From IMG/VR virus record IMGVR_UViG_3300031760_000017: a DNA stretch of 64,000 nucleotides. One strand, given 5' to 3'. This stretch comes from a virus. How positions within the stretch are numbered: the stretch's first letter is position 1; each line of letters opens with the position of its first letter. The notes beneath the pieces were generated by a model. The model saw only the letters and a list, made by a program, of their open reading frames with translations. It did not search any database and had not been told where the DNA came from. The position numbers and the translations under genes are program-made. Positions 1-64,000 of the stretch are shown here, one piece after another.

Positions 1-252
1 GAGAAAAAAAGAATTGCTAATTCAAAAGTTAGGTCAACTCTGAAAAAATTAGACCATAATTTTTCTTCACATGGTGCATATAAAAAAATGTATGGACAAT
101 GGGAGATTTGTGATTGGTATTTCTTAGAATCTTGGAAAGAATATTGGGAATGTGAGAAAAGAGCATATAAAAGATTTCCTGAAGTTTATAAAAAACCTTT
201 AAATAAAAAAGAAGCTTATAGAGCTTGGTATAAAGACTATAAAATGAAATAA
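1..252 (+). CDS. hypothetical protein, C-terminal fragment (gene starts upstream of window)
   Basis: Frame 1 is open from base 1 to TAA at 250-252 (...AYRAWYKDYKMK*). No motif recognised. Confidence 0.4.
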   Translation, partial: EKKRIANSKVRSTLKKLDHNFSSHGAYKKMYGQWEICDWYFLESWKEYWECEKRAYKRFPEVYKKPLNKKEAYRAWYKDYKMK

Positions 253-262
253 AATATATATA

Positions 263-388
263 AAGGCATATACAGCAAATTCTCTTTAAGAGATGTGTTG
301 GTTCAAATCCAACATTTGCCGCATGGGCAGATTGGCGCAATGGTTGACGCAAGTGACTCGTAATCACTCTATCTTATTAATATGCCTT
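263..388 (+). ncRNA. circularly permuted tRNA-like RNA (T-arm and 3' acceptor strand lie upstream of 5' acceptor strand, D-arm and anticodon-like arm); Y-RNA/YrlA-like mimic or permuted tRNA-Thr(CGU)
   Basis: Terminal stem AAGGCATAT (263-271) / ATATGCCTT (380-388). T-arm GTTGG-TTCAAAT-CCAAC (297-313). ATTTGCC (314-320) pairs with GGCAGAT (326-332). Then come U8, a D-arm GCGC/AATGGTTGA/CGC containing GG, and an arm AGTGA-CTCGTAA-TCACT (352-368). Hand-folded. Confidence 0.5.
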
Positions 389-395
389 GTTTTAA

Positions 396-467
396 TGGGG
401 TGTCGCCAAGCGGTAAGGCATAGCACTTTGACTGCTACACACGTTGGTTCGATCCCAACCACCCCAG
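396..467 (+). tRNA. tRNA-Gln (anticodon UUG)
   Basis: Acceptor TGGGGTG/CACCCCA. D-arm GCCA-AGCGGTA-AGGC. Anticodon arm TAGCA-CTTTGAC-TGCTA. T-arm GTTGG-TTCGATC-CCAAC. 72 nt, hand-folded. Confidence 0.85.
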
Positions 468-489
468 CTAAAATTGAATGTAGTATAAT

Positions 490-945
490 GTGAATATAGA
501 CGGCGTGTGCGTGCCTAAGCTCTAAAATCGTCGTGAGGAGCCCTCATGGTAACTGCTTCTATAGCTGAAGGTGCCTACTACATCTATTACAATAAGGTCT
601 AGTCAGCCTGTACACAATGGTGAAATGATATATCCGTGTACCGTACTAAAACGTATTAGGTATTGTAATGGCGTTATGGTTCTACCAATACGTTAAATTG
701 GGGAAATGCAAATGGAACTATTTATTATTAGTTGATTCGTTTAACTTAATAAAATCAATCTTTTTTAAGCAATAGTGCATTATTGCTAATGAACGAATCG
801 TGTATAAAAAAGATTGGATTTTAGAACGATTATATGTTGATTGTTTATTAGAAGATGAGGTGCGGAAGCGGGGGCAACGCAGTACCCATAAATGAATGTC
901 TCGGCGTTGAGTAGTCAACTATTAAACAATAAATGTAGAAATCGT
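490..945 (+). ncRNA. long structured non-coding region of unknown class (ribozyme/intron-like or other large ncRNA)
   Basis: No plausible ORF with or without TAG=Gln. G+C is visibly higher than the flanks. Helices include GTACAC (610-615) / GTGTAC (636-641), AACGTATTaGGTA (650-662) / TACCAATACGTT (683-694), GATTCGTT/AACGAATC and AGCAATA/TATTGCT. A crossing pair AAAATCAATCTTTTTT / AAAAAAGATTgGATTTT gives pseudoknot topology. Confidence 0.3.
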
Positions 946-948
946 TTC

Positions 949-1020
949 GCGGGTATCGTATATCGGTTAGTATATTAGCCTTCCAAGCTAAGGGGGTGGG
1001 TTCGATTCCCATTACCCGCT
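949..1020 (+). tRNA. tRNA-Gly (anticodon UCC)
   Basis: Acceptor GCGGGTA/TACCCGC. D-arm GTAT-ATCGGTTA-GTAT. Anticodon arm TTAGC-CTTCCAA-GCTAA. T-arm GTGGG-TTCGATT-CCCAT. 72 nt. Confidence 0.85.
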
Positions 1021-1049
1021 TAACTCACAAAAGTGAGTAAAGATAAAAA

Positions 1050-1156
1050 TGTGCGGTGGTGGAATAAGTAGACACAGACTATATGAAAAGCGAGGTAGCA
1101 TCTGACTCACACAAATTCTCGCGGAGTCATGTGAGGTGTAAATCCTCACCCGCACA
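1050..1156 (+). ncRNA. 107-nt tRNA-like RNA: acceptor, class-II-like D-arm and T-arm, with a 54-nt insert in place of a normal anticodon arm
   Basis: Acceptor TGTGCGG/CCGCACA (7 bp) and U8. D-arm GTG-GAATAAGTAGA-CAC resembles tRNA-Leu. T-arm GTGAGG-TGTAAAT-CCTCAC has a non-canonical loop. In the insert, GCGAG/CTCGC and GACTC/GAGTC interleave, which predicts a pseudoknot. Confidence 0.35.
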
Positions 1157-1162
1157 TTCTTT

Positions 1163-1236
1163 ATACTTGTAGCTCAGACGGAGAGAGCATCGTCCTTCTA
1201 AGTCGAAAGTCGAGGGTTCGAGTCCCCCCAAGTATA
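1163..1236 (+). tRNA. tRNA-Arg (anticodon UCU)
   Basis: Acceptor ATACTTG/CAAGTAT. D-arm GCTC-AGACGGAGA-GAGC. Anticodon arm TCGTC-CTTCTAA-GTCGA (one U-U mismatch). T-arm GAGGG-TTCGAGT-CCCCC. 74 nt. Confidence 0.8.
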
Positions 1237-1239
1237 TAA

Positions 1240-1314
1240 TAGACATATACAGCAAATTTTTTCAAGAATAAGAAATAGACTTTTAATCTATAATTCTAAC
1301 TCAAAGTATGTCTA
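1240..1314 (+). ncRNA. small structured RNA, paralog of the terminal stem and 5' motif of the 263-388 element
   Basis: Stem TAGACATAT (1240-1248) / GTATGTCTA (1306-1314). It shares CATATACAGCAAATT with 267-281. Two stem positions differ from the first element by compensatory changes. An internal hairpin AGAAATAGA-CTTTTAA-TCTAT(AA)TTCT is present. No D-arm or T-arm, so it is not a tRNA. Confidence 0.35.
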
Positions 1315-1323
1315 GTTTTAATT

Positions 1324-1395
1324 GAGCCAATAGCCAAAGGGTTAAGGCAGAGGGCCGCAACCCCTCGATTATAAGTTCAAATCTTATTTGGCTCT
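1324..1395 (+). tRNA. tRNA with anticodon GCA (Cys), unusual C at position 33
   Basis: Acceptor GAGCCAA/TTGGCTC. D-arm GCCA-AAGGGTTA-AGGC. Anticodon arm GAGGG-CCGCAAC-CCCTC. T-arm ATAAG-TTCAAAT-CTTAT. Confidence 0.7.
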
Positions 1396-1397
1396 TA

Positions 1398-1426
1398 TTG
1401 ATTTTTTATAAAATTTTTAGTATAAT
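1398..1426 (+). promoter_or_regulatory. sigma70-type promoter (TTGATT-N17-TATAAT)
   Basis: -35 at 1398-1403 and -10 at 1421-1426, with exact 17-nt spacing. Same architecture as more than 15 other sites in the window. Confidence 0.6.
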
Positions 1427-1490
1427 ATATACATAAGGTTATGAAAATAACCTCAAACAAAGTTTGAAAAGAGATAAAAGGAGAACAATT

Positions 1491-3014
1491 ATGAATACTT
1501 TTCTTAATCAGATGGTAAGAGACAATAACATTACTCGTACAGAGAACGGTGGTGTAACTCGCAAGACAACAGAATCTAAGGTGCTTGATATGTTTGCGGT
1601 TGGCGGTGCTTATAGAAACCGTTCTGATGCAGATGTTATTCTTCTATTTAAGAACGCATTTGAGGAAAACCGTGAACTTGCTATGAAGTGTCTTTTCTAT
1701 CTTCGTGATGTTCGTGGTGGACAGGGTGAAAGACGTTTCTTCAGAACAGCTTTCCGCTGGCTTTGCGATAAGCATCCAGAAGTAGCAAAGAGAAATCTTA
1801 ATAATGTAAGTGAGTATGGTCGATGGGATGATCTTATTTATGTAGCTGAAGACACTAAGTGCCAGACTGCCGCATTTAATATCATTAAGCATCAGCTTGC
1901 TCTTGATGTTCAGTGCAAGACTCCATCTCTGCTTGCTAAGTGGCTGCCTTCTCAGAATGCTTCTAATAAAGATACTAAGCGTCTTGGTCATGTGCTTGCA
2001 AATTATCTTCATATGACAAACAAGGAATATCGTAAGACTCTTTCAGTACTGCGTGAGCGCATCAACGTTCTTGAACGCCTGATGAGTGCAAACCGTTGGG
2101 ATGAAATCGAGTTTGATAAGATTCCTTCAAGAGCTGGTATTATTTATCGTAATGCATTTGCTCGTCGCGACATTCTTGCCAAGAGATATGAAGCATTTGC
2201 TAAGAGTTCAGAAACCAAGGTAAATGCAGAAGCTCTGTACCCGCATGATATTGCACATAGAGCTTTTGATTATGGAATGAAGCGAGCTGACATTAATGCT
2301 CCTGAGCGTCTCATGCTTCAGAAGTATTGGGATAACCTTAAGGATTTCTATAATGGAAGAGAAGAGAATGGCATTGCGGTAGTTGATGTTTCTGGTTCTA
2401 TGAGTGGTATTCCTATGGAAGCCGCAGTTTCTATGGGAGCCTATATCGCAGATAAGGCTCACGGACCATTTGCTAATCACTTTATTACTTTCTCAGCTAA
2501 CCCTGAGCTAGTAAGATTTGAAGGTGTTGACATTGTTGATAAGTTCAATCGTTGTGTAAAGGCAAATTGGGGTATGAATACTAACGTTGCGGCGGTATTT
2601 GATATGCTTCTAAATACAGCTAAGAAGAAGCATGTAAAGGTTGAAGATATGCCTACTCGAATTTATATCTTCTCAGATATGGAATTTGATAAGTGCATGA
2701 CTCTTGATCCTAATTACCATGATGAATGGGGTTGGGGTTGGCATTCATGCAAGCATCCTTCTTCAACTAAGGAAGTAAATTCTGACCTTGAGAAGATCAA
2801 GAGAAAGTGGAGTGCTGCTGGTTATCAGATGCCTTCTGTAATCTTCTGGAATCTCAACGCTAGAAATAATCGTATTCCTGCTATCGGCGATGGTTTCAGT
2901 TATGTGAGTGGATTCTCTCCTTCCATGATTGATTCTATCCTTAGCGGTAAGGACGGTTATGACCTCATGCTTGATAAGCTCATGTCTAAGCGTTATGCGG
3001 CGGTTGTTGCATAA
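1491..3014 (+). CDS. Ro60-like protein: helical DUF2828/TROVE-like N-terminal region plus C-terminal vWA domain
   Basis: ATG at 1491 follows AAAGGAG; the track's 1464 start is an upstream TTG. N-terminal TENGGV...LDMFAVGGAYR. vWA MIDAS motif VVDVSGSM (DxSxS). FSDMEFD and C-terminal GFSPSMIDSIL parallel Ro60/Rsr features as I recall them. TAG-free and G+C-richer than neighbours. Confidence 0.55.
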   Translation: MNTFLNQMVRDNNITRTENGGVTRKTTESKVLDMFAVGGAYRNRSDADVILLFKNAFEENRELAMKCLFYLRDVRGGQGERRFFRTAFRWLCDKHPEVAKRNLNNVSEYGRWDDLIYVAEDTKCQTAAFNIIKHQLALDVQCKTPSLLAKWLPSQNASNKDTKRLGHVLANYLHMTNKEYRKTLSVLRERINVLERLMSANRWDEIEFDKIPSRAGIIYRNAFARRDILAKRYEAFAKSSETKVNAEALYPHDIAHRAFDYGMKRADINAPERLMLQKYWDNLKDFYNGREENGIAVVDVSGSMSGIPMEAAVSMGAYIADKAHGPFANHFITFSANPELVRFEGVDIVDKFNRCVKANWGMNTNVAAVFDMLLNTAKKKHVKVEDMPTRIYIFSDMEFDKCMTLDPNYHDEWGWGWHSCKHPSSTKEVNSDLEKIKRKWSAAGYQMPSVIFWNLNARNNRIPAIGDGFSYVSGFSPSMIDSILSGKDGYDLMLDKLMSKRYAAVVA

Positions 3015-3026
3015 CTTCTATATATA

Positions 3027-3059
3027 AGGCACGCAGAAATGCGTGCCTTTCTTTTTTTT
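3027..3059 (+). terminator. intrinsic terminator
   Basis: Hairpin AAGGCACGC-agaaat-GCGTGCCTT followed by a T-run. Confidence 0.75.
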
Positions 3060-3101
3060 ATATAAAGAAAAAATCTTAGAACCTGGTTAAATGGTTTTTT
3101 A

Positions 3102-3170
3102 AATGGCTCGGCACGCAGACACTCGTATCTCAGAAACGAAAAGCTGGTTTGGATTTTTTATTTTGCATTT
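3102..3170 (+). repeat. conserved ~68-nt element, copy A (second copy at 60203-60270)
   Basis: AATGGCTCGGCACGCAGACACTCGTA...TTTGGATTTTTTATTTTGCATTT aligns with copy B. There are scattered substitutions and one 1-nt indel. Confidence 0.6.
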
Positions 3171-3261
3171 CTTGGGCAGGAATAAATAAATTAATTTTTC
3201 TAATTTTAATATATAATTAGTGAAAAAATAATTTTTAGCAGGAGGAGCATTATAAAAAACT

Positions 3262-3747
3262 ATGGCAGTATTATTAGAACATTATTCTTTATCTGAAATT
3301 TTTATGTTTACTGTCCTTTTAGCTTTAGCTATAAAAAGTTTAGTATCTTTTTTTGATTGGGCCTATACTTATCTTAAAAAATTCTTTAACAAAGAATATA
3401 AAGAGACTGATGAAAAAAAGGACTTAGAAAAAAGATTACAACATGGCAGCTGGGTTATGACAACTTTACAAACAAATCAAGATATAACTGATCAATATTT
3501 AAAAGAGCTATCTGCAAAGATAGATATGTTAATAGATTCAGATAAAGATGCTATAAAATCTTACATAACAAGCAAGCATCATTACTTTTGTTATTAGGTT
3601 GGATGGATTGATGATTTTAGTTTAGATTGTTTAGAAAAACGTTATTTGCATTATGCAAAAGAAGGAGGAAACTCTTTTATTGAAGGTTTTATGAATGATT
3701 TAAGAAATTTACCAAAAAAACCGCCAACAAATAGTGATAAACATTAA
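3262..3747 (+). CDS. hypothetical membrane protein (N-terminal TM helix), 161 aa with TAG=Gln
   Basis: GGAGGAG RBS. Track ORF 3262-3597 continues in frame through TAG (3598-3600) to TAA at 3745-3747. Confidence 0.55.
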
Positions 3748-3778
3748 AAAATAAAAAGAGATAAAAGGAGTGTTATAA

Positions 3779-5752
3779 GTGGCTTATTTATCAGGTTTAT
3801 ATCCCCCAGTTATTCCAGATGGGTATCCAGCAATGTTACAATAGGGGGAAACAATAGATTCTAAAAAATATTATAAAATATATTTCTCAATACCCAAATT
3901 AAATTCAATTAATAGCATAGATTTAAGATTTATGCAAATATCAATTAGAAAACAATCTACAAATATTTCTGTTTTAGATAAAACTAAATATTTTTCTGAA
4001 ATATTATTAACAGAAGGTTTTTTAGATAATACTAAATCATCAAATGATTATAATTATTATATATTAGTTCCATTAACTGTTTTTGAAAATAATAAGCTTA
4101 ATATAAATTAGTTATATAAAATTCAATTAAGATTTTGTGCAAAAAATTCTAGTATTCAAGAACCAACTTCTTATAGCGGTTCTGCGCTCTCTGTTTGGTT
4201 AAATACATATAATAATAGATTTTCATAGTGGTCAAGAGTTAGCTTGATAAAAGTAATATCAAAACCTACTTTAAATATAAATGGATTAAATGCTGCTTCT
4301 AACTCTCGAATTACTACATCTTTATTTGAAGTTATTGGCTTATTAAGTTTTACTAATTCATCTGAAAGTGAAATTCTAAAAAGTTATCAAATATTTTTAA
4401 AAGATGCTAGTAAAAAAATAATTTTACATCAATCTGATATTATTTATTCAAATAATCTTAATAATCCTAATTAGATTAATTATGCTATTCCATATGAAAT
4501 GTCAGATAGATTAAATTATTATATTACTATACATTATACTACTAATAATCTATATGAAAATACTGTTAATTATCAAATTAATACATATTTTACAAACACT
4601 ACTATAAATCCTCTAAATGTATTTTCTGCAATAGGGAATGAAGAAGATGGATATATAAAACTTACTATAAAAAGCAAGGGCGTTAATTTATATTCTAACA
4701 ATAATATAAAACCATTAGAATTAATTATTAAAAGATCTTCTTCAAAAACTAATTTTACTATATGGGAAGATTGGAAGATTTTTTCTTATACTGAAAAGTA
4801 TATAGATAAATAGTTTTATGATATGACAATAGAAAGCGGAATTTGGTACAAATATGGCTTGCAAATGCGCGGGACTGATTCAAATGGGCGTATAGTAAGA
4901 ACTAATATGCAGTCAATGAACAAACCTGCAATGTGTATTTTTGACAATATGTATTTAACAACAAAAGATAAACAACTAAAAATAAAATTTAACCCCGCAA
5001 TTAGCCAATTAAAATATAATGTATTAGAATCTCAACAAAATACTTTAGGAAGTCAATTTCCATATATTACTAGAAATGGAAATAATTATTATAGAACTTT
5101 TTCTATTGGCGGAATTATATCTGCTTTATCTGAAATTTTACATGAAGATAACTTATATATTTAGACAAGTTTTGAAACTAAAAACTATTGGGAAAAACCT
5201 TATTCTGTTGCGGGAGTTCTTAATAAAAAAGATATGTGGGGCGCTCCTTAGGAAGATATAGATTATAAGAAAAATGGTAATTCTGCAATTATCTTAGAAG
5301 GAGATCTTAATCAAAATACTGAATCAATTTTTGATAGTGTAGGTTTAAATGAGGATGATAATTTAATTCATAATACATAGATTGCGGCAAGCAATAATAC
5401 TTAGATGTTTTCTACAAAAAATAAAAGATTATTTGCTACAGATTCAGAAATTTATAATTAGCAATAGGAATTATATGAAGAATATAATTCAGAACATGGT
5501 ATAAATAAATATCAAGATTTTATTTATGAAAGAGAATTTAGAAAATTAGTTTTTGATTTTTTAAATTCAAATGAAATTAAATTATTCCGTTCAACACAAG
5601 AAGGTAATATCTTAATCAGATTAATTGGAATAAATTTTGAACCAGTTGAAGGAACAAATAGATTAGTTTATTCATTTTCCGCAACCGCAGTTGAAATAGG
5701 GGAAGATACTATTAGTAATTATAAAAAATATAATATTTTAAAGGAGGATTAA
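3779..5752 (+). CDS. tail/baseplate structural protein, 657 aa with TAG=Gln
   Basis: GTG start 8 nt after AAAGGAG. Track ORFs 4244, 4499 and 4823 share its frame. Hand translation shows only TAG interruptions and ends at TAA 5750-5752. Confidence 0.6.
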
Positions 5753-5755
5753 TAT

Positions 5756-7672
5756 ATGAAACATAATTTTCCATATTTACAAGATTCCTCTTTTTTAAAA
5801 TAGTTTGATTAGTTACAATTAAAAGAAAAATTCGTTAAAATTATTGTTTTAAATTTTAAAGAATAGCCAATAGCAGAAATACAAGGGCGTGTAACTGGCG
5901 GCAGTATAAATGTAGATGGATCTTCTAGTATGCGGCGAACCGCAAATCTGTCTGCTATTGTTAAATAGTAGGATTATAATATTTTAGATGTAAGAAATTT
6001 ATTATCAATTAATAAGAAAATAGAAATATTAATTGGCTTTACAAATTTAACTAATAAATATTCTGACTTTCCAATTATTTGGTTCCCTGAGGGAGTATAT
6101 TTAATTTTTTCGCCAAATATTACTCAAAGTGAGACTGGAATTAATATCTCTTTAACTTTAAGGGATAAAATGACGTTATTGAATGGAGAATGCGGCGGTT
6201 CATTTCCCGCATCAGTTACTTTTCATTAGATTGAAGATATTGATGAAAATGGAAATGTAATTATTTCTAATCCAACTATATATCAAATTATTGTTGAATT
6301 AGTAAATCATTTTGGTGAAATCCCGCTGGATAAAATTATTATAAGTGATGTTGACACTAGAATTAAACAAACAGTTCAATGGATTGGTTCTTACCCAGTT
6401 TATTTTGCTAAACATAATAATGAGTTACAAGGTTAGTTTTCTACTAATTATTTTTAGCTCAGACAAACTTTTTCAGATAATGAAATCAAAACATATAATT
6501 ATGGAGATGCTGTTGGATATGTATTAACCGATTTTATTTATCCTGGTGAATTAATAGGAAATGCTGGAGAAAATGTTGTTACTATTTTAGATAAAATAAA
6601 AAATTTACTTGGTAATTTTGAATATTTTTTTGATACAGAAGGTAATTTTCATTTTCAAGAAGTTAAAAATTATCTAAATACAACTTATCCTACAACTTTA
6701 GAAAAAGATCGAGGAAATTTAGATAATTATCTAGTAGACTATGTTGATGGCGCATCTGTATATAGTTTTGAAGATAACAAAATTATTTCATCTATTTCAG
6801 TAGCCCCTTCTTATGAACAAATTAAAAATGATTTTATTGTGTGGGGTAAAAGAACTGAATTAACTGGTGCGGAAGTTCCAATAAGGTATCATTTAGCTAT
6901 TGATAAATGTCCACGAAACAATATATTGCATCAAGGTTTTTATGAATATGTTGATCCATAGGATGATTTAACTAAATATACAAAAAAAGTAATTACTGGA
7001 CAAAACTCAATTAATATTACTTCAAGAGATTATAGAACTGAATTATATTTACAAGGAGTTGAATCTGAAAATACAGCTACCGCAAGTAATTATTATTTTA
7101 TTGAATTAAAGAATTAGTGGCCGAAAATTTATAATATAAAATAGGGAACTTTTTTAGAAGAGTCTTTTGATAATTTAGATTATTTTTTAGATATTATAGA
7201 TACTTCCGCATAGATAGGAAAATTTAGTGTTTAGAATATTGGAAGACGGACAGTAGTTATAAACGATGATTCTATTAATTGTATTTTTGAACCATAGTAT
7301 CCAGAAGTTGTTTTTATAAAAACAGTGGATCAAGATGATCAAGAGTCAAATCCTATAAGAATTGAATGTGAAAATAAAAAAATAGATTATACACAGATAA
7401 AACCAGAAATGTTTAATTTTCTTTTTCAAGGAAATCCTTATAAGTCTGCCTATGAAGAAATAAGGACAGAATTATATCAATATACAACATATAATGAACA
7501 AATAAATTTATCTATTTTACCAATTTATTATTTTGAACCAAATACAAGAATTACTGTAAAGAACAATTAGATTGGGATAGGTGGAGATTATATGATTAAC
7601 AGTTTTTCAATACCTCTTGATATAAATGGCATAATGAATTTAACTTGTATAAAAACATTAGAAAGGATATAA
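5756..7672 (+). CDS. tail/baseplate structural protein, 638 aa with TAG=Gln
   Basis: ATG 5756 is preceded by AAGGAGG. It is in frame with track ORF 7325-7570. Contains QGRVTGGSINVDGSSSMRRTANLS, a phage minor-tail-like motif. Only TAG interrupts the frame, and TAA lies at 7670-7672. Confidence 0.6.
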
Positions 7673-7696
7673 GGTAAATGATTTTTCATTTACCTT
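7671..7696. terminator. bidirectional hairpin between convergent genes
   Basis: AAGGTAAATGA-tttt-TCATTTACCTT. It overlaps the stop codons of the plus-strand gene (7672) and the minus-strand integrase (7690). Confidence 0.55.
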
Positions 7697-8703
7697 ATAT
7701 ATTTTTGATGATCTTGTTTAACTTTTTCATTTGAAACATGTGCATAATGTAAAGTAGTTTCAAGCTAAGAATGTCCTAATACACTTTGAATAGATTCAAT
7801 TGGCATGCCTCTGTTTATCGCAGTTGTTGCCATAGTATATCTAAAACGATGTGGAATAATATCTTCAACACCGCTATTCTAAGTTAATTGATGCAATCTT
7901 TTTCTAACTCCTGAAGTACTTAATCTATTATAAGGGAATCTTAAAGACACAAAAAGAGCTTCATTATTATCTTTTCTTTCATTTATATAGTTTTTTATAC
8001 TAACTACAGTTTTTGCATCTATATAAACAGTTCTCCATTTTCCACCTTTTCCGCAAACAATAATTTCCCTCTTATTTAAATCAACATCTTTAATATTTAA
8101 ACCTACACATTCAGAAATTCTAATACCTGATGAAATTAGTAAATCTACAATAGCAATATCTCTATTTGTTTTACAAGCTCTTCTTATCTATTCTATATCT
8201 ATATCAGTGTACTATTGCCTTGGTTTTACATTAGACTTCTATCTTCTTATTCTTACTGAAGGATCTTTCTAAATATACTCTTCTTCATATAGCCATTTAA
8301 AAAAAGATCGTATAATACTTTTTCTTTGATTTAATGTTTCAGTACTTAATGGTTTACCAGTTTTTTTATTTTTAGATATATATTGAATATATAAACGAAG
8401 ATGATTAACAGTTATTTTTTCTAAAGGTAAACTTAAATAGTTTAACATATCCTATAAACACATTTTATATTGTTCTTTACTTTTTTCTGACATTCTACCC
8501 TATTGCTCTTTTGCCGCCATATAAATATAATAAGCTTCTGGTAATTGATAATTTTCATCTTTTAAATCTACAAAATTTGGTGTGATATTATAATTAAGAG
8601 AATAAGTATTTAATATATTTTTAATTTTATCTATATCCTATCTTTTAAAAAACGGCTATATTTTTAAACAAAATCCTTCAACAAAAGATAAGTTTGAAGA
8701 CAT
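7690..8703 (-). CDS. tyrosine recombinase/integrase (XerC/D-like), 337 aa with TAG=Gln
   Basis: Hand translation gives ...SSGIRISE..., HRFRYTMATT, LGHS-TAG-LETTLHYAHV (catalytic R, HxxR, H and Y). About 10 in-frame TAGs, with no TAA/TGA until 7692-7690. Confidence 0.8.
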
Positions 8704-8734
8704 TAATTAATTCTCCTTTTTTTTAATATTAAAA

Positions 8735-8770
8735 AAAGGAGGACTATATTTAAATATATAGTCCTCCTTT
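8735..8770 (-). terminator. 15-bp perfect hairpin after the tail-fibre operon
   Basis: AAAGGAGGACTATAT-ttaaat-ATATAGTCCTCCTTT, flanked by A/T runs. Confidence 0.6.
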
Positions 8771-8912
8771 ACTCTTTATTTAATTTTATTTTAATTCCAT
8801 AAATAGATAACTTAAATAAAATACTATTTTATTTTTTATTTATTCACTATAATTTCATATCTTCTGTGCTTAATTAAAGTTTTTATTTAAGATCTCTAAA
8901 TGGGCGTTTAGT

Positions 8913-10181
8913 TTACTCACCTAAGATTGTGCCATCGACATACTCAAGACGTTTTACAACAAAATCACGTATCTGCAAAATGTTGTTGTCCGTCTTTCCG
9001 GGGATCGTAATAAAAGCCCCGTCTGCTGTTGTCTCTGCATAATCCTCGGCATAAAGATATGGCGGAATCTGGCTTATGAACTTGTCGAACTCTCCGAGAA
9101 TATTTCCGGCAGAAAGTACGGTTTCTCTAAGTTCCTGATACCTTGCTATTACATCGCTCTGGAAAAGATTCCAAATACGATAATGCAGGTAGTTGTCCTC
9201 TTGAAACTGCGTATATCCGTTATAATTCTCTTGGAAGATTGTGTTATAAGGACGCCATGTTACTTCTTCCTGTCGCACAAGTCCGGTCATTCCCCACGTA
9301 GAATCCAAATCGTACAAACCTGTGTACCACTGTTCTGCATCATACGTAAAAAATGTCTGATTCTTTGCGATCAGGTCAATGGCACATATAGCCCTTACGA
9401 ATATATGCATATCAATGAGCGATTGCAGGTCAATCTTTGAATCTATCCCGGCTATAAACTGCGCATCTGTTGAATTACATATAAACGCCAGTACGGAAGT
9501 CCAACTATCGGCAATGACTGTTGGCATTTCATCGTGAAGTTCATCAGACCATTTTCCATTCATTGTCGGCTGTCTGAAAAACATCGTGTTATCATCAGCA
9601 AGCCCATCTGTCTGAATAATGCAGTTTGTTTCCTCGTCAGAATCCACACCGTACATACCGTCTTTCGGTAAATTCCATGTATAAAGACCATAGTATACAC
9701 CGTTGTGGTAGACCTTGACCGGGAATCCATCAATCGCAAGATTGCTCTTTCTCAGCGTAGCAGGTAGGGATGCAAAATTACTCCTTGACCTGACTGCCTG
9801 TGACCAAAGACGGGCATTAACAATATTTCTTGCATGGCTGTGGTCTATCCAGTTTGCTTTAAGGACAAACTTATTTCTAGGTTTATCCCAATCTCTGAAA
9901 AGACGTTTGCTCTTTGATTTTCTTGCGCTGTCTGTAAAAAGATTTATCGTGTAATTTTTCTTTGGATAGTAGGCAGATGAATCTCCTTGTACTTTAGCTG
10001 TAGCGTAATCCGTGAATGATTCCGTTGCGCTCTTGTATGTTATCTTAATGTTGCTCTTGCCTTCTGTCTTTGTCGCATACAGTTCACCCTCGATGGACAC
10101 AACTGGAATATCACCGTCATTGGGTTCATATCCGCCTACGTTTACAATATTTCCATGATAATCATAAATATAAGCCATCAT
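8913..10181 (-). CDS. CotH-family (kinase-like) protein, probable tail-fibre or receptor-binding accessory
   Basis: Intact 422-aa ORF in the standard code. LKANWIDHSHARNIVNARLW and the following segments resemble CotH. G+C-richer and TAG-free. Confidence 0.6.
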   Translation of the reverse strand: MMAYIYDYHGNIVNVGGYEPNDGDIPVVSIEGELYATKTEGKSNIKITYKSATESFTDYATAKVQGDSSAYYPKKNYTINLFTDSARKSKSKRLFRDWDKPRNKFVLKANWIDHSHARNIVNARLWSQAVRSRSNFASLPATLRKSNLAIDGFPVKVYHNGVYYGLYTWNLPKDGMYGVDSDEETNCIIQTDGLADDNTMFFRQPTMNGKWSDELHDEMPTVIADSWTSVLAFICNSTDAQFIAGIDSKIDLQSLIDMHIFVRAICAIDLIAKNQTFFTYDAEQWYTGLYDLDSTWGMTGLVRQEEVTWRPYNTIFQENYNGYTQFQEDNYLHYRIWNLFQSDVIARYQELRETVLSAGNILGEFDKFISQIPPYLYAEDYAETTADGAFITIPGKTDNNILQIRDFVVKRLEYVDGTILGE

Positions 10182-10189
10182 ATCACCCC

Positions 10190-11014
10190 TTAAACAGTAA
10201 TATTCGTTCCGACAAGTTCATTGATTTCCTGATTGGATAATGCAACTTTATAGATTTTATAGAAATCTATTGTGCCTGACCACGGTTTAACTGTGCCACT
10301 TTCAACTATGCCAATCTTATAATTACCTACAGCGTCAGCGGTACTCGTTATAATGTCCTCTAAAGAGTAAACAAGGTCATCATCAACATAACTATGTATC
10401 AATAAGTGCTTTGAAAAGTTTCTTACTACGATAATTATATCGTGCGCAACATCCATACTAAAAGGTGTAGAGTTACCTCCAAGGTTTTTAAATGTTGTCC
10501 GTGTCATAATTTGTTCATTAGATACGGTTGTTGCAATTCTCAAGCCTGTAACGACACTTCCATTTAATCTGGATTTTGCGCTTGCGTCCAGTAGGAATGA
10601 AGCCTCAGTGGTAGGCTCCCACGTCCCCTTTATCAGGATCGTAAAATCCTCGTTATCCATATCATTTCTTGCAGGTACTCCGGTATCGACTGTAAATGCA
10701 CTCATATCTGTTCCATACGGCAACTCATAAATAACCCGGCTGTCTACACTCATGCTGAACAATGCATCTTTCAGGGCTTTGCCGTACTTCTCACCGTCCT
10801 CGGTATCCCAATATACATGCTCAAAACAGTCTATAAGGGCTGTCTTTACATTATCCGGCATAATGCTATATGCGGGAATTACAAGACCGTCTGAGCCGAT
10901 AGCAAGCACCCTCCCGGCATTTATAGCTCCCTGCTGTTTGTCAACTTTCTGACCATTTGAAATAGCTTCAATAAGTGCGTCAACCTTTGCACCTTCCCAA
11001 ATATTAACTGCCAT
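10190..11014 (-). CDS. LamG/concanavalin-like domain tail protein
   Basis: Intact 274-aa ORF. The C-terminal ...IDFYKIYKVALSNQEINEL is typical of Laminin_G_3-type domains. G+C-richer and TAG-free. Confidence 0.5.
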   Translation of the reverse strand: MAVNIWEGAKVDALIEAISNGQKVDKQQGAINAGRVLAIGSDGLVIPAYSIMPDNVKTALIDCFEHVYWDTEDGEKYGKALKDALFSMSVDSRVIYELPYGTDMSAFTVDTGVPARNDMDNEDFTILIKGTWEPTTEASFLLDASAKSRLNGSVVTGLRIATTVSNEQIMTRTTFKNLGGNSTPFSMDVAHDIIIVVRNFSKHLLIHSYVDDDLVYSLEDIITSTADAVGNYKIGIVESGTVKPWSGTIDFYKIYKVALSNQEINELVGTNITV

Positions 11015-12087
11015 TATACACCTCCGTTATATGTAACCGTTGTTTCGAGTGTTGTAAGATTGGTTACGATTGTCAGTGATTCTCCTGTGTTCAGCGTTCG
11101 GACTTCTGTTATTGTTCCAGTACCATAAGTAAAAGCGTCCGTTCTTATAGCTACCGAATTACGACTGTGAGTAACCTGAGAAACCTTCCCATCGGTGAAC
11201 GTATATGCCTGAGTTGTATCAGGAACATCATCACTAAGAAGCATTAACTTATGTGTTAAATCCCCGGTAGTGCTGACCCATGCATTCCATGTAGAAGTAA
11301 ATGCACTATATGTTCTAACCCATACTTCTATGCTTGTTCTTCCCGACTTGTAAGTATAGGTCAACCGCTGAAACGTCCTACCTACATTGTTTCCAAAAAC
11401 TTCATGCCAAACTTCCAAAATTCCATGCTCACTATCGGCAGTAGGTTTGTGAAGATATGAATTATCAGTGTGAAGCATATACACACCGGGAGTCAATACG
11501 GTATTCAAGTCCGTTCCGTCAGCAAGCCTTTGAGGTTCTGTTAATGCACCTAAATCAGCCTTTATTTCCGTAAACTCATCTCCAACAGCTTTCGCATCAG
11601 CTGCAGTTCCAGTTATAGAAAGCGTATCATCTACTTCAATTTGTTTAGCATCAATAGCAGCATTTACTTCGGCTTTCGTATAAGTATTTGATGCGTTTGC
11701 TTTCTTATTTAACTCTGTTTTAACTGCCAACGCATCTGCAGCGGCACCTTCAATAGTTAAAGTTTTATCAACAATAACCGCACTTCCTACAGGATTTACA
11801 TTATCATCTAACCAATCAGTAGTATCCGCACTAATTTGTTTTCTTAAAAAATCATTTAATCTTGAATTAAATTCATTAGTGCTAATTTTATCTCCATCCA
11901 ATTCATCAATCTGATGTTGGAGATTTCCTTTTCCAGAAGAAGAAATATCGACACTTCCTAAAGCATCTAATAAAGTATGATTATTTTCATCCCACTAAAC
12001 ATTTTGGACATTCACACTAATAGGAATTTCTCCAGTATAAGTGCCATTCTTTTGCTTTATTTTTATAGCCTTTATTTTATCAGCCAT
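11014..12087 (-). CDS. tail fibre protein (mosaic: AT-rich N-terminus with one TAG, G+C-richer TAG-free C-terminus)
   Basis: ATG 12087 follows AAGGAGG and is in frame with track ORF 11014-11901 (offset 186). TAG at 11997-11995 (NV-Q-WDENNH). Repeated G(A/T)AADA(L/K)AV fibre motifs. Confidence 0.7.
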
Positions 12088-12106
12088 AAAACTTCTTCCT
12101 CCTTTC

Positions 12107-12424
12107 TTAAACATAATTTTCTAATTTATTAAAAATTTTATTAGTCACATATATAATTTCATCTCTATAAGTTGAAATTAAATCCGCAACTAACTCCTAT
12201 TGTTCAATAGTAAGATTTACATTATAAGAAAACATTGCAGCATGTGTAATTTCATGACATAAAACTTTCCTTAATAGTTTACCAGTTAGCGTCTCATTTA
12301 TGTATATAGTTCTAGTCAAATTATCACATGCACCTATTGAAAAATCTCCAGACTTTCTTCTTAAAAGAGGAAAGTCTGGAGATACAAAAGCAAGTTTCCA
12401 ATATGTGTTATTTATTAAAAACAT
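12107..12424 (-). CDS. HExxH zinc-metalloprotease-like protein (ImmA/IrrE- or SprT-like)
   Basis: LCHEITHAAMF motif. Track ORF 12197-12424 continues through TAG to TAA at 12109-12107. Confidence 0.45.
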
Positions 12425-12449
12425 TAAGAAATTTTGTTTGCTAGCGTTG

Positions 12450-12611
12450 TCATTTTTTGACGTAAGGTTTATTACCCATATAATTATTATATGGGGTGTT
12501 GCTCAATAACATGTTATTGCTCCCATAAGGAAATTGTACTTGCGGTTGCCCCATCATTCCGCTCATAAGCTGAGGCTGTTGCAAATAGTTAGAATTATTG
12601 TAATTTGCCAT
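12450..12611 (-). CDS. small Q/N/P-rich protein (53 aa)
   Basis: GGAGG RBS, then MANYNNSNYLQQPQLMSGMMGQPQVQFPYG..., ending with TGA at 12452-12450. Confidence 0.4.
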   Translation of the reverse strand: MANYNNSNYLQQPQLMSGMMGQPQVQFPYGSNNMLLSNTPYNNYMGNKPYVKK

Positions 12612-12757
12612 TACTTTCCTCCAATCGAGATCTCTTTTTACTTTTTGAATTATTTAACAGTTACTAAATTTTCGCGAAAAAAGAAAGAGTTTTTTCTTTC
12701 CACATATATATAAAAATTTCTACTATTAAATTAATTACATTTGACCAAAAAATTGAG

Positions 12758-12786
12758 TTGACAAAAATAAAAATTTTTTGTATAAT
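12758..12786 (+). promoter_or_regulatory. sigma70-type promoter (TTGACA-N17-TATAAT)
   Basis: -35 at 12758-12763 and -10 at 12781-12786, with TG immediately upstream of the -10. Confidence 0.65.
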
Positions 12787-12810
12787 ACAGATAAGAAAGA
12801 GGTGTAATTT

Positions 12811-13299
12811 ATGAAAATATTATCATTAGATTTATCAACAAAATCTTCTGGTTGGTGTGTAGGAGAAGATGGAGTTATAAAATCTCACGGATGCATTACC
12901 GCATCATCAAAAGATGTGATTCAAAGAATTATAAAGATGCGGAGTTAGTTATCTGCAATTATATAGAAAAATAAAATAGATAAAATTGTTATGGAATAGG
13001 TACGACCTGACTTTAATTCACATACGAGTAAGGTATTAATGTGGCTTCAAGCAGCAATTGCAATTGCCGCACACTAGATTAATCCGAAGATTTAGTTTTA
13101 GTTCATCGGACCTAGTGAATGGCGTGCCGCATTAAAATTTAAGCAAGGTCGCGGAGTAAAAAGAGATAATTTAAAATCACAAGATATACAATATGTTAAA
13201 GATAAATATAGCACAGATGTAAATGATGACTAGGCAGACGCAATATGTCTTTTTGACGCTTATTCAGAAAAATTTGATAATGAAATAAATTGGGAATAA
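12811..13299 (+). CDS. RuvC-like Holliday-junction resolvase, 162 aa with TAG=Gln
   Basis: ILSLDLSTKSSGW, VME-TAG-VRP and DD-TAG-ADAICLFDAY match the RuvC acidic tetrad context. Seven in-frame TAGs. Ends at TAA 13297-13299. Confidence 0.7.
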
Positions 13300-13331
13300 A
13301 AAAGACTAATCTTATTCAAGATTAGTCTTTT
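13300..13331. terminator. bidirectional intrinsic terminator
   Basis: AAAAGACTAATCTT-attc-AAGATTAGTCTTTT lies between convergent genes. Confidence 0.7.
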
Positions 13332-13339
13332 TTATTTTA

Positions 13340-13576
13340 TTATTCTTCTTCTTTTTTATCCTATTCTTTTAAATCATCTAAAGGAATCTTATTAACCTTT
13401 CTAGATTTCATAGATTGAACAGTATAATCATTCTAAATCTTCTGTTTTTTTACTATTTTCCAAATCTATTGAAATAAAAAGAATTTAATTAAAAAAGGAA
13501 GCTATGATTTATTAAACTCCTAAATAATTTTCTATTGAAAATTATAACACATTAAATTATAATCATTTTCATTCAT
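13340..13576 (-). CDS. hypothetical protein, 78 aa with TAG=Gln
   Basis: AAGAGG RBS, then MNENDYNLMCYNF..., six in-frame TAGs, and TAA at 13342-13340. Confidence 0.4.
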
Positions 13577-13603
13577 TTTTAATACCTCTTATCTATAATT
13601 ATA

Positions 13604-16600
13604 TCAATCTATATAACCAACCCATCCTCTATACGGACTACCATATGAATGTCCATCATACCATCTTCCAAGAGCATAACCCCATTCAAAATAAAGAATC
13701 CGAGGAGAACTTGAATCATTTGGATCTGCATGCTCGATCCATATATCTGTAACAATCTGTCCCCAAGAAACTTTTTGATTATCATAAGTAAAATAATCAG
13801 CTTCTAATTCTTCAGTTGAAAGATAATCTGATCTAATTTGTGAAGCAGTCAAATAATCTGATCTAATTTGTGAAGCAGTTAGATAATTTGCATTAAGAGT
13901 TTGAGTAGAAACATAATTTGCTTTAACTTGATTAAATTCTGCTTTATCAGCATATAATGTATCACATTTTATAATCATCTTATCAGTCAAACTTCCAGAA
14001 TAATAACTGTTGGTCATATCACTAGCCATAACAGTATTAGGATCTAACCAAGAGTCACCTGAGCCTCCTATAGTAAAACCATATCCATTTAAGGACTGTC
14101 CACTCATAACCTATCCATAAATTTTCCCAAAATAAGCATCTCCATTTGCGCTAATAGACCAAGAAGGACCAGATATACTACCCTCATAATCAAGAGAAAG
14201 ATTACCAGCTTTTAAATCATAAGTATTAATATTCCATCCGCCTATCTGTCCGGAGCTTGCATTTATCTCGCCTGATAAATTTACATTAGATGCTGTTAGA
14301 TTACCATTATTATCAACAGAAAATCTAGAACCAAGAGCAATTTCATCAGTTCCAATATAAACGCTTCTATTATTTCCTTTTGTTCCAAAAGAAATTGAAC
14401 TTAAATTAGCTGTAAAATCTCCTTTAATAGTCCAATGATTTCCAGATAAATACCCCATTTCTAAAGTCGCAGGTTTTATTGTTCCATTATCTGAATATCT
14501 ATTAGTAAATCTAAAAGAATTTCCTAAAGATAAGCCAAGAGGAGATAAATGAAAACCATCAGCTGTATTAGTTAATTCTGTTTTATTTCCACTATAAATA
14601 CGACTACGATCAGCTTCTAAAGTAATTTTTTGACTATTTAAAGAATTACTTTCAGTACCAATTAATTTAGTACCATTTATAGTCCAACCGCCAATTTGAC
14701 CAGATGTTGCGGTAATTTTCCCACTTAAATCTGTATTAGTAGCAACTAAATTTCCATTAGAATCTACTTTAAAACGTCCTGAACCATATCTTATTTCAGG
14801 TTTTGTTAAATCAATTAATAAACCTTGACCTTTTTCATTACTAGATGTATAATTAGATGGTAAGCCATTTTCATTATAATTTTTCCAAAAATTACCACTA
14901 TATAATAAAGCATGACTAGTACTTGGATCTATTACAATTTGCCCATTGTTAGCTTTTCCAAATAACGCAGAACCATTTTCACTATTTAAAAAGAAAGTTC
15001 TATCACCTTTATTATATCCTAATAATCCAATGTCAGGAGCAGTCTTATCTGGATTTTTAACTTCACCCATTAAAACTCCAGTAAAACTATTATCATTTTC
15101 TTTTTTACCTGCGCCCATTTGCGGAGCTAAGATATAACCACCCTTATCATCTAATTGAATACTGTTGCCATCCCAAGCGTTAATATGAGCTAATCCATAT
15201 TTATTTAATAAGAAATGAATAGGAATATGAATTCTAGCAATAACCTAATTATTATTAACACTTTTAACAGTACATACTAAAGCATTATTAACACACTAGC
15301 CGCTATACCTTGAAGCTGGTCGACATATGCATTGATTCTTTTGTAAATTTTTAGTATAATAACTCTAAGTTAATAACTCTAAATCATGAGAATCGTTATT
15401 ATAAGGAAACTAATCATACTAACCTACTTCAATCTAATGTGTCTGTATTATATTTATAACATCACCATTAACTGAATAACTAAAATTAACTGCATGACTT
15501 CCAGAAACTAATGATATATCTTCCCATTTATTATTTATTTTTTCTTTAATAATAAATTCAAAAGGTTTAGAATTGTCATATTGAGGAGATAAACCATCAG
15601 AACTATACATGACATATCTAAATCCAGTATAATCTTTTAATTCAATTCTATAATTATCATTTTTAACCCATGCAGTTGCAATAGGCAATGTACTATAATA
15701 TGAGTGCTGATTATAAGTTATTGTGCATTTTAGAATATCTGCTAATGTTTGCGTAAAAGTAGTGTCTATTGGATGTGCTGTTGTATTCACATATGAAATA
15801 AGTCCAGTATTAGCATTTACAATATTAAAAGAACTTTCATCAGTAAAATTTGTTTTATAAAAATTCTTTAACATGTTCCAAGTTACAGAACTAGGACTAG
15901 TTACACCATCTTTTGGATTTGCGGCAGTTGAAGTTCCTTCCCAAATCAAATCTCCACTTTGCCATAGCTGAGCTTTAAATAAGGTTTTTCCAACATTAAA
16001 TCCTGCAGTTTGCTACTATCCAGTTCCGCTTGCCGCAAAATTAATAATATAAGAATTAGAATCTCCTATTGCTGTTAAAGTAGGGTAAATAGGTAATATT
16101 TTTGCTGTACTATTTGGAACAATTTTCACAATATATTGGGTCCCATTTGTACCAGGTTCTCCCTATTTTACAAAAGTAAAGTTAGTTTTTGCAACTAAAT
16201 TAATCTACTTATAAGTTACAAATAATTCAATCTGATTATTTAATTTTTTTACATCATATTTTTGTGCAATATCATAAACTAAAGTATCTAAATTTGAATA
16301 ATATCTATAACCTTCCTATTCAACTGCCCATGTTTTATTGTTTTTGTCAACTAATAAAGTATTTTCAATAGGAATTTTCCAAGTAACTTGTCTTTTCTTT
16401 ATATCATCAGTAATATCATTCCCTAAATTATCATATACCTTAAAAGTTAAAGCTAAAATCTATTGCGGATCATCTAAACTTTTACTATTAGGCGCAATAC
16501 CATTCTAATTATATTTATATGATGCAGAGCCATTTTCAATAATTAGTGAATATATATTTTCCGCCTATAAAGAATTACTTAAAGTAATTGAAGCTGTTCC

Positions 16601-18295
16601 TATATAATTATGATTTAAATCTTCTACCGTACATTTAAATATAGCAAATCCATCTATTGCATTAACTTGTAAATCATAAATTTTATTTTTACTTACTCTT
16701 TGTGTATATTTAAAATTAGAAAGAGTAGTTTCATAATTATTTAGTTCTTGTTGTGCTTCATTTTTAAATCTAGTTCCAGCTTGAATACTATTTTTTAATG
16801 ACTGCAAAGCATTATAAGTAGTTGTATAGTTATTATTTAATTCAGTCGTTGTTTCTAAAGCTTCTAATCCACAGTTATTATTTTGCCAAGCCCAATAGTA
16901 ATTATAATTTTGTATATTTTCAACTCCATTTACTTTACAAGTTAATGTTGGATGTCCAATATCATAATAAAATTGAGTGCCACTATCTGACTATATTATA
17001 ATATCTGCCGCATTAGCTTGTAAATTTTGAATTGTGATTTCCTTAGAAATAACTGTATTATCATATAAAACCGCAACTTTTAATTTATTTTCTCTTGCAG
17101 TTGCATCTTCTCGATAAACTATATAAGTACTATCTCCAGGCACCCATTCTATTTGAGGAGCTTGAGTTGCAGTTCCAGGTGAAATAATATTTTTTTCATT
17201 TACACATTTCCAACCGCGTCCTAAATGTTGATTATAATACTAACTATTTGCAAAAATACCAACATTTTCTTTTCCCCAATAGAAAGATAAATTTTGAGAA
17301 TCTGATACTAATTTTCCTTTTATTCTTACCTGTGCGGTAACTATTAATTCTTCTTTTGGAGAAGGATTTGTAGCTTGTTTAAAGAAAATACCTTTTGGAG
17401 TATAAAATGAAATAGATATTCCATTATTTTCTTCATCGCTTTTTCTTATAGCACCTAAAATTTCAACAGAAGAAATAAAGATATTTACTCCATTATCTGT
17501 TGATCTTAAAGGATAATGCTAAGGTGTCCCGGATGCTGAATTAGGAAAATCCTAGCAAAAGATTTCAATAGAATCAATTCTAACAAAGTTTTCTCCATCT
17601 ATTTCAAAAATCTAATATTGTCTAGTATTATGTTCAAATCTATAAGGATTACCTGTCATATTATCTTCATCAAGCGTATAGCTTTTAATTATCTATTTAG
17701 AATTTCCATTAGATTCTAAATTAGAATTATCATTAAATACTAAATTAAAAGTTATACCATAATGACCTTGATATTGTTCCTATAATGGAATAGTATTTCT
17801 TATAGTCATTCCTGCAATTAAAGAAGATGCTTTTTTAATATATTGATTTAAAGCATCATTATCTAATTTTAGCGGTGATGAGCTAACTCCATATTTATAA
17901 ATAACATAACTATATTTCTTATATTTTGTAGCTAAATAATAAATGCCGCTTGTTGTAACGCAATTCTTACCTAATATATCATATGCCTACTATCCAACCG
18001 CTTCAGAAACATAGTTAATTCCAAGTTTCTAAGTTGTACCAAGAATAGTTTTATCTTTGCTCATATCATTTCCTGGAACTAAAATATAAACATATGCACC
18101 TTTAGAATAAGTAATATCTGCCGAACCCGCATACGCAAAAAAAGTTGTATCTTGATAACGACATTTATATTTTCCTATTGTCGCATCTTCACAAGAAATA
18201 ATTTGAGCTTGAATAGTTTTATCATATCCAGCTTTTTTTATTGAATTATTAGTTAATAATTCAATCGCGTCTAAAATTTTCTAATTAACGCCCAT
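13604..18295 (-). CDS. giant tail hub/fibre protein, 1563 aa with TAG=Gln
   Basis: Track ORFs at 16807, 15949, 15118 and 14107 all share the frame of ATG 18295. Hand translation of 15118-15434 and other stretches shows only TAG interruptions. The N-terminus is OB-fold-like (GAYVYILVPGNDMSKDKTILG). The C-terminus has repeated SGQIGGW(T/N)IN motifs. Confidence 0.65.
13823..13890 (-). repeat. 30-nt tandem repeat (about 2.3 copies) inside the giant tail gene
   Basis: ATAATCTGATCTAATTTGTGAAGCAGT(C/T)A(A/G) occurs twice plus a partial copy. It encodes YLTASQIRSD repeats. Confidence 0.8.
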
Positions 18296-18383
18296 CTTTT
18301 ATCTCCTTATATCTCTTGTCTTTTATATTATAACATAAATTTTTTATTTCTTCAAACCAGTTTAAAGAATATTATGTTAAATT

Positions 18384-18548
18384 TCATATTTTTCTTGTTT
18401 TTAGAACTCCATCATAATTATATCTAGTTATCTAAAAAAAATCTTGTTTTGAAATTTTTTCTTCTTTAACTAAATTTATCATATCTATGAGTTCATAAGC
18501 TCCACAATTCCATTTTTCTTGAATTTTAATTAAATTAAATTCTTTCAT
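18384..18548 (-). CDS. hypothetical small protein (54 aa)
   Basis: GGAGAAATAA then ATG. MKEFNLIKIQEKWNCGAYELIDM..., with one TAG, ending at TGA 18386-18384. Confidence 0.4.
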
Positions 18549-18611
18549 TTATTTCTCCTTTTAAACAATAAAATAAGGAAATAGTATTAAAATACTATTT
18601 CCTTATTATTT

Positions 18612-21600
18612 TTATTTTCTTCTCATAGCACGTTGAGCCGCTAAATTAACTAAATCATTTAAAGCTTCTTCAATCTATTGTTTACTATTTACAGCAGGGA
18701 AAGATGCTGAAATCTGAACTTTTTGATCAATAACATCACTAAGAGTTGAAGCTGAATTTAAAGAAAATCTATCAGTAGAGATTTTCCCAATTTTATTTAA
18801 TAAAGATGTTCCTATATTTTTTGTAATAGATCTTAAAATAGAAACACTATTTAAAATATTTCTAGTATCTTCTGAATTTAAAACTAATTCTTTTTCATCC
18901 AATATTGCTAAACGACCTTGTTTTGAATTCCAACTTCCTGTATATCCACCTGTATCATATCTTTTTATTTTTCTATTATAAAGTCCAACAGGATCATTTA
19001 TATTCATATGAAGAACGTCATGATTATCTAAATGTCTAAGATCTCCAACTCTATTGCTATTATAATCATAGACTCCATTATCAGCTCCTCTTCCCCATCT
19101 ATAATGATTTTCTGAGCCATTAGGATAATATGTTTCAGATTCAGGCTCTTCATAAGAAACAGTATCTTGCATTCTGTTTAAAGCATCTTGATAGCGGTCA
19201 GCAGCAGACTACATTCTACTAGCATTAGCTTCTGCATTACTTGCTAAAGCATCTAAAGCCGCTTGAGCTTCATTACTATAATCCCAATCAGCATCCGCCA
19301 TTCGAATCCTCATATCTTCATAAGTCTGCGCAGTTGCCTAAGCTGATGCGGCAGCCTATTGCTAAGCTTGAACGAAATCATATAATTGAGTAACTGCATT
19401 TGCCGCAGCTGTATAAACAGAATCATAATCATAAACAAGAGCTTGAGCAGCATCTCTTAAATCTTGAATAGCAGATAATTCATCAGCCATTCTATTGATT
19501 AAATCATCATTAACTTCAATTAATCCAGTAAATTCATCTATTAAATTATCTACTCCATTTTGAACATCATTTAAATCTATACCAGCAGTATTAGCTAAAC
19601 TATCAAGTTCTTGCTAATAATTAAAAGTAGCCTCATGAATCTCTTCAAAAGCTTCTTGACAAGATGGTATAAAACCGCCCTATCCCGCAACTTTATCAGA
19701 CATCTATTGAATACCGCTATTCCATGCTGGAACTAAATCGCCCATTAGAATACCTTTTTCATCATCTGTCATCTTTTGATAATTTGCAACATCTATGTTA
19801 TAAATTGCGGCAATCTCATTAAAAGCAGATTCAGTTAGATTTTTTCTAATATCAGAATTTTGTTGAGCTTTATTATTAATATATTCTCCATATTGCTCTT
19901 TTAATAAAGCTAGCTATCTAACTCTTTCTTCTTCTGTTAAAGAAGTATCAGTAACTATATCTTTATATTTCTATTGGAAATCTCTCCAAGCAGAAAGCAT
20001 TTCCTATAAATTATTTTGATAACGCTATTTATCAAAATTATATAATTCATTTTGAGCACTAATTAATCCTTGTTCAGCATCAAAAATACCATTTTGATCA
20101 GCAACATATTGATAAGAATAGTTACCTTGTGAATCACGTTTTAATCTTAAAGAAGTTTTACTTGCTCTTATATCTTCTAAAGCAATTCGTGCTTGTTCAA
20201 TTTGAAGCATCTTCTACGCTCTATCTACATCATATTGAGTAATCTTCTATTTATTCTTTAAATTATCTAATTGCTCATCCATAACTTTCTTTAAAGCTTG
20301 TTGATGTTTCAATTGATTTGGATTATTTAATGATTTTTGGAACTTATTTTGTAAATCCTGAAGAGCAAAAGCAGCATTAATTGTATCTAAGTATTCATCC
20401 GCATTTTTATTCATTAAATCCCATTCATCACTTAAATAATCAGTACCTTTTCCGTCTGTAATTTTCTTATCTAGCTAATCAAAAATTTTATCAATAGCAT
20501 TACTGTATTTTTCACTGATTGTTTTTGCGGAAGTTTCTATTAAAGAATTGATTTCCTTAATAGCGTTTTTATAATTTTCTTCAAATTGTTTTGCCGCATT
20601 AGTATCTCCCGCTAATAAAGCTTGCTACCATTCTTGTTTCCAAAAAGCAATCTATTTTCTTAAAGCATCTATTTGATTATTTTGATTTTTTTCTAATTCA
20701 GCATAATAATTTTCCATAGCTTCATAATTTTCATCACCATAAAGCAATTTTAATAAATCCATATCATGCTAAATTAAATCATTAATAAAATCATAATCAT
20801 CTTGTTGTTTCTCAAATTGTTTAGAAATATCATCAATAGTATCTAAATAAGCTTTATCAATATCCGCAATTAAATCTTCAATATCCTACATTTGTTTCAT
20901 TAATTCGGATAAATCACTTTTTAAATCCGCCATAGCTTGTGCTTTATTATTACCATAAATTGCGGAAGTTCCTTTTTTATCTATATCTTCTATTTCTTTA
21001 CGAGTATTTAATAATTGCTATGTTAATTTTTGAACAGTACCTATTGAACCATTTATATTAAAGAAAGAATCTAAATCCATAACATTTTTAGTAGCATCTT
21101 TAAAAATCTTATCGAAATCAGTATCTTTCATAAAATCAGTTTTATTAATTACATTTCTTACAAACTAATTCCAATCTTTTGCAGCTTCGCCCATCTATAA
21201 TCGAATTTCAAGCTACATTCTAAATTTTTTAATATTAATTTCAATCTACTTTTGGGCAATCTATTCAATCTAATCTACTATATCTTCCATGCTATTTCTT
21301 AAAGAATCATAATCTTTAATTTTAGCTTGAGTATTTTTTAAATCTTCTTGAGCAGATTGCACAGCTTTATCATAAGCTGAAATTTGTTTATCTAATCCTT
21401 CTTTATAAGTTTTATCAGTAGAAGCATTATAAGATTCAATTAAACTATTCTATTCATTTATTAATCTATTAACCGCATCTTGTTTAGCTTGTAATATAGA
21501 CATATAATCATTTATATTTCCATATTCATCAAAAGTAACTCCTAATGAATTTAGAATTTGCTGTTGATTAGCTAAATCTTGTCTTTGAAGCTATTGCTTT

Positions 21601-24600
21601 TCTTTTAATTTTCTTTTTTGAGCTTCTAATATTGCGGTTTGTTTATTTAAATTATCAAGTAATTGTTTACCATATAATTTATCTTGAATTTTTTGAGTTC
21701 GCTCTAAATCACGATTAATTTTCTTTATTTCAATGTCAATATCGTGATATAAATCTTTCTCTTGCTCTATTGGCTTTTTAGTATTTTTAGTAGAAGTATT
21801 AGTATTATCTTTTGCAGTTTTATCTGCTGCTTTTTGAGCTTTTTCAGCCTCAGCTTTTCTCCTTGCTTGACCCTTTGCTCCAGCGCCATTAGCAGATTTT
21901 TTATATTTAAAACCACCACCAGAAGTTTTATGTGCGGAAACAACTTTTAAAGCAAATGCAGTATGCTATTTAGTTTCCGTATCATCCGCAGGAACTGTTT
22001 TATAACGAATAGTAGGCACTCTATATGTTACCTAACTTCCATCTATGGGGTTTACACCAGTAACTTCTCTATTTGTAACTTCAGCTTCTGCGCCAGTGTA
22101 CTGAACTGTATCTTGCGCAGTTGTTTTTTGCTAGATGATTTCAGCATCTACACCCATAGAAGCTAAATAATCTGTTGCTTGTTTTGCTGTCATATTGGCA
22201 GCATTTACCATATTACTTAATTCTTTTAAGAATCCTTCATTATCCAATGAAGCTCCGATTTTTAAATCCTATAAATTTTTACCCTAATAATATAATTCCA
22301 TTATATCATCAAAGTCTTTCTTAAAAGCTTCTGTATCTAAATGAATTTGGGTAGCAATATCTTGTCCAGCTAATTGCATTAATTGATCATAAGCTTCTAC
22401 ATTACCATCAATTGCCGCCTTCATTAATTTTAAATTCTCAACATTTGTTAAGAAATTATTAGATAATGACTAACCATCTAAATCAAGTAAATCAGCATAA
22501 GCATCTCTTAATCCAGAAATTGCCTATGATTGTTCTTGCCAAGAGCCACTTTGTAAAGCTCCTAGCCAAGTATCATAATTATCAACAACATCTTGAATAG
22601 CATTATCAAATCTTAAAATTGATTCAGCAAGTTCTTCCGCACCTTCACGATCCTATTTTAAAACTTTTGATAATTCTTCACTTTGCTATGATAAACTTTG
22701 AATATCTTTAGTAAGATTTGCATAAGCTGTCTCATCAACATCCGAATCTGTTGGAAACATAGCATCATGTAACTGATGAGCAAGTTTTTCTTCTTCCTAT
22801 TTTAACTAAGCAGTCCTATCACTTAAATCTTTAGTTTGATCACCTACTTTAGCAACAGCATCATAAATCTACTTTACTATACCTGGAAACTCCTAAAGCC
22901 ATTCTTTTGATTTTTGTTGCTTTTCAATAATAGCTGTCCATTCATTTATAATAGGCTAAGTGGCTCCATCTGTATCTTTTAAATATTCAATTTGTTTCTT
23001 TAATAAATCAAAATCAGCATGATTATTTTGAAGAGCTCTATTATCTAATTCATCATAATCATACTGTTTCTAAGATAATAATTGAACTCTATTTAATTCA
23101 GATTCAATCTAGAATAAAGTATTTTTAAATCCTTCTAATTTTAAATTATTAATAAGTGTATAGAACTATTCTGCATCTTCAGTCATTTTATATGACCCAT
23201 TAGCCATCATAGTAAAGAAAGATTGAATCTAAGGAGCTAAATCTCCAAATTCAGTTTTTGAAACGCTCTTTCCACTTCTAACTTGATCTTCAAGAGACTG
23301 ATAAAAAGCATAATTCTCTGCAGCGTCTCCCTGCATAGCAGAAATTTCTTTTATATTAGAAAAATCTGCATGTGAGATATTATCAACAACATTACCTAAA
23401 GTATCCCAGTTAGAAAATATTGATGGAGAAAGTTCAAAAGCTTTAAATAATTCCTCTAAATGTTGTTCATCTAATTCAGATAAATTTTTAATTATTTTAT
23501 CCGGAATTATTCCTGATGCTTTTTCTTGAATTTTATCAATAATTTTACCAATTTCATTATATTGATTATAAAGTTGAGACTATTCAGTAAGAAGATATGA
23601 ATCAGCTAATTCTTTTGCAGTTGTATCTCCTACAAATTCACCCTGCTATTCTAAAGCTGCTTGTAATTTTTGTCTTTGTTGTAAAAATTCTCCAGCATTT
23701 GTTACATTAGAAAAATCAAGGACGCCATGAGCTTCTTTTGATAATCCTATAAAAGCTGCTTGATTTTCATTAACATCTTTCGAAGCGTTGTCAAAAGCTT
23801 CCATCTATTCTGCTGAATCTGCAACCCATTGTGTTAAATCTTTATACCATTGAGATTGTCTCTATTGTTCGCTTAAAGTTTTGCTTAAATCTTCAACAGC
23901 TTTTTTAACTCTAGGATACATTATTAACAAGGACTATAAATTATAATCAACTTTATATTCAATAGTTCCATTATCTTGTTGGCGAAAACCATTTTCACTT
24001 AATATCTCTTTAGCTTCATCGCTCATTCTATTGCTACCAAAAGATAAAGCATAATCAATTTGATTGTCTTCACCAAGTGAACCTTTTACACCACGTTTTC
24101 CTTGAAGTTCAAAAGAGCTCCATAGGTTTTGTTTTGCTGCTTCATACTATTCTTTACTGGAATTATATTTTTTCTAAGCTTCTTCAGCTTTTAATTCTTT
24201 TAAAGTTTGAATTAAATTATCATAATTATTACGTAATCTATCTGCCGCATCGCCTTCAAGACCATATTGATTAATTAAATCTTCTATTCCTGATTTTAAA
24301 TCAGATCTTGTAATCTAGCCTTCTTTATATTTTTGATTTAGCTCTTCAATAGATTTATATAATTCTTGATTTCTACTTAATTGTTCTTGAAGTGTATTTG
24401 CTTCCTAAATAACTGATTCATTATGTTCAATTTGTGCTTTTCTAGCCTATTTACTTTTATTTATTAAAAAACCGAGTGCTGTTACAGCAGCTAATGCAGC
24501 TGTAATAAAAGCTCCTAATGGAGTAATTGTAATAACACTATTAAGAAATTGAATTTGAAAACCTGCTTCTGTTGCAGCAGCACCTATAGCACCAAATGAA

Positions 24601-27263
24601 ACGGCCTTAGCTCCATTAGAAGTAATAACAGCTGCCGCTTCTGCTGTACTCTTTCTAAATTGATAATTTAAAAGATTAGTTGCTTTTCCAACAGCCCCAA
24701 TTCCTTTAATTAACATTGGTAATGAAAAAGATAAATTTGTAACAATTTGAAGTATTCTTTGTCCAGTAGATAAATCCTGATTTTTCCAAACACTTCCTAA
24801 ATGTTGAATTTGTTGAATAGAAGACCCAATTCGAGCAAGACCTGCAGCAGCTTTTGCATATTCCTCAATTCTAACAGCTCTGTCTTTATTTGACATCTCC
24901 CCATTAAAATCGTTTTGTTTTGCATTCATTTGACCGCGCAATTTCTACAATTCAGGAACAATTTTTGGATCATTATAAACCTATTTAAAAATTTTTTCTA
25001 TTTTTGTTTTAATTTCATTACCACTAGTTTCTGTTATTTCTGCTAATTTATCAAAAAAATCTTTAAATTTTTGAAAAGTTTCTTCATTTACACTTTTAGA
25101 AAATCTTTTAGGTAAATCTTCATATAATTGACCAATCTCTTCAATAGCTTTTTGAGTTTCTTTAGAAAACTATTGATTACTAGTCATTTCATCAAAAACT
25201 TCTTTAAGATCTTTTGCTCCTAATCGTAAAGTAGTAAAAAAACTTCTTATGCCATCTTGCCCTACTTTATCAAATATATTTAAAAACTTTTCAGTTGATT
25301 GAGAAACAGACTCAGTTGATTCTTGAAATTCATCATATTCTTGCTAACATTTTTCTAGCATATTTAATATTTCATCAATTTTTTCAGGCTTTCCAACAAT
25401 ATTTTCTAATTTTGTCGTACCTAACTCTTGTCCTGAAATTCTATCTATTAACTATTCTAAAGGTTGTTTTTGTTTAACTAAAGTTTGAATCTAATTTCCA
25501 ATATTAGTAATATCATTTAATAATTTTTGTGCTCCTTGAAATTCTTCTGGAGACATCATTCTTGATAGTTCTAATAAATGTTCTCTATCTTTTAATAAGC
25601 TTTTACTTACTTCATCTAATTCAGGAATTCCTTGCCAATCTTTTGTTGCTTGTAAGGCATTATCAAATTCTCTAGCATTACTATTTGCAATCTCAAGGTT
25701 AGTAATAGTTGTATTTATTCCTTTAGCAATTTGTTCACTAAAAACAGCAACCCCAATAGCTCCAAGAGATTGTAATAATGCCTTACCTCCGCCTAAGCCA
25801 TCAATAAAGTTTGCAACAAAAACTGCAACACCCGATAATGCATCAGTTATACTCTTTATAGAATCAACATCAATTAAACTATCATATACATCTTCAACGG
25901 AAGCTTTTAATTGCTTTAAATGCGCGGCAGTTGAATCCATATATATATCTTGTTGCTTTTGTAAGGTACCTGCTGCATTTTGCGCTGTATTTAATGCTTC
26001 ATTATATTCTTCAAAATTATCAAATAAAGCAAGTAAATTATTATATTGTCTTTGACCAGCCATTGTTTGAGCTAAATAAATTTGCTGTTCACGAGTTAAA
26101 TCATCCCAACGACCGCCAATTTCTTCCATAACTTCGCCCATATCACGAAGATTTCCATTCATGTCAAGAACATTAAAACCAAGTTGTGCCATTTGACTAG
26201 AATATCTACCAAGAGTAACTCCATCTTCATCAATTCCAGCTTTAATATCACTAATACGAGCATAAACAGTTCTTAAAGCTGTACCAACACTCTAAGGAGC
26301 TTGTCTTGTTGCAGAAATAATAGTTGATAACTGTGCAGCTAATTGCTATTCACTAACACCCATTGTGGCGGCCGTACTTGCAACTTTACCCATACCTTTA
26401 CTTAATTCTTCAAGATCTGATGCGGTTGTTGCAGCAACAGCAGCTAATCTATCAATATATATCTAAGCCTAATCCGCATTAACCTTATAACCATTCCAAA
26501 CGGCAGTTAACTGTTCAGAAACGTCTGCTGTTGATTGATTTGTAACATTTGCTGTTTTTAATGTAATTGCGGTTCTAGCCTAAATTTCTTTATCTGATAA
26601 ACCCTGTTGAGCATAAATTAAAGCAGCATTAGTGTAATCTACTGTTGTAGTGCCTAGTTGTTTGGCTGCATTATTGGCTTGCTCTGCAAATCTTCCCATT
26701 TCATCAGCAGTCTTACTAGTAACGATTCTAATATCATTTAATGAAGTATCTAATGATTTAACATATCCAACTGCTTGTTGAATAGTACTAGTGAAACCAC
26801 GAAATACAGTATTAGCTAAATTATATTTTGCAACATTAACAAAAGTCTAAGCAAATTTATCAAGCACTTGATGAGTTTGCTTTAATTCTGCATTAACACT
26901 TAATACATGAGACGATAAATTTCTAAAAGCATTCTCACCAACAGCACCGCTCTTAGAAAAACTTTGATAGACTTTTTCTATTGAAGTTCCAGATTCATTT
27001 AATGACTTATTAAAACTTTCAACATTTGTAGTATTTAATTTTGCATTAAAAGCAGCTCTTAATGCTTTCTATACATTTCCAGCCTATTTCTGAATTGCTA
27101 TTAAATCGGTTTTAGCTGTATCAAAATCAGAATTATTTATTTTCATCATATCTTTTATAGTTAAATTTTGAATCTCTTTTAAAGATTTTTTTAACTAATT
27201 TAAACTCTGTTTTTGAATGTCAAAACCAATAGAATAGATAATATCTCCACCCTTTTTTGCCAT
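18612..27263 (-). CDS. tail tape measure protein (TP901-family N-terminal domain), about 2883 aa with TAG=Gln
   Basis: ATG 27263 follows AAAAGGAG. Track ORFs starting at 26192, 24941, 20210 and 19172 are all in its frame. The N-terminal region matches the TMP pattern (…GMGKVASTAATMGVS…LGFNVLDMNGNLR…). TM segments lie at about 24450-24700. The C-terminus is typical (DTGGYTG…LAILDEKELVLN). Spot checks found no in-frame TAA/TGA. Confidence 0.7.
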
Positions 27264-27375
27264 CCTTTTATCTCCTTTTTATATATTTAAAATCATGTGA
27301 TAAAAAATCTTCTTCTATATATAATATAAAAAAATGACATTTTTGATTATCATAACTCGACCATATACTTTTTTC

Positions 27376-27404
27376 TTGATGAATTATAAAAATTTTGATA
27401 TAAT
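27376..27404 (+). promoter_or_regulatory. sigma70-type promoter (TTGATG-N17-TATAAT)
   Basis: -35 at 27376-27381 and -10 at 27399-27404, in the divergent region between the TMP gene and the plus-strand block. Confidence 0.55.
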
Positions 27405-27463
27405 TTTAATATGAAATGTAAGAAAGAATATTTAAAGTTTATAAATAATATAAGGAGGAAGAT

Positions 27464-28210
27464 ATGAGTACATATGTATTTTCAGATTTACACGCTCAAT
27501 ATAATCTTTGGAAGCAAATAAAAGATTATATTAAACCAGACGACATTGTATTTTGTCTTGGTGACTGTGTAGATAGAGGTCCAGTAGGACTTGAAATTTT
27601 ATATGAAGTAATGGAAACTCCTAATATTACTTTACTACGCGGAAATCACGAAGATTTTATTGCCACTATTGGCGAAAAGATTTTAAAATGTAAATCAGAA
27701 GAAGATGTATATTGGGAGTATCCAGATGAAATATATATATGGAAAGCTAATGGCGCTTCAAATACTATTGAAGCTTTTCAAAATTTAAGTAGAAAAGAAA
27801 AAGAAGAGTTAATAAATAAAATTAAAAAATTGCCCACTTGGGCAATATATGAAAACAAAGATAATAAATTTTATCTTTGCCATGCGGGAAGACAGCCGCA
27901 AACAACAGAACATTTAATTGAAGGACGTAGCGCAATTATTCCAATGAACAATTATATTTGGGATAGAAGTCATATTTCGGATATAGTGTGGCGAGGAGAA
28001 AAAAATGAATTTTGTATTCATGGGCATACTCCAGTATTAGCCATAGACCATTATATAAATAGATATGAATTTTTACCTAAAAAAACAGATGAAATATATA
28101 TTTATTGTAATGGTCATAAAATAGATATAGACTTAGGTTCTTTTATCACTCATCGCGTATGTCTATTTAATCTTGATACTTTTAAACCAATTTATTTTGA
28201 AGATAAATAA
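27464..28210 (+). CDS. PPP-family Ser/Thr phosphatase / metallophosphoesterase
   Basis: Motifs SDLHA, GDCVDRGP and RGNHE. AAGGAGG RBS. Confidence 0.8.
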   Translation: MSTYVFSDLHAQYNLWKQIKDYIKPDDIVFCLGDCVDRGPVGLEILYEVMETPNITLLRGNHEDFIATIGEKILKCKSEEDVYWEYPDEIYIWKANGASNTIEAFQNLSRKEKEELINKIKKLPTWAIYENKDNKFYLCHAGRQPQTTEHLIEGRSAIIPMNNYIWDRSHISDIVWRGEKNEFCIHGHTPVLAIDHYINRYEFLPKKTDEIYIYCNGHKIDIDLGSFITHRVCLFNLDTFKPIYFEDK

Positions 28211-28276
28211 TTAAAATTATTTATATAAGCACATTGAAAACTAAATATTATATTTTATTAAAAAAGGAGAAAAAAG

Positions 28277-29851
28277 ATGATTTAGAAAATTGTAACTACT
28301 GTAATTCCAATTTTAGTACCTATTGTAATAATCGCTCTCTTATGCCTTGCAATTACCTTAATTGGTAAAGCTATGTATAAGAAATCTCCGCCAAATATGG
28401 CAATGGTTGTAACTGGACCTTTTGGAAATAAAACAATTATTGGTAAAGGTTGTTTTGTAATTCCTATTCTTGAAAGAGTAGACTTCCTTTCTCTTGAAAA
28501 TATGCAATCAGACTTTACATCTAAAGATGACATTCCTACAAAAGATGCCATCAATATTTTAGTAGATGCAGTTGCTAACTTTGCAATTTCAACTGATCCG
28601 AAGACTCTTCCAAAGGCTGCTGCAAAATTCTTAGGTAAGAAACCAAAGCAAATTGAGGAAATTGTAAGACCGGTTCTTGAAGGTAATATCCGAGAAATTA
28701 TTTCTCAAACAACTTTAAAAGAACTTATTCAAGGTGATAAAAAGAAACTTGCAGAAAGAATTATTGAAAATGTTACTCCCAATCTTCAAGATATGGGTCT
28801 TGAATTAACAACTTTTAATATTCAGAATTTCAAAGATAAAAATGGAGTAATTGATAACTTAGGTCTTCAAAACACAGTCCAAATTAGTAAAGATGCTGCT
28901 ATTTCTAAAGCAAAAGCTGAACAGGAAATTGCAGTTGCGGAAGCTAATGCGCGAAAAGCTGCTAATGAAGCTCAAATTGCTGCGGAAACTGAAATTGCAG
29001 AAAGAGAAAATAAGCTTACAATTAAAAGATCTGAATTAAAAAAGCAGGAAGATATTAAGAAAGCAGAAGCTGATGCTGCTTATGAAATTCAGCAACAGGA
29101 ACAGCAAAAAATAATCGAAATTGCAACTGCCGATGCAAAACTTGCAAGACAAGAAAAAGAAATTGATTTGCAAGAACGTGAAGTTAGTATTAGAGAGCGT
29201 AAACTTGAAGCTGAAGTTAAGAAAACGGCAGAAGCTAGAAAATACGCTGCTCAACAGGAATCTGATGCAAATCTTTATGCAACTCAAAAGAGTTCTGAAG
29301 CTGATTTATTTGAAAGACAAAAGAAAGCTGAAGCTGAACAGTATGAAGCAGAACGACGTGCGGAGGCTCAAAAAGCTAAAGCTGAGGCTGAAAAATTTGC
29401 AAAAATTCAGGAAGCAGAAGCTATTAAAGAAACTGGTACTGCGGAAGCTGAAGCTATTAAAGCTAAAGGTACCGCAGAAGCTGAGGCTATTAGAGCTAAG
29501 GCGACCGCTGAAGCTGAAGGTTTGTTAAAGAAAGCTGAAGCTATGGAAAGATATGGTGAAGCAGCTCGTGAACAGCAAAAACTTGACGCGTTAAAGATTT
29601 ACTTTGAACAGCTACCCGCAATTGCTGAAGCTATCGGTTCAGGCTATGCAAATGTTGAAAAGATGGTTATGTTCGGAGATGATTCTTCAAAATTAAGTGG
29701 TAATATCATTAATAATATTACTCAAGTTTCTGAGGGTCTTAATGAATCACTTGGTATTGATTTAAAATCTTTAATGTCTGCTTTTATCGGTGGAAAGATT
29801 GTTGATGCAAATCATACTGAAGTAACTGAAGTAACTAAAGAAGAAGAATAA
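28277..29851 (+). CDS. flotillin / SPFH (band-7) family membrane protein, 524 aa, TAG at codon 3
   Basis: AAGGAG RBS, then ATG 28277, ATT, TAG. The N-terminal TM helix IVTTVIPILVPIVIIALLCLAI is followed by an SPFH core and a long A/E/K-rich coiled coil. The track's ATG at 28373 lacks an RBS and would drop the TM helix. Confidence 0.75.
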
Positions 29852-29861
29852 TAATTTATGA

Positions 29862-29913
29862 CAAGGAGAATATAAAAATTCTCCTTGTTTTTTTTATAAA
29901 TTTTTATTATAAT
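29862..29913 (+). promoter_or_regulatory. fused terminator-promoter cassette
   Basis: Hairpin CAAGGAGAAT-ataaaa-ATTCTCCTTG. Its terminal TTG starts the -35 TTGTTT (29885-29890). The T-run forms the 17-nt spacer. TATAAT at 29908-29913. Confidence 0.65.
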
Positions 29914-29945
29914 ATATTTATAAAAATGAAAAGGAAATAAAAAAT

Positions 29946-30371
29946 ATGTTATCAGATAAAGCAATGTTAGAACTATGTCGATTGTACTATGATGAAGAGA
30001 CTTTCGAACATGTAAAAAGAGTCGCTGAATATGCTAAGGATATTTATAAACTTTATGATTATTATAAAGCAGGTGAGGAAAGATCTATTTATCATTTAGC
30101 CTTAGCTCACGACTTATATGAAGATACCGATATTTCACAAAATACTTGGTTTGATAATAATTTTGAAGCCAATCTTCAATTATTAACGAAAGACGAAGAT
30201 ATATCATACAACGATTATATTGCTAAAATTCGCAAAGAAGCAGTGATACCTACTTATAAACCTGCTTATATTGTAAAATTAGCAGACATGAAAGATCATC
30301 TTTCTCAAACTGAAACTTTAACAGAAGAACTTAAAAATAAATATATTTCTGCTATGAAATATTTACTTTAA
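29946..30371 (+). CDS. HD-domain protein, small alarmone ((p)ppGpp) hydrolase-like
   Basis: FEHVKRVA, LALAHDLYEDT and VKLADMKDHL match the HD_4 / RelA-SpoT hydrolase pattern (H...HDxxED...D). Confidence 0.6.
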   Translation: MLSDKAMLELCRLYYDEETFEHVKRVAEYAKDIYKLYDYYKAGEERSIYHLALAHDLYEDTDISQNTWFDNNFEANLQLLTKDEDISYNDYIAKIRKEAVIPTYKPAYIVKLADMKDHLSQTETLTEELKNKYISAMKYLL

Positions 30372-30386
30372 AAAAGGAAAATAAAA

Positions 30387-30527
30387 ATGGGAATACTTGA
30401 TGTTATTCTAATTATAAATATTGTACTTAAACTTTTAAATTTAATTACCTGGAGCTGGTGGGCAGTCCTCTGGCCGCTTTGGGTAATTTTAATAATTGCT
30501 TGTCTTCTTATTTTTGGAGATGATTAA
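30387..30527 (+). CDS. small membrane peptide (46 aa), paralog 1
   Basis: AAGGAAAATAAAA then ATG. MGILDVILIINIVLKLLNLITWSWWAVLWPLWVILIIACLLIFGDD. Confidence 0.55.
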   Translation: MGILDVILIINIVLKLLNLITWSWWAVLWPLWVILIIACLLIFGDD

Positions 30528-30553
30528 TATTATAAATAAAGGAGAAATAAAAA

Positions 30554-30700
30554 ATGCTTGAAACGATTTTAATTGTAAATATTATACTTAAATTTTTTAA
30601 CTTAATTAATTGGAGTTGGAGCGCAACTCTTTGGCCGCTATGGGCGGAATTAATAATTATAGCTATTTTTTGGCTCAGTGGAAATCTTGATAAAATTTAA
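30554..30700 (+). CDS. small membrane peptide (48 aa), paralog 2
   Basis: AAGGAGAAATAAAA then ATG. MLETILIVNIILKFFNLINWSWSATLWPLWAELIIIAIFWLSGNLDKI. Shares the NLIxWSW..LWPLW core with paralog 1. Confidence 0.55.
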   Translation: MLETILIVNIILKFFNLINWSWSATLWPLWAELIIIAIFWLSGNLDKI

Positions 30701-30706
30701 AATTAA

Positions 30707-30735
30707 TTGATTTTTTATAAAATTTTTAATATAAT
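30707..30735 (+). promoter_or_regulatory. sigma70-type promoter (TTGATT-N17-TATAAT)
   Basis: -35 at 30707-30712 and -10 at 30730-30735. Confidence 0.6.
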
Positions 30736-30773
30736 TATAATATAAGTTATTAAAGAAAAAAGAGGTAAAAAAT

Positions 30774-40058: not shown

Positions 40059-40856
40059 ATGAAATATATATTAAAAAATGGTTAGTAGATAGAGTCCATT
40101 GATATTGGAAAGGCTAATATCAAAATAGGGCAAAGAAATAATCGACTTACTATTTGTGATAGAGCGCCTAATACAAAATCAAAAAAAGCACGTATAATTT
40201 GTTTATGTGATTGTGGACAATACACAGTTATAAATCATCAAGATTTTAAAAATGGACAAGTTAAAAGTTGTGGATGCTATGCAAAAGAAATACATGCTGA
40301 AATAGGAAGAAAAACTGCTATAGATTTCACTCAATCATAGTACAATAATAATCCATTTTATGAATATATTGAACCTACAGATGTTAGATTTAATTGGAGT
40401 AAACAAGTAGTATGGAAGGTTAAATGTAGAAAATGTAATAAAGAATATTTAGCAATTCCTAAAGAATTAATTTCTATAAATAATAATAAGCGTATGAATC
40501 CTTGTAATTGTTGGAAAACTTATAGTATTGGAGTTCAACGTATTATTGCAATATTAGAAAAAAATAATATTTCTTATGAATTAGAAAAAAAATTTGATAC
40601 ATGTATTTCACCAAAAGGAAATTGTTTACCTTTTGATTTCTATCTTCCTGATTATAAGATTTTAATAGAATATGATGGACAACAACATTTTAATATAGCA
40701 TTTGGTCAAAATGAAAATAAATTGATTCAACAAAAAAAATATGATAAAATAAAAAATGAATGGTGTAAAAATAATAATATTCATTTAATTAGGATACCTT
40801 ATTATCAAAAAGAAATTACAATTTAGAATTTAATAGGAGAAAAAATTAATGGGTAA
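40059..40856 (+). CDS. PD-(D/E)XK-type endonuclease (free-standing homing-endonuclease-like), 265 aa with TAG=Gln
   Basis: The N-terminal Cys-rich region is followed by FDFYLPDYKILIEYDGQQH...NIHLIRIPY. TAG TAG at codons 9-10. The frame continues through TAG 40824-40826 to TAA 40854-40856, overlapping the gyrB start. Confidence 0.55.
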
Positions 40857-42562
40857 ATTATATACAGAAGACTCGATAGAAAGCTTATCTCCTCTCGAAT
40901 TTACACGACTTAGACCTGGTGTATATTGTGGAGACACTAATTACTCTACTCAATTATTAATTGAAATATTTTCAAATGCAGTAGATGAATACCGTAATGG
41001 ATTTGGAAATAGAATTGATGTAACTATTCTCCCTGACATGATTTCGGTTAGAGATTATGGGCAAGGATTTATTCCAAATTCATATCGGGACGATGGAAAA
41101 ACAATTCTTGAAGCGGCATTTAGTGTTTTAAATACATCTGGAAAATATCGAGATGATGGAACCTATGAAGGAACTTCTTTAGGTTCTTTTGGTATCGGTT
41201 CAAAAATTACGACTTTCCTTTCTCATTGGTTAAGAGTTAAAACTATGAGAGATTCAGAGTGGGAAGAAATATATTTTAAAGAGGGCGTATTTCAATACCG
41301 AACAAGCGGTGCTGGAGGAGTTACTGGAACTCTTGTTGAATGGCAACCTTCAGAAGAATTTTTTACTCATCCAGAAGTAGAAATTAAAAAGGTCGTAGAT
41401 TTATTTAAAACTATTACATGTCTTTGCCCTGGTCTAACAATTAATCTATATGACCATGGAAAACATACTGTTTTTGTTTCTGATAATGGAATTAATGATT
41501 TAATTGATGAAGCTGTAAAAGACACAGAGCTTATTAATAATCGTTTTTCAATGAACTTTTCAGAAGGCAAAAATAAATTTGATATGGTTCTTACTTATGC
41601 AGGCAATTATTCTTTAACAATGGTCCCATATGTAAACACTGGACTTACAGAATCTGGACCTCATATTACTCAAATCAAAACCGTTATCACAAGAGAATTT
41701 AATAAATTCTTTAAAGAAAAAAAATGGTTAAAAGATAAAGATTCTAACTTAACTGGTGATGATATTCAAGAGGGTATGTATGTAATATTTAATCTTACTG
41801 CTCCCAATGTTGGTTATGACGCTCAAGTCAAGAGTAGAATCACAAAGATTGACATGAGTCCTTTTACTTCTGCATTAAGTACAAATTTAAACATTTGGCT
41901 TAATAATAATGAAAAAGAAATAAAAATTATTTTTGAAAAAGCAACAGCCGCCCGTAAGGCAAGAGATGCCGCAAAGAAAGCAAGAGATAAAGCAAGAGAG
42001 CAAAATAAAAAGAAACAGAAAGCTCTTAAATTCGATAGTAAACTTGCAGATTGTAATTCAAAAGATAGAAGTAAATGTGAAATTTATATTACTGAGGGAG
42101 ATAGTGCATCTGGTAATTTAAAGCTTGCTCGTGATAATGAAACACAGGCGGTTATGCCAGTTAGAGGTAAAATTTTAAATACTCAAAAAGCTACTTTTGC
42201 ACAGATTCAAAAAAATGCAGAAATTATGACAATGTGTGATGCCTTCTTTGGACCTGGAGACTGGTCTATTGACCCTAAGACTCTTAAAGTAACTTATAGT
42301 CAAGTAAGATATGGCAAAATAATCATTATGTCAGATGCTGATTGTGATGGAGCGCATATTAAAAATCTTTTTTACACCTTTATATGGAATTTCTGTCCTG
42401 ATCTAGTTCAAAAAGGGTATGTTTATGCTGGGGTTCCCCCGCTTTATAAAATTACTCTTCCTGCAAATAAAGGATATAAATATTTAAAAAATGATGAAGC
42501 ATTAAATGAATTTAAAAGCAAGAATAAAGATAAAAAATATCAGATCGGACGCATGAAAGGGT
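40849..42562 (+). CDS. gyrB: type IIA topoisomerase subunit B (GyrB/ParE-like), exon 1
   Basis: GHKL ATPase and Toprim motifs (EIYITEGDSASG, IIIMSDADCDGAHI). The conserved ...QIGRMKG is followed in the standard frame by unrelated residues, and joining at T42562 restores KGLGEM. Confidence 0.8.
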
Positions 42563-43595
42563 ACGAGTTAGTCTGGCCCTTAGCTACTTTTCCGCGGATC
42601 GGCGGGGTTGCCTAAAATAGGCAGCTAACGAGGTAGTCTTCTATTTAAAATTTTGGACATTTTAGGATAATCTGAAATGTGAAATTTTTATAATATATAG
42701 AAGATAATCTCGTGGGAAAAAATTACGATATTATCTCCAAAAAAATTAAAGGAGATAAAATAATGATAGGAATTTATAAAATTACAAATTTACTAAATGG
42801 TCATAGTTATATTGGATTATCTACTCATATTGAAGATAGATGGGAATATCATAAAAATCCATATAACTGGAATAGAGAAAAGAATAAATCTTTATACAAA
42901 GCAATTTTAAAATATGGTATCGAAAATTTTTCTTTTGAAATACTTGAATAGTGCTTACCAGAACAGTTAAGTGAAAAAGAAAAATACTATATTGAAAAAT
43001 ATAATACATATCATGCTGGTTATAATATGACTGCCGGCGGTGAAGATAATCAAGGTGAAAGTCATCCAAGACACAAATTAACAAAAGAAGATGTGATAGA
43101 TATTAGAACTAGATATGACAATCTTGAAAGAAAAAAAGATGTGTATTAGTTATATAAAGATAGAATTGGAGAAAGTGGTTTTTCTAAAATTTGGAAGGGC
43201 AACACTTGGACTTCTATAATGATGGAAGTTTACACTCCTTAGAATAAAAAATATCATTTACATGATACGGCAAATAAAGGCTCTCAAAATGGAAGAGCTA
43301 GATTAACTGAATAGGATGTAAGAGCTATTCGATTAAGAAGAAAGAACGGCGAAAAATTATCTGATGTATATGCAAATTATAAACATCTTTTAACCAAAGG
43401 GTCTTTTACGAATATTTGGTCGTATCAAAATTGGAAAAATATCGTAGTTTAAACCTGTATCGACTATCCCCTTTGTCGGGGAGTACATCTCTTATTGATA
43501 CAGAGATGGAAACAGTAGCGCCCTATGACTACAGTAAATGCGTTAGTACGAGGGCAAGAAATAGTCAGTGCCATTGGTAACAATGGATTAACACG
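42563..43595 (+). mobile_element. group I intron (1033 nt) carrying a GIY-YIG homing endonuclease gene
   Basis: The 5' exon ends in U (42562) and the intron ends in G (43595). Exon AAGGGU (42557-42562) pairs with intron GCCCUU (42576-42581), giving the U-G wobble at the splice site (P1). Both intron ends are G+C-rich and structured. Splicing restores frame and motif. Confidence 0.75.
42763..43452 (+). CDS. GIY-YIG homing endonuclease (intron-encoded), 229 aa with TAG=Gln
   Basis: AAAGGAG RBS. GIYKITNLLNGHSYIGLS...R...H...YGIENFSFEILE-TAG-C. Four in-frame TAGs. TAA at 43450-43452. Confidence 0.75.
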
Positions 43596-43786
43596 TAGGT
43601 GAAATGAGCATCGAAGAGACAGAAGAAACTTTAACTAATCCAAATAATAGAATCATTAAACAAATTACTGTTGAAGATGTTGCGGCGGCTGATAAACTTT
43701 TTAATGATTTAATGGGAAATACAGTTATTCCTAGAAAAAGGTATATTAAAGAGCATAGTGCGGAGGCTACTTACAATGCAGAATAA
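43596..43786 (+). CDS. gyrB: type IIA topoisomerase subunit B, exon 2
   Basis: (L)GEMSIEETEETL...ITVEDVAAADKLFNDLMGNTVIPRKRYIKEH matches the GyrB C-terminal tail. Spliced length is 1905 nt, or 634 aa. Confidence 0.75.
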
Positions 43787-44003
43787 TGAATGTGAATGTT
43801 TATATGGAATATATGATTGGGAACTATTTTTAAATAGTAAAAAACAATTTTTAAATAAAAGGTTATGTATCGTTCATATTCCAAAAGATAATTTTCATAA
43901 AGATAAATATTGTCTTTATTACGTCTGTAAAGAGAATCCTTTTGAAGAGGGAGTTAAAGCATATATTAATTTTTGTCCGTATTGTGGAAGAAAACTTTTA
44001 TAA
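43776..44003 (+). CDS. small Cys-rich (zinc-ribbon) protein
   Basis: MQNNECECLYG...CPYCGRKLL. ATG 43776 overlaps the gyrB stop region. Confidence 0.45.
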   Translation: MQNNECECLYGIYDWELFLNSKKQFLNKRLCIVHIPKDNFHKDKYCLYYVCKENPFEEGVKAYINFCPYCGRKLL

Positions 44004-44020
44004 TAAGGAGACTACATATA

Positions 44021-44272
44021 ATGCAAAATAAAGAAAAAATTATACAAATTTTAACAAATGATTTAAATTATTGTTATTGTGATAATTGTAAATATGGTGA
44101 TTATGAAACATATGAAGATAGATTTTGTGAAGGATGTTATAGAAAATATTCAAATTGGGCATTATCATCAATAACAGCAAAGGAAATAGCTGATAAAATA
44201 ATTCAATTAGGTGAAATTTTTCCTATATCAAAAGAAGAACTAGAAGGGGCTATGAATAAAAATGCAAAATGA
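44021..44272 (+). CDS. small Cys-rich protein
   Basis: AAGGAG RBS. MQNKEKIIQILTNDLNYCYCDNCKYGD...CEGC. Confidence 0.45.
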   Translation: MQNKEKIIQILTNDLNYCYCDNCKYGDYETYEDRFCEGCYRKYSNWALSSITAKEIADKIIQLGEIFPISKEELEGAMNKNAK

Positions 44273-46604
44273 TTTAACAAAAGAATTAGGAACAAATTTT
44301 ATAGAATATGCGGTTGCAGTGAATACTGACCGTGCCATACCTAATGCTAAAGATGGTCTTAAACCTGTTGCTAAACGTATCCTTTGGGGAGCTGAAGATA
44401 AAACTAAATGTGTATCTAGTAAACCACATATAAAAGCCGCAAAACTTGTGGGTGATATTATGGGTACATATCATCCACATGGTGATAGCTCTATTTATGG
44501 CGCTCTTGTACGTCTTTCTCAAAATTGGGTTATGCGTTATCCATTAATTGATTTTCATGGTAATAATGGTAATATTATTGGTGACGGTCCCGCACATATG
44601 CGCTATACTGAATGTCGACTAAGTAAATTAGCAGAAGATGGCTTACTTCAAGGAATAAAGAAAAATAATGTTGATTTTATTGACAACTACGATGAAACAA
44701 CAGAAGAGCCAGTATCTCTTCCAAGCATTTTTCCAAATCTTCTTTGTAATCCTAATAGCGGGATTGGTGTTGCTATGGCTTGCTCTTGGGCACCACACAA
44801 TTTTAGTGAAGTAGCTACGGCAATTAACCAATATTTATCTGGAGAAGAACCAATGTTACCTGGTCCAGATTTCCCAACAGGTGGAATTATTATTAACTCA
44901 AAAGATATTCCAAATATTATGAGAACTGGTCACGGTAGTGTTAAAGTTCGCGGAAGATATGAAATTGATAATCAAAAAATTATTTTTACTGAAATTCCAT
45001 ATGGCACTTCTGTAGAAGGTTTAGTAGCGGAAATTGGGAAAGCTTCAGATGAAAAAGAGATTGAAGGTATTGATAACATTCGTGATGAATCTAATAAGAA
45101 AGGAATTAGAATTGTTATTGAATGTGACAAAGGAATTAATCCTACAAGTATTGTAAAAAAATTATTTTCAAAAACAAATCTTCAAAGCTCTTTTAGTTAT
45201 AATCAAGTTGCTCTTATTGACAAAGTTCCAACAGAGTTAAATCTAAAAGATTGTATTAAGATTTATGTTGATCATAATATTGATTGTCTTATAAGAGAAA
45301 CTAAATTTGATTTAGATAAAGCAACTAATAGACTTGAAATTGTTAATGGTTTATTGCGGGCACTAGAAGATATTGACAATATCATAGCGCTGATTAAAGG
45401 TTCTGAAAATGCAACCGCCGCAAAAGAATCATTAATTAAAAAATATCAATTTACAGAAAATCAAGCTAAAGCAATTTTAGCTATGAGACTTTCTTCTCTT
45501 GCAAAACTTGAAAAAGTAGAACTTAATAAAGAAGCAGAAGATTTAGAAAATAAAATTTTTATGTTAAATCAAATTTTAGATAGTCGAGATAATCAAATTG
45601 ATATTTTAAAAGTTCGATTAAATGGATTAGTTAAAAAATATGGGGATGCCCGTCGTACAGAACTTACTAATATTGAAATAAAACCTGAAGAGAAAATCAT
45701 TGAGGAAGTTGTCCCAGAAGATTGTGTTGTAATTTTATCTCAATCTGGAAATATTAAAAGAATCGCTCAGAAGTCTTTTAAAGTTCAACGTAGAAATGGT
45801 AAAGGTGTAAAAACAAAAGATGATGTTATAATGTCTACCATCTCAACAAATACGATTGATAATTTACTTCTATTTACTAAAGAAGGTAAAATGTTTAAGA
45901 TTATTGTAGATGAAATACCAGTCGGTACTAATGCATCAAAAGGCGTACATGTTGGAAATTTAATTAACATGGGAATTAATGATGAAGTAATTGCAATTAC
46001 TTCTCTTGCTAGAAGTAATACTGCAAAATATGTTGTTTTCTTTACTAAGAAAGGTTTAATAAAAAAGACTTATTTAGAAGAATATACAAAAGTAAAACGT
46101 AGTACCGGAATTGCGGCAATTAAAATTAATGAGGGAGATTCTATTGCTAATGTAGAATTCATTAATGAGGAAGATATTCTTGTAATTACTAAGAATGGAA
46201 TGTCAATTCATTTTGAAAGCAAAAATATTAATCCTATAGGTAGAATCGCCGCAGGTGTTAAAACAATTAAGCTAGATGAAAATGATGAAGTTGTTGTAGG
46301 ACTACCAATTCATTCAGAGAAAGATATAATTGCTATCTTTTCAACAAAAGGATATGGTAAAAAGACTTCTATCAAAGAATTTAATTTACAAGGTAGAGGC
46401 GGCAAGGGTCTTGTAATTTATAGACCAAGCGCAATATATGGAGAGATTGCGGGAGCTGTAGTTGTGTCAGATAAAGACACGATTTTACTTACCGGTCAGC
46501 CAAATTCTATATGTATTGCCGCAACTGATTTGCCTTTGTTAACTAGAACAAGCTTTGGTAATATTATGATAAAATCAAACATTTCATCTATTGTAAAATT
46601 TTAA
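44262..46604 (+). CDS. gyrA: type IIA topoisomerase subunit A (GyrA/ParC-like)
   Basis: DGLKPVAKRILW, YHPHGDSSIYGALVRLSQ and RYTECRL (catalytic Tyr region), with C-terminal beta-pinwheel repeats. Confidence 0.85.
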   Translation: MQNDLTKELGTNFIEYAVAVNTDRAIPNAKDGLKPVAKRILWGAEDKTKCVSSKPHIKAAKLVGDIMGTYHPHGDSSIYGALVRLSQNWVMRYPLIDFHGNNGNIIGDGPAHMRYTECRLSKLAEDGLLQGIKKNNVDFIDNYDETTEEPVSLPSIFPNLLCNPNSGIGVAMACSWAPHNFSEVATAINQYLSGEEPMLPGPDFPTGGIIINSKDIPNIMRTGHGSVKVRGRYEIDNQKIIFTEIPYGTSVEGLVAEIGKASDEKEIEGIDNIRDESNKKGIRIVIECDKGINPTSIVKKLFSKTNLQSSFSYNQVALIDKVPTELNLKDCIKIYVDHNIDCLIRETKFDLDKATNRLEIVNGLLRALEDIDNIIALIKGSENATAAKESLIKKYQFTENQAKAILAMRLSSLAKLEKVELNKEAEDLENKIFMLNQILDSRDNQIDILKVRLNGLVKKYGDARRTELTNIEIKPEEKIIEEVVPEDCVVILSQSGNIKRIAQKSFKVQRRNGKGVKTKDDVIMSTISTNTIDNLLLFTKEGKMFKIIVDEIPVGTNASKGVHVGNLINMGINDEVIAITSLARSNTAKYVVFFTKKGLIKKTYLEEYTKVKRSTGIAAIKINEGDSIANVEFINEEDILVITKNGMSIHFESKNINPIGRIAAGVKTIKLDENDEVVVGLPIHSEKDIIAIFSTKGYGKKTSIKEFNLQGRGGKGLVIYRPSAIYGEIAGAVVVSDKDTILLTGQPNSICIAATDLPLLTRTSFGNIMIKSNISSIVKF

Positions 46605-46655
46605 GTGAAGAATATTTATTCTTCACTTGTTTTTTATAAAAAATTATATTATAAT
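46603..46655 (+). promoter_or_regulatory. fused terminator-promoter cassette
   Basis: Hairpin AAGTGAAGAATA-ttt-ATTCTTCACTT. -35 TTGTTT at 46627-46632 and TATAAT at 46650-46655. Confidence 0.65.
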
Positions 46656-46684
46656 ATTATTATAATATAAAAAGGATTAAAAAT

Positions 46685-48691
46685 ATGAAAAGCAAAATAG
46701 ATATTGGTATTTTAATTAAAAAACTTAATAAAGCTACTAAAGCCTATGATGCAGGGCATCCTATTATGACAGATAGAGAATGGGATGACCTTTATTTTGA
46801 GCTAGTCGAATGGGAAAGACAAACTGGTATTATTTTTGCAGATTCTCCAACCCAAAAAATTCATTTTGAAAAAGTTTCTGAATTAAAAAAAGTGAAACAT
46901 AATCATCTTATGCTTTCTCTTAATAAAACAAAAGATATTAAAGAAGTGTTAGATTTTGTAAAAAATAATCCTTGGATTGCTATGGCAAAAATGGATGGTT
47001 TAACATGTTCGCTTAGATACCTTCATGGAGAACTTGTTTCTGCAGAAACTCGCGGGGATGGTCTTATTGGTGAAGATGTCACCCATAATGCAAAGGTTAT
47101 TTCATCTATCCCTCAAAAAATTAATTACACTGATGAATTAATTGTTGATGGAGAAATCATTTGTACTTATGAAGATTTTAAACCATTTGAAAGAACTTAT
47201 AAAAATCCTAGAAATTTTGCAAGTGGAAGTATTAGATTATTAGATTCAAAAGAATGTCAAAAAAGACATCTTACTTTTGTTGCCTGGGATTCTTTTTGTG
47301 ATAATAAAATTTATGATGAGTATTTAAATATTCCTTATAATATTCAGATTACATTGTCTTTAAAATTACAAGTTCTTCAAGATTTAGGTTTTACAGTGGT
47401 TCCTCATTTGGTTGATGTAGAGGAATGGTCTGTTGAAGACGCTATATCAATAATTAGAGACAAATATCATACTATCTATCCTATTGATGGCGTTGTAATT
47501 AAATACAATGATATAGATGATTATAATGCGGCTGGCCGCACAGAACACCATTTTAAAGGCGGTTTAGCATATAAGTTTTATGATGAACTTTATGATACTC
47601 GTTTAAAATATATTCAGTGGACAATGGGAAGAACAGGCGTCCTTACTCCAGTGGCAGTTTTTGACCCCATTGATATTGATGGTTCAACAGTAGAAAGAGC
47701 GTCACTTCATAATGTTAGTGTTATGAGAGAGATTCTCGGTGATTGTGCTTATCGCGGTGAACCGTTAAAAATTGCTAAAATGAATCAAATTATTCCACAG
47801 GTCATAGAAGCTGGTCCAAAATATGATTATGGATATGTAATAAGTCATGGTGGAGTTTCCGCAAATGATGTTATTGAAAGATGTCCAATTTGTTATGGAG
47901 AGGTTGAATATAAAGAAAGTTCGGAAGGGGTCATAAATGCATACTGCACAAATCCAAAGTGTGAAGGAAAACTAGTTAATAGACTTGATCACTTTTGTGG
48001 GAAAAAAGGATTAGACATTAAAGGGATTTCAAAAGCAACTCTTGGAAAATTTATTGAATGGGGCTGGGTAGAAAACATAGAAGATTTATATTACATTTCC
48101 GAAAAATTTAGGTCGGACTTCTTACTTAAACCTGGCTTCGGAGTTAAATCAGTTATTAAAATTTTAAATGCAATAGAAGAAAGTAAACATACAACACTTG
48201 ATGCTTTTATTTCTGCTATTGGTATCCCTCTTATTGGACGAGCAGTTGCTAAAGATTTAACTAATTATTTTGAAACTTATGAAGATTTCCGTGATGCTGT
48301 AAAAGATAATTCATATCATTTCTATGATTTAGATAACTTTGGTATAGAAATGGAAAATAGTATTAAGAATTTTGATTACGCGGAAGCTGATAGACTTTCT
48401 AAAATTTTATATATTGAAGCCCCAGTTGTAAGCAACAATCAAATAAATAATAGTCTTTCAGGAAAAACTATAGTCATTACGGGAAAACTTACAAAATTTA
48501 AGAATAGAGCTGAATTGAAATCAGTTATTGAAAAACATGGCGGGAAAGTTACAGACTCAATTTCCGCAAAAACAGATATGTTAATAAACAACGATATAAA
48601 TAGCACATCATCTAAAAATAAAGCCGCAAAAGCACGCAATATACCAATTATAACAGAAACTGATTTTATACAGCTTTATATTGAAAATTAA
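46685..48691 (+). CDS. ligA: NAD-dependent DNA ligase
   Basis: Adenylation motif AKMDGLT, a four-Cys Zn finger CPICYG...CTNPKCEG, HhH repeats and a C-terminal BRCT domain (GKTIVITGKL). Confidence 0.85.
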   Translation: MKSKIDIGILIKKLNKATKAYDAGHPIMTDREWDDLYFELVEWERQTGIIFADSPTQKIHFEKVSELKKVKHNHLMLSLNKTKDIKEVLDFVKNNPWIAMAKMDGLTCSLRYLHGELVSAETRGDGLIGEDVTHNAKVISSIPQKINYTDELIVDGEIICTYEDFKPFERTYKNPRNFASGSIRLLDSKECQKRHLTFVAWDSFCDNKIYDEYLNIPYNIQITLSLKLQVLQDLGFTVVPHLVDVEEWSVEDAISIIRDKYHTIYPIDGVVIKYNDIDDYNAAGRTEHHFKGGLAYKFYDELYDTRLKYIQWTMGRTGVLTPVAVFDPIDIDGSTVERASLHNVSVMREILGDCAYRGEPLKIAKMNQIIPQVIEAGPKYDYGYVISHGGVSANDVIERCPICYGEVEYKESSEGVINAYCTNPKCEGKLVNRLDHFCGKKGLDIKGISKATLGKFIEWGWVENIEDLYYISEKFRSDFLLKPGFGVKSVIKILNAIEESKHTTLDAFISAIGIPLIGRAVAKDLTNYFETYEDFRDAVKDNSYHFYDLDNFGIEMENSIKNFDYAEADRLSKILYIEAPVVSNNQINNSLSGKTIVITGKLTKFKNRAELKSVIEKHGGKVTDSISAKTDMLINNDINSTSSKNKAAKARNIPIITETDFIQLYIEN

Positions 48692-48791
48692 AAAAATTTT
48701 TAATATAATAAGAATAGATGATAAATGAAATAAAATTTATCTTTTATATAAATACATTATAATAAATACATAATTTAAAGGAGAAAAAAAT

Positions 48792-49079
48792 ATGTTAAAG
48801 GACAATAGTAAACTTGTTTTCAATTTTGTTAAGTAGCACGATGGAGAAGATTTTACAGCACAGGATATTGCTGATGCAACTGGTCTTGGAGTAAGACAGG
48901 TCAATGGTATTATTACATCAGCTTTCCAGCGTTATAAGGATAAAGATAAGAATGAAATTCCGCTAATGCAACGTGTTGTAGCTGAAATTGTAGATCCTGA
49001 GACAGGACTTCATAAACCGGTTAAATTCATTCAGCTTACTGATGAAGGTAGAGAATTCGATCCAGATGCAGAGGATTGA
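48792..49079 (+). CDS. small winged-helix-like protein (95 aa), TAG at codon 15
   Basis: AAAGGAG RBS. ...FTAQDIADATGLGVRQVNGIITSAF... Ends at TGA 49077-49079. G+C-richer. Confidence 0.45.
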
Positions 49080-49096
49080 TAATTAAGAAAATTGGG

Positions 49097-49130
49097 AGAG
49101 CTAGATATAAAAATATCTAGCTCTTTTATT
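49097..49130 (+). terminator. intrinsic terminator
   Basis: AGAGCTAGATAT-aaaa-ATATCTAGCTCT followed by a T-run. Confidence 0.75.
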
Positions 49131-49146
49131 TTATCAGGAGATAAAA

Positions 49147-50091
49147 ATGGTTGTATTAACAATAATAGATATTATTATTTTTTGTGTTGCGATAGTATTA
49201 ATTCATAAAGCTGATTTAAAAAAAGTTAATATCGCTAAATAGCAATAGAAGAAACAACAGTTAATCAATTAGATTAAATAGTTATCTGATACATACAATG
49301 ATTATAATTTAAAAATACAAAACATCCTTCAAGAAACTCAAATTGTTAAAGCTAGAGCTGAAGAAACAACAGCTAATTATATTGCTAATCAAAAACAAAT
49401 AGCACTCGATTATATTAATAATCAATAGCAATTAGCAGAACAAAAAATTAAAGAAATAAATGCTAATACTTAGCAAGAAATTGCGGCAATTCATGAAGAT
49501 CTTCAAAATATTAGGTGTTCTGCCGCACAATAGAAAGAACAAATTCAAAACGAGCTTAATAAACTAAAAGCCTCTTTGAGTGCGGGCGTAGAAGCCCGCC
49601 TTCGCGAACAATAGAAAAAAGATAAAATTAATTTTTATAAACTTTCTATTAGTGATGCGGATTTAGCTGATGTTAAAATGCTAGAAAATTTAAAAGCATC
49701 TTTCCATAAACCTGTTGTTTTAAGTAAACTTATTTGGACTCAATATTTTCAAAAGCAAATGACTGAATTGTGTGATAGAGTACTTGGTAAAAAAACTGTT
49801 TGCGGCATTTATAAAATTACCAATTTATTAACAGAACAATGTTATATTGGTCAAAGTGTTAATATTAGTGATAGATGGAAACAACATTGTAAATGCGGCC
49901 TTGGTATAGAAGCATCAGCTACCAATATTTTATATAATTCAATGCAAAAAGATAAAGTTTGGAATTTTACTTTTGAATTATTATAGGAGTGCCCGCGTAA
50001 TTTACTAAATGAAAAGGAAGCTTTTTGGATTGATACTTATAGTAGTAATATATATGGATTAAATACTATGAAAGGAATTAATAAAAAATGA
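49147..50091 (+). CDS. DUF4041-like coiled-coil protein with C-terminal GIY-YIG/T5orf172-type nuclease domain, 314 aa with TAG=Gln
   Basis: N-terminal TM helix and coiled coil with many TAGs. C-terminal CGIYKITNLLTEQCYIGQSVNISDRWKQH...FELL-TAG-ECPRNLLNEKEAFWI. In frame with track ORF 49678. TGA at 50089-50091. Confidence 0.6.
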
Positions 50092-50942
50092 AATTTTAGA
50101 ATACAGATGTCTGGGGATTTTAGCATGCAATCAGGGGTATGAGAAATCCTAAAAATAGCTGGAATAAAAGTGATAGTCTTTTTGAAATTGCTTATATCGA
50201 ACAAATGGAGGCTGATTGGGAAGTCGCTTCAAGTTATGTCGATGCAAATGAAAAATATGATTTTTAGAGTGAATATGATAAATATTATGAAGCACAAGAA
50301 AAATATGCGGATTGGCTTCTTAAAAATGGTGTTTTAAAAGATCAAAATGAATGTTTTAGTTATGCTTTTATTGGACCAAATGATATGAAACTGGCTCAAA
50401 CTCTTATTAAAGCTGGTCCTGAACACCGAAAATTTCTACGCCAAATCTTTGTATCTGTTGATATTACTGCACCACTTTATTGGTGGAAATAGATGGATCA
50501 ATATAAAATTGGGACAGTCACAGATAGCACATCAACTATGCATAAACTAACGAGTAAACCTATTACTCTTGAAAGTTTTGAAATTGATGATTTTAATCCA
50601 GAAATTGTATATTACGAAATTCTTGATGCTCAAAATGATATTGGTATGCTTGCGGATTTTATAATTGAACAACTTGAATTTCTTCGTCAAAAATATCTTG
50701 AAACAAAAGACAAAAGATATTGGAAAGAATTAGTACGATGGTTGCCTGAAAGCTGGTTACAAAAAAGAACATGGACTGCAAATTATGAAGTTCTTTATTC
50801 TATAGTTTTACAAAGAGGGCATCATAAATTAGAAACAGAATGGGATAAAGGTTTTATACATTGGTGCGCCTCATTGCCATATGCAAAGGATTTGATTTTT
50901 TATGGAGAAGAACGAGAAAAAATATATAATTTATATGCATAA
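50088..50942 (+). CDS. ThyX-like (flavin-dependent thymidylate synthase fold) protein with divergent active-site motif, 284 aa with TAG=Gln
   Basis: ATG overlaps the upstream stop (ATGA). ITAPLYWWK-TAG-MDQYKIGTVTDSTSTMHKL aligns by eye with ThyX ...[25 protein letters not shown], but RHR and SxR are not conserved. A later WTANYEVLYSIVLQRGHH resembles the ThyX C-terminal helix. Confidence 0.4.
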
Positions 50943-51528
50943 AAATAAAATTAATAATAAAATGTATATAGGACAAACTTGCCAAAATCCACCATCAAAA
51001 AGATGGAAACCTTGTAATTATAAAGGATCTTCAAGATTTTATAATGCTATTTTAAAATATGGTTGGATTAATTTTGAACATATTATTTTAAAAAAATGTT
51101 CTTCACTATAGGAAGCAAATTAGTAGGAAAGAAATTTTATTAGTCAATATCAAACTACAAATCCAGAATTTGGATATAATATTATGCCGGGTGGCTCTAA
51201 TAAAGAAATTCCTTTATAGGTTCGAGAAAAAATGTCTAAAAATCATAGAGATGTTAAGGGGAAAAATAATTATTTTTACGGAAAACATTTTAAAGGTAAA
51301 GAACATCCATTTTATGGACAACATCATTCGGATGAAACTAAACAAAAATTAAAAAAATCTTTATTAAATAAAAATGGAAAAGCAGTAAAATGCATTGAAG
51401 AAAATAAAAATTTTCCTTCCGCAAGAGAAGCTGCAAGATATTATAATATGAAAACTTCTAGTCACATTTCTGCATGTTGCAATGGCAAAAGACAAACTGC
51501 TAATAAATTTCATTGGGAATATATTTAA
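50902..51528 (+). CDS. GIY-YIG homing endonuclease (Seg/I-TevI-like, free-standing), 208 aa with TAG=Gln
   Basis: YIIYMHKNKINNKMYIGQT...YNAILKYGWINFEHIIL, then NUMOD3-like repeats (GKHFKGKEHPFYGQHHSDETKQK) and a C-terminal helix-turn-helix-like NFPSAREAARYYN. Its start overlaps the ThyX-like 3' end. Confidence 0.7.
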
Positions 51529-51556
51529 TTTTTGATGATGATGAATTTATTTTTAA

Positions 51557-51585
51557 TTGAAAAATAAAAAATAAAATGTTATAAT
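51557..51585 (+). promoter_or_regulatory. sigma70-type promoter with extended -10 (TTGAAA-N17-TATAAT, TGT upstream)
   Basis: -35 at 51557-51562 and -10 at 51580-51585. Confidence 0.6.
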
Positions 51586-51626
51586 ATAATTATAAAATGA
51601 AAATTATATTATAAGGGAGACCAAAA

Positions 51627-51788
51627 ATGAAGCTTGAAGGAAATAGAAAAGAAAAGTTTATACAAATGCTTGAAAAAGAAATCTTCAATGATGAGAGTGC
51701 TTTTATAGAAAACTATGAAGAAGATTGGTATGATTTAGTAATTTTTTTTGAAGATTTAAAAAATGGTCAAATTGTAATTGCATATTAA
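51627..51788 (+). CDS. hypothetical small acidic protein (53 aa)
   Basis: AAGGGAG RBS. MKLEGNRKEKFIQMLEKEIFNDESAF... Confidence 0.4.
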   Translation: MKLEGNRKEKFIQMLEKEIFNDESAFIENYEEDWYDLVIFFEDLKNGQIVIAY

Positions 51789-51800
51789 GAGGAATAAGAA

Positions 51801-52181
51801 ATGACTAAAAAAGAAAGATTTATTGAATTTGTTAATGAACTCATGGAAATGGTAGATATAAACGAATGGGATGAGGATGAAAAAAAAGATTGGAAAGATG
51901 CTTTTGATTTTTTTGAAGAACTTAAAAATAATAAAGTAAAAACCGCAAAAGAAATGACTGAAAACGGTACCAAACTTCTTTCTTGGATGCAAGAGAATAA
52001 AGAAAAAATGTCAAATGTCTTTACATCTAAGGAAGCTGCGGAAGGACTTTTCACAAGCGGCCGCTCTATTGCAGGAACCATGAGAAAGTTAGTAAATGAT
52101 GGTTATGTAAAGAAAACTGGTAAAGACCCTGTTCAGTATTCTTTAACTGAAGCTGGAGAAAATTATCAGTTTGACAATTAA
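51801..52181 (+). CDS. winged-helix (MarR-like) DNA-binding protein
   Basis: C-terminal ...FTSKEAAEGLFTSGRSIAGTMRKLVNDGYVKKTG. Confidence 0.45.
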   Translation: MTKKERFIEFVNELMEMVDINEWDEDEKKDWKDAFDFFEELKNNKVKTAKEMTENGTKLLSWMQENKEKMSNVFTSKEAAEGLFTSGRSIAGTMRKLVNDGYVKKTGKDPVQYSLTEAGENYQFDN

Positions 52182-52199
52182 AAAATTTTTTGTTATAAT
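52171..52199 (+). promoter_or_regulatory. sigma70-type promoter (TTGACA-N17-TATAAT)
   Basis: -35 at 52171-52176 (inside the end of the upstream CDS) and -10 at 52194-52199. Confidence 0.6.
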
Positions 52200-52236
52200 A
52201 TAAAAGTAAAGTTGATTTAATTTAAGGAGAAAATTA

Positions 52237-53238
52237 ATGAAAAAGAACGCAAGATTTATTAACACAGAACGAATTGAAGGATATGTTTATAGTACAGGTA
52301 GTAATTTTAATCAGCTTTCTGAAAGAACGACAGGAGAGAATTCTAAACATCCTGGAACAAAGTATATTGCAGGAGACCTCGATATTGCTGTAGATGAAGA
52401 GGGTCTAAATGTAATTACTATTCATTATACATATGCAACACCGACATATGGTAGTGGTCAAGTAAATAATACATATACAGCTCTTAAAAGAATTATTGAT
52501 AATCCAGATAGAACTTGGATTAATGGCGGTAAAGAAAATGCCTTTAAGGTTCAGTGTACTGGAGTTTCTATTGCAATCAATGATTTTATTGGAGCAGATG
52601 GAAAATTCGTTGCCGCAATTAGAAATGAAGGTGGATTTTGTTCTATCGTAAATGAACTTGGTCCAGAAGCAAATAGAAATACTTTCTCTGCTGATATGCT
52701 TATTACAAAAGTTACTCATATTGATGCAGATCCAGATAAGAATATTGAAAATGATTTCACAACAGTTAGTGGAGCAATCTTTGGATATGGAAAAACAATT
52801 CCTGTTCTTCTTCCTGCTTCATTTACAGTTCGTAGCGAAGGTGGTATGAAGTACTTTGAAAATCTTGATGCTACACCTTCAGACCCCATTTTTACAAAAG
52901 TTTGGGGACGTATTAATTGTATGACTATTAAGGTAAAGAAAACTGAAGAATCAGCTTTTGGTGGTGATTATGTTCAGGAGTCTGAGCGTAAAAGCCGTGA
53001 GTACCTTATTACAGGAACAGCAAAAGTACCATATGATTTTGGTGATGAGGAAGTTCTTACTGCTAATGATGTAAGTACAATGAATCAGAATCGTCAGATT
53101 ATGCTTGCAGAAGTTGAAAGCAGACATAAGGAGCGCCAGGCAGAAAAGGCTGCAAATGGAGTAAGCTTTGAAGCTACTACAAAAGCTCCTTCCGCAACAA
53201 AAGCGGCAGGCGTACCTGAGGGTGGATTTGTATTTTAA
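52237..53238 (+). CDS. hypothetical protein (333 aa); its position suggests a ssDNA-binding or recombination partner of the adjacent ATPase
   Basis: Intact G+C-richer ORF with AAGGAG RBS. No motif recognised. Confidence 0.3.
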   Translation: MKKNARFINTERIEGYVYSTGSNFNQLSERTTGENSKHPGTKYIAGDLDIAVDEEGLNVITIHYTYATPTYGSGQVNNTYTALKRIIDNPDRTWINGGKENAFKVQCTGVSIAINDFIGADGKFVAAIRNEGGFCSIVNELGPEANRNTFSADMLITKVTHIDADPDKNIENDFTTVSGAIFGYGKTIPVLLPASFTVRSEGGMKYFENLDATPSDPIFTKVWGRINCMTIKVKKTEESAFGGDYVQESERKSREYLITGTAKVPYDFGDEEVLTANDVSTMNQNRQIMLAEVESRHKERQAEKAANGVSFEATTKAPSATKAAGVPEGGFVF

Positions 53239-53254
53239 TGAGAGGTAATAAATA

Positions 53255-54295
53255 ATGGCAGATATTAATATTTTTAACATCTAGCCGCATCAGGTTAGCC
53301 GTAATTTAAGAGGATATTCAATCTTCTTTTACGGCTAGCCAAAAAGTGGCAAAACAACAACCGCATCTAAGTTTGAAAAGAATCTTCTTTTAGCTTTTGA
53401 AAAAGGTTATAACGCAATTCCAGGAGTTATGGCACAGCCAATTAATAACTGGGCAGAATTTAGAAAAGTTCTTCGTCAGTTAAAAGACCCAAAAGCTAAA
53501 GATATGTTCTATACTATCACTATTGATACTTGTGATATTGCATATGATTATTGCACAAAGTATATTTGTGATAACGCCTTGAGACCTGATGGCGGTTATG
53601 GTGTAGATAGTATTAGTGATATTCCTTTTGGAAAAGGATATAGTCTTGTATCAAAAGAATTTGACGAATGTCTTAGATCTATTGTCATGATGGACTATGG
53701 TCTAATTCTTATCTCGCACGCAACTGATAAAGTTTTTAAAGACGAAGCTGGAAATGAATATAATAAAATCGTTCCAACCTTAGACAAACGAGCCAATAAT
53801 ATTGTTGCGCGAATGGCAGATATTATTGGATACTCAAGAATCGTTACTGATAAAGAAGGTAATAACTTAACAAAACTTTTTATGCGTGGTACACCGAGAT
53901 ATGAAGCTGGTTCTAGATTTAAATATACACCAAATTATATTGATTTTTCTTATGATAATCTTGTTTCCGCCATAAGTGATGCTATTGATAAACAGGCGCA
54001 AGAAGATGGAAAAGAATTTTTCACGGATAAGAAAAACAATCTTTATGAAGATACAACTAAAGACCTTAATTTTGATGAACTTATGAAAAATTGTAATGAT
54101 TTGATTAAGGGAATGATTGATAATAATTCTGAAGAAGTGTTTAAAGAGTTCTATCAACCTCGTATTGTTCAAATTACTGATCGTTATTTGGGCAGAGGTC
54201 AAAAGATGAGTCAGTGTTCAAGAGAACAAGTTGAAGCTTTGTCTTTAATTTATGATGATCTTCTCTTACTTTCCAAAGAGCCTGCTTCAGAATAA
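53255..54295 (+). CDS. AAA_24 / Sak4-like RecA-type ATPase, 346 aa with TAG=Gln
   Basis: AGAGG RBS and ATG 53255, in frame with track ORF 53429. Walker A FFYG-TAG-PKSGKTT. ITIDTCD (Walker B-like). TAGs only at codons 10 and 28. Confidence 0.65.
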
Positions 54296-54309
54296 TTATA
54301 TATTAAAGG

Positions 54310-54357
54310 CTTGTCAAAGTCCGTTCCTTTGACAAGTCTTTTTTTTTATGTTATAAT
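54310..54357 (+). promoter_or_regulatory. fused terminator-promoter cassette
   Basis: Hairpin CTTGTCAAAG-tccgttc-CTTTGACAAG. -35 TTGACA (54329-54334) lies in the 3' arm. 17-nt spacer. TATAAT at 54352-54357. Confidence 0.7.
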
Positions 54358-54387
54358 ATAATAAGAAATTTTTTAAGGAGATTTTTT

Positions 54388-54900
54388 ATGGCTCATAAAG
54401 TAAAATGTTTGTATTGCGGCGAGCAATTTGATCGAGATATTGAACCAACAAAACAAGTCTCCACACGTAGATATGCTCATTTAAAATGCTGGGAAGAACA
54501 TCTTGCAAATATGTCGCAAGAAGAAAAAGACATAGCAGCATTTTATGATTATACTCGACAATTATTTGGAGAAGATTATAATTATGTTTTAACTAAAAAG
54601 TTAGCTGAAAGATATGTAAAAGAAAATCAATATACATATAGTGGAATGTTAAAAACTCTTAAATGGTATTATGAAAAAGAAGGTCATTCACTTGATAAAA
54701 GTAATGGAAGTATTGGTATTATTCCTTATATATATAAACAAGCATTAAATTATTATTATGCACTTTATCAAGCTCAATTAATAAATAAAGAGAAAGATAT
54801 TTCAAACTTTATATTACCAAAAGAAAGAATTATAGAAATAGAATCTCCACGAGTGTATGTACGTCCGCCGCATTTGTGGCTAGAAGAGGAGGATGAATGA
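54388..54900 (+). CDS. hypothetical protein with N-terminal zinc-finger-like motif
   Basis: CLYCGEQF...HLKCWEEH. Intact ORF. Confidence 0.4.
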   Translation: MAHKVKCLYCGEQFDRDIEPTKQVSTRRYAHLKCWEEHLANMSQEEKDIAAFYDYTRQLFGEDYNYVLTKKLAERYVKENQYTYSGMLKTLKWYYEKEGHSLDKSNGSIGIIPYIYKQALNYYYALYQAQLINKEKDISNFILPKERIIEIESPRVYVRPPHLWLEEEDE

Positions 54901-56441
54901 GTTCAAAATATGTAGACGTATCTGCGAATATGCAGGTAATTGGAGATGTTTTTATAAATCCATCTTTATTAGATTTAGAAGATAAATATAAATTCAATGA
55001 ACAAGATTTTCCTCAAGAATTTCATAGAATTTTATTTGGTTCAATTTATAATCTCCATCAATTAGGAGTAAAACAAATTTCAATTGAAGATATAGAAAAA
55101 TATTTAGAACAACGTCCAAAGAAATACGCAATTTATAAAATGAATAAAGGTTCTGAATATTTAGAGAATATTAAACAAATGTGTCAATTGGCGGCATTTG
55201 ATTATTATTATAATCGAATGAAAAAGATGACTCTATTAAGAATGTATAATAAAACCGTTGGAATGAATTTATCTTGGCTTTATGATCCAGATAATATTTT
55301 AGATGTAAAAAAGAAAGAAGCTCAAGAAACATGGTTTGACAATACCCCTATTAATGAAATTGCTAATCTTATTAATGATAAGATAGAAGAAATAAAATCT
55401 AAATATGTTGATAACTCGGAAGATGAAATCATTCAAGCTGGTGATGGTGCATTAGCTCTGCTTGAAAGATTAAGAAAAAATCCTGAAGTCGGTTATCCTT
55501 TATATGGAAGATTAGTTAATACTATTCATCGCGGGGCTAGATTAAAAAAATTTTATTTGCGGTCAGCCGCAACTGGCGTTGGAAAAACTCGTTCCATGAT
55601 TGCAGACGCTTGTTTTATTGCTTGCAATAAACTTTATAATCTTGAGACTAGACAGTGGGAAGATAATGGAACTCGTGAACCAACTGTATTTATTACAACA
55701 GAACAAGAAGAAGATGAGATTCAAACTATGATGATGGCGTTTTTAGCTAATGTAAACGAGTCTCATATTCTTGAAAATACATATGTTGGAGATGAATGGG
55801 AGCGCGTAACCGAGGCTGCAGAAATTCTTGAAAAAAGTCCATTATATATCAAAAAATTACCAGACTTTTCATTACAAGATATTGAAAATACAATTAAAAG
55901 TAATATCCGCAATCATGGAGTAAGATATGTATTCATGGATTATATTCATTCAAGTATGAAAATTCTTAGTGAGATTAGTTCAAAAGCAGGAGTTAAAGGA
56001 TTAAGAGAAGATAATATTCTTTTTATGATAAGTGTAAGAATTAAAGATTTATGTAATCAATATGGTGTATTTGTAATGTCTGCAACGCAGTTAAATTCTG
56101 ACTATGTAACAGCTCAGCAGTACGATCAGAATCTTCTTCGTGGTGCTAAAGCTATTGCTGATAAAATAGATTGTGGCATGATTATGTTACAGACAAGCCA
56201 AGACGACAGAGAATCTTTAAAAAATATTGTTAATTCAATGGGTATCGAAATGCCTGATATAAAAATGTCTGTCTATAAAAATAGACGTGCTAGATATAAA
56301 GATATATTACTCTGGTGTAAATCAGAACGAGGAACCTGTCGTATTAATCCATTATTTGTAACTAATTATAACTATGAATTAATAGATATAGAAGATTTAA
56401 AAATTACAGTAACACCTAAAATAGAAGCAAGCGCATTTTAA
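54897..56441 (+). CDS. DnaB-like replicative DNA helicase
   Basis: Walker A SAATGVGKT, Walker B VFMDYIH and a RecA-like C-terminal domain. Its size and position next to the primase fit this call. Confidence 0.7.
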   Translation: MSSKYVDVSANMQVIGDVFINPSLLDLEDKYKFNEQDFPQEFHRILFGSIYNLHQLGVKQISIEDIEKYLEQRPKKYAIYKMNKGSEYLENIKQMCQLAAFDYYYNRMKKMTLLRMYNKTVGMNLSWLYDPDNILDVKKKEAQETWFDNTPINEIANLINDKIEEIKSKYVDNSEDEIIQAGDGALALLERLRKNPEVGYPLYGRLVNTIHRGARLKKFYLRSAATGVGKTRSMIADACFIACNKLYNLETRQWEDNGTREPTVFITTEQEEDEIQTMMMAFLANVNESHILENTYVGDEWERVTEAAEILEKSPLYIKKLPDFSLQDIENTIKSNIRNHGVRYVFMDYIHSSMKILSEISSKAGVKGLREDNILFMISVRIKDLCNQYGVFVMSATQLNSDYVTAQQYDQNLLRGAKAIADKIDCGMIMLQTSQDDRESLKNIVNSMGIEMPDIKMSVYKNRRARYKDILLWCKSERGTCRINPLFVTNYNYELIDIEDLKITVTPKIEASAF

Positions 56442-56452
56442 GGAGGATATAT

Positions 56453-56650
56453 ATGCAATATGGTAAGTGTTATAAATGTGCCCATAATGGAATTTGCAGA
56501 ATTTTAATGGCAGAAGCCATATCTTTATTAGGATAGTTTGAACGGCTTTTTAATCAAGCACAAACCAGAAAAACAGATAGTAAATGTATTTTACAAATAG
56601 ATTATACTTGTGAAAATTTTGTAGAAAAGAATAGTAATGAAGATGTATAA
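56453..56650 (+). CDS. small Cys-rich protein (65 aa), one TAG
   Basis: AAGGAGG RBS. MQYGKCYKCAHNGICR...LLG-TAG-FERLF... TAA at 56648-56650 overlaps the primase start. Confidence 0.4.
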
Positions 56651-57737
56651 ATATGATAAAGATACTTTAAAAGAAAATTTATCAATAGAAGAAGTATTTG
56701 ATTTAGTTAGTGAATTGGGCGGTGAACCAATTATGGGCAATGGATTGTTCACCGCTCGTACTATCTGTCATGGCGGCGATAGTCACAAACTTTATTATTA
56801 TGAAAATACTCATTTATTTCATTGTTATACAGGATGCGGGGATGCATCATTTGATATATATGATTTAGTTTTAAGAGTAAATAAAACTGCAGGAATTGAA
56901 GGTTTTTCTCTTTCTAGAGCAATATCATTTGTAGCCAGATATTTTGGATATACAGCTGAAATATTTGATTTTGAAGATAATCAAGATGCTAGTGAAGATT
57001 GGAAAATTATTAATAATTTTAAAAGAAATAAAGAAAAATCTCAACCGCAAATTGTTGAATTAAAAACTTATGATGATAAAATATTAAAATATCTACCTCA
57101 TCCCCACATCTTACCGTGGGAACAAGAAGATATAACATTTGATGTAATGGAATCAAGAGGTATATGTTATAATCCAATAAGCGAAGGAATTGTTATTCCA
57201 CATTATGATATAGATAATAGGTTAATTGGAATTCGAGAAAGAACTCTTATAAAAGAAAATGAGATATATGGGAAATATCGTCCTGCTTATATAAAAGGAA
57301 AACTTTATAATCATCCTCTTGGTTTTAATCTATATAATTTAAACAATAGTAAAAAGACTATTTCTATATTTCAAAAGGCAATTGTTTTTGAAGGTGAAAA
57401 AAGTTGTCTTAAATACGCTTCTTATTTTGGTAAAGATTCAGATATTAGTGTAGCATGTTGCGGCAGTAATTTAATTAATTATCAAGTTAAATTATTAATG
57501 TCTTTAGGAGTAAAAGAAATTATAATTGCTTTTGATAAGCAGTTTCAAAAAATTAGAGATAAGGAATGGGAAAAATGGGTTATTAAATTACAAACATTAT
57601 ATAACAAATACGGAAGTTATGTAAGTATTAGTTACATGTTCGATAAAGATAATTTATTAGGGTATAAAGACTCTCCTATTGATTGCGGTAAAGATACTTT
57701 TATACAATTATTTAATGAAAGGATAAGAATAGAATAA
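56637..57737 (+). CDS. DNA primase (zinc-finger plus TOPRIM)
   Basis: CHGGDSHKLYYYENTHLFHCYTGCG (CHC2-type finger). TOPRIM-like VFEGEKSCLK ... IIAFDKQ. Confidence 0.7.
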   Translation: MKMYKYDKDTLKENLSIEEVFDLVSELGGEPIMGNGLFTARTICHGGDSHKLYYYENTHLFHCYTGCGDASFDIYDLVLRVNKTAGIEGFSLSRAISFVARYFGYTAEIFDFEDNQDASEDWKIINNFKRNKEKSQPQIVELKTYDDKILKYLPHPHILPWEQEDITFDVMESRGICYNPISEGIVIPHYDIDNRLIGIRERTLIKENEIYGKYRPAYIKGKLYNHPLGFNLYNLNNSKKTISIFQKAIVFEGEKSCLKYASYFGKDSDISVACCGSNLINYQVKLLMSLGVKEIIIAFDKQFQKIRDKEWEKWVIKLQTLYNKYGSYVSISYMFDKDNLLGYKDSPIDCGKDTFIQLFNERIRIE

Positions 57738-58135
57738 TGAATATAAAAATTTTTATTTTAATAACGATGATTTTTTGTCATATTGTTGATGATTATTATT
57801 TACAAGGTTGGCTAGCTTCAGGAAAACAAAAATCTTGGTGGGATAAAAACGTACCTAATAAAAATGATTATAATGAATTGTATAAAAATGATTATTTAAT
57901 GGCATTATTTTGTCATAGCTTTAGTTGGTCTTTTATGATTCAGTTACCAATTTTTATTTATAGTTTTTGTTATATGAAAACCTTTTTATGGTCTATTCCA
58001 TTATTTATAATAAATTTAATAATTCATATGTATGTAGATGATTTAAAAGCTAATCAGTTAAAAATTAATTTGATTCAAGATCAAATAATTCATTTTATTC
58101 AAATTATTATAACTTGGATAATTTTATTATATTAA
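57737..58135 (+). CDS. polytopic membrane protein (DUF3307-like)
   Basis: Several TM helices. HIVDDYYLQGW motif. Confidence 0.4.
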   Translation: MNIKIFILITMIFCHIVDDYYLQGWLASGKQKSWWDKNVPNKNDYNELYKNDYLMALFCHSFSWSFMIQLPIFIYSFCYMKTFLWSIPLFIINLIIHMYVDDLKANQLKINLIQDQIIHFIQIIITWIILLY

Positions 58136-58140
58136 ATTAT

Positions 58141-58182
58141 AAGAAGAATTGATTTGACAATTCTTCTTTTTTTTGTTATAAT
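58141..58182 (+). promoter_or_regulatory. fused terminator-promoter cassette
   Basis: Hairpin AAGAAGAATTG-atttgac-AATTCTTCTT. -35 TTGACA at 58154-58159 lies in the loop and 3' arm. TATAAT at 58177-58182. Confidence 0.6.
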
Positions 58183-58216
58183 TATAATGGAATATTATAT
58201 TAAAGGAGATTAAAAA

Positions 58217-58426
58217 ATGAACGCTATTGATTTTAATTATCAAAGACTTATGAATCATATTGAAGGATATATGGCTACATATAATATGACACAGCCACCG
58301 ATTTTATTAATGAGTAATGATACATATAAAATTTTTACTGAAAAAAAATTAACATGTTTTGATTATGATTGTAGAGTTGCAATTGATAATTCACTTCCTT
58401 TTAGGGAGGTTGATTTAGTATCATGA
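58217..58426 (+). CDS. hypothetical protein (69 aa)
   Basis: AAAGGAG RBS and an intact ORF. Confidence 0.45.
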   Translation: MNAIDFNYQRLMNHIEGYMATYNMTQPPILLMSNDTYKIFTEKKLTCFDYDCRVAIDNSLPFREVDLVS

Positions 58427-60204
58427 GATATTAGTTAATAAACAAACCAAATGAAAATTTTTCAACAATACAACAAATATTATATAATAGAGGAATTGCA
58501 GAAAATAAAATTTCACATTATATAAATTTATCAGATTAGGATATTAATTCATTTTTATTATTAGGAGAAGAAAATTTGAAAGAAGCCTTATCTCGTATTT
58601 TACATGCAATTACTCTTAAGAAAAAGACTTTAATAATTGTAGACTGCGATTGTGATGGTTATACATCTGCCGCATTATTAATTAATTATTTATATAAAAT
58701 ATTTCCAACTTGGGTTGAAAGCTATGTAGACTGGTATATGCATGATAGTAAACAACATGGATTAAGTGATTGTATTGATTTTATTTTAGAAAGACAATAT
58801 GAATTAATACTTTGTCCCGATTCAAGTAGTAATGATTATGATAAACATCAATTATTAGCTGAAAATAATATTGATGTTGTTGTTTTAGACCATCATTTAG
58901 CTGATCATATTAGTCCAAATGCGGTAATTGTTAATAATCAACTTTCTGATTATCCAAATAAAGAATTATCAGGAGTTGGAATAGTATGGCAATTTTGTCG
59001 ATATATAGATTCAATATTAGAAGTTAATTATGCAGATGATTTTCTCGATCTTGTTGCTCTTGGAAATTGCGGTGATATGATGTCATTACGGTCTTTTGAA
59101 ACTCGTTATCTAATTACAAAAGGATTCAAAAAATAGAATATTAAAAATCCTTTTATTGACTACATGATTGATAAGAACTCATTTCCTTTATCAAAAGCAG
59201 ATTATGTATCATCAAATCCTGATATGGGATGCACATCTATGGGCGCCGCATTTTTTATTGTGCCATTTGTTAATGCTATTACTAGAAGTGGAACAATAGA
59301 ATAGAAAAACTTACTTTTTAATTCTATGTTAAATCATAAAGCTTTTACAGAAGTTATTTCAAACAAGCGTGGACATAAATTAGGTTAGAAAGAAAAATTA
59401 ATTCTACAAGCAATTAGAACAGTTACGAATGTTAAAAATAGACAAACAAGAGCAGAAGATGCAGGATTAACTATGTTAGAAAAAATGATTGAAACTAACC
59501 ATATGCTTAATCATAAAATTCTTTTATTTTTGTTAGAACCTAATAAAATTGATCCTGAAATTCGTGGTTTAATTGCAAATAAATTTATGGCAAAATATCA
59601 AAGACCTTGTTGTTTATTAACTAAAACTAATAGAAATGGTAAAGAAACTTATGAAGGTTCTATGCGTGGATATACAAAAACTGGGATTGATAGTTTTAAA
59701 GAAGTACTTGAACAATGTCCAGGAGTTTTATATGTAGAAGGACATGACAATGCGGCAGGACTTGGTATAGAAGCAAATCATGTAAGTGATTTTCTTTATA
59801 AAATTGATTAGCTTCTTGAAGATGTCTCTGTTGAACCTATTTATAGGATTGATTATAATTTTAATGAAAAAGAAAATAACAATCAGCGCATTTTAGATAT
59901 TGCAGATATGAATGACTATTGGGGTCAAGATGTAGATAGAGCTTATGTAAATATTAATTTCAAAGTTACTGATTCTAATTTTAAAGTTATGAAAAGTAAT
60001 ACTTTAAAATTTAGTTTACCTAACGGATTATCTATTATTAAATTTAATGGAACTGAAGAAGAAATTACTAGATTTACAACAACAGGGTATCTAGAAGTAA
60101 ACGCTATTTGTAAATGCAATAAAAATTAGTGGAATGGTTGCGTCTATCCGCAACTTATTATGTAGGATTTTGAAATTGTGGATTCTGCTAAATACTACTT
60201 TTAA
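58423..60204 (+). CDS. DHH/DHHA1 phosphoesterase (RecJ-like exonuclease), 593 aa with TAG=Gln
   Basis: The ATG overlaps the upstream TGA (ATGA). Track ORFs 58576, 59473 and 59908 share its frame. Motifs IIVDCDCDG, LILCPDSS, VVLDHHL and EGHDNAAG. TAG at codon 4. TAA at 60202-60204. Confidence 0.7.
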
Positions 60205-60270
60205 TGGCTCGGCGCGCAAACACCCGTACCCAGGAAGCAAAAATGCATTTGGATTTTTTTATTTGCATTT
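60203..60270 (+). repeat. conserved ~68-nt element, copy B
   Basis: AATGGCTCGGCGCGCAAACACCCGTA...TTTGGATTTTTTTATTTGCATTT aligns with 3102-3170. Confidence 0.6.
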
Positions 60271-60277
60271 TTGCTTT

Positions 60278-60306
60278 TTGATTTTTTTATAAAAATTTGT
60301 TATAAT
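60278..60306 (+). promoter_or_regulatory. sigma70-type promoter (TTGATT-N17-TATAAT)
   Basis: -35 at 60278-60283 and -10 at 60301-60306. Confidence 0.6.
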
Positions 60307-60336
60307 ATATATGAATAAAATATTAGGAGAATAAAT

Positions 60337-64000: not shown

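Follow-up and report, generated by a model that had tools for sequence, protein, structure and literature searches.

What is encoded where a phage tRNA array carries the two halves of a tRNA in the wrong order? The locus lies in a 64,000-nt stretch of viral DNA (IMG/VR record IMGVR_UViG_3300031760_000017; hereafter the window), in which a ~125-nt phage gene on the plus strand (262–390) resembles a tRNA cloverleaf with its halves swapped and clamped by a stem. The first-pass annotation had placed this unit at the head of a tRNA array in a recoded phage. TAG recoding of the late genes was confirmed. The head position was not borne out: a 98%-identical relative (L001) has 10 further tRNA genes upstream, and the window therefore begins inside the array.

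Sequence and predicted fold of the RNA

The two ends of the RNA, AAGGCATAT (263–271) and ATATGCCTT (380–388), form the 9-bp terminal stem proposed earlier, with perfect pairing, and are followed by a GTTTTAA spacer and a tRNA-Gln(ttg) gene (396–468, plus strand; ARAGORN and Rfam) that starts 7 nt past the RNA end. The single-stranded motif ACAGCAAAT (272–280), a putative protein-binding site containing family-invariant positions, precedes a hairpin at the position of a variable arm, TCTCT-TTA-AGAGA (281–293, the V hairpin), which was present in both the MFE and the centroid folds; this hairpin and the invariant ACAGCAA at 272–278 are additions to the earlier description. The insert continues with the T-arm GTTGG-TTCAAAT-CCAAC (297–313; strands 297–301 and 309–313, loop 302–308) and a closed acceptor helix with a 5-nt loop (314–332), in which ATTTGCC (314–320) forms seven pairs, one of them G-U, with GGCAGAT (326–332) across the discriminator G321 and a CATG linker (322–325). 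U8 and G9 (T333 and G334) lead into the D-arm GCGC-AATGGTTG-ACGC (335–350); T-arm, acceptor and D-arm were all assigned from sequence and covariation. After A351, a clade-specific anticodon-type arm, AGTGA-CTCGTAA-TCACT (352–368), completes the insert, and a tertiary pair links A15 (340) to U48 (296).

The reading of 326–368 as a tRNA 5′ half, composed of acceptor strand, U8, D-arm and anticodon-type arm, thus proved exact to the base, and direct reading of the sequence agreed that no T-arm lies 3′ of it. The assignment of the upstream T-arm, ATTTGCC and G321 to the matching 3′ half was equally exact in the sequence and in the RNAfold structure, as was the closure of the acceptor helix into a hairpin by CATG. 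RNAfold returned the same multi-helix fold for the whole RNA at −36.1 kcal/mol (z = −3.2), and 2 of 200 shuffled sequences folded equally well. In the clade to which the window RNA belongs, terminal and acceptor stems have nearly the same sequence, and therefore an alternative fold exists with two truncated tRNA-like units side by side. ARAGORN made no call at the RNA in its native order; once the frame, meaning the terminal stem with its motif, had been taken off and the remainder rotated in silico at the acceptor loop, it returned tRNA-Thr(cgt).

Several other identities were considered and rejected. Neither an intrinsic terminator nor a promoter was found in positions 1–1400, and the overlapping open reading frames (29–367, minus strand; 293–493, plus strand) were judged to be mechanical. 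The RNA resembles two-piece (permuted) tmRNA as a bacterial or phage non-coding RNA with a permuted tRNA-like domain, but differs from it in lacking a tag reading frame and pseudoknots, and both the tmRNA mode of ARAGORN and the Rfam tmRNA families were negative in the window.

A covarying family of relatives

Single-sequence nhmmer searches retrieved as convincing matches only two near-identical relatives, and structure-aware scans were therefore needed. The covariance model R2, built from 38 relatives with the window's own clade left out, was run without filters over all 64 kb of the window and matched 262–390 at 67.9 bits (E = 3.2e-11); the only other match below E = 0.2 was at 1239–1316. 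The R1 score of the window RNA was 94.8 bits. The match exceeds chance.

Covariation was computed on 59 distinct sequences, in which the modelled pairs were formed in 93.3% of cells, versus 63.7% in shuffles, and 23 of 24 modelled pairs showed compensatory changes; the covariation score was 0.784, compared to 0.208 for shuffles and ≤0.16 for slid partners. The same arrangement was thus recovered, with covariation, in relatives, where the first-pass annotation had suggested looking for it. Compensatory changes were found at all nine pairs of the terminal stem and at four of the five T-arm pairs (a helix paired in 99.3% of cells), all seven acceptor pairs covaried with 5–6 pair types each, and the D-stem pairs covaried as well. 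The Levitt 15:48 pair, which is absent from the structure of the model, was C:G in 27 sequences, U:A in 27, A:U in one and unpaired in two, giving a covariation of 0.981 versus 0.477 in shuffles. U8 was conserved in all 61 sequences and A14 in 60 of them, GG and GTTC.A..C were invariant across the family, and alignment A3 contained invariant C12, A13, G14, C15, A16 and A17. The V hairpins of the relatives varied in sequence and kept their pairing (for example CATAG/CTATG, TCTAC/GTAGA, TTCTTC/GAAGAA). Most family members have no anticodon arm.

These data bear on whether the unit could be a functionless deletion remnant, formed when the 3′ half of one tRNA gene was joined to the 5′ half of its neighbour. 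In favour of this, the Rfam tRNA model gives two sub-threshold half-matches, at 274–321 (20.7 bits) and 326–387 (25.6 bits), and tandem tRNAs are known to imitate YrlA, a bacterial Y RNA, in searches (Chen et al. 2014, PMC4201824). Our first regular expression for the T-arm, acceptor and D-arm also caught genuine adjacent tRNAs (for instance L031 at 3002), which were removed by means of ARAGORN calls; loci L011–L020, with 11-nt ACCA loops, were suspected of being tandem tRNAs, an identity that was rejected when the covariance model placed them inside frames. A remnant is nevertheless contradicted by the mutual pairing of the acceptor strands, covarying at seven of seven pairs, by the invariable enclosure of the unit in the conserved stem and ACAGCAA, and by its occurrence in genomes devoid of a tRNA array. 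Relatives with two complete, ordinary adjacent tRNAs at this position, which the earlier annotation had named as the sign of a remnant, were looked for and none was found. The remnant reading is effectively refuted, and we consider it extremely improbable.

The frame and its linkage to the DUF2828 gene

The comparison resolved the RNA into two modules, a frame consisting of the ~9-bp end stem and the invariant single-stranded ACAGCAA on its 5′ side, and an insert that may be a permuted, unpermuted or partial tRNA-like domain or may be missing altogether. In the window clade the insert comprises all arms of a tRNA cloverleaf, arranged in circularly permuted order. A second frame RNA, YrlB-like and new relative to the earlier description, is located on the plus strand at 1239–1316 (35.9 bits with R1; 35.8 bits, E = 5.7e-5 with R2), between tRNA-Arg and tRNA-Cys, and carries the same stem and ACAGCAAAT as the window RNA without the tRNA-like domain.

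Downstream, at 1491–3014 on the same strand, lies a gene for a 507-aa protein with the Pfam domains DUF2828 and DUF7788. Across 80 protein-anchored viral loci and the window itself, 106 of 106 R1 matches were on the strand of the DUF2828 gene. Frames located by regular expression showed the same bias, with 81 plus-strand and 7 minus-strand frames in viral loci and 58 versus 7 in genome loci, and CAGCAA used as an anchor yielded 130 distinct frames on the gene's strand. A scan of viral contigs with the TAAAGACNNNNACAGCAA pattern found a closing stem in 17 of 126 cases, most of the matches being due to chance, and served only as a source of extra members, as these stretches were too short to assess linkage. 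In five cultured phages the frames occupied unannotated gaps, beside the DUF2828 gene or in the adjoining tRNA array. Candidate elements are located near 69826–69953 of MN850610 in Escherichia phage Andreotti (L274, 5306–5433), near 40256–40380 of MH744425 in Mycobacterium phage Wamburgrxpress (L273, 4027–4151) and at 4025–4235 of L277 in Staphylococcus phage 6ec. We conclude that the window RNA is one of a large family of small RNAs, so far uncatalogued, that are found beside DUF2828 genes in phages, bacteria and archaea. Literature searches on DUF2828, phage Ro-like proteins and phage Y RNA-like RNAs returned no account of this family, and a few DUF2828-linked RNAs, for instance those of mycobacteriophages, may already be listed for the 22 phages of Chen et al. 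2014.

Alternatively, the frame could serve the processing or stability of transcripts from tRNA arrays, for example as an RNase III/E site or a spacer structure, and lie close to DUF2828 incidentally because both occur near arrays. Consistent with this, phage frames abut tRNAs by 3–10 nt: a tRNA-Gln follows at 7–10 nt in L002, L004 and L044, as it does in the window, and also behind the frame-only copies of L010 and L025. Some frames also enclose tRNA-like sequences in ordinary order (L008, L049, L051, L070), and three pattern-anchored loci (L153, L157, L158) contained closed frames with no DUF2828 gene in the 3–10 kb examined. The array-free loci argue against it. Within 9 kb of tRNA-free sequence, same-strand frames were found, for example, directly upstream of DUF2828 in L234, L236, L244, L264 and L267 and downstream of it in L248, L250 and L255, and frames directly adjoin DUF2828 without tRNAs in Thermoactinomyces, three Enterococcus, Tumebacillus, Mycolicibacterium and Nodosilinea. 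Moreover, both frame copies of the 64-kb window lie ≤1.3 kb from the gene. A processing element unrelated to DUF2828 therefore appears very improbable to us.

A Ro60-type fold predicted for the DUF2828/DUF7788 protein

The first-pass annotation had noted a Ro60-like gene 1.1 kb downstream of the RNA; its position, its strand and, at the level of the predicted structure, its Ro60-type fold were upheld, whereas a match to the Pfam TROVE domain was not obtained. Pfam returned DUF2828, DUF7788 and a weak VWA_2 only. In its predicted architecture, a helical repeat domain precedes a vWA domain that has a DxSGS MIDAS motif. The AF2 model was of moderate quality (pLDDT 75.6, pTM 0.50, shallow alignment) and its TM-scores to Ro60 were low (0.32–0.42); the top structural matches included the Ro60 of phage phiLo (9l5y). 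Sequence searches of the PDB, with the single sequence and with a 35-sequence profile, found no Ro60, so the likeness comes from fold comparison only. By this modelling, the DUF2828/DUF7788 protein has the overall fold of Ro60, including a vWA domain with MIDAS. With tblastn, homologues of the protein were detected in 698 of some 50,700 records of cultured phages and also in bacteria and archaea. Pfam DUF2828 is cited in plant and tardigrade papers as well, and in a Listeria phage an RtcB-type ligase is encoded 1.3 kb from the DUF2828 gene.

Comparison with YrlA and with the Y RNAs of phiLo

YrlA RNAs contain V, T, closed acceptor (AS) and D stem-loops, with the RNA ends paired elsewhere, and a GNCGAAN0-1G sequence near the 5′ end that contacts Ro60 (PMC4201824). 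The window RNA follows this design: its ends pair, a single-stranded motif lies on the 5′ side, and V, T, closed AS and D elements follow in that 5′-to-3′ order, the V stem-loop 5′ of the T-arm (281–293, with analogues in relatives) being less conserved. The likeness extends to the tRNA-invariant nucleotides of the family (U8, A14, GG and the T-loop), to a Levitt 15:48 pair that compensates as G:C or A:U, to the presence of several Y-type RNAs per locus, as with YrlA and YrlB, and to a position <4 kb from the gene for a protein with a predicted Ro60 fold, on the same strand and 1.1 kb upstream of it. The 7-bp acceptor is shared with the YrlA of Mycobacterium smegmatis, which undergoes RNase P cleavage followed by CCA addition in vivo (PMC4201824).

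The motif at the position of the YrlA motif is ACAGCAA instead of GNCGAAN0-1G, the canonical Ro60 recognition motif CGAA is absent from the window RNA, and the presumed partner belongs to DUF2828+DUF7788 and not to TROVE. At the T/AS/D junction the Rfam consensus (RF02553) has a short helix, whereas members of the window clade carry a full anticodon-type arm; the window RNA also lies within a phage tRNA array. The Rfam covariance search recommended by the first-pass annotation gave no YrlA match to the window at the gathering threshold, nor at E ≤ 10 over 1.5 kb or over 191 nt, and relatives scored 28.3–39.8 bits against a gathering threshold of 69. The YrlA topology suggested earlier was thus supported, the order of stem-loops being conserved with strong covariation in 59 relatives; an Rfam match, the GNCGAA motif and a TROVE partner are what the window RNA lacks.

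The Thermus phage phiLo offers a second precedent, as its Y-like RNAs Yrl1 and Yrl2 lie just upstream of a gene for a Ro60-fold protein (PMC12135203). They were identified through the CGAA motif and a stem-bulge-stem shape, unlike the window RNA, no tRNA-like domain is mentioned for them (PMC12135203), and the phiLo protein is a TROVE-domain Ro60.

Variation of the anticodon-type arm

The anticodon-type arm was studied in the eight members of the window clade, in which its stems covary and its CT-NNN-AA loop keeps C32, U33, A37 and A38 and presents eight different triplets. Near-identical copies carry CGT (window), TAT (L034) and TCT (L001) on identical acceptors and discriminators, and of the three substitutions that separate L034 from the window RNA over 129 nt, two lie in the triplet. 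ARAGORN called none of 59 sequences in native order. After un-permutation it read this arm as the anticodon arm of the window RNA, and of the eight clade members it accepted six as class-II-like tRNAs (window, Thr-cgt; L034, Ile-tat; L147, Ile-gat; L190, Leu-taa; L228, Phe-gaa; L109, Ser-tga), with no call for L001 and L222. Triplet variation was also seen in an unpermuted insert (gta in L049 versus gaa in L051 and L055).

Permuted tRNA genes of Cyanidioschyzon merolae and some archaea have bulge-helix-bulge termini and pass through a splicing endonuclease and a circular intermediate, and their products are decoding tRNAs of fixed identity. The window RNA shares with them an upstream 3′ half, a short linker joining the acceptor ends and a cloverleaf that emerges on un-permutation. 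It differs in that its termini form a plain uninterrupted 9-bp helix with a conserved protein-type motif, in that its anticodon varies, and in that the arm is absent from most relatives. We saw no bulge-helix-bulge at the termini in the fold. Membership of this gene family, the other possibility raised by the first-pass annotation, was accordingly not borne out.

The RNA could still come from a genuine permuted tRNA gene and, once RNase P had cut the acceptor loop and CCA had been added, become a chargeable decoding tRNA, whether or not the frame ends were ligated. The four arms of the window clade, the un-permuted ARAGORN calls, the retained anticodon-loop nucleotides and the 7-bp acceptor with its discriminator would all suit such a product, as would the closed-acceptor loops that begin with an encoded N-CCA in 23 of 59 relatives, and the triplets fit A/T-rich codons, as suits a phage of 30% GC. 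Triplets that change on identical acceptors and discriminators are, however, hard to square with a fixed amino-acid identity. The loss of the anticodon arm in most of the family and the plain termini are further difficulties, and a decoding tRNA would leave the invariant ACAGCAA and the link to the Ro60-like protein without a role. We regard this explanation as improbable.

The same variation admits a refinement of the Y-RNA-type reading, in which the tRNA-like module would serve as a decoy or sensor for tRNA-targeting host defences, such as anticodon nucleases, and the triplet would be under diversifying selection. Eight triplets among eight clade members in an otherwise fixed loop, the concentration of window–L034 substitutions in the triplet and the gta/gaa difference in the unpermuted insert are all consistent with it, as are a phage RNA ligase, kinase and phosphoesterase cassette at 33779–36667 of the window and the RtcB-type ligase of the Listeria phage. 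All of this support is circumstantial: the triplets could equally vary through relaxed constraint or gene conversion by neighbouring tRNA genes, most relatives have no such arm, and the repair cassette is 30 kb away. We consider this refinement unlikely, though a possible elaboration of the Y-RNA-type reading.

Discussion

Taken together, the covarying architecture, the frame and its linkage to the neighbouring gene make it probable, with good confidence for a prediction from sequence, that positions 262–390 of the window encode a stable, Y-RNA-type non-coding RNA that is the partner of the DUF2828/DUF7788 protein 1.1 kb downstream. We propose that this RNA would be transcribed within the tRNA array and that the enzymes trimming the flanking tRNAs would free its ends, the RNase P cut at the 5′ end of tRNA-Gln setting its 3′ end. 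The Ro60-like protein may then bind the frame in the way that Ro60 holds the stem of a Y RNA, leaving the tRNA-like module as an effector end. By analogy with YrlA, a substrate of the modifying enzymes TruB and DusA, this end would mimic a tRNA towards enzymes or partners that recognise tRNAs. RNase P may also cut within the closed acceptor loop, and the 3′ end may then receive CCA, both of which occur in M. smegmatis YrlA; an indirect hint of such processing is the N-CCA with which 23 of 59 closed-acceptor loops begin. The opened, CCA-tailed RNA would be a two-piece tRNA-like molecule joined by the frame stem. The setting, which is the weakest step of the proposal, would likely be tRNA or RNA quality control or repair during infection.

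A bolder version can be formulated, which we think quite unlikely. The window-clade RNA would be a complete permuted tRNA, opened by RNase P, tailed with CCA and held in two pieces by a protein-bound frame stem, its fast-changing triplet making it a programmable decoy, sensor or chargeable substrate against tRNA-targeting host defences. The frame would then be a modular scaffold for interchangeable RNA heads displayed by DUF2828 Ro-like proteins across phages, bacteria and archaea.

For the Y-RNA-type reading itself, the consequences reach beyond this phage. For DUF2828/DUF7788, a large family of unknown function, a candidate RNA partner brings with it a function that can be tested. The partnership of Ro60 with Y RNAs would take in a sister family of proteins whose RNA recognition motif is a different one, and the tRNA-mimic design of YrlA would recur there on a single shared scaffold, whether permuted, unpermuted or partial. 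A covariance model of the family would remedy an omission in how phage tRNA arrays are annotated. Unannotated homologous RNAs are present in Felixounavirus Andreotti (host E. coli K-12), a Bronvirus (M. smegmatis), Staphylococcus phage 6ec and Bacillus and Listeria phages, and since these phages are tractable, the biochemistry and genetics of the putative RNA–protein pair are feasible now.

Architecture of the permuted element and its surroundings

The RNA encoded on the plus strand at 262–390 is closed by a perfect 9-bp terminal stem (263–271/380–388). Directly 3′ of the 5′ stem strand lies the motif ACAGCAAAT (272–280, read from the sequence), followed by a 5-bp, variable-arm-like hairpin located 5′ of the T-arm (281–293), the T-arm itself (297–313), a closed acceptor in which ATTTGCC (314–320) pairs with GGCAGAT (326–332) across a G+CATG loop, U8 (333), a D-arm including GG (335–350), and an anticodon-type arm with a CT-CGT-AA loop (352–368) that is not followed by a T-arm. 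The first-pass annotation described the stem, T-arm, acceptor strands, U8, D-arm and anticodon-type arm exactly, as re-reading of the sequence confirmed, and the lack of a T-arm after the anticodon-type arm was also borne out; the 281–293 hairpin, the motif at 272–280 and a second element at 1239–1316 were absent from that description. RNAfold recovered the multi-helix fold at −36.1 kcal/mol (z = −3.2).

ARAGORN and Rfam identified four ordinary tRNAs downstream, and neither called the window RNA itself; the Rfam tRNA model gave two sub-threshold half-matches, one in each half. When the sequence was un-permuted in silico by rotation at the acceptor loop, with the terminal stem and adjoining motif cut away, ARAGORN called it as tRNA-Thr(cgt), the variable arm being long, whereas no call was returned for any of 59 family members in native order. 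Thus, the element is a true circular permutation of the cloverleaf.

The placement of the RNA at the head of the tRNA array had to be revised, because L001, a 98%-identical viral locus, contains ten more tRNA genes upstream, indicating that the window starts inside the array. A putative 54-aa, W/Y/K-rich ORF (88–252, plus strand) without a Pfam match stops 10 nt 5′ of the RNA. The 480 nt between tRNA-Gln and tRNA-Gly (469–948; MFE −114 kcal/mol) contained no convincing ORF and no Rfam match; this gap measures ~490 nt in L001 and only ~80 nt in the close relative L034, which suggests insertion or deletion of an uncharacterised element. A 105-nt tRNA-like element at 1051–1155 (plus strand), not called by ARAGORN with intron search included, combines an acceptor-like helix (GTGCGG.../...CCCGCAC) with a T-arm-like hairpin at 1132–1148 (TGAGG-TGTAAAT-CCTCA); the two surround a long internal insert.

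Conservation and covariation of the RNA family

Structure-aware scans of 80 viral loci, collected via the DUF2828+DUF7788 protein encoded downstream, revealed the same T-arm/closed-acceptor/D-arm unit with acceptor strands that differed yet remained mutually complementary. The unit was always enclosed by a conserved frame, (A)AAGRCnnnn-ACAGCAA ... nnnnGYCTTG. A covariance model, R1, built from 21 frame-enclosed sequences, gave 106 matches in the window and the 80 loci, all 106 on the strand of the partner gene; the window contained only 262–390 (94.8 bits) and 1239–1316 (35.9 bits). In the alignment of 61 full-length members (59 distinct) fitted to the covariance model, 93.3% of paired cells in the distinct members were complementary compared to 63.7% in shuffles, two-sided changes occurred at 23 of the 24 modelled pairs, and the covariation score was 0.784 versus 0.208 in shuffles and ≤0.16 with slid partners. 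Each of the 7 positions in the closed acceptor helix showed 5–6 pair types. The same arrangement is present and covarying in related loci. Relatives carrying two ordinary adjacent tRNAs in place of the halves were also sought and none was found, which makes a deletion remnant a very unlikely origin of the element.

Because this alignment is fitted to the model, two independent checks were added. A second model, R2, built from 38 sequences with the window's own clade left out, still recovered 262–390 with a score of 67.9 bits (E = 3.2e-11, filters off), and its sole other match at E < 0.2 across the 64 kb was 1239–1316. The second check used the Levitt pair between position 15 in the D-loop and position 48 just before the T-stem, both unpaired columns in the model. 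This pair was C:G in 27, U:A in 27 and A:U in 1 member (score 0.981 versus 0.477 in shuffles) and corresponds to A340:T296 in the window RNA; the same compensation was reported for YrlA (Chen et al. 2014, PMC4201824). The 15:48 compensation argues for an L-shaped tRNA-like fold. Taken together, these analyses demonstrated the fold, its conservation and a tRNA-like tertiary signature, confirming the initial observation and supporting its interpretation.

A constant frame with a modular insert

The frame is constant across the family and the insert is modular. Many copies enclose short hairpins only, some a lone T-arm, and many the module of variable-type hairpin, T-arm, closed acceptor and D-arm. 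The second window element (1239–1316, plus strand), located between tRNA-Arg and tRNA-Cys, belongs to the first type: it shares the stem AGACATAT/ATATGTCT and ACAGCAAAT, lacks the tRNA-like domain, resembles YrlB, and is kept in L001 (3748–3826) and L034 (3749–3826). Other frames enclose tRNA-like sequences in ordinary order that ARAGORN called as Stop(tta) (viral locus L008, 543–641), Tyr(gta) (L049, 2301–2415), Phe(gaa) (L051, 1961–2078, and L055, 2373–2490) and Lys(ttt) (L070, 3130–3240); the anticodon of L049 differs from that of the homologous inserts in L051 and L055. In some full members an anticodon-type hairpin lies 5′ of the variable loop and T-arm, placing the break between the D-arm and the anticodon arm.

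The window clade comprises eight members (the window, L001, L034, L147, L190, L228, L222 and a second copy in L109). Here the anticodon-type arm lies 3′ of the D-arm, and the T-arm is preceded by a hairpin resembling a variable arm. The stem of the anticodon-type arm covaries and its loop reads CT-NNN-AA in all eight, with triplets that are all different (CGT, TCT, TAT, GAT, TAA, GAA, GTT and TGA); two of the three substitutions that separate the window RNA from L034 over 129 nt fall inside the triplet. The resemblance to red-alga and archaeal permuted tRNA genes proposed initially holds for gene order, but their processing signals and fixed anticodon are missing, and we regard a permuted tRNA active in decoding as improbable. 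In this clade alone the frame stem (GGCATAT/ATATGCC, 263–271/380–388) has nearly the same sequence as the acceptor stem (GGCAGAT/ATTTGCC), so that their strands could cross-pair to give two truncated tRNA-like folds lying side by side.

In 23 of the 59 distinct members the closed-acceptor loop starts with N-CCA, either GCCA or ACCA, where the 7-nt 3′ strand ends, placing an encoded discriminator and CCA inside the hairpin loop (alignment A4); the window RNA has G-CAT-G at this position. Such loops are the pattern expected if the loop were opened into a tRNA-like 3′ end, and they fit the RNase P cutting and CCA-tailing observed in vivo for M. smegmatis YrlA, also with a 7-bp acceptor (PMC4201824).

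Linkage of the RNA to the DUF2828 protein

The partner gene (1491–3014, 507 aa; DUF2828+DUF7788 by Pfam) is bracketed by a promoter-like site (1398–1426) and a strong terminator (3026–3049), and its DUF7788 part is a vWA-type domain with invariant DxSGS. Both domains were present in all five proteins Pfam-scanned (three cultured phages, two bacterial loci), and tblastn found homologues in 698 cultured phage records. The protein of this gene, called Ro60-like in the first-pass annotation, has a predicted Ro60-type fold (AF2 model); Pfam gave no TROVE match, and Ro60 was not found among PDB sequences even with a 35-sequence profile.

Frames, tRNA arrays and the DUF2828 gene all lie close together in the viral loci, and the arrays thereby confound the association of frame and gene. 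This was addressed by scanning one genome per prokaryotic species. Same-strand frames directly adjoined DUF2828 genes in loci without any tRNA, upstream in Thermoactinomyces (L234), three Enterococcus (L236, L244 and L267, two tandem copies each) and Tumebacillus (L264), and downstream in Mycolicibacterium (L250, L255) and Nodosilinea (L248), which resolves the confounding; a Pacearchaeota MAG (L256) has a frame beside the gene in a locus with tRNAs. These tRNA-free loci also make it very unlikely that the frame is purely a tRNA-processing element. The T-arm/closed-acceptor/D-arm module recurred in genome loci L250 (6724–6840), L255 (5587–5720) and L246 (5451–5566). On the plus strand there were 81 frames in viral loci and 58 in genome loci, against 7 on the minus strand in each set.

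In five cultured phages examined, R1 matches lay in unannotated gaps flanking the DUF2828 gene or in the tRNA array next to it: Mycobacterium phage Wamburgrxpress (L273, 4027–4151, 58.5 bits), Escherichia phage Andreotti, a Felixounavirus (L274, 5306–5433, 62.6 bits), Bacillus phage Thrax3 (L276, 75–196 and 462–582, two full and three frame-only copies), Staphylococcus phage 6ec (L277, 4025–4235, three tandem frame-only copies) and, weakly, Listeria phage LMSP-25. Neighbouring genes in the first four are annotated as vWFA protein, Ro-like RNA binding protein, DUF2828 family protein or RNA binding protein. As a counter-observation, some pattern-anchored viral loci had closed frames and no DUF2828 gene within the 3–10 kb fetched; their gene may lie elsewhere on the contig. 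The results demonstrate a strand-specific, tRNA-independent linkage of the RNA to a protein with a predicted Ro60-type fold.

Amber recoding was confirmed in late genes and is limited to part of the genome: in-frame TAGs are concentrated in large structural genes (71 in 18612–27263; 26 in 13604–18295, minus strand), with none in replication and RNA-metabolism genes, the DUF2828 gene included. The related phage L031 has a tRNA with a CTA anticodon (757–832).

Relation to YrlA and proposed role

In the order of its arms the RNA follows YrlA (Chen et al. 2014, PMC4201824), as the first-pass annotation had proposed. In place of the YrlA Ro60-contact motif GNCGAA the family has an invariant ACAGCAA, and a search with the YrlA model RF02553, even when narrowed to 191 nt, gave no match to the window RNA; on relatives the model scored 28–40 bits against a cut-off of 69, aligning through the T-arm/acceptor/D-arm part only. 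YrlA membership thus fails on both tested features, the motif and the Rfam match, and the Pfam family of the partner protein differs from that of Ro60. Phage Y-like RNAs beside Ro60 genes are known from mycobacteriophages, CcrColossus, Bacillus phage G and Thermus phage phiLo (PMC12135203). Our search, which covered the searchable literature, found no account of this RNA family or of a DUF2828–RNA pairing; a small overlap with the phages listed by Chen et al. is possible.

We consider it likely that the window RNA functions as a Y-type RNA with the DUF2828 protein as its partner. The RNA would be co-transcribed with the tRNA array; no terminator-like site occurs in 1–1400. It may be freed by the enzymes trimming flanking tRNAs; tRNA-Gln begins 7 nt past the terminal stem, and relatives' frames lie 3–10 nt from tRNAs. 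The DUF2828 protein would bind the frame of stem and ACAGCAA, and the tRNA-like head would engage tRNA-recognising factors, possibly following RNase P cleavage in the acceptor loop. Of the steps in this explanation, the biological role is the weakest. A three-gene cassette at 33779–36667 (plus strand), encoding an RNA ligase (PF09414 and a PHA02142 OB domain), a P-loop kinase (AAA_33) and a metallophosphoesterase, has the composition of a tRNA/RNA end-healing and sealing system, and in a Listeria phage an RtcB-type ligase is encoded 1.3 kb from the DUF2828 gene. Both fit the known association of Ro60 and Y RNA with RNA repair operons; for the window RNA system the association with repair genes is circumstantial. 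The family, widely distributed and built on a modular scaffold, is a sister system of Ro60/YrlA that has a recognition motif of its own; the window's clade carries a complete permuted tRNA whose anticodon changes fast.

Follow-up and report, generated by a model that had tools for sequence, protein, structure and literature searches.

Positions 475-947 (+ strand) of the window, i.e. the complete 64,000-nt stretch of phage DNA analysed here, probably encode a stable, trans-acting structured RNA of an uncurated family (~400-670 nt) from the tRNA arrays of uncultivated large phages. The comparison of homologous loci shows an RNA fold that is conserved on the + strand within tRNA arrays, a conserved 3' hairpin element, and invariant loops and joining strands; it also shows that the RNA is dispensable. 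Neither Rfam 15 nor the searchable literature contains the family, which may have been described outside both. Judged from sequence and model comparisons, the RNA is analogous, not homologous, to the large phage-associated RNAs GOLLD and ROOL.

Genomic setting and extent of the RNA gene

The window is part of a low-GC (0.30) genome of ~140 kb from an uncultivated phage that encodes a topoisomerase II, an NAD-dependent ligase and a DnaB-like helicase; the nearest relatives in IMG/VR are contigs of 130-200 kb. Positions 1-1400 represent the tail end of a tRNA array, for which 14-18 tRNAs are found in the corresponding array of relatives (L001/L081). The array is followed by a gene for a DUF2828/DUF7788 protein (1491-3014), identified with Pfam and PHROG as TROVE/vWA-like and as phrog_850, 'RNA-binding protein'. 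The genes for tRNA-Gln (396-468) and tRNA-Gly (949-1020) were each found with ARAGORN and Rfam, and the gap of 480 nt between them is occupied by the candidate RNA gene, as the first-pass annotation had placed it.

The whole RNA gene extends over 475..947 (+), from 7-10 nt past tRNA-Gln to 1-2 nt short of tRNA-Gly, with the adjoining tRNAs and conservation as the sole guides to both ends. The 5' domain (475-722) is matched by a covariance model (R1, below) in cmsearch with 214 bits (E 1e-52) as the sole copy in the 64 kb; position 947 is reached by the 3' element together with its closing helix. An ORF-free, helix-dense and G+C-enriched stretch had been outlined at 490-945 from the sequence by itself; the unit is real, but larger (475/478 to 947), and the enrichment in G+C applies to both ends (0.40 at 475-722 and at 836-947), but not to the middle (0.23 at 723-835; window, 0.30).

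No terminator-like sites were found in 1-1600, and sigma-70-like matches are somewhat enriched in the same region (12 versus 5.8). The sequence TAGTATAAT at 481-489 was considered as a promoter (-10 box) and rejected, because the same stretch is the covarying 5' strand of helix P1.

Covariation and fold of the RNA

The single-sequence fold is not beyond chance (z-scores of the minimum free energy against shuffles, -1.5 for the + strand and -2.3 for the - strand), so that the real proof comes from covariation in relatives. For 20 diverse 5' domains, RNAalifold predicted 50 pairs, with compensatory change in 38 of these. A structure of 53 pairs, pseudoknot included, was scored on a MAFFT alignment (A4), with controls in which the pairing partners were slid by 1-3 columns, and with 500 shuffles. 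Paired cells amounted to 94.8% (38-42% when slid), double changes were found in 40 of the 53 pairs (17-21 when slid), and the covariation score was 0.61 versus ~0.1; none of the 500 shuffles reached the observed values.

The covariance model R1 was built from this alignment. Twenty members outside its training set were paired in 96.2% of cells (39-45% when slid), with double changes in 40 of 50 pairs and a covariation score of 0.68 versus ≤0.115; the alignment of these unused members is model-fitted, and the slid control is therefore the relevant comparison. G-U pairs are conserved in helices P2 and P3 (20/20 U-G; 17-19/20 G-U), and since the opposite strand would have C-A mismatches at these places, the functional strand is the + strand, i.e. 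the strand of the tRNAs. On these alignments, the ten predicted helices of the 250-nt 5' domain, an H-type pseudoknot among them, are supported by covariation. The comparative alignment that had been proposed along with the first-pass annotation thus revealed both conservation and strong covariation.

Over 781 kb of related phage DNA, the window and L001 were the only matches of R1 below E = 1, apart from a solitary H1 hairpin in L004. Scores at the other loci that were fetched fall into tiers: 88-232 bits for full 5' domains (~55 loci), 33-50 bits for short forms with H1-H2, and ~20 bits for H1 alone.

All features of the 5' domain are given for the + strand. P1 (ATGTAGTA, 478-485, with (T)ACTACAT, 576-583) closes the first multi-helix junction and has compensatory changes in 8/8 pairs, with 98-99% of cells paired. 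P1a (GTG 490-492/CAT 545-547) varies between C-G (11) and U-A (8) at column 17/99, and P2 (ACGGCG 500-505/CGTCGT 529-534), which carries a variable loop, comprises C-G (8), G-C (7), U-A (3) and A-U (1) at column 30/82. Two conserved strands accompany these helices, GAATATAGACGG at 492-503, and TCGT(T/G)AG (UCGUUAG) after P2 in the 490..547 block. P3 (GGTAACT 548-554/GGTGCCT 570-576; four covarying pairs) and P3a (GCT 555-557/AGC 563-565) are associated with the near-invariant P3 loop CTGCTYCTATGGCTGNAGG (553-571), whose pattern alone retrieved 43 viral contigs.

P4 (CTATTACAATA, 584-594, with TATTGTAATGG, 661-671) has compensatory changes in 11/11 pairs, and encloses P5 (AGG 595-597/CCT 607-609), hairpin H1 and the pseudoknot. 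The stem of H1 (GTACAC 610-615/GTGTAC 636-641; inner GG 619-620/CC 634-635) differs in sequence in each lineage, its closing pair covarying from G-C to U-A, and its 13-nt loop TGAAATGATATAT (621-633) is invariant; H1 is missing altogether in one member (L288). The H-type pseudoknot (CGT 642-644/ACG 651-653) forms within the loop of, and crosses, the hairpin CTAA 646-649/TTAG 656-659, and its helices 8 (CG:13/GC:7 and UA:18/AU:2) and 9 (GC:10/AU:9) are each 100% paired. The AT-rich helices and the interleaved pair noted earlier (~737-823) make up the least conserved part of the RNA; the pseudoknot with covariation is the one described here.

The 5' domain ends in a block (670..712) of a conserved GCGTTA, hairpin H2 and a conserved GGGG.AATGCA, which is common to the short forms L089, L103 and L113. 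H2 (CCAAT 685-689/ATTGG 697-701; loop ACGTTAA) covaries in 4/4 pairs (AU:9/GC:9 and similar). In RNA spelling, the conserved joining strand reads GAAUAUAGGCGG, and the consensus loops of the family are CUGCUYCUAUGGCUGNAGG (P3), UGAAAYGAUAYAY (H1) and ACGUUAA (H2). The start of the H1 loop (GGUGAAA/UGAAA) and the UGAAG of the P3 internal loop may be T-loop-like pentamers, and there may also be a similarity to the 16S 690 loop.

Other motifs were considered for these loops. A kissing dimer through the self-complementary GAUAUAUC of the H1 loop, the one obvious signal for dimerisation, is weakened as an idea, the palindrome not being conserved (GUUGAAAUGAUAUAUAC variants): its last C forms a pair with the G that precedes UGAAA, and the change of this pair to U-A destroys the palindrome. 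For a K-turn (GAUGAGG/AGUA), a hammerhead (GAUGAG) and an 11-nt receptor (CCUAAG/UAUGG), the required partner strands do not fit when inspected by eye.

The middle third of the RNA is not conserved across the family. The AT-rich expansion at 723..823 (+), with hairpins 750-767/805-823 and AGCAATA 768-774/TATTGCT 781-787, is found only in the five closest relatives, with one compensatory change (C-G to U-A), and is replaced by unrelated sequence in other members. A long closing helix (824-856/914-947, +) bears the 3' element at its tip; it consists of ~30 pairs with one compensatory change (U-A to C-G; RNAalifold, 5 relatives), which lends it weak support because the five sequences are closely related. 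The long helices that had been pointed out from the single sequence are thus present: 16 bp with one bulge in the expansion (750-767/805-823), 11 bp in P4, and ~30 bp in the closing helix.

The conserved 3' element (854..914, +) comprises GATGAGGTG (854-862), a stem (CAACGC 875-880/GCGTTG 904-909), an inner stem (AG(T)AC 881-885/GTCT 898-901) and the tail GAGTAG (909-914). Its stem covaries among 20 members (UA:14 AU:4 GC:1; CG:13 UA:6; GC:10 AU:8). The pattern of the family is GAUGNGGNGNGGC-stem-ACCAAC...GUGU-stem-RAGUAG, which 854-914 of the window fits with a lineage-specific GGAAGCGGGG insert; L103 and L110 have a complete tRNA in the loop of this hairpin, where L107 has a tRNA-like unit. 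A pairing of the 3' GGNGNGGC with the 5' CUACC was also considered and dropped, with no covariation by eye.

Locus L034, whose DUF2828 protein is 96% identical to that of the window, lacks exactly positions 507-907 and reads ATATAGA-CGGCGT-TAAGTA. The direct repeat CGGCGT is present in the window at 501..506, as part of the 5' strand of P2, and at 902..907, where it belongs to the 3' strand of the conserved 3' stem. What is left of the RNA in L034 are its first 26 nt (the P1 strand and GAATATAGA) and ~45 nt of its 3' end, including GGCGTTAAGTA, which is conserved in distant members (e.g. L096). Because both ends of the RNA remain, L034 represents a deletion between microhomologies and not an insertion in the window, and the RNA is thus dispensable.

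Distribution of the family

A 20-nt exact match to the otherwise unrelated locus L004 pointed to the hairpin loop ATGGTGAAATGATATATCC, and scans with the H1 loop, the 3' block and the P3 loop yielded many phage contigs and one contig from a metagenome-assembled genome (MAG). The 250-nt 5' domain is present in more than 50 uncultivated phage contigs, always within tRNA arrays and on the tRNA strand, as counted from collection scans that are not exhaustive (the first viral 19-mer scan missed L004, which contains the 19-mer). A scan of genome contigs with the 3' pattern gave 34 matches, 33 of them by chance (32 GC-rich genomes and the Lachnospiraceae contig L132); the one real match is the contig L138 (18 kb), which is binned to a MAG of the Bacteroidales. 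The core motif of H1 occurs at 94 distinct sites, of which 41 are located ≤1.5 kb from tRNAs, and each of these tRNAs is on the strand of the motif.

Full members start 2-10 nt past the 3' end of a tRNA, often with an encoded CCA, and many stop just short of the next tRNA; the identity of the flanking tRNAs differs widely. The length from P1 to AGUA is 396-522 nt, or 642-671 nt with a nested tRNA, and the spacing from H2 to the 3' element varies between 125 and 290 nt; the copy in the window measures 442 nt to AGUA and 473 nt including the closing helix. In L001, the RNA element is 91% and the DUF2828 protein 98% identical to those of the window. In L156, L165 and L171, the RNA is followed by an ORF of 89 aa that lacks both a Pfam match and a homologue in the window.

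When the element of the window and two typical members were compared by blastn with 50,697 GenBank phage records, tRNA matches or nothing were obtained; no cultured phage in GenBank carries this RNA at blastn sensitivity. The conserved strings did not occur in a full-text literature search, and the RNA is described neither in a work on viral structured RNAs (PMC10690425) nor in a 2026 genome-language-model preprint.

Alternative readings and proposed working of the RNA

The Rfam scan that had been suggested as a further check gave no match to a known family. With Rfam 15, the element in the window and 30+ homologous loci had no match at gathering scores; at E≤10, the only match on the element in 200-1500 of the window was to a fluoride riboswitch (525-584), which is attributed to chance (16.6 bits versus 34). 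For RNase P RNA, none of the models (RF00010, RF00011 and others) matched, and the motifs CR-I (GAGGAAAGUCC) and CR-V (ACAGAA..GGCUUA), which together form the P4 helix of RNase P RNA, were not seen in the sequence. ARAGORN found no tmRNA in the window; it called one in the relative L009, so that the tool works in such settings. These results agree with the earlier failure to recognize signatures of RNase P RNA or tmRNA, and with the strong covariation they bear out the broader of the two earlier proposals, a large ncRNA of open class.

A first alternative, compatible with the main explanation, is that the RNA may be a giant Y-RNA-like ligand of the TROVE/vWA-like DUF2828/DUF7788 protein, which from the sequences appears unlikely. 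The gene (1491-3014) lies 540 nt downstream on the same strand, a DUF2828 gene is present on the same strand within the flank fetched for at least 10 RNA-bearing loci (30-99% protein identity), and weak YrlA-like matches (37-41 bits, full model) are located just upstream of the RNA in L089, L107 and L138; in bacteria, Y RNA genes share the strand of Ro60 and are no more than 4 kb away from it (PMC4201824). The setting resembles that of YrlA (RF02553) with Ro60/Rsr, i.e. an ncRNA beside the gene of a TROVE-type RNA-binding protein, with links to tRNA-like structure; YrlA-like matches and the DUF2828 gene are found in the same arrays as this RNA. However, when 80 DUF2828 loci were searched together with 4 kb of flank, the 5' domain turned up in L001 alone, so that the protein does not need the RNA, and both are simply residents of tRNA arrays. 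The RNA is also four times larger than YrlA and absent from most DUF2828 loci; the Ro-binding motif of YrlA (GNCGAAN0-1G) is not evident by eye, and the element itself has no RF02553 match. A link to the TROVE-like protein is possible, and is not required.

A group I-like intron or another self-splicing or self-cleaving ribozyme is a distinctly improbable reading of these sequences. Size, multi-helix junctions, a pseudoknot and invariant single-stranded nucleotides are typical of ribozymes, and hammerhead and RAGATH RNAs are present in related contigs. However, no intron or ribozyme model matches, including that for group I introns (RF00028; P3-P8 core with the G-binding site in P7), for which 200-1500 gave no match, whether at gathering score or at E≤10; nor was a conserved cleavage-site context found. 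The element is located between genes and interrupts none; both tRNAs are complete, in line with the earlier search for flanking tRNA half-exons, which had come up empty, and the homologues adjoin many different tRNAs. The intron that had been proposed is also unsupported by the allele in L034, because this is a deletion retaining both RNA ends and not an intron-less exon junction.

The same allele offers a clean presence/absence polymorphism of 401 nt with 6-bp direct repeats which, together with the variety of adjoining tRNAs, could suggest a mobile insertion between tRNAs (MITE-like or a homing element) with CGGCGT as the target-site duplication. This is very unlikely: both repeat copies are parts of the functional RNA, the retention of its ends in L034 makes a deletion more parsimonious, and terminal inverted repeats and a second copy in the 64 kb are lacking.

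There is only a minimal likelihood that the RNA is a divergent member of GOLLD or ROOL. GOLLD is a large structured RNA of phage and prophage tRNA islands, with conserved and variable domains and sometimes with tRNAs in its linker (PMC12286853); ROOL, first found in rumen, is phage-associated and encoded near tRNAs; it is ~580 nt long, rich in junctions and pseudoknots and poor in invariant nucleotides, and has no known protein partner (PMC5737381); both form RNA-only nanocages by cryo-EM (PMC12286853). The RNA described here shares the habitat (phage tRNA arrays, rumen-type relatives), the large size, a variable region beside conserved domains, and, in some members, a nested tRNA like that in the linker of GOLLD. 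However, neither RF02032 (GOLLD; conserved 3' domain, gathering threshold 150 bits) nor RF03087 (ROOL; six junctions, three pseudoknots) matched even at E≤10 in the window and 30+ members, whereas the same scan finds a true GOLLD (156 bits) in L104, 5 kb from a short-form copy of this RNA, and none of the conserved strings turns up in the GOLLD and ROOL alignments and sequences that have been published. In contrast to GOLLD (800 nt or more), the RNA has 400-520 nt (640-670 nt with a nested tRNA), its 5' domain is the better conserved, and it is a small 3' hairpin whose terminal loop carries the tRNA; its helices and motifs differ from those of ROOL, for which self-assembly into a cage has been shown. 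The location in phage tRNA islands, sometimes with an embedded tRNA, is of the GOLLD type, and this shared lifestyle is not evidence of homology.

It is of negligible probability that the stretch codes for a protein by way of recoding or acts at the level of DNA, as an origin, att site or cluster of promoters: stop-free runs are ≤66 codons under code 11, TGA=Trp (code 4) and TAA recoding, in line with the earlier statement that no credible reading frame is present; the one longer run (minus strand, 547-921; 125 codons with five TAG, given TAG=Gln), for which CTA and TTA suppressor tRNAs in relatives could speak, is broken by a 1-nt indel (GGGG versus GGGGG, ~703) between the window and its closest relatives; and the compensatory helix substitutions and conserved G-U pairs are explained only by a + strand RNA, regardless of the enriched sigma-70-like matches.

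For the trans-acting structured RNA, the layout of the locus suggests that it lacks its own promoter and terminator and would be transcribed inside a polycistronic tRNA precursor. Its 3' end would then be made by the RNase P cut at the 5' end of tRNA-Gly, and its 5' end at tRNA-Gln by RNase Z or another 3' end-maker. In mitochondrial transcripts and in MALAT1/mascRNA, the ends of non-tRNA RNAs are set by flanking tRNA structures that are cut by RNase P and RNase Z; a likeness to these tRNA-punctuated RNAs is suggested here from geometry only, i.e. from the gaps of 2-10 nt to the tRNAs.

Once released, the RNA would fold alone and act in trans via its invariant loops (P3, H1 with the putatively T-loop-like UGAAA, GAAUAUAGGCGG, ACGUUAA), which may make tertiary or quaternary contacts, or may bind a conserved partner linked to tRNA or translation. 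By analogy to GOLLD and ROOL, the leading guesses at its function are RNA-only self-assembly or a tRNA-handling RNP. The tRNA-rich setting and the putative T-loop-like pentamers also recall tRNA-elbow receptors, i.e. J11/12-J12/13 of RNase P RNA, the distal loop of T-box Stem I (GGUGNRA) and the L1 stalk of 23S rRNA; unlike these, the RNA matches no RNase P or T-box model, and H1 is also found as a stand-alone hairpin after capsid genes, where tRNA docking would have no obvious role.

To our knowledge, few bacterial or phage RNAs of more than ~400 nt are so structured (rRNAs, RNase P RNA, tmRNA, group I/II introns, OLE, GOLLD, ROOL and HEARO), and nearly all such large RNAs of known function perform sophisticated biochemistry. 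That a third, unrelated large RNA resides in the tRNA islands of phages suggests a repeated recruitment of big RNAs to such islands; since GOLLD can also hold a tRNA inside, the RNA gives an independent handle on the question of GOLLD and ROOL function.

Two modules of the RNA recur elsewhere, and represent concrete leads to its partner. H1, with variable stem and constant 13-nt loop, also stands alone, often with a T-run, immediately 3' of genes for major capsid protein, scaffold and prohead protease in many unrelated viral contigs; the capsid genes concerned are T4 gp23-like (by eye) and HK97-like. In tRNA-like genes of ~115 nt (L263, L265, L275, L278, L284), the place of the anticodon arm is taken by a module of GAAUAUAGG, a hairpin and the P3 loop; acceptor stem, T arm and a D arm of the Leu type are present in these genes, with A73 as the discriminator. 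The recurrence of both modules suggests a role of the loops as recognition elements for something general.

Tentatively, the RNA might represent a new large-RNA class of the same rank as GOLLD and ROOL, with the core GAAUAUAGG-hairpin-P3 loop module (CUGCUYCUAUGGCUGNAGG) as a portable functional unit. If so, the module would be displayed either on a scaffold of 470 nt or on a Leu-type tRNA body without anticodon arm, which would argue against a passive structure and for a direct role on the translation/tRNA machinery, whether as an agent resembling a tmRNA or a decoy, as a binder of the tRNA elbow, or as a ribozyme.

tRNA-like genes with replaced anticodon arms or with inserts

The core module of the large RNA, the structured non-coding RNA gene between tRNA-Gln and tRNA-Gly of the window, also occurs on tRNA-like bodies in other contigs. 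Five tRNA-like genes of about 115 nt (L263:6470-6590, L265:402-516, L275:3075-3191 and L278:2936-3053 on the minus strand; L284:3965-4079 on the plus strand), which score 34-44 bits as tRNA, contain GAAUAUAGG-hairpin-GAG[CUGCUYCUAUGGCUGNAGG]CUC in place of the anticodon arm, i.e. the same module as in the core of the large RNA. Their D arm is of the Leu type and the discriminator is A; therefore, judging from these sequence features, the RNAs might be leucylated.

A further tRNA-like gene is located at window 1050-1158 (+), for which there was no call by ARAGORN or Rfam; counterparts are present in the close relatives L034 (3534-3666) and L001 (3557-3665), and in L096. The gene comprises an acceptor stem (GTGCGGT/ACCGCAC), a Leu-type D arm (GGTGGAATAAGTAGACAC), a T arm (GAGGTGTAAATCCTC) and discriminator A73, and the position of the anticodon loop is taken by an insert of 40-70 nt that is wholly unlike among close relatives. 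Several tRNA matches in L102 and L104 span 130-196 nt, meaning tRNAs that carry large inserts.

Composition of the tRNA arrays

Repeated units that start with CATATACAGCAAAT (window 265-321 and 1241-1320, plus strand; also L004:2080-2150) look like tRNAs without a D arm or without a T arm. For the unit at window 274-321, whose tRNA score is 20.7 bits, the anticodon may be TTA; another weak tRNA (25.6 bits) lies at 326-387. A small basic ORF (MSRSYKKTAYCGDHKGK...; window 88-252, plus strand; counterparts L001:2251-2553 and L034:2834-3135) is flanked by tRNA-Phe and degenerate tRNAs. Other small ORFs between the tRNAs are present in some close relatives and missing in others (L034:2335-2715, L001:3380-3550), which makes the array a mosaic.

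Suppressor tRNAs for TAG and TAA are present in relatives, with the anticodon CTA (L081:454-527, L009:427-505, and in L093, L096, L159 and L182) or TTA (L008:561-635). Stop codons are therefore probably reassigned late in infection by these phages, and thus the ORF calls made in the window with code 11 may be fragmented.

Genes and RNAs that accompany the large RNA

An 89-aa ORF (L156:7954-8220 and L165:296-562, minus strand; L212:6771-7037 and L171:1685-1948, plus strand; further copies L010:1697-1963 and L025:1802-2068) directly follows, in three lineages, the 3' end of the large RNA and is also present within other tRNA arrays. Its conserved pattern is MF.NV.IG.P....DW..NEK..TLFT.TRFLP..KEAG...S.GEVR.N...L...L....C...KWGKK.L.IVVG; it has no Pfam match, and the window has no copy.

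Full-length, sub-threshold matches to YrlA (Y RNA-like; 37-41 bits) were found in phage arrays 5' of the large RNA, at a distance of 200-1,000 nt (L089:1468-1586, minus; L107:3881-3984, plus; L138:1758-1863, minus), as well as a partial match (L089:694-759, minus; 29.7 bits). Arrays of the same kind as that of the large RNA contain GOLLD (L104:9181-9694, plus; 156 bits) and RAGATH-33 (L260:9998-10110, minus; 135 bits), as well as a type III hammerhead that scores just below threshold (L263:10003-10057, minus; 47.5 bits vs. 48.5).

H1-type hairpins downstream of capsid-region genes

A hairpin with the loop (G)UGAAAUGAUAUAUC (13-15 nt), as in hairpin H1 of the large RNA, and with an unrelated stem, often followed by a T-run, is located directly 3' of genes for the major capsid protein, scaffold or prohead protease in numerous viral contigs that are not related to one another (L158, L173, L256, L175, L178, L160, L236, L239, L188, L235, L258 and others); the scan for this loop gave at least 120 exact matches.

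Follow-up and report, generated by a model that had tools for sequence, protein, structure and literature searches.

A tRNA frame lets host enzymes process and stabilise unrelated RNA, as in engineered 'tRNA scaffolds' and in the tRNA-like/pre-miRNA chimeras of MHV68. tmRNA measures about 260-400 nt, lacks a D-stem and is characterised by a tag reading frame and by the G3:U70 pair that confers alanine identity, and the acceptor/T branch of tRNA-Sec comprises 13 pairs in total. For allo-tRNAs, 12-pair acceptor/T branches in 8/4 and 9/3 forms are described (PMC5389517). [quoted passage not shown] It is circularly permuted, with its termini in the Ro-binding stem, a loop-closed acceptor and the arm order T - acceptor - D (PMC4201824). 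Non-canonical elbow nucleotides mark the staphylococcal non-proteinogenic tRNA-Gly, which works outside translation (PMC4574755). In phages, the T4 stable RNAs species I and II are encoded in the tRNA cluster and lie on the same primary transcript as the tRNAs, and their function is unsettled (PMC2330249, PMC9697503). GOLLD and ROOL are phage and prophage RNAs, common in Lactobacillales and in rumen samples, often located near tRNA islands and probably co-transcribed with tRNAs (PMC5737381, PMC12286853).

In this study, a tRNA-like element at positions 1050-1156 of the plus strand was analysed in a stretch of 64,000 nucleotides (the window) from the IMG/VR virus record IMGVR_UViG_3300031760_000017. 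Its closest described counterparts appear to be T4 species I/II and GOLLD/ROOL by context, and YrlA, tmRNA and the engineered tRNA scaffolds by design. Like the window element, T4 species I and II (RNAC and RNAD) lie inside a phage tRNA cluster on the tRNA strand, a likeness of context; however, they are known from T4-like phages and no exchangeable cargo has been described for them, whereas the family described here occurs mainly in Bacillota phages and prophages and in rumen and gut viral contigs and does exchange its cargo. GOLLD and ROOL, at 580-800 nt or more, have conserved folds of their own, assemble into cages, are listed in Rfam and are not tRNA-shaped, whereas members of the present family are 81-377 nt long and conserve the tRNA-like frame alone. 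YrlA shares with the family the joining of a tRNA-like module to another module and tertiary elbow contacts; it is linked to rsr, whereas members of the present family leave the acceptor ends free, lack a Ro-binding stem and show no linkage to Ro60-like genes. The engineered scaffolds are synthetic and the herpesvirus MHV68 chimeras are eukaryotic and based on Pol III and tRNase Z; in the literature searched, no natural bacterial or phage counterpart in which a cargo replaces the anticodon arm was found.

Direct reading of the 107 bases gave the layout TGTGCGG-T-G-GTG-G-AATAAGTAG-A-CAC-(55 nt)-GTGAGG-TGTAAAT-CCTCAC-CCGCACA (Table 1). The ends of the acceptor are free, and the arms follow in the order acceptor - D - cargo - T - acceptor. 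The D-stem (GTG 1059-1061 / CAC 1073-1075) has 3 bp and encloses an 11-nt loop region (G1062, AATAAGTAG, A1072), and the D-arm therefore has the class II layout of tRNA-Leu. The T-stem (1131-1136 / 1144-1149) has 6 bp and closes the loop TGTAAAT (1137-1143). The preliminary description had listed a perfect 7-bp acceptor stem, U8, a tRNA-Leu-like class II D-arm and a 6-bp T-arm, and had stated that no 5-7-5 anticodon arm could be drawn. All four parts were present on direct reading, and no 5-bp stem with a 7-nt loop and U33 could be drawn within 1050-1156. The single-sequence minimum free energy fold is unremarkable (z = -2.2) and differs from the comparative structure.

Table 1. Positions in the window of the parts of the tRNA-like element and of two RNAs of another class
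Feature	Position	Strand	Remarks
Acceptor stem, 5' strand UGUGCGG	1050..1056	+	Pairs perfectly with 1150-1156; all 7 family positions covary
U8, G9 connector (T1057, G1058)	1057..1058	+	Across 142 scaffolds U8 never varies; G9 is conserved to at least 90%
D-arm of tRNA-Leu (class II) type: stem GUG/CAC, G13, loop AAUAAGUAG, A	1059..1075	+	
D-loop base A of the tertiary elbow pair with U1139	1067	+	Covariation of column 18 with column 37
Cargo domain in place of anticodon arm and variable arm	1076..1130	+	55 nt, including the U48-like U1130
Pseudoknot helix S1, 5' strand GCGAG	1090..1094	+	Partner strand 1118-1122; no change among window, L294 and L184
Pseudoknot helix S2, 5' strand UGACUC	1103..1108	+	Inside the S1 loop; pairs with 1124-1129
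Pseudoknot helix S1, 3' strand CUCGC	1118..1122	+	Three-homologue comparison
Pseudoknot helix S2, 3' strand GAGUCA	1124..1129	+	Terminal A belongs to the conserved 'AU' linker
T-arm: 6-bp stem GUGAGG/CCUCAC and loop UGUAAAU	1131..1149	+	4 of 6 stem pairs covary, outermost included
Acceptor stem, 3' strand CCGCACA	1150..1156	+	Abuts the T-stem directly; 7 + 6 = 13 stacked pairs
Discriminator-position U and short U-rich trailer	1157..1161	+	Precedes tRNA-Arg 1162-1237; no encoded CCA
ACAGCAAW-class RNA, first	263-388		Circularly permuted tRNA-like, YrlA arm order
ACAGCAAW-class RNA, second	1243-1315		

The element had been treated as a one-off, but it is a member of a large family in which the middle domain is exchangeable. 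Eighty related viral loci were fetched via the protein encoded downstream of the element in the window, and nhmmer and pattern searches detected homologous elements in 7 of them, with conserved 5' and 3' parts and middles unrelated in both sequence and length. The 3' motif ATGTRAGGTGYAAATCCTYACC was present in at least 120 viral contigs and in 90 genome contigs, the latter counted by motif alone. These were mostly from Bacillota (Weissella, Leuconostoc, Pediococcus, Bacillaceae, Lachnospiraceae, Oscillospiraceae), with a few from CPR, Bacteroidales and Proteobacteria. With at least 6 of 7 acceptor pairs as the collection criterion, at least 213 complete copies were recovered, at least 185 of them distinct. 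BLAST against GenBank phages yielded matches to the scaffold halves in SPP1, phi3T, SPbeta-type phages, Geobacillus/D6E, Leuconostoc Ln-9, Lactobacillus Lenus, Satyr and Maenad, and Weissella and Enterococcus phages, almost always where no feature is annotated. Complete copies among these phages were read for SPP1 and phi3T only; in SPbeta-type phages it was the 3' motif that matched. The SPP1 copy is located between genes 9 and 11, in a 'moron' segment that interrupts the head genes, and the phi3T copy follows the yonN homologue; the predicted RNAs are about 108 nt (SPP1) and about 133 nt (phi3T) long.

The family scaffold consists of a 5' half UG-GYG-G-AAUARGUAG-A-CRC and a 3' half AU-GURAGG-UGYAAAU-CCUYAC, held in fixed register with a 7-bp acceptor helix that shows no systematic extension beyond 7 bp. 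Half-profile HMMs were used to search for the family; the variable-length cargo made a clean alignment for a covariance model impractical. The 5' half-HMM match in the window (1057-1075; 14.5 bits, E 0.14) is weak on its own and the 3' match (1129-1149) reached 22.5 bits (E 0.00025); the two form one paired hit, which places the window element in the family. A single copy in the window was detected by the half-HMMs, and the element was also found by regex and nhmmer. Among 61 ordinary tRNA-Leu genes, six matched the 5' half HMM and none matched the 3' half.

For the covariation analysis, the cargo was removed from 142 distinct copies, their scaffold halves were concatenated and a structure of 17 pairs was scored. 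Standard pairs were formed in 98.1% of the cells (78% after shuffling, 25-50% in slid registers), 14 of the 17 pairs changed on both sides (4-8 in slid registers) and the covariation score was 0.551 (0.153 shuffled, 0.04-0.14 slid), statistics that are somewhat circular for helix 1, the acceptor, because its pairing was partly selected, and not circular for the D-stem, T-stem and tertiary pair. The covarying pairs were the 7 of the acceptor, 2 of the D-stem (10:26 and 11:25; U11-A25 in the window against C11-G25 in the related locus L034), 4 of the T-stem including the sixth, outermost one, and a pair between D-loop and T-loop. This elbow pair joins column 18 of the D-loop to column 37 of the T-loop and was G:C in 124 copies, A:U in 9, G:U in 4 and U:A in 1. 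The window carries the A:U form (A1067 / T1139), which accounts for its D-loop without GG and its T-loop UGU, and the earlier remark that the two loops deviate together is thus borne out. The family consensus of the T-loop is UGCAAAU, with G at the position where tRNAs have U55, and the A-U linker that precedes the T-stem is invariant or at least 90% conserved. Whether the phage host belongs to Bacillota, Bacteroidales or CPR, the sequences of D-loop, T-loop, T-stem and linker hardly vary. From these comparisons, the tRNA-like frame is judged to be under selection, and positions 1050-1156 probably represent an RNA gene of a large phage family that is apparently uncatalogued. The family is absent from Rfam 15; a full-text literature search, including the conserved strings and SPP1, SPbeta or phi3T combined with tRNA-like, did not find the RNA described, and neither the SPP1 re-annotation nor the SPbeta survey describes it. 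It may hide among the 10,006 unnamed candidates of one survey (PMC10690425).

The part that replaces the anticodon arm is hyper-diverse. Comparison of 175 copies yielded about 140 groups of cargos, with no similarity detected from one group to another, and 194 pairs of copies had the same 7-nt acceptor with unrelated cargo. The window and L034, whose neighbouring protein is 96% identical, have the flanking tRNAs and the scaffold in common, and all sequence between GACRCAGA and TCATGTGAGG differs. In the converse case, L173 and L177 agree in scaffold and cargo, their outer acceptor pairs differ and their flanks are unrelated. Two copies that differ in cargo are present together on several contigs. 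Additional canonical T-arm hairpins occur within some cargos, and in one subgroup the D-loop carries a second insertion that has a UGGUAAAG motif. Given the roughly 140 unrelated cargos, the exchanges seen in both pairs of loci, the double copies and the compensatory changes described below, the cargo emerges from the sequence comparison as a variable, exchangeable module. Apart from the motifs of the D-loop-insertion subgroup, k-mer enrichment across cargos revealed no common motif. Cargos matched other family copies alone, with no match outside the family, and the window cargo had no match among GenBank phages. The longest match of the window cargo elsewhere in the window was 11 nt, as in shuffled sequences, and no antisense site beyond chance was found there. 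None of these searches (cargo matches, GenBank phages and antisense sites in the window) returned a target or partner of the cargo, and a cargo captured from, or antisense to, other DNA was rejected because matches were confined to the family and the 11-nt match is at chance level. A coding cargo was likewise rejected, the ATG-initiated frame of the window being absent from L184.

The cargo of the window has two closer homologues, in L184 and L294, and all 28 proposed pairs form in all three distinct homologues (window, L294 and L184). Nine of the 28 pairs change on both sides, two of them in the pseudoknot helix, against none in slid registers of the same three homologues. In L294 and L184, S2 reads UGGCAC/GUGCCA (or GUGCUA) instead of UGACUC/GAGUCA; two pairs differ on both strands, in register, and a third on one strand. 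S1 is invariant in the three homologues and is therefore neither supported nor contradicted by covariation. The preliminary description had offered GCGAG/CTCGC and GACTC/GAGTC as interleaved 5-bp helices of a pseudoknot in the central part. Both are present, the second extends to 6 bp, and the pseudoknot gains support from the formation of all 28 pairs and from the compensatory S2 changes in L184 and L294, in register and absent from slid registers. On this comparison, the window cargo is a predicted H-type pseudoknot of 5 bp and 6 bp.

The element is embedded in a tRNA array in which ARAGORN called tRNA-Gly (949-1020), tRNA-Arg (1162-1237), tRNA-Gln and tRNA-Cys; it begins 29 nt after tRNA-Gly and ends 5 nt before tRNA-Arg, and no terminator-like site was found in window positions 1-1600. 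Of 110 family members, 43 have a tRNA on their own strand no more than 300 nt away, often at a distance of just 2-10 nt, and the others are mostly at loci without tRNAs. Such standalone copies are typically found between an ArpU/RinA-like regulator and HNH or terminase genes. Clustering of neighbouring genes yielded no constant protein partner, no protein family being present in most loci; a fixed phage protein partner was rejected, since the neighbours are merely generic late and packaging genes (HNH, terminase subunits, ArpU/RinA-like regulators). In the flanks, U occurs at -1 in 51% of copies (background about 28%) and at positions 74-75 in about 50%, only 1 of 184 copies encodes CCA, and the discriminator varies (A 49%, U 35%; U in the window). 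Context and flank composition are consistent with an RNA that RNase P and RNase Z cut out of a polycistronic transcript of tRNAs, and these processing steps are put forward on those two grounds. The phage of the window reassigns TAG; long-ORF coverage rises from 0.51 to 0.84.

Known RNA classes were tested against the element. It resembles a tRNA in its 7-bp acceptor stem with free ends, its U8 and its D-arm, and departs from one in having a 6-bp T-stem with the loop UGUAAAU, not a 5-bp stem with U54-U55-C56. ARAGORN with default settings called the four tRNAs of the array and not the element; the same result was obtained with Rfam, both at the gathering score and at E<=10 over positions 1-1600, and the tRNA model RF00005 (score threshold 29 bits) had no match to the element even at E<=10. 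The intron mode of ARAGORN at normal thresholds did not call it, and with introns of 0-350 nt 1 of 185 family members was called, inconsistently. An ordinary or intron-containing tRNA was thus rejected by the default, intron and relaxed modes of ARAGORN and by the Rfam tRNA and tRNA-Sec models. Together with the separate canonical tRNA-Leu(TAA) held by related arrays, these failures indicate that the element is not a decoding tRNA. The earlier view that it is neither a decoding nor an intron-containing tRNA therefore stands, and the general label of tRNA mimic fits a tRNA-like frame without an anticodon arm. A TAG-suppressor role was dismissed because an element without an anticodon loop cannot be a suppressor; no CUA tRNA was found in related arrays.

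tmRNA was rejected by ARAGORN -m and the Rfam tmRNA models, the tmRNA mode calling none of 185 members. The present element resembles tmRNA in an acceptor/T domain without an anticodon and in pseudoknots in the inserted part, but the window element shows neither the tag frame nor the G3:U70 pair, the 260-400 nt length or the absent D-stem. tRNA-Sec was rejected on the missing anticodon arm (UCA), the unextended 3-bp D-stem and the lack of a match to RF01852; the acceptor/T branch does total 13 bp, though split 7/6 and not 8/5 or 9/4. Both tRNA-Sec and allo-tRNAs have acceptor/T branches that depart from 7/5 and a class II-like body, as the present family does, but they are decoding tRNAs with anticodon arms, whereas the family has the 7/6 split and no such arm. 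A 7/6 split was not found reported in the literature searched. What appears to be new among tRNA mimics is the combination of a single conserved chassis, the 7/6 geometry and an exchangeable cargo.

The reading that we favour, with moderate confidence, is that the element is a non-decoding chassis derived from tRNA-Leu, excised by host tRNA enzymes and displaying a variable effector cargo. The chassis would comprise the 7-bp acceptor, U8, the tRNA-Leu D-arm, the 6-bp T-stem with its UGYAAAU loop and the elbow pair between D-loop and T-loop, with anticodon and variable arms replaced by a lineage-specific structured cargo, in the window the putative H-type pseudoknot. The element would be co-transcribed with the neighbouring tRNAs and cut out by two host enzymes, RNase P and RNase Z, and the CCA-adding enzyme would complete its end. 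These enzymes are proposed because of the position in the array, the lack of a terminator, the 7-bp helix, U(-1), the U-rich trailer and the lack of an encoded CCA. The product would accumulate as a stable L-shaped RNA, which would be barred from decoding with EF-Tu and the ribosome by three features, namely the missing anticodon, G55 and the 13 stacked pairs of the acceptor/T branch. The chassis would then work as a natural 'tRNA scaffold' presenting the cargo, which would be the variable effector part (an aptamer, a decoy or a binding site), and recombination in the conserved arms of the chassis would carry cargos from phage to phage. The T4 species I/II RNAs, made together with phage tRNAs, and the staphylococcal tRNA-Gly with its non-canonical elbow serve as precedents for this reading. 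A passive scaffold, however, would not explain loops and a T-stem that are near-invariant across phages of bacteria from different phyla; that conservation suggests that the chassis itself binds something, and it is compatible with the binding of a conserved tRNA-recognising factor.

The main rival begins from this conservation and is possible, though we consider it unlikely. It holds that the RNA is a decoy or sponge, two of the roles suggested in the preliminary description, the conserved chassis titrating or redirecting a universal factor that binds the tRNA elbow and acceptor, and the cargo being a bulky anti-decoding spacer. Its target could be, for example, a host defence enzyme directed at tRNAs, LeuRS, RNase P, the CCA-adding enzyme or an enzyme of tRNA modification. 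The near-invariance of D-loop, T-loop, T-stem and linker over Bacillota, Bacteroidales and CPR phages argues for such a decoy, as do the conservation of the derived features G55 and 6-bp T-stem, the cargos without a common motif and the lack of a constant phage protein neighbour, which makes a host factor a plausible partner. However, a neutral spacer is not expected to keep its structure by compensatory change, nor to be swapped as a whole cassette, and one genome would not be expected to contain several copies with different inserts; anticodon-specific nucleases are excluded as targets because there is no anticodon loop. A decoy and a scaffold with cargo may also combine into an adaptor model.

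LeuRS disregards the anticodon and the variable arm, and A73 is its key identity element. An aminoacylated RNA acting off the ribosome, either a LeuRS-charged amino-acid donor or a tmRNA-like molecule, would fit the tRNA-Leu D-arm of the family, with U8, A14, A15, GG and a U48-like base, and the free 7-bp acceptor end. The variable discriminator weakens the case for charging by LeuRS, and there is no conserved acceptor identity pair, no tag reading frame common to the window and L184 and, as given above, no call in the tmRNA mode of ARAGORN. A non-canonical T-loop also marks the staphylococcal tRNA-Gly used outside translation (PMC4574755), a point in favour of this reading, which we nevertheless judge quite improbable.

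A role as a Ro ligand had been suggested in the preliminary description. The gene 334 nt downstream of the element is predicted to encode a Ro60-like protein (Pfam DUF2828 and DUF7788). Sequence matches cover the vWA region only; an AlphaFold model (pLDDT 70.7) had TROVE/Ro60 proteins as its four best fold matches, at full length with probability 1.0 and TM 0.37-0.52. Ro60 genes of bacteria and phages usually adjoin tRNA-like Y RNAs (PMC4201824, PMC7824862), which, together with the fold, speaks for the element as a Y-RNA-like ligand of this DUF2828/TROVE + vWA protein. The element, however, is present at only 7 of the 80 Ro60-like loci, two loci have a Ro60-like gene near the element without having been selected through that gene, and most of the at least 213 copies come from phages without a Ro60-like gene nearby. 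Its topology is that of tRNA and not of YrlA, and the Rfam YrlA model RF02553 had no match to it. Another RNA class, AAGRCnnnU-ACAGCAAW ... tRNA-like module ... nnnGYCUUG, lies upstream of the Ro60-like gene; its ACAGCAAW 8-mer is on the gene strand in 43 of the 80 loci, and the closing terminal stem forms in 101 of 128 hits. The two copies of this class in the window are better candidates for Ro partners than the element, for which a Ro-ligand role is very improbable. Barely credible, finally, is an intron-interrupted tRNA-Leu gene or a decayed, functionless tRNA-Leu pseudogene: the chassis is clearly derived from tRNA-Leu and an unrelated tRNA-Leu(TAA) in L069 has a 48-nt insertion that ARAGORN calls an intron, but the intron search to 350 nt called the single member noted above, Rfam gave nothing overlapping the element at the SPP1 and phi3T loci and at nine loci with 200-320-nt inserts, including no group I intron or other intron or ribozyme family in those inserts, and decay is incompatible with a 6-bp T-stem and G55 that are conserved and covary over more than 140 distinct sequences.

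The family bears on annotation at once, because tRNA finders and Rfam at present miss its genes. Among tRNA-shaped molecules, the 7/6 acceptor/T geometry and the elbow with G55 widen the range known so far. If expressed as proposed, the excised tRNA-Leu-derived chassis would be a natural phage counterpart of the engineered 'tRNA scaffold', with one frame carrying very many RNAs, and would add a large, unannotated class of phage non-coding RNA; some 'empty' intergenic stretches, such as that between SPP1 genes 9-11 and that after yonN in phi3T, would also be explained. B. subtilis with SPP1 or SPbeta offers a tractable entry to the role of phage tRNA-island RNAs, a question that also stands for T4 species I/II, GOLLD and ROOL. 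Rather more tentatively than for the single element, we propose that phages of many lineages have a common modular platform, in which a host-processed chassis carries hundreds of unrelated, structured cargos traded by recombination. If this is true, the family would be a library of phage effector RNAs (aptamers, decoys or anti-defence RNAs), present even in the model phages SPP1, phi3T and probably SPbeta.

TAG appears to be reassigned across the whole window, most clearly from about 3260 onwards. When TAG was read as sense, the coverage by open reading frames of at least 150 codons increased from 0.51 to 0.84, and the longest frame was extended from 782 to 2,888 codons. A CUA suppressor tRNA was absent from the window and from the 4 kb upstream in L001 and L034, the latter being a close relative.

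Features located in the window and listed members of the tRNA-Leu-like element family
Feature	Position or loci	Strand	Description
Circularly permuted tRNA-like RNA	263-388	+	9-bp terminal stem AAGGCAUAU/AUAUGCCUU
Motif (C)AUAUACAGCAAA(U)	266-282 and 1244-1260		Forms the start of the 5' strand in long terminal stems
ORF-poor 480-nt stretch	469-948	+	In the tRNA array, with tRNA-Gln on one side and tRNA-Gly on the other
DUF2828 + DUF7788 protein gene	1491-3014	+	Predicted fold Ro60/TROVE + vWA-like
Members with D-loop insertion or extra-hairpin cargo	L182, L129, L135, L169, L082, L202, L230, L267, L270, L271, L282

The ORF-poor stretch of the tRNA array was common to L001 and L293 only, being missing from L034, and was assigned to no Rfam family; a weak fluoride-riboswitch-like match lay at 525-584 (16.6 bits vs a cut-off of 34). 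In L069, the tRNA-Leu(TAA) at 2884-3019 had a normal T-loop and a 48-nt insertion, which was placed by ARAGORN at anticodon-loop position 33 and constitutes a short intervening sequence atypical of phage tRNA genes. At L286 7204-7432 and 1598-1649, within a very large tRNA array of a genome contig, bacterial RNase P class B RNA was matched below threshold (49 bits vs a cut-off of 97; E 2e-10) and YrlA weakly (25 bits).

Additional insertions were found within the tRNA-Leu-like element family itself. The D-loop of one subgroup (GGAAUAG[...]UAGUAGACGC) was interrupted by a second large insertion featuring UGGUAAAG as a recurrent motif, and some cargos contained extra canonical T-arm hairpins (GGUUCGAUUCC), accompanied in L273 by a D-arm. 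Directly after the SPP1 copy of the element, a minimal second tRNA-like hairpin (L291 2270-2316) comprised an acceptor-like stem and the T-arm CGGG-UUCAAUU-CCCG, and was weakly overlapped by the Rfam tmRNA model (13.8 bits). In phage phi3T, a match to the Rfam DUF3800-VIII RNA above the cut-off (L292 4363-4428; 44.7 vs 40.2 bits) was located about 1.2 kb downstream of the element copy.

The best four PDB fold matches of the DUF2828 + DUF7788 protein were all TROVE/Ro60 structures, including Ro60 of Thermus phage phiLo, and sequence searches detected only its vWA part. Inside the terminal stem of the permuted RNA, a small hairpin, T-arm, acceptor stem capped by a GCAUG loop, D-arm and anticodon-like arm (CGU) followed one another in the order that the arms have in YrlA Y RNAs. 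The Rfam tRNA model gave two separate sub-threshold matches, one per half of this RNA, which was kept in L001 and L034. Of the 80 loci retrieved through this protein (L001-L080), in which the Ro60-like gene lies at about 4001, 43 carried the 8-mer ACAGCAAW upstream of that gene and on its strand; 101 of the 128 matches had a closing stem and 28 a nearby T-loop. The RNAs bearing this motif, which were missed by the YrlA model of Rfam, are a candidate family of Y-RNA-like molecules for Ro60 homologues of the DUF2828 type.

Follow-up and report, generated by a model that had tools for sequence, protein, structure and literature searches.

Near the start of a 64,000-nt stretch of viral DNA (the window, by which we always mean the whole stretch) lie four tRNA genes on which ARAGORN and Rfam agree (Gln 396-468, Gly 949-1020, Arg 1162-1237, Cys 1324-1395), and the question raised by this locus is what fills the gap between the last two of them. 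An earlier note had read positions 1240-1314 as a second small RNA, built on the same terminal stem and 5' motif as a larger, tRNA-like element upstream. From the positions of the four tRNAs it follows that this second sequence, element 2, occupies the Arg-Cys spacer. On the + strand it runs from 1240 to 1314 as TAGACATAT, ACAGCAAATT, an interior and GTATGTCTA, followed by G1315. Its counterpart, element 1, runs from 263 to 388 (+ strand) as AAGGCATAT, ACAGCAAATT, an interior and ATATGCCTT, followed by G389. The features of the array that concern us here are:

263-389, + strand: element 1 including its trailing G, the large sibling of element 2, with closing helix and box as in element 2
1162-1237, + strand: tRNA-Arg(UCU), whose 3' end lies 2 nt before element 2
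1240-1248, + strand: first (5') arm of element 2's closing helix, UAGACAUAU, in which positions 2 and 3 are A and G throughout the family
1249-1256, + strand: conserved box ACAGCAAA, with CAGCAA invariant, directly 3' of the helix 5' strand and unpaired in the minimum free energy (MFE) fold
1271-1297, + strand: extended interior hairpin of element 2, with AGAA/UUCU outer pairs and an AA bulge, then a 5-bp stem
1275-1279 and 1287-1291, + strand: inner stem of element 2, AUAGA/UCUAU, closing the 7-nt loop CUUUUAA (1280-1286)
1306-1315, + strand: second (3') arm of element 2's closing helix, GUAUGUCUA, plus the unpaired conserved G1315; this G is found in at least 90% of copies
1316-1323, + strand: U-rich 3' trailer UUUUAAUU, reaching the 5' end of tRNA-Cys
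1324-1395, + strand: tRNA-Cys(GCA), directly 3' of element 2 and 9 nt after its end

No plausible open reading frame was found in element 2 or in the small-RNA array, neither ARAGORN nor Rfam RF00005 called a cloverleaf at 1240-1314, and Rfam scans of the window, at gathering thresholds as well as at E <= 10, assigned element 2 to no known family. RNAfold recovers the closing helix as expected together with a bulged hairpin, with an MFE of -9.4 kcal/mol that is not better than shuffled sequences (z = -1.4). Because this folding energy is unimpressive, the significance of element 2 rests on comparison across loci.

A first comparison is possible within the window itself. The 15-mer CATATACAGCAAATT occurs exactly twice in the 64 kb, at 267 and 1244, both times on the + strand, and both closing helices can be read in the sequence, so that the common start and complementary 3' strand claimed for the two elements are borne out. 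The two compensatory stem differences that had been pointed out are likewise present: pair 1 is A-U in element 1 and U-A in element 2, and pair 4 changes from G-C to A-U. Pair 9 is a third difference, A-U in the former and U.G in the latter. Downstream of each element come GTTTTAA(T) and a tRNA gene, that of tRNA-Gln (396) for element 1 and that of tRNA-Cys (1324) for element 2. The interior of element 1 comprises, in order, a V hairpin, a T arm, a loop-closed acceptor stem, a D arm and an extra anticodon-like arm (CUCGUAA), which is the YrlA order of modules plus an anticodon arm; two sub-threshold half-tRNA matches (274-321 and 326-387) were obtained for it in the Rfam scan. Its "anticodon" changes between close relatives, being CGU, UCU or UAU.

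The CAGCAA-box RNA family

To extend the comparison we fetched 80 related viral loci through the DUF2828/DUF7788 gene that lies downstream of element 2, at 50-98% protein identity. These loci hold 95 distinct copies of the element, often several per locus, upstream of the gene. The layout of the family is A, U or G followed by AG and 4-6 variable nucleotides; the motif RCAGCAA; 25-150 variable nucleotides; a complementary arm ending in CU and then U, A or C; and finally a G. The box as a whole reads ACAGCAA(A/U/C), and this architecture is seen hundreds of times in related phages; a minimal member, such as L240 167-214, has 50 nt. The bounds given in the earlier note enclose a real element but stop short of its end, since the conserved unit extends to the unpaired G1315.

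The proposal that selection acts on an RNA helix, to be tested by aligning homologous loci, was upheld. A closing helix of at least 7 bp is present at 124 of 157 (79%) distinct + strand RCAGCAA sites upstream of the homologous gene, as opposed to 15% after mononucleotide shuffling. This shuffle and the counts on the opposite strand are the usable controls; a swap-based dinucleotide shuffle gave 32%, but mixed poorly. Many copies have arm sequences in common, and arms borrowed from other copies are therefore not a valid null for the helix; a tally of G-U versus A-C pairs is likewise unusable, being biased by the way in which partners were chosen. We further aligned 77 distinct copies without gaps over the two arms, each 3' arm being picked by its complementarity to the 5' arm. 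Pairs 1-7 are thus paired by construction, and the diversity of pair types is the informative part of this set: pairs 2 (A-U) and 3 (G-C) are invariant, while seven of the nine pairs vary on both sides, pair 1 for instance being AU in 52 copies, UA in 15 and GC in 9. The closing helix measures 7-9 bp, and CAGCAA is invariant in these 77 copies as well as in the 37 aligned for the model described below (model columns C11-A16). Covariation of the helix is seen over about 100 to 390 distinct copies, and in the sub-family of element 2 both the closing helix and the anticodon-like stem covary. Conservation in relatives, on which the earlier reading depended, is thus found: where the Ro-like protein is 61-98% identical, the helix is kept through compensatory changes.

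The seeds of our covariance model (R1) were 37 short copies found in other loci, one half in bacterial-genome contigs; the window and its two close relatives, loci L001 and L034, were left out. When both strands of the 64-kb window were searched with this model, the top match was 1240-1315, over the full model length and with 34 bits (E = 8.5e-6, a rough value like all our Infernal E-values, the calibration having been shortened). The CAGCAA-box family has no entry in Rfam 15, and we found no account of it in the literature on DUF2828, DUF7788, "Ro-like" proteins, or YrlA and phage. A nucleotide search of the phage collection matched only tRNAs and short parts of the DUF2828 gene and yielded no near relative. 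Two candidates were set aside along the way. The variant box CATATAAAGCTAATG in loci L011-L021 proved to be coding sequence, and that clade is without an element within +/-4 kb; a 13-aa antisense peptide beside the proximal element in some relatives is not conserved, being absent in L008, for example.

The interior follows other rules. Element 2 had been described as having a bulged hairpin and no tRNA-like arms, which holds for the T and D arms, both absent, but not for the hairpin at 1275-1291, which has the form of an anticodon arm. In effect, it imitates the anticodon arm of tRNA-Lys(UUU), with equivalents of U33 and A37. In eight aligned relatives the CUUUUAA loop sits on different, compensating stems, with the stem paired in all and three of its five pairs compensatory. 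The interior is not conserved even between gene-proximal orthologues, and a CUUUUAA-type hairpin is absent from others of these, so that the anticodon-like hairpin is best described as a swappable module; the anticodon-arm look-alike of element 2 could be a passenger. A tally of 7-nt hairpin loops over the 389 distinct elements of all fetched loci is headed by T-loops (TTCGAAT and similar), followed by CUUUUAA (20 times, on 14 stems), CUGUUAA (Asn; 11 times, on 9 stems) and CUGUAAA (Tyr; 7 times). The commonest anticodon-like loops in the family are hence those of Lys UUU and Asn GUU, and then of Tyr GUA.

Linkage to a Ro-like gene and the fold of its product

Element 2 lies 176 nt upstream of the gene at 1491-3014 and on the same strand. 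This arrangement is recurrent. A scan of viral contigs for the 16-mer AAGACACATACAGCAA returned 129 sites, 88 of them with a closing helix, and a DUF2828 homologue is co-stranded at 51 of the 51 sites having one within the available locus. We also collected 72 bacterial and archaeal genome loci through the protein (32-78% identity), from Thermoactinomyces, Enterococcus and Mycolicibacterium isolates, a Nodosilinea assembly and metagenome-assembled genomes of many phyla. Here, all 71 model matches at E <= 0.01, found in 40 of the 72 loci, are on the strand of the gene, many within about 250 nt of it. With a second scanner the counts were 101 co-oriented versus 6 opposite in viral loci, and 76 versus 17 in genome loci. 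Within the flanks examined, 26 of the 80 viral and 32 of the 72 genome loci (about 40%) have no element; the pairing of element and gene may not be obligatory, or the RNAs may lie farther away.

Homologues of the protein are widespread, with at least 8,000 matches at E <= 1e-5 in a protein database search and, by tblastn, 698 cultured-phage records, including Felixounavirus, Listeria P100-like phages, mycobacteriophage cluster L and KVP40-like phages. Among cultured phages, Staphylococcus S-CoN_Ph12 has three elements just downstream of the gene, one of them annotated as a tiny ORF; Bacillus Thrax3 has five by the gene and Campylobacter CP81 two; Listeria LP-124 has two at E <= 0.01 and a weaker third (E 0.73); and in Mycobacterium Faith1 three elements follow a gene annotated "Ro-like RNA binding protein". 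In Escherichia phage Bas63 four elements, one of them YrlA-like, occupy gaps of the tRNA array after gp130 (L273 5715, 5882, 6337 and 6424; about 82072-82139, 82239-82297, 82694-82761 and 82781-82906 in the Bas63 record). The elements are tightly linked to, and co-oriented with, the Ro-like gene in phages of many bacterial phyla.

The gene and its surroundings in the window comprise:

1398-1426, + strand: sigma-70-like promoter of the Ro-like gene, TTGATT-17-TATAAT, a consensus match only, downstream of the RNA array
1491-3014, + strand: gene for the DUF2828+DUF7788 protein of 507 aa, phrog_850 "RNA-binding protein", with a Ro60-like fold
3026-3049, + strand: intrinsic-terminator-like hairpin after the Ro-like gene, from sequence

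In 32 homologues the Pfam TROVE profile (PF05731) was unmatched at E <= 5, the only matches being DUF2828, DUF7788 and a weak VWA_2, and a profile search of PDB sequences with the protein of the window retrieved no Ro60, only a vWA protein. We modelled its structure with AlphaFold from an alignment of 94 sequences, at moderate confidence (pLDDT 75, pTM 0.62); with the single sequence, the pLDDT was 45. In this predicted structure a ring of helical repeats is followed by a vWA domain, which is the fold of Ro60, and its best matches are three solved Ro60 structures:

1yvp, X. laevis Ro60: fold-comparison value 11.7
2nvo, D. radiodurans Rsr: 10.9
9l5y, Thermus phage phiLo Ro60: 10.8

With Foldseek over the full length, 9l5y ranks first (E 2e-4). 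On these structural matches the protein is thus of Ro60 architecture, though it fails the sequence definition of TROVE, and it is the presumed partner of the element RNAs. The same genome also encodes RNA-repair functions, namely an RNA ligase (33779-35017), a polynucleotide kinase (35646-36146) and a phosphoesterase (36146-36667). An RtcB-like ligase lies near the Ro-like gene in Listeria LP-124, and cluster L mycobacteriophages, too, have RNA ligase and Pnk (PMC13148394).

We consider it likely that 1240-1315 is the gene for a small non-coding RNA of about 75-85 nt, a member of a Y-RNA-like family that travels with Ro60-fold DUF2828/DUF7788 proteins.

Probable maturation, rival readings and possible role

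The position of the copies offers clues on how such an RNA might be made. Fifty of the 95 copies abut a tRNA gene, 35 ending 4-15 nt before one and 21 starting at most 10 nt after one, while 23 of 73 copies without a preceding tRNA have a -10 box 4-10 nt upstream (versus about 7 at control offsets). Around element 2 no dedicated promoter or terminator was found, and no terminator inside the tRNA/small-RNA array. Given the spacing of element 2, 2 nt behind tRNA-Arg and 9 nt ahead of tRNA-Cys, we infer that it is excised by tRNA-maturing enzymes. It would be transcribed within the tRNA-array transcript, its 5' end would be set by the 3' processing of tRNA-Arg, and its primary 3' end by RNase P cleavage at 1323/1324. 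We think it probable that tRNA-processing enzymes free the RNA from the array transcript and that the Ro-like protein binds it.

The same layout admits another interpretation, namely that the elements are passive, cis-acting spacers of tRNA operons, which insulate the tRNAs or guide RNase P, Z or E and have no life after cleavage. That half of the copies touch a tRNA gene, that the gap to the next tRNA is a narrow 4-15 nt and that element 2 is without a promoter or terminator of its own would all agree with it. We nevertheless regard it as improbable: elements track the DUF2828 gene also without a neighbouring tRNA (in Faith1, in S-CoN_Ph12, and in Enterococcus and Thermoactinomyces loci), roughly one in three copies without a preceding tRNA has its own -10-like box, and a spacer has no need of an invariant 6-nt single-stranded box or of YrlA-like T/AS/D modules.

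In an alternative scenario the element would be a cis-regulatory operator, the Ro-like protein binding the leader or trailer of its own mRNA and so autoregulating translation or stability. In many bacterial-genome loci the element does precede the start codon by 60-250 nt, on the strand of the gene. In the window, however, a tRNA gene and a separate promoter intervene between element 2 and the gene; elsewhere copies are also found downstream of the gene (Faith1, Bas63, a Staphylococcus phage, Mycolicibacterium, Saccharibacteria) or kilobases off in tRNA arrays, with two to five per locus. We hold this scenario to be less probable still, and protein binding would be required by it too, so that it overlaps with the main explanation.

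Could element 2 be a degenerate copy, derived from element 1 or from a tRNA-Lys gene, that has no function and was kept by chance? The 15 nt and the trailer GTTTTAA that it has in common with element 1, its AU-rich interior and its weak folding energy might suggest so, but relatives with 61-98% identity in the Ro-like protein keep the helix by compensation and the CUUUUAA hairpin on different stems, and a model made from other phyla recognises element 2, all of which renders this very unlikely. The least likely reading is that the elements act as DNA repeats rather than as RNA, whether as miniature mobile elements, as recombination sites or as boundaries of tRNA-shuffling cassettes, for although inverted repeats surround a variable cargo, several per genome and with the cargo differing between close relatives, and HNH or homing endonuclease genes occur in some arrays, the strand bias is strict (71/71, 51/51, 101 versus 6), the box is on one arm only, the arms covary freely with complementarity kept, the tRNA-like modules are ordered as in YrlA, and no target-site duplications were noticed, albeit with no systematic search. 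Regarding integron recombination sites in particular, whose attC core is RYYYAAC/GTTRRRY, the elements are unlike attC by eye, and the strand bias also argues against that type.

In our main reading, the Ro-like protein, whose gene begins 176 nt downstream, would dock on the helix base together with the CAGCAA box. The parallel is with Ro60, on which Y RNAs dock through a GGUCCGA or GNCGAA box. CAGCAA keeps a fixed distance from the invariant AG/CU pairs, which suggests that the protein gauges the length of the helix (about 9 bp) and recognises the unpaired box, much like the recognition of the Y RNA 5' strand by Ro60. The variable interior would then be the working (effector) end, shown to other factors; Y RNAs, similarly, act as a gate on Ro60 and link it to PNPase. 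From interiors made of tRNA pieces, and from the RNA ligase, polynucleotide kinase and phosphoesterase genes of the phage, we infer a particle that most likely acts on tRNA metabolism during infection. Our best guess as to its most likely role is tRNA surveillance, repair, or protection from host defences that target tRNAs.

In this context, we put forward a more specific and rather improbable proposal, that the Ro-like DUF2828 protein and the CAGCAA-box RNAs might constitute a phage counter-defence particle, the interchangeable interiors displaying tRNA parts (in element 2 the anticodon arm of tRNA-Lys(UUU)) as protected decoys, sensors or repair guides against PrrC-, PARIS/AriB- or retron-type nucleases, and the swapping of "anticodons" being the record of an arms race. 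The targets of the PARIS nuclease AriB are Lys UUU, Thr UGU and Asn GUU (PMC12409363). Hints in this direction are the frequent Lys, Asn and Tyr loops, the AriB targets among them, gp130 of Bas63, and the RNA ligase and kinase genes in the same genomes.

The Ro60/Y-RNA particle is a classic one that is still poorly understood. Its bacterial and phage versions have so far been charted only for TROVE-annotated proteins; a second protein family, with only Pfam domains of unknown function, can now be connected with the Ro60 fold as well as with cognate small RNAs of its own. Together, the CAGCAA-box RNAs and the Ro-like protein look like a second, phage-borne version of the particle. The family provides a searchable signature (AG...CU helix, CAGCAA box, trailing G) by which phage tRNA arrays can be re-annotated where they now show gaps or spurious tiny ORFs, and it sets a defined problem of RNA-protein recognition. 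Moreover, tractable phages such as Bas63 open the role of Ro/Y particles in infection to study, and a direct test becomes feasible of whether Y-like scaffolds with tRNA-mimicking modules have a part in the tRNA-centred arms race of phages with bacterial immunity.

Comparison with known systems

Phage tRNAs are known to neutralise anticodon nucleases, for example T5 tRNA-Lys/Thr/Asn against PARIS AriB (PMC11464382, PMC12409363). These tRNAs are products of phage tRNA arrays with anticodon arms that matter in conflict with the host, as the CAGCAA-box RNAs might be, and the commonest anticodon-like loops of the latter, Lys UUU and Asn GUU, are those of AriB targets. In contrast, the anti-nuclease tRNAs are complete and chargeable and replace the cleaved host tRNAs, while element 2 has an anticodon-arm look-alike only; it might at most be a decoy or sensor, which is speculative.

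A Ro60-like structure has been noted in a preprint for Bas63 gp130, a protein reported to counter the Ppl defence; Y RNAs were guessed to be among the "tRNA genes", and no RNA was identified (PMC11482910). In our data, gp130 of this phage (Escherichia phage JohannRWettstein) is 32% identical to the protein of the window and lies directly upstream of the tRNA array. The four CAGCAA-box elements, in contrast to the guess, sit in unannotated gaps of the array and not among the annotated tRNAs.

A further comparison is with the metazoan Y RNAs and Ro60 (PDB 1YVP). The two sets of RNAs have no sequence similarity, the metazoan ones having a helix with a bulged C and a 3' end of the Pol III/La type, whereas the ends of the CAGCAA-box RNAs would derive from tRNA processing or a sigma-70-type promoter.

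In Thermus phage phiLo, a phage Ro60 binds two upstream Y-like RNAs, Yrl1 and Yrl2, and a complex with PNPase has been shown (PMC12135203). The likeness to the present locus lies in a phage-encoded protein of Ro60 fold with two small Y-like RNAs just upstream, and the phiLo structure (9L5Y) is the best Foldseek match of our protein. However, phiRo60 is TROVE-annotated and its RNAs were chosen by a CGAA box; it is about 15% identical to the protein of the window.

Finally, known Y RNAs lie less than 4 kb from the Ro60 gene, co-stranded, in large/small pairs and with a short 5' box (PMC4201824, PMC12135203). For YrlA, Chen et al. (2014) selected genomes by TROVE-domain annotation and defined the RNA by a GNCGAA(N)G box, a terminal stem, V/T/AS/D arms, a position at most 4 kb from a co-stranded TROVE-annotated gene, and the presence of one large tRNA-like and one small RNA per species (PMC4201824). 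Element 2 is co-stranded near a Ro60-type gene and has a conserved end helix adjoining a conserved box, for which a recognition role may be supposed. It has no GNCGAA(N0-1)G box and no T arm, loop-closed acceptor stem or D arm, arms that occur in this order in large family members and are found in element 1 and many relatives. The Rfam YrlA model (RF02553) was unmatched in positions 1-1600 of the window even at E <= 10, while large members beside distant homologues of the gene give significant matches of 44.5, 36.8 and 32.2 bits (L271, L250 and L252), below the gathering score of 69. The comparison with a YrlA/YrlB pair, offered at first as an analogy, is therefore supported by the covarying helix, the co-oriented gene of Ro60 fold and these matches of 32-45 bits, even though neither element is an Rfam YrlA.

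Both systems, YrlA/YrlB with Rsr and the one described here, have their RNA genes within a few kb of a Ro60-fold gene and on its strand, at least two RNAs per locus (a large tRNA-like and a small hairpin-like one), paired 5' and 3' ends, and, close to the 5' end, a short box that is conserved. YrlA is, furthermore, a substrate of RNase P, the enzyme by which we propose that CAGCAA-box RNAs may be released. Given the order of the modules and the sub-threshold YrlA scores, the family is thus related in design to YrlA/YrlB. On the other hand, the CAGCAA-box RNAs use CAGCAA in place of GNCGAA(N)G, their partner is a DUF2828/DUF7788 and not a TROVE protein, they are set in phage tRNA arrays, and their interiors are far more varied, with anticodon-arm look-alikes that YrlA does not have. 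The CAGCAA-box family is probably related to YrlA/YrlB by descent, and it is distinct from it in box, protein partner and genomic setting.

Anticodon-like arm of element 1

Besides T-arm, loop-closed acceptor-stem and D-arm modules of the YrlA type (bacterial Y RNA), the first CAGCAA-box small-RNA element of the window (263-388) holds a full anticodon-like arm, AGUGA-CUNNNAA-UCACU. Counterparts of this element are found in two related phage loci (L001, 2563-2689; L034, 3143-3267), and outside the "anticodon" it is almost unchanged among the three. The "anticodon" itself reads CGU in the window, UCU in L001 and UAU in L034. The Ro-like proteins of L001 and L034 are 96-98% identical to that of the window, yet the "anticodons" of their elements differ.

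Spacers around the tRNA genes and the Ro-like gene

Two other spacers of the window tRNA array were noted:
470-948, + strand: non-coding gap of about 480 nt between tRNA-Gln and tRNA-Gly
1049-1156, + strand: tRNA-Gly/tRNA-Arg spacer with tRNA-like ends

The ends of the latter (GTGCGG...CCGCAC) are accompanied by a T-arm-like GTGAGG-TGTAAAT-CCTCAC and by some 50 additional nucleotides in the middle. Neither ARAGORN, including its intron option, nor Rfam called anything in 1049-1156, and its fold z-score is unremarkable. The longer gap displays GC-rich segments and a TATAAT-like box near 484-489; its sole match is a weak, sub-threshold one to the fluoride riboswitch (525-584, 16.6 bits), and 500-640 folds no more favourably than shuffled sequences do.

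In relatives without tRNA-Cys, the stretch that separates the Ro-like gene from its proximal element contains a conserved motif, CACTCCCTTTCTTTTGATTTT, and after it a hairpin (at about 3550 in locus L002, and also in L006, L008, L009, L010 and L070). Read on the opposite strand, the motif resembles a ribosome-binding site with a short, poorly conserved ORF.

CAGCAA-box elements in bacterial genomes and cultured phages

In an Acidimicrobiales MAG (L252), a YrlA-like CAGCAA-box element (6404-6511) is located directly 3' of the DUF2828 gene. About 300 nt beyond it we found a bacterial small SRP RNA gene (6803-6901, 68 bits), suggesting that some family members reside in a chromosomal rather than a phage context. 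A Saccharibacteria MAG contig (L271) has a 23-tRNA array (2653-4912) upstream of its DUF2828 gene and five tandem CAGCAA-box elements downstream (6430-6992). All five terminate in ...CU[A/U] GGUAC, a form specific to this clade in which the conserved G is extended in the 3' direction.

In cultured-phage records, small "hypothetical protein" CDSs are drawn over, or antisense to, such elements, and those listed here are probably mis-annotations:
L273, 6391-6665: Bas63 bas63_0137/0138
L277, 5519-5608: Staphylococcus S-CoN_Ph12 CDS0026
L278, 3861-3998: Campylobacter CP81 ORF140

No CAGCAA-box element was found within 4 kb on either side of the DUF2828 genes in one clade of viral loci (L011-L021 and L035; protein 65-66% identical). 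Either these genomes, of 80-150 kb, encode the RNAs at another site, or gene and element are not universally paired.

Amber codons and RNA-repair genes

Some genes of the window phage appear to be subject to amber recoding, since two ORFs of 657 and 639 codons (3779-7669, + strand) are visible only with TAG as a sense codon, 43 TAG codons being in their reading frame within 3001-9000. The Ro-like gene (1491-3014) contains no in-frame TAG. In many related loci, ARAGORN called tRNAs with a CUA anticodon ("Pyl").

The window also encodes an RNA-repair toolkit:
27464-28210, + strand: phosphatase
33779-35017, + strand: RNA ligase (phrog_968)
35646-36146, + strand: polynucleotide kinase (phrog_505)
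36146-36667, + strand: phosphoesterase (phrog_547)

These genes are similar to the Pnk/Rnl tRNA-repair set of T4.

Follow-up and report, generated by a model that had tools for sequence, protein, structure and literature searches.

The 507-aa protein encoded at positions 1491–3014 (+ strand) of the window, the 64,000-nucleotide stretch of viral DNA analyzed here (IMG/VR record IMGVR_UViG_3300031760_000017), belongs to a divergent branch of the Ro60 family. In many unrelated phages, genes of this branch, characterized by the DUF2828 and DUF7788 domains, have a small RNA module beside them on the same strand, a pattern that points to a protein–RNA partnership absent from public annotation. Ro60–Y RNA particles occur in animals, about 5% of bacteria, and a few phages, and their roles are poorly understood outside Deinococcus and Salmonella. 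The likeness of these proteins to Ro60, the adjacency of their genes to tRNAs, and the counter-defense activity of one member, gp130, are already public; the cognate RNA family is new. Homology, fold, covariation of the RNA stem, and association of the gene with both tRNA arrays and the RNA family are direct observations of this analysis. The protein and the RNAs, which it would bind, probably form a divergent Ro60–Y RNA particle that is made early and acts on tRNA metabolism or host defense.

A Ro60 Homolog Outside the Pfam TROVE Family

The coding sequence begins with ATG, just 5′ of which lies aaaaGGAGaacaatt, and its translation carries each of the five motifs attributed to it in a preliminary description of this DNA: TENGG (residues 17–21), LDMFAVGGAYR (32–42), DVSGSM (299–304), FSDMEFD (394–400), and GFSPSMIDSIL (474–484). 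The MIDAS motif is intact. Two Pfam families account for the protein, namely DUF2828, the N-terminal helical ring (PF11443; E 3e-31, 109.2 bits, gathering cut-off 29), and DUF7788, the vWA domain with the MIDAS (PF25043; E 4e-48, 164.2 bits, gathering cut-off 27.1). PHROG 850 matches over residues 1–503 (E 5e-124), Pfam VWA_2 matches weakly (E 0.016), and an NCBIfam search with the protein returned no match. The DUF2828/DUF7788 family is large: it numbers 698 cultured-phage records and, at 50% identity, about 6,700 clusters. Most of its members are labeled 'hypothetical' or, loosely, 'RNA-binding'. The closest relatives of the window phage are IMG/VR contigs of ~140 kb; when 24 kb of the window was compared with cultured phages by megablast, no match emerged.

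Searches with sequence alone do not reveal the relationship to Ro60. The Pfam TROVE model (PF05731) does not match the protein at E ≤ 1, a single-sequence search of PDB sequences gave no significant match, and a profile search of PDB sequences produced only marginal matches (E 0.4–1.1) around the MIDAS site. Because the sequence-only PDB searches were not significant, structural and profile–profile comparisons were required. In HHalign, the DUF2828+DUF7788 family profile aligns with TROVE+vWA at 99.05% (E 1.9e-18, 393 columns) from end to end, covering 12–453 of 480 and 16–460 of 488. The landmarks previously named for Ro60 (NxxGG, DVSGSM, a TD/SD motif, and a GF tail) fall opposite their TROVE counterparts in this alignment: TENGG pairs with T(H)EGA, DVSGSM with DVSGSM, SDMEF with TDEQ, and SGFSPS with GWSE. 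The AF2 model of the protein (pLDDT 84.7, pTM 0.84) is a helical-repeat ring closed by the vWA domain. At E < 1e-3, its only Foldseek matches in the PDB are Ro60 of phage phiLo (9kop) and Xenopus Ro60 (2i91, 9nep), all of them full length with TM 0.51–0.58; the next matches are confined to the vWA domain (E > 0.05). The Ro60-like architecture originally proposed for this protein is thus upheld by both profile and structure comparison. Homology and fold show that DUF2828/DUF7788 is a true Ro60 branch, outside Pfam TROVE itself.

The pattern of conservation bears on what the protein does. The MIDAS residues D299, S301, S303, T364, and D396 do not vary among 124 homologs, and vWA domains usually mediate protein contacts. 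Both points would suit an anti-defense factor that binds proteins through its vWA domain and MIDAS, for instance by directly blocking a host nuclease such as Ppl, with the neighboring RNAs as mere passengers of the tRNA region or as cis-regulatory leaders of the mRNA. The phenotype of gp130 from phage Bas63 concerns a DNA-directed defense candidate, and in KVP40 an ACAGCAA lies 27 nt ahead of the start codon, within the 5′ UTR of the gene itself, a position that would suit autoregulation. However, the whole Ro60 ring is conserved and not the vWA domain alone, and conservation is strongest in the N-terminal ring (TENGG, RDxRGGxGER, GRWDD, and AKWxP), making a purely protein-binding role improbable. 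The idea that this vWA protein is a virion or structural component without any part in RNA biology, which would agree with the 'structural protein' annotation of the homolog in the jumbo Pectobacterium phage CBB, is very hard to credit. It is opposed by the Ro60 fold and homology, by the position of the gene among tRNA and early or replication-type TAG-free genes outside any structural module, and by the public annotation of relatives, which is mostly RNA-binding or "Ro-like" (the Ro60 likeness is thus not new).

Gene Composition and Expression

Signals that may delimit a separate transcript flank the gene. A putative promoter-like site, TTGATT-17-TATAAT, was found by consensus scan at 1398–1426 (+ strand; 10 of 12 matches) within a 50-nt motif (1395–1447) that recurs many times in related phage genomes, as seen in repeated blastn matches at related loci. 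Twelve nucleotides past the stop codon, an intrinsic-terminator-like hairpin of 10 bp, six of them G-C, is followed by a T run (3026–3059, + strand). The gene holds no in-frame TAG, compared with 10–71 in each neighboring ORF when TAG is read as sense, and its G+C content is 0.39–0.41 vs. about 0.24–0.30 in the flanks, so the earlier characterization of it as TAG-free and compositionally distinct stands. Expression before recoding is predicted for the gene, and the TAG-free status that it shares with the replication genes fits this prediction.

tRNAs and Structured RNAs of the Window

Four tRNAs had been placed upstream of the gene on the same strand, and ARAGORN and Rfam agree on all of them: tRNA-Gln (UUG; 396–468), tRNA-Gly (UCC; 949–1020), tRNA-Arg (UCU; 1162–1237), and tRNA-Cys (GCA; 1324–1395), each on the + strand. 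The tRNA-Cys is the last tRNA ahead of the gene both here and in 47 of 80 related loci. At gathering level, Rfam detects these four tRNAs in the window and nothing else. The preliminary description also listed three to four non-canonical structured RNAs, a claim that held in part. Two are members of the RNA family described below (262–390 and 1239–1316). A third fold at 1048–1158 is stable (z −4.1). The spacers 469–610, 600–720, and 840–948 fold no better than shuffles (z +0.46, +0.89, and −0.25, respectively), and the candidates within 469–948 were dropped on this ground.

The RNA at 262–390 (+ strand) is a YrlA-like tRNA mimic with the CAGCAA module, supported by its folding (z −2.98), a descriptor match, and a covariance model (CM). 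Its 5′ part consists of the stem strand AGGCAUAU, ACAGCAA, a V hairpin, and a T arm (GUUGGUUCAAAUCCAAC), followed by a 7-bp acceptor closed by the loop GCAUG, a D arm, and an anticodon-like hairpin (loop CUCGUAA); the 3′ end is the stem strand AUAUGCCU plus UG. The architecture of YrlA, with a V hairpin, T arm, closed acceptor, and D arm ending in a terminal stem, is therefore present in this RNA. The 5′ motif of YrlA, GNCGAAN0-1G, was sought in it and is absent, with ACAGCAA in its place. Rfam recognizes only a partial tRNA in this RNA (326–387, 25.6 bits), and the Rfam YrlA model (RF02553) has no match at E ≤ 10 in window positions 1–3600. The RNA at 1239–1316 (+ strand), found by a strict module scan and the CM, is a minimal member of the family. 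It comprises the stem strand AGACAUAU, ACAGCAA, two small hairpins, and the stem strand GUAUGUCU plus AG, without a tRNA-like body, and its 3′ end lies 175 nt from the start codon of the Ro60-like gene. The model used, CM R1, was built from metagenomic elements of other phages only, with the window elements left out; it scores the larger RNA at 61.8 bits (E 3e-10) and the minimal one at 32.5 bits (E 5e-4; E 6.5e-6 over 3.3 kb).

The CAGCAA RNA Family

What unites the family is a module in which a terminal stem, mostly of the form AGACNN/NNGUCU, is combined with an unpaired CAGCAA. In some members almost nothing more lies inside the stem; in others it surrounds a tRNA mimic of the YrlA type, whose V hairpin, T arm, closed acceptor, and D arm follow the V-T-AS-D order of YrlA. 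To this order the window copy at 262–390 adds its anticodon-like hairpin. Rfam YrlA aligns full length on family elements in other phages at 29–45 bits; its gathering threshold of 69 bits is reached neither by RNA 262–390 nor by the related phage elements. The two base pairs beside AGAC/GUCU are paired in 94–95% of 77 distinct stems, selected by sequence anchors only, vs. 45–65% when shuffled, and all four Watson–Crick types are seen there. RNAalifold reports compensatory changes in 19 of 23 pairs, a count that is partly circular for the T arm and acceptor because the selection filter required those pairings. The CM, trained on metagenomic elements, scores unseen cultured-phage elements at 50–80 bits. 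In public records, these RNAs are unannotated or lie under tiny 'hypothetical protein' calls or odd 'tRNA-OTHER' features.

The enclosed tRNA-like part is variable. Type A, the commonest form, has no anticodon arm. In types B and C there is an anticodon-like loop of 7 nt, in which U33 and a purine at position 37 are present and the triplet is mostly GUA (Tyr) or GAU (Ile). Closed acceptor loops open with NCCA in 46 of 123 cases, and in 32 of 53 when the loop has at least 7 nt; chance alone would give about 2. Cronobacter phage S13 and cyanophage B23 have unpermuted versions whose acceptor is free and bears CCA, and some unpermuted members hold the module as an internal hairpin.

Such features raise a different account, in which the CAGCAA elements are circularly permuted or split tRNA genes, or processing signals of the array, that give rise to functional tRNAs. 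Once RNase P had opened the acceptor, the ends would be joined or healed by the ligase, kinase, and phosphoesterase of the phage, and the Ro60-like protein would be a general maturation chaperone or scaffold with no Y-RNA-type particle. The NCCA of the acceptor loops, 7-bp acceptor stems that suit RNase P, the anticodon-like loops of types B and C, and the free-acceptor versions all speak for this account, as do the dispersal of modules through tRNA arrays and the fate of Mycobacterium smegmatis YrlA, which RNase P cuts and to which CCA is added (PMC4201824). Set against them, the commonest form lacks any anticodon arm, and many members are minimal, with only the stem and CAGCAA; these cannot become tRNAs because they have no tRNA body. 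Minimal modules also flank the gene without an adjacent tRNA array in a Staphylococcus phage and a mycobacteriophage, and near-identical copies carry different anticodon triplets (CGU, UCU, and UAU). The constant part of the family is the stem plus CAGCAA, as a protein-binding handle would predict. Maturation into working tRNAs is thus an unlikely fate for these RNAs.

A related proposal, which we hold with similarly low confidence, treats the elements as circularly permuted and split tRNA-like genes with the handle grafted at the anticodon loop, position 26, or the variable region. The ring would keep hold of them during the opening of the acceptor by RNase P; the phage RNA ligase system would then reseal them as functional tRNAs, or else they would be expendable decoys for anticodon nucleases. 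This proposal would explain the encoded CCA, the changing triplets, and the co-occurrence with arrays and RNA-repair enzymes. Two other possibilities were rejected. The module is not a mere promoter or terminator of the array, since its stem covaries, it is strand-specific, it peaks at the gene, and it occurs without tRNAs. Nor can the commonest type be an intron-like or BHB-like element yielding a tRNA, as excision would leave no anticodon arm.

Association of the Gene with tRNA Arrays and the RNA Family

The co-occurrence of this protein family with permuted tRNA-like RNAs, proposed earlier as a check, is found in other phage genomes, and so is co-occurrence with tRNA arrays. Across 80 related IMG/VR loci, 807 tRNAs lie upstream on the gene strand and 0 downstream. 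The same array-then-gene order is seen in phages of Bacillus, Listeria, Campylobacter, and Enterococcus, and it is reversed in Felixounavirus and Klebsiella phages, where the gene comes before the tRNA array.

The RNA family is linked to the gene from either direction of search. When IMG/VR was searched with the RNA pattern alone, 33 of the 80 short loci proved to carry DUF2828; the 41 RNA matches lay without exception on the gene strand, 15 of them within 500 nt upstream, and six of the loci had zero tRNAs. Conversely, 79 diverse DUF2828 loci contain 98 modules on the gene strand vs. 12 on the opposite strand, peaking within the first 500 nt on each side of the gene. A module is present in 54 of these loci, and the other 25 have none within 4 kb. 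Tandem modules abut the gene in phages of Bacillus, Listeria, Campylobacter, Enterococcus, Staphylococcus, and Klebsiella, and likewise in E. coli phage (Bas63), cyanophage, and mycobacteriophage genomes. Overall, at least ten unrelated phage lineages have the module next to a DUF2828 gene and on its strand, and this constancy, with its sharp peak at the gene, further argues against RNAs that are passengers of a protein-binding anti-defense gene. In the phage group of the window, modules spread across the whole 10-kb tRNA array, beyond the vicinity of the gene; because they are scattered in this way, part of the gene–module linkage could reflect shared membership of the array. Two control regions lack the module: the tRNA cluster of T4, the one control array (we know of no DUF2828 gene in T4), and the intergenic region upstream of the phiLo Ro60 gene, the one TROVE-type locus. 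Nearby same-strand small RNAs that have a terminal stem with a conserved motif, the mark of Ro60–Y RNA systems, are thus found here with a variant motif.

RNA-Repair Genes

The ligase, kinase, and phosphoesterase trio reported at 33779–36667 is confirmed by Pfam. It consists of a TAG-free RNA ligase (RNA_ligase plus PHA02142 OB domain, PHROG 968; 33779–35017), a P-loop kinase (AAA_33/KTI12-like; 35646–36146) that is a candidate polynucleotide kinase, and a calcineurin-like metallophosphoesterase (36146–36667) that is a candidate RNA 3′-end healing enzyme. A major-vault-protein (MVP)-like/SPFH (Band-7) protein (Pfam MVP_shoulder, Vault_3, and Band_7) is encoded at 30774–33263 in an ORF that is unbroken only with one in-frame TAG read through. 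All four genes are on the + strand. The RNA-repair link is loose in the window genome because the trio lies 30 kb from the Ro60-like gene. Elsewhere, the same ligase type is directly upstream of DUF2828 in phage GAP32, RtcB and a phosphoesterase lie near the DUF2828 gene of a Listeria phage, and a metallophosphatase adjoins that of Thrax3. Mycobacteriophage Aegeus has a phosphoesterase nearby and a band-7 gene two genes upstream of its Ro-like gene. The trio of the window, the GAP32 ligase, and the Listeria RtcB would also agree with the maturation of permuted tRNAs considered above. The RNA ligase is a candidate functional partner of the Ro60-like protein and may belong to one system with it.

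Comparison with Known Systems

Bacterial Ro60 (Rsr) works with the Y RNAs YrlA and YrlB (Rfam RF02553), and YrlA has the order V-T-AS-D (PMC4201824). Like Rsr, to which it is homologous by profile and fold, the window protein combines a HEAT-like ring with a MIDAS-bearing vWA domain. The phage RNAs are likewise encoded a few hundred nt to a few kb away on the same strand, and they share with YrlA the terminal stem and 5′-side motif, followed by V, T arm, closed acceptor, and D arm. Their 7-bp acceptors with CCA recall M. smegmatis YrlA, and the smaller RNAs without a full tRNA body are comparable to YrlB. In contrast to Rsr, the window protein falls in DUF2828/DUF7788, with no Pfam TROVE match. 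The RNAs differ from YrlA in having CAGCAA after an AGAC stem instead of GNCGAA(N)G, and some members add an anticodon-like arm or are unpermuted with the module as an internal hairpin. Moreover, the phage gene is set in a tRNA array, unlike the rsr-rtcBA operon.

Two phage systems are closer in setting. Thermus phage phiLo encodes phiRo60 with the RNAs Yrl1 and Yrl2 (PDB 9KOP, 9L5Y), for which a role in manipulating host RNA decay or defense has been proposed (PMC12135203). It resembles the window system in being a phage-encoded Ro60 ring, the top Foldseek match of the window model, with partner RNA genes just upstream of the protein gene. However, phiRo60 is a TROVE-family protein with CGAA-motif RNAs and no upstream CAGCAA module, and its identity to the window protein in structural alignment is 15–17%. 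By comparison, gp130 of Bas63 (Escherichia phage JohannRWettstein) belongs to the same DUF2828+DUF7788 family (31.8% identity over 96%), although its gene precedes the tRNA array. The 2024 PhageMaP preprint described a Ro60-like predicted structure for gp130, its position adjoining a tRNA array, and its ability to counter the Ppl defense system, and its authors suggested that some Bas63 'tRNAs' might be Y RNAs (PMC11482910). Those RNAs, left unidentified in the preprint, are located here as an element at 8423–8551 of the Bas63 locus L001 (49 bits) and smaller modules.

Burroughs and Aravind reportedly proposed in 2016 that TROVE-type and SPFH/Band-7-type scaffolds act with Y or tRNA-like RNAs and with RNA ligase, kinase, and phosphatase. 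A comparable set is encoded in the window, namely the Ro60-like protein, the MVP-shoulder/Band-7 protein, ligase, kinase, and phosphoesterase; unlike one-operon repair scaffolds, these genes are spread over 35 kb.

A Proposed Phage Ro60 Particle

In the reading that we favor, a Ro60–Y RNA-type particle is built around a Ro60 homolog in which a vWA domain, its metal-binding site (MIDAS) intact, would close the helical-repeat ring. Its TAG-free gene, of the replication-gene class, would be driven by its own promoter at the 3′ end of the tRNA array. The protein would work as Ro60 does with Y RNAs, binding small phage RNAs through the AGACNN/NNGUCU stem and CAGCAA. The variable part of the RNA, in many cases a tRNA mimic of the YrlA type whose 7-bp acceptor is closed, would present or decoy host factors that recognize tRNAs, such as RNase P, the CCA-adding enzyme, tRNA-directed nucleases, PNPase, or RNA ligases. 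The particle would probably protect the tRNA pool, control its quality, or repair it, and neutralize host defense early in infection. We infer physical binding, the RNA surface that is bound, and the downstream effector.

Significance

The DUF2828/DUF7788 family gains a concrete, searchable RNA partner with a defined handle, the AGACNN stem plus CAGCAA. The published gp130/Ppl phenotype of Bas63 is now open to a direct test of its RNA requirement. It can also be asked which factors the tRNA-like body recruits and what ties the system to the tRNA arrays of phages. In addition, the family shows a single RNA occurring naturally in both permuted and unpermuted form. If the elements did prove to be permuted tRNA-like genes, they and the ring would constitute a phage tRNA assembly or decoy particle countering tRNA-targeting defense.

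The Gene and Its Product

The open reading frame at 1491-3014 of the window (+ strand, 507 codons) starts with an ATG just 3' of aaaaGGAGaacaatt and encodes a true Ro60 homologue, with the two-domain architecture in common. All five motifs quoted in the preliminary description (TENGG, LDMFAVGGAYR, DVSGSM, FSDMEFD, and GFSPSMIDSIL) are found in its translation. The protein matches the Pfam families DUF2828 (PF11443, E 3e-31) and DUF7788 (PF25043, E 4e-48), both well beyond the cut-offs, and VWA_2 weakly; the Pfam search gave no match to TROVE, the family of Ro60, and the NCBIfam search gave no match. Judged by sequence, it thus belongs to a sister family of Pfam TROVE and not to TROVE itself. 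PHROGs assigns it to phrog_850 (E 5e-124), whose label, "RNA-binding protein," like "Ro-like RNA binding protein" in SEA-PHAGES, records a Ro60 likeness of the family that is already known, and the protein call by itself would not surprise a specialist.

Homology to Ro60 follows from family-profile alignment, fold matches, and invariant motifs. The TROVE family was gathered with the Ro60 of Thermus phage phiLo as query and compared profile to profile in HHalign, which aligned DUF2828/DUF7788 and TROVE end to end on both proteins (99.05% probability, E 1.9e-18, 393 aligned columns) and paired TENGG with T(H)EGA, VVDVSGSM with LVDVSGSM, SDMEF with TDEQ, and SGFSPS with GWSE. An AlphaFold2 model made from an alignment of 124 sequences was confident (pLDDT 84.7, pTM 0.84). 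Its only Foldseek matches in the PDB with E < 1e-3 were three Ro60 structures, each aligned over the full length (phiLo, 9kop; Xenopus, 2i91 and 9nep; TM 0.51-0.58); the matches that followed covered vWA domains only. The MIDAS residues and the N-terminal motifs RDxRGGxGER, GRWDD, and AKWxP are invariant in the family. Both profile and structure comparison therefore bear out the Ro60-like architecture originally proposed from sequence landmarks.

The family is large, with at least 8000 close database entries and 6705 clusters at 50% identity (E <= 1e-3). It occurs in 698 cultured-phage records, every one less than 60% identical to the window protein, from Felixounavirus, KVP40-like, Listeria, Staphylococcus, Enterococcus, Campylobacter, and Bacillus phages, cyanophages, jumbo phages, and mycobacteriophages. 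Record annotations of these homologues vary among "hypothetical," "DUF2828," and "Ro-like RNA binding protein."

As first described, the gene is free of TAG (none in 1491-3014) and compositionally distinct, with a G+C content of about 0.40 vs 0.24-0.30 in its flanks. A sigma-70-like site (TTGATT-17-TATAAT, 1398-1426) upstream and a strong terminator hairpin 12 nt 3' of the stop codon make it look like its own transcription unit. The promoter-like site is contained in an AT-rich motif of about 50 nt (1395-1447, +), many copies of which occur at 80-94% identity in the related IMG/VR loci, at several sites per genome that lie either within tRNA arrays or past the gene. The motif probably represents a class of phage promoters.

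TAG is evidently a sense codon in a subset of window genes. Reading it as sense joins many broken frames into long ORFs, such as 13604-18298 (-), 3779-7672 (+), and 18612-27278 (-), the last with 2888 codons and 71 in-frame TAGs, the most in any single ORF. Across the window, ORFs of 150 codons or more amount to 11.8k codons without this read-through and to 19.6k with it. Besides 1491-3014, the genes for RNA ligase, topoisomerase II, NAD-dependent DNA ligase, and the DnaB-like and Dda-like helicases are TAG-free; the replication and RNA-metabolism genes of the window share this status. Arrays in related loci include tRNA-CUA, consistent with recoding.

A Family of Y-RNA-Like Elements

Two window elements, 262-390 and 1239-1316, belong to an RNA family built on a terminal stem and a single-stranded CAGCAA. 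The fold of 255-395 beats 200 of 200 shuffles (z -2.98) and has a terminal stem around a T arm, a hairpin closing the would-be acceptor stem, a D arm, and an anticodon-like hairpin. A descriptor that placed a closed 7-bp acceptor after a T arm matched 48 times in the loci analyzed, always on the gene strand, and alignment of the matches by eye gave a constant frame, 5' to 3': a strand that is usually AGACNN(N), 1-3 nt, CAGCAA, a variable insert, the complement NNGUCU, and (U/A)G. The type A insert consists of a V hairpin, T arm, closed acceptor, and D arm, an order identical to that described for YrlA, the bacterial Y RNA of Ro60 (PMC4201824). An anticodon-like arm is added before the T arm in type B and after the D arm in type C (262-390), and the minimal type (1239-1316) has next to nothing within the stem. 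In the L014 group of related loci, the 190 nt leading up to the start codon are taken up by a type-B permuted element (9810-9943, anticodon-like GUA).

The main alternative to a Y-RNA-like nature holds that the tRNA-like members, as permuted or split tRNA genes, give rise to mature tRNAs on a scaffold formed by the ring protein. Consistent with this, CCA is encoded in the elements, as the loop closing their 7-bp acceptor stem starts with NCCA in 46 of 123 elements (32 of the 53 with loops of at least 7 nt); such loops also recall Mycobacterium smegmatis YrlA, which is cut by RNase P and receives CCA (PMC4201824). The anticodon-like loops of types B and C likewise fit maturation into tRNAs, having 7 nt, U33, a purine at position 37, and mostly GUA or GAU triplets, but many members lack an anticodon arm and many lack any tRNA body. 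Moreover, three type-C copies that are 90-93% identical elsewhere keep the loop frame CU-NNN-AA and differ in the triplet, CGU in the window (350-366), UCU in the related locus L004 (~8650-8666), and UAU in L037 (~9230-9246), which suggests no constraint, or diversifying selection, on the "anticodon."

Unpermuted versions lie just downstream of DUF2828 in Cronobacter phage S13 (L213 5896-6138) and Synechococcus cyanophage B23 (L210 5866-5975). Here the acceptor is free with CCA, and the module is an internal hairpin and then UUCAGCA (the hairpin reads CAAACUGACAAGUUUG, then UAUUCAGCA). These versions are annotated as over-long "tRNA-Ser," "tRNA-OTHER," or "tRNA-Undet" of 110-121 nt. Because one RNA family thus exists in both permuted and unpermuted forms, the three-dimensional object seems to outweigh the position of the ends.

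The structure is supported by covariation. Among 77 distinct stems from elements picked by sequence anchors only, the two pairs beside AGAC/GUCU form in 93.5% and 94.8% of cases vs 45% and 65% when shuffled, with all four Watson-Crick types seen. For 32 type-A elements, RNAalifold predicted the terminal stem together with the T arm, acceptor, and D arm, and 19 of the 23 pairs show compensatory changes; element selection had already required T-arm and acceptor pairing, but not the D arm. A covariance model derived from these metagenomic elements recovered elements in cultured phages outside its training set, namely Bacillus phage Thrax3 (80.6 bits), Klebsiella phage KP13-16 (76.3), Enterococcus phage Bill (74.8 and 71.4), and Bas63 (49.0); the window copies score 61.8 (262-390) and 32.5 bits (1239-1316). 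The Rfam YrlA model aligns full length exactly on the elements, below its gathering score (Bill 44.9 and 34.4; Thrax3 37.5; IMG/VR loci 36.9, 32.3, and 29.0 bits).

Linkage of the RNAs to DUF2828

The preliminary description had called for a test of whether the protein family co-occurs with permuted tRNA-like elements in other genomes, and it does so from either direction. When IMG/VR was scanned by RNA pattern alone, at least 120 stretches matched; among the matches listed, 33 of 80 loci (mean 8.4 kb) hold a DUF2828 gene, many only 30-47% identical to the window protein. RNA matches in these 33 loci are all on the gene strand (41/41), 15 of them within 500 nt upstream. Six of the 21 complete-gene loci among the matches listed have no tRNA, with the RNA 140-400 nt upstream, so the RNA-protein link is separate from the tRNA-array link. 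Conversely, 79 diverse DUF2828 loci, taken with 4 kb of flank at either end, contain 98 pattern-defined modules on the gene strand vs 12 on the opposite strand. Their numbers are highest within 500 nt of the gene (32 upstream and 15 downstream), with 1-8 in each farther bin. Covariance-model matches (E <= 1e-3) number 74 vs 0, and 54 of the 79 loci are positive by the two methods combined.

In single controls, the TROVE-type Ro60 gene of phiLo has no module in its upstream region, and the T4 tRNA cluster has none when scanned for CAGC[AG]A. T4 is not known to carry a DUF2828 gene. At the end of its cluster lie rnaC and rnaD (L214 6909-7172), long-known stable RNAs, which lack a CAGCAA module; the 3' end of rnaC is a T-arm-like hairpin.

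Cultured phages carry tandem modules in the gap directly before the gene (three in Thrax3, after a TTGACA...TATAAT promoter, three in Listeria phage LMSP-25, and two in Campylobacter phage F375; two tRNA-like and one minimal in Bill) or directly after it (three in Staphylococcus phage S-CoN_Ph12, five in KP13-16, and three, with G+C-rich stems, in mycobacteriophage Aegeus). KVP40 has ACAGCAA in the 5' UTR of its DUF2828 gene, 27 nt before the start codon (L003 5974) and just past a TTTACA...TATAAT promoter; it has no clear partner strand downstream, so autoregulation is possible. Tiny "hypothetical protein" CDSs in public records cover modules on either strand (Aegeus gp61, L002 7484-7627; S-CoN_Ph12 CDS0026, L208 5519-5608; Bas63 0137/0138, L001 8391-8665; LMSP-25, L205 7393-7605) and are probably mis-annotated RNA genes. 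Just upstream of DUF2828 in locus L093, the Rfam tRNA model matches two stretches of about 120 nt (119-237 and 330-449; 46 and 52.6 bits), although ARAGORN calls no tRNA in the locus. Both may represent tRNA-like RNAs with insertions of about 50 nt, overlapping a CAGCAA pattern match at 382-438.

tRNA Arrays and Neighboring Genes

The gene follows four canonical tRNAs (Gln, Gly, Arg, and Cys) on its own strand, as first noted. In 80 IMG/VR loci encoding relatives at 50-98% identity, ARAGORN found 807 tRNAs over 644 kb upstream, every one on the gene strand, and none in 735 kb downstream; the last is tRNA-Cys(GCA) in 47 of 80. Directly before the gene, tRNA-Cys(GCA) has 72 nt in the window but measures 80-87 nt in many relatives (L014-L024 9720-9806 and similar), an unusual length for a class I tRNA. 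Since the 80 loci are from related phages, independent cultured lineages were also checked. The gene follows the array after 240-1200 nt in Thrax3, LMSP-25, F375, and Bill and after 3.4 kb in KVP40, and directly precedes it in Bas63/Felixounavirus and KP13-16; no array adjoins it in Aegeus or in a Staphylococcus phage.

Other structured RNAs, large or small, occur in arrays ending at DUF2828. Bill has a ROOL RNA within its array (L207 2311-2897, 260.6 bits), and LMSP-25 has a drum RNA (L205 3983-4081, 50.2 bits) as well as a ROOL match that, at 88.5 bits, stays below the gathering score of 99.1 (L205 6470-7021). tmRNA genes lie inside upstream arrays in several lineages (L012 8425-8702; L050 1380-1679; L066 7448-7792; L074 8859-9209; L075 6312-6660; L207 4382-4729).

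The three to four non-canonical structured RNAs originally proposed for the window array stand in part. Elements 262-390 and 1239-1316 are family members. Between tRNA-Gly and tRNA-Arg, 1048-1158 (+) is predicted to fold very stably (-41.2 kcal/mol, z -4.12, 0/200 shuffles as good); its terminal stem has 8 bp, and a T-arm-like hairpin bears the unusual loop UGUAAAU. It is called by neither ARAGORN, Rfam, nor the CAGCAA model and is kept only in the two closest relatives, L004 and L037. Parts of 507-901 fold no better than shuffles. This 395-nt stretch (+) between tRNA-Gln and tRNA-Gly is an indel, present in L004 at 93% identity and missing from L037, where 506 is joined to 902. Of this region, 43 nt (872-914) are also present, at 98% identity, upstream of a tRNA-Leu in the otherwise divergent L064 (705-747).

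RNA-repair genes, also proposed as linked, are present in the window and adjoin DUF2828 in some lineages, but lie 30 kb from the gene in the window itself. Beside DUF2828, GAP32 encodes a PHA02142-type RNA ligase, the Listeria phage RtcB with a phosphoesterase, Aegeus a phosphoesterase with a band-7 protein, and Thrax3 a metallophosphatase. The window frame 30774-33263 (+), unbroken only with one TAG read through, lies 0.5 kb upstream of the RNA ligase gene; its product is major-vault-protein-like, with MVP_shoulder, Vault_3, and Band_7/SPFH domains, and matches nothing in PHROGs. Vault-like and Ro60-like (TROVE-superfamily) proteins in one genome are a notable pairing.

Proposed Function

The observation of a Ro60-like protein encoded beside tRNAs and tRNA mimics is thus confirmed, and its interpretation is supported. 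On genomic and structural grounds, the best-supported reading of the DUF2828 protein and the CAGCAA RNAs is a particle of the Ro60-Y RNA type. From Ro60 homology and the Y-RNA-like modular design, we infer that the ring protein binds RNA; it is predicted to hold the constant stem-CAGCAA handle, while the variable tRNA-like body would engage tRNA-recognizing factors. Less certain, though favored, is a role early in infection, in which the particle may protect the tRNA pool, serve its quality control or repair, or decoy host nucleases. Three lines point this way. Bas63 gp130 counters the Ppl defense system, the sole experimental datum for the DUF2828 family, and phage deleted for it form small plaques (PMC11482910); the Ro60 of phiLo, together with its Yrl RNAs, binds PNPase of the host and slows the enzyme down (PMC12135203); and RNA-repair genes are neighbors in some lineages.

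The PhageMaP preprint remarked on the position beside tRNAs and ventured that Y RNAs might be among those tRNAs (PMC11482910). Full-text searches, with incomplete coverage of the literature, turned up no account of the CAGCAA module or of YrlA-like RNAs paired with DUF2828 proteins, and none of bacteriophage tRNA-like genes in permuted form. What is new here is the system of a divergent Ro60 and a distinct, widespread family of Y-RNA-like partners. Surprising to a specialist would be this RNA family, how widely it occurs among phages, and how it is tied to tRNA arrays, which together make the published counter-defense phenotype mechanistically testable.

Follow-up and report, generated by a model that had tools for sequence, protein, structure and literature searches.

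Codon usage and TAG content across a 64,000-nucleotide window of an AT-rich phage: differences by gene function, codon bias in conserved genes and an exchanged fibre cassette

Why do some genes of an AT-rich phage carry almost no in-frame TAG, together with a richer codon choice, when others are laden with it? The window, i.e., the whole stretch of 64,000 nucleotides analysed here (IMG/VR record IMGVR_UViG_3300031760_000017), belongs to a siphovirus-type phage of 30% GC, whose tape-measure gene is long and whose replication genes are of the SPbeta type. A first-pass annotation had divided its genes into two compositional classes correlating with TAG content. This was partly confirmed: the gene-to-gene differences are real, but they form neither one class nor two clean ones, and they are of ordinary kinds: a probable programme of expression, selection on the codons of conserved genes, and the swap of a single tail-fibre cassette.

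In-frame TAGs number 71 in a reading frame of 2,883 codons and 26 in one of 1,563 codons, and the codon is decoded as sense by the phage's own tRNA(CUA). The gene for this amber suppressor (L002:3536-3609, about 4.97 kb upstream of window position 1) is a member of a 24-tRNA array, among whose tRNAs Gln-UUG and Leu-UAA were seen. The end of the array lies in the window:

396-1395, plus strand: tRNA genes Gln-UUG, Gly-UCC, Arg-UCU and Cys-GCA, the last four of the array (the rest being upstream of the window)

Two observations point to the host: a related CotH-bearing phage contig was binned with a rumen Lachnospiraceae MAG, and the lysis genes of the window phage are of the Gram-positive type.

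Judged from the sequences, TAG appears to mean Glu, not Gln. TAG sites resemble Glu sites rather than Gln sites, and TAG codon 36 of the endolysin (37203-37205) occupies the invariant catalytic-Glu column of the GH73 domain. The columns in which TAG sites fall are less conserved than those of ordinary Glu sites, Glu being the majority residue at 38% of the former vs 65% of the latter. A Glu meaning would depart from Gln, which has been taken as the reading of TAG in every phage of this kind and is the only one described for phages; Borges et al. (bioRxiv 10.1101/2021.08.26.457843) report TAG to Gln and TGA to Trp only. The first-pass annotation had made no assumption on the meaning of TAG.

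TAG density is set by gene function. Per 1000 codons it reaches 20.9 in late genes and 24.8 in recombinase, RuvC and GIY-YIG genes, the lysis genes being grouped with the late and homing-endonuclease genes at about 21-25; the replication genes have 3.3, and the vault/RNA set and the fibre cassette 0.9 each (heterogeneity among genes: chi2=202, df 44, p=4e-22). The genes concerned include the following:

3779-7672, plus strand: two native late (baseplate/tail-like) genes, 3779-5752 and 5756-7672, with 11 and 15 TAG; GC3 0.13
7690-8703, minus strand: tyrosine recombinase, 10 TAG (30 per 1000 codons), native AT-rich composition
13604-18295, minus strand: large tail protein, 26 TAG, AT-biased late tier
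18612-27263, minus strand: tape-measure protein, 2,883 codons, 71 TAG, AT-biased late tier
37098-39383, plus strand: endolysin (GH73 glucosaminidase, Amidase_2, two PG_binding_1 and SH3 domains), 14 TAG
40849-48691, plus strand: middle tier of GyrB, GyrA and NAD-dependent DNA ligase, TAG-free, native AT-type codon usage
42712-43452, plus strand: GIY-YIG insert with TAG, separating gyrB from its C-terminal exon (43604-43786)
49147-51528, plus strand: two GIY-YIG homing-endonuclease-like genes and one unassigned gene, with 9, 4 and 4 TAG
54897-56441, plus strand: DnaB-like helicase, TAG-free, native codon usage
58423-60204, plus strand: gene with 8 TAG
61047-62228, plus strand: Dda-like helicase, TAG-free, native codon usage

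The holin and endolysin genes are located within an otherwise TAG-free plus-strand block; therefore, the partition is not positional. The replication region contains the TAG-rich block 49147-51528, and its TAG-bearing genes include 58423-60204 (8 TAG) and 50088-50942 (4 TAG). The tyrosine recombinase is missing from the matching position in the near-identical phage L058. In relatives, tape-measure genes carry 7-50 TAG and endolysins 4-17, and TAG codons turn over fast among close relatives.

The ten genes assigned by the first-pass annotation to the richer class were all found where it had placed them, and most of their functional labels hold by domain and family assignment. None has more than one TAG, as had been claimed; together they have 4 in 3,888 codons vs 41.5 expected (Poisson P=1.3e-13), the rate in the rest of the window being 13.1 per 1000 codons. 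Their G+C is indeed higher (0.32-0.41 vs 0.19-0.34 elsewhere, Mann-Whitney p=2e-6), and so are the shares of CTT among Leu codons (0.60 vs 0.18-0.32), CGT among Arg codons (0.30 vs 0.14-0.19) and CAG among Gln codons (0.72 vs 0.10-0.20), while the supposed richness in GCT does not discriminate (0.45 vs 0.40-0.47).

Whether these genes make up a class depends on the measure. Unsupervised correspondence analysis within amino acids ranks exactly the named genes highest on axis 1, and two components are favoured on this axis (p~0.005), but with a shoulder. Whole-gene GC and GC12, in contrast, are unimodal (LRT p=0.70), and GC3 forms a single mass with three outliers, the Ro60-like, CotH and LamG-like genes. 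In flotillin and in 52237-53238 (YorF) GC3 is ordinary (0.17), and their higher GC is due to amino-acid composition, as the excess sits at codon positions 1 and 2. The proposed correlation of TAG with composition is strong in genes of at least 200 codons (rho=-0.78; -0.77 with the islands removed) and weak over all 45 genes (rho=-0.31 with axis 1, whereas GC and GC3 give non-significant values of about -0.2), because 12 AT-rich genes (2,200 codons, GC3<0.16) and five replication genes (2,943 codons, GC3 0.15-0.19; 38.7 TAG expected) contain no TAG at all. TAG is also absent from many small genes that are AT-rich, so that its avoidance and the codon bias are traits that can be separated. The structure is one of three tiers plus exceptions, not two classes.

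The codon-biased genes outside the fibre cassette are:

1491-3014, plus strand: Ro60-like gene (DUF2828 and DUF7788 vWA; PHROG 850 'RNA-binding protein')
28277-29851, plus strand: SPFH/flotillin gene
30774-33263, plus strand: major-vault-protein (MVP) homologue (MVP shoulder and Vault_3), colinear with solved MVPs
33779-35017, plus strand: RNA ligase, 0 TAG
48792-49079, plus strand: small acidic protein (axis 1 = 0.48), one TAG at codon 15
51801-52181, plus strand: gene of unassigned function, 0 TAG
52237-53238, plus strand: YorF family, PHROG 2367, 0 TAG
53255-54295, plus strand: AAA_24 gene, 2 TAG

The Ro60-like gene (0 TAG, GC 0.408, GC3 0.329) has the highest axis-1 score of all; it is 99% identical in L058, where the flanking genes are 95-96% identical, and shows the same bias in 8 MVP-anchored relatives. 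Flotillin has a lone TAG at codon 3, kept in three relatives, and its synonymous usage is shifted despite its ordinary GC3. In the MVP gene CAG:CAA is 26:1 at GC3 0.23; its one TAG is codon 656 (32739-32741), and MVP was found in 49 related contigs at 54-98% identity, none of these orthologues having a TAG. The RNA ligase has the same bias in 28 related loci. Across the three genes at 51801-54295 axis 1 is 0.19-0.37. Terminators stand directly 3' of flotillin (29860-29889, strong), MVP (33280-33310) and RNA ligase (35024-35048), with 11 sites in all vs 4.1±1.8 by chance; a promoter-like site precedes MVP (30707-30735), although such sites are not enriched over shuffles (45 vs 49±7).

The bias is codon-specific rather than a general GC3 shift: CTT, CAG, AAG, TTC and CGT are up and ATA, TTA and CAA down (ATA 0.02, CTT 0.67, CAG 0.72), with TAC, AAC and GAG nearly unmoved. 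RSCU of the set correlates at 0.88 with that of native replication genes, and matches standard-code proxy phages only partially (r=0.26-0.63). MVP orthologues are more often G/C-ending at two-fold sites than their neighbours AAA_33 (35/35 loci), Metallophos_2 (37/37) and GyrB (23/23), and the same relative bias is seen in each of the related contigs, whose GC ranges from 27% to 44%; as these loci were fetched via MVP itself, they demonstrate long residence, not universality in the family. The recurrence of the CTT/CAG/AAG/TTC preference and of TAG avoidance in orthologues from dozens of related contigs indicates selection, not import. Selection for expression before recoding, one of the origins suggested earlier, is compatible with the non-fibre genes, whose codon-specific bias recurs in orthologues family-wide; the reading of the islands as non-core genome fails for most of them, MVP, RNA ligase and the Ro60-like gene being among the best-conserved genes of the region (median identity to relatives: MVP 67%, RNA ligase 67%, GyrB 75%, tape measure 52%, endolysin 47%). 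T4-type phages, among others, are known examples of translational selection on codon choice and of tRNA arrays that make up for host tRNA pools. As there, a conserved subset of genes is enriched in particular 'optimal' codons and poor in ATA, and the tRNAs seen in the phage read the A-ending codons that late genes prefer; unlike there, the biased genes also avoid a reassigned stop codon, and the link of the bias to expression is a presumed one.

An origin from standard-code donors is supported for the fibre cassette only, not for the other named genes:

8913-11575, minus strand: distal tail-fibre cassette, comprising CotH-like 8913-10181, LamG-like 10190-11014 and the C-terminal ~185 codons of the fibre gene
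11576-12114, minus strand: native N-terminal part of the fibre gene, GC3 0.07-0.25

The cassette (2.66 kb, GC ~0.41, GC3 0.33-0.41) has no TAG, the sole TAG of the fibre gene being codon 40 (11995-11997) in the native part. Its edges are sharp, and one junction, a GC3 step at ~11575, lies inside the fibre gene, so that the boundary proposed earlier, about 11560, was accurate. In L058 the flanks are 95-99% identical and the cassette just 62-83%, with 4 TAGs already acquired. Unrelated standard-code phages (47-49% GC) have homologues at the corresponding place in the tail tip, and in them the cassette is a low-GC island; the CotH of a standard-code phage with 47% GC shares 75% identity with the window copy. 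Cassette RSCU correlates at r=0.85 with standard-code phage cassettes and at 0.51-0.58 with native genes. The cassette is thus a true foreign island, swapped between near-identical phages and common to standard-code ones. Exchange of receptor-binding cassettes is the classical mosaicism of T-even and lambdoid fibre genes, and the conserved N-terminal anchor, the intragenic junction with replacement of the distal part and downstream genes, and the presence of one cassette in unrelated phages all resemble it. Unlike the classical case, the exchange crosses a genetic-code boundary, a TAG-free cassette entering a module otherwise at 17-25 TAG per 1000 and gaining TAGs later (4 in L058).

We consider it probable that three layers are superimposed: a functional/temporal partition of the code, a native codon gradient and one foreign island. 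The partition by function is observed, and its timing, probably that of expression, we infer. TAG makes up roughly a quarter of the codons for one amino acid, most likely Glu, in the structural and lysis genes of the late class, in the recombinase and in the homing endonucleases, all of which would require the phage suppressor; replication and accessory genes avoid TAG and would therefore be translatable by unmodified host machinery. Among native genes, the Ro60-like gene, flotillin, MVP, RNA ligase, YorF and two small proteins stand out, and two of the codons they avoid, CAA and TTA, correspond to the phage-array tRNAs Gln-UUG and Leu-UAA. The conservation of their bias is again an observation, from which we infer expression level and the role of the array: translational selection probably acts on genes that have promoters and terminators of their own and are expressed early, strongly or both, and the bias would not be a trace of import. 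The receptor-binding tip cassette, whose swap is an observation too, is exchanged horizontally among phages, including standard-code ones of higher GC, and is still without TAG codons or the resident codon usage.

Timing could instead be irrelevant if weakly constrained, rapidly evolving genes (tail, tape-measure, lysis and selfish endonuclease) drift under AT-biased mutation to TTA, CAA and ATA and gain TAG, and the most constrained or expressed genes resist, TAG avoidance reflecting the cost of imperfect suppression. The good conservation of the biased genes and gyrase (67-75%) relative to tape measure and endolysin, the position of TAG on less conserved columns and its quick turnover agree with such drift. 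However, the kinase and phosphatases lack TAG in every relative despite their poor conservation (35-44%), TAG also takes essential positions such as the catalytic Glu of the lysin and so is not just tolerated at unimportant sites, and 0 TAG in the 2,943 replication codons is a complete absence, not a graded reduction, which leaves this explanation rather doubtful.

That all codon-rich, TAG-poor genes are recent standard-code imports, not yet drifted to phage composition, is improbable, even though the fibre cassette is demonstrably foreign, GC3 genuinely sets apart the Ro60-like, CotH and LamG-like genes, and MVP homologues in unrelated megaphages (42-44% identity) imply that this family moves over long time spans. 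MVP, RNA ligase, flotillin and the Ro60-like gene occur with the same bias in dozens of relatives at 54-99% identity, GC3 of MVP (0.23) and flotillin (0.17) is within the native range, and RSCU is nearest to native genes, with selected codons alone shifted. For the non-fibre genes recent import is largely refuted by this conservation and native-like RSCU. It is hardly credible that there is no class structure, the whole pattern being produced by amino-acid composition, gene length and sampling noise in a continuous unimodal distribution, or by a chimeric assembly: unimodal GC and GC12, the position 1 and 2 excess in flotillin and YorF, and the blurring of every correlation by small genes would suit such a reading, but the set still separates within amino acids, the TAG deficit has P=1e-13, and L058, L003 and L004, assembled independently from different samples, have the same gene order and islands. 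This reading is refuted by the RSCU-based analysis and the synteny in independent contigs.

[quoted passage not shown] The window phage differs in that its TAG sites behave as Glu, whereas Borges et al. assigned TAG to Gln, and in that their integrases avoid the recoded codon, while the window recombinase is among the most TAG-dense genes. The second, conserved tier of codon bias and the TAG-free foreign fibre cassette within the late module go beyond their description. Phages of the phAss-1/'Phassvirus' kind (PMC10607447; bioRxiv 10.1101/2023.11.10.566534), with ~136 kb genomes, tape-measure genes of >3,000 codons and predicted Clostridia hosts, share large tRNA arrays, Sup-CTA tRNAs and TAG in late genes with the window phage. 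MVP-encoding gut phages ctOa11 and ct2Ri15 are described in the same sources, ctOa11 being cited both as a member of that group and as an MVP carrier; nucleotide and endolysin comparison of the window phage against a phage collection gave no match. The authors of the phAss-1 work read TAG as Gln from TerL alignments and tRNAscan-SE, while the sites in the window are Glu-like.

The window has a GC content of 30% and, by exact protein match, corresponds to positions ~15,369-79,368 of an 84,156-bp ENA metagenome contig. When TAG was treated as a sense codon, coverage by open reading frames of at least 100 codons rose from 36 kb to 61 kb. In-frame TAGs are found throughout conserved, long and otherwise open frames, which identifies the codon as recoded: the curated set of 52 genes (19,110 codons) contains 204 of them, with 71 in the tape-measure gene (2,883 codons) and 26 in a tail gene (1,563 codons). 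Pfam and PHROG annotation yielded tail, baseplate and holin genes, a four-domain endolysin, a tyrosine recombinase, three GIY-YIG endonucleases, gyrase B and A, an NAD-dependent ligase, DnaB-like and Dda-like helicases, the SPbeta-type YorF and YorH families, and a block encoding Metallophos, SPFH/flotillin, an MVP homologue, an RNA ligase, an AAA_33 kinase and a second phosphoesterase. In the phage collection, blastn with the replication block gave short chance matches only, with no close relative, and tblastn with the endolysin gave nothing. The genes most often referred to are the following.

1491-3014, Ro60-like gene
7690-8703, minus strand, tyrosine recombinase gene
8913-10181, CotH gene
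10190-11014, LamG-like gene
28277-29851, flotillin gene
30774-33263, MVP homologue
33779-35017, RNA ligase gene

The phage carries an array of 24 tRNA genes in the 10 kb upstream of the window, a tally that covers the contig from 6.8 kb onward; more tRNAs, including a second suppressor, may lie before that point. The final four genes of the array lie inside the window and were the only Rfam matches there. A suppressor tRNA with the anticodon CUA is encoded ~5 kb before window position 1 (L002:3536-3609, the upstream part of the same contig), and three related contigs carry the identical sequence. The U34 tRNAs of the array read TTA, CAA, AGA, GGA, GAA and other A-ending codons. Upstream of the array, there is a gene for a sigma-70-family factor (L002 1-523), which may drive the phage's own transcription programme. 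In other phage tRNA arrays, ARAGORN identified UUA-anticodon tRNAs of the ochre suppressor type (L067 2898-2972, on the contig of the relative L008, and L074 2021-2094), and tmRNA genes were found in arrays also holding a CUA suppressor (L074 4572-4852, L080 7283-7560). Paired adjacent CUA suppressors were seen in unrelated phage contigs (L064 1226-1394, L094 994-1162, L099 258-426, L105 4007-4175, L073 8726-8874); in the first four pairs a tRNA of ~75 nt stands next to one of ~90 nt whose variable arm is long, while both members of the L073 pair are ~75 nt. The pairs hint that tRNAs belonging to different identity classes might read TAG.

Our analysis indicates that, in this phage and in relatives with the identical tRNA(CUA) (at least three further IMG/VR contigs, 94-144 kb long), TAG probably encodes glutamate rather than glutamine, and we consider the evidence for this the foremost new point. 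The reported phage reassignments are TAG to Gln and TGA to Trp only (bioRxiv 10.1101/2021.08.26.457843); a change from TAG to Glu would be a stop-codon reassignment undescribed for phages or bacteria. The codons aligned by tblastn opposite the TAGs of this phage in related loci were GAA (138), TAG (99), GAT (59) and CAA (50). Likelihoods over empirical substitution profiles favoured Glu for the tape-measure, endolysin, baseplate and GIY-YIG genes, and for 16 of 16 loci individually. Among 117 database homologues of the recombinase, four of the ten TAG columns are acid-conserved, and one of them is occupied by E in all 29 distant homologues and by D in 82 of the 88 closer ones. In the endolysin, TAG columns 3, 36, 60 and 221 hold E in 84, 111, 89 and 87 of ~112 homologues, respectively. 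Column 36 (MCL-TAG-TGYG, 37203-37205) falls on the Glu within "AALETGWG" of the solved FlgJ, the invariant catalytic acid of GH73, and a deposited FlgJ mutant chain has Ala at exactly this residue. With the two proteins pooled, acid conservation is seen at 8/21 TAG columns and Gln conservation at none of the 21; the respective counts are 1/29 and 13/29 for ordinary Gln (CAR) columns, and 12/36 ordinary Glu columns are acid-conserved (Fisher test, p=0.002 and 0.0002 for TAG against Gln sites, p=0.78 for TAG against Glu sites). Read as Glu, the TAGs give late proteins a Glu content of 7.8%, like that of other genes; read as Gln, they would give a Gln content of 6.7% against ~3% elsewhere.

The alignments thus seem to speak against the glutamine reading of translation table 15, and the Q found at TAG columns in the closest database homologues is there because table 15 had translated their own TAGs. 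A counter-signal comes from relatives of at least 80% identity, in which there are 12 exchanges of TAG with CAA/CAG and two with GAA. However, these exchange sites are not Gln-conserved, E is common at them, and none of the relatives' TAGs falls on the eight strongly Gln-conserved lysin columns; the exchanges fit C-to-T mutation of CAG where Q/E exchange is tolerated. A different meaning of TAG in close relatives was also considered, as the reverse test favoured Gln for the relatives L004, L005 and L037, and was rejected because their suppressor is identical to that of this phage and their TAGs avoid Gln-conserved columns. Decoding of TAG may also be ambiguous between Glu and Gln.

The glutamate reading is consistent with features of the suppressor tRNA itself, which has a C1:G72 pair, not U1-A72, and two extra nucleotides in the D-loop, as in phage tRNA-Glu sequences and absent from tRNA-Gln sequences. 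According to a review of tRNA identity, tRNAs lacking U1-A72 and having the longer D-loop are excluded from the Glu-to-Gln amidotransferase. The suppressor would then be glutamylated by the host GluRS, kept from the amidotransferase by C1:G72 and the tRNA-Glu-like D-loop, and would deliver Glu at TAG. Comparison with the other 23 phage tRNAs (maximum 65% identity, to tRNA-Trp) is uninformative on identity. If TAG does encode Glu, the rule that phages reassign only TAG to Gln and TGA to Trp fails, and the phage is a natural case in which GluRS has been co-opted to serve a stop codon. Public databases would then silently mistranslate TAG under table 15, placing Gln at ~2% of the late-protein residues of this clade, catalytic ones included.

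Distribution of TAG follows gene function. The codon is enriched in late tail, tape-measure, baseplate, holin and lysin genes (20.9 per 1000 codons) and depleted in replication genes (3.3), a partition already known in recoded phages (bioRxiv 10.1101/2021.08.26.457843). The vault/flotillin/Ro60-like/RNA-repair set and the fibre cassette each have 0.9 per 1000 codons, and the recombinase, RuvC, GIY-YIG and nuclease-like genes have 24.8. The tyrosine recombinase, with 10 TAGs in 337 codons, is among the densest genes of the window, whereas integrases of published recoded temperate phages lack the recoded codon (bioRxiv 10.1101/2021.08.26.457843); this difference is a further new point. A minus-strand frame of 78 codons (13340-13576, GC 19%) contains six TAGs (77 per 1000 codons) and is probably real, as it has 77% identity in L058, an independent contig of a near-identical phage. 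The gyrB gene (40849-42615) is interrupted by a ~1-kb insert (42616-43603) holding a TAG-containing GIY-YIG gene and is resumed by a C-terminal exon (43604-43786); it is continuous in the relatives L012 and L014, and no group I intron was detected in the insert by Rfam. Isolated N-terminal TAGs, which could act as translational gates, occur in the otherwise TAG-free flotillin gene (codon 3, 28283-28285, kept in L004, L005 and L037), gene 48792 (codon 15, 48834-48836) and fibre gene (codon 40, 11995-11997).

The first-pass annotation had divided the genes into a GC-richer class with few TAGs and an AT-rich, TAG-laden remainder. The ten genes that it named are indeed distinct: they contain 4 TAGs in 3,888 codons, where 41.5 would be expected (P=1.3e-13), and their GC content is 0.32-0.41 versus 0.19-0.34 for the rest. 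Their supposed preference for CTT, CGT and GCT was borne out for the first two codons and not for GCT, and CAG, AAG and TTC differ more. Within-amino-acid correspondence analysis, blind to this list, placed the Ro60-like, CotH, LamG-like, RNA ligase, 48792, MVP and 52237 genes at the top of axis 1, followed by AAA_24, 51801, flotillin and the mosaic fibre gene. TTA and CAA form the AT-biased pole of this axis, and AGA and GAA are also commoner in TAG-rich genes. A clean separation into two classes did not emerge, as whole-gene GC and GC12 are unimodal, GC3 forms one mass with three outlier genes, and only the codon axis favours two components, with a shoulder. TAG density correlates strongly with the codon axis in genes of at least 200 codons (rho=-0.78; -0.77 without the islands) and weakly when all genes are included. 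TAG is absent from twelve AT-rich genes, and five replication genes of ordinary GC3 (0.15-0.19) lack it throughout their 2,943 codons.

The MVP homologue matches Pfam MVP_shoulder (5e-23) and Vault_3 (2e-7) and aligns with MVPs in PDB (E~1e-11, residues 320-605 on 329-611), its repeat and shoulder domains being colinear with those of the solved protein. It has no PHROG family, and its only matches in the phage collection were three megaphage records at 42-44% identity; megaphages of 462-735 kb (LR756500/501/503) carry MVP. Earlier work has described MVPs in phages, as well as a TAG-recoded group of 136 kb whose tape-measure genes are giant (PMC10607447; bioRxiv 10.1101/2023.11.10.566534). The single TAG of the gene (codon 656, 32739-32741) is found only in this phage and in 0/49 orthologues; reading by the standard code would end the protein just before its C-terminal coiled-coil region, and two products are conceivable. 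The Ro60-like gene encodes Pfam DUF2828 and DUF7788, not TROVE, and belongs to PHROG 850, "RNA-binding protein" (E=5e-124). Its product has no sequence match to the solved Ro60 in PDB, and Rfam revealed no Y-RNA-like gene beside it.

The GC-richer genes had been interpreted as marks of a non-core genome. For the Ro60-like, flotillin, MVP, RNA ligase and YorF genes, we found neither the general deviation nor the patchiness of an acquired island, and comparison with relatives suggests that the non-fibre genes of this class are resident and selected. Our search with MVP yielded 49 related loci at 54-98% identity, on contigs mostly of 120-190 kb and 27-44% GC. Among these loci, all gathered via MVP, RNA ligase is present in 28, the kinase in 36, flotillin in 14 and the Ro60-like gene in 8. 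Many of the loci contain early genes only, which limits what ORF statistics say about recoding in each. In the 49 phage contigs (L004-L052) the phosphoesterase, flotillin, MVP, RNA ligase, polynucleotide-kinase-like and phosphatase genes form a conserved module (27464-36667 in the window), often with the Ro60-like gene close by. At two-fold sites MVP is more G/C-ending than the adjacent kinase, the phosphatase and the GyrB gene in all comparable loci (35/35, 37/37 and 23/23, respectively). In these comparisons CAG has a median share of 0.93 in MVP, 0.92 in the Ro60-like gene, 0.85 in flotillin and 0.75 in RNA ligase, against 0.07-0.33 in the neighbours. Across the related loci, MVP orthologues have no TAG, tape-measure genes 7-50 and lysins 4-17.

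Codon usage (RSCU) of the set correlates with that of the replication genes of the window (r 0.88), and the shift is codon-specific (CTT 0.67, CAG 0.72, AAG 0.40, CGT 0.33, ATA 0.02), with TAC, AAC and GAG nearly unchanged. A shift confined to particular codons is a signature of translational selection, not of GC-richer donor DNA. Strong terminators lie directly 3' of the flotillin, MVP and RNA ligase genes, and terminator-like sites are enriched (11 versus 4.1±1.8), suggesting separate transcription units; sites found in a promoter scan were no more frequent than in shuffles. The bias could have arisen if these genes are expressed early or strongly, ahead of the action of the phage tRNAs. It might also reflect constraint alone. 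Islands of deviating composition in a recoded phage cannot be taken for "cargo", as selection and transfer leave the same signature and only comparison with relatives separates selection on conserved genes from real transfer.

Such a comparison identifies the fibre cassette (8913-11575) as foreign and horizontally acquired. Its composition is atypical with sharp edges: GC rises from 0.15 to 0.40 where the CotH gene has its 3' end (position 8900), and GC3 steps from 0.07-0.20 to 0.33-0.38 near codon 180 of the fibre gene (~11575), so that this junction is intragenic. Overall, L058 has 95-99% identity to the window in the flanks (Ro60-like gene 99%, baseplate genes 95-96%, M78-like gene 97%) and 62-83% in the cassette (fibre 68-75%, LamG-like 62%, CotH 83%). 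The CotH protein has 75% and 53% identity to homologues in the unrelated standard-code phages L053 and L055, and in such phages, of 47-49% GC, CotH homologues lie 3' of a LamG-like gene where the tail module ends, a position as here. Within those genomes the cassette, at 41-43% GC, forms an island of low GC, and one CotH-bearing standard-code contig was binned with a rumen Lachnospiraceae MAG. The similarity pattern of the cassette is at odds with that of the flanks, and its RSCU correlates at 0.85 with standard-code cassettes and at 0.51-0.58 with native genes. The homologues came from the protein database and contig comparison; CotH had no relative in viral_contigs.

Mosaicism of fibre cassettes and codon selection are textbook phenomena; new here is a cassette that crossed between genetic codes and was caught prior to adaptation. 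It has already gained four TAGs in L058, and thus offers a clean example of a module that passed a genetic-code boundary and then started to gain the recoded codon, which bears on the question of whether recoding genetically isolates phages. Repeats or att-like sites flanking the cassette were sought, and only short chance matches were found. The tyrosine recombinase gene adjoins the cassette, has native composition and is missing at that site in L058. In the relative L003 (9167-13861), the homologue of the baseplate gene 5756-7672 is in three pieces, with insertions of ~2.4 kb and ~0.3 kb.
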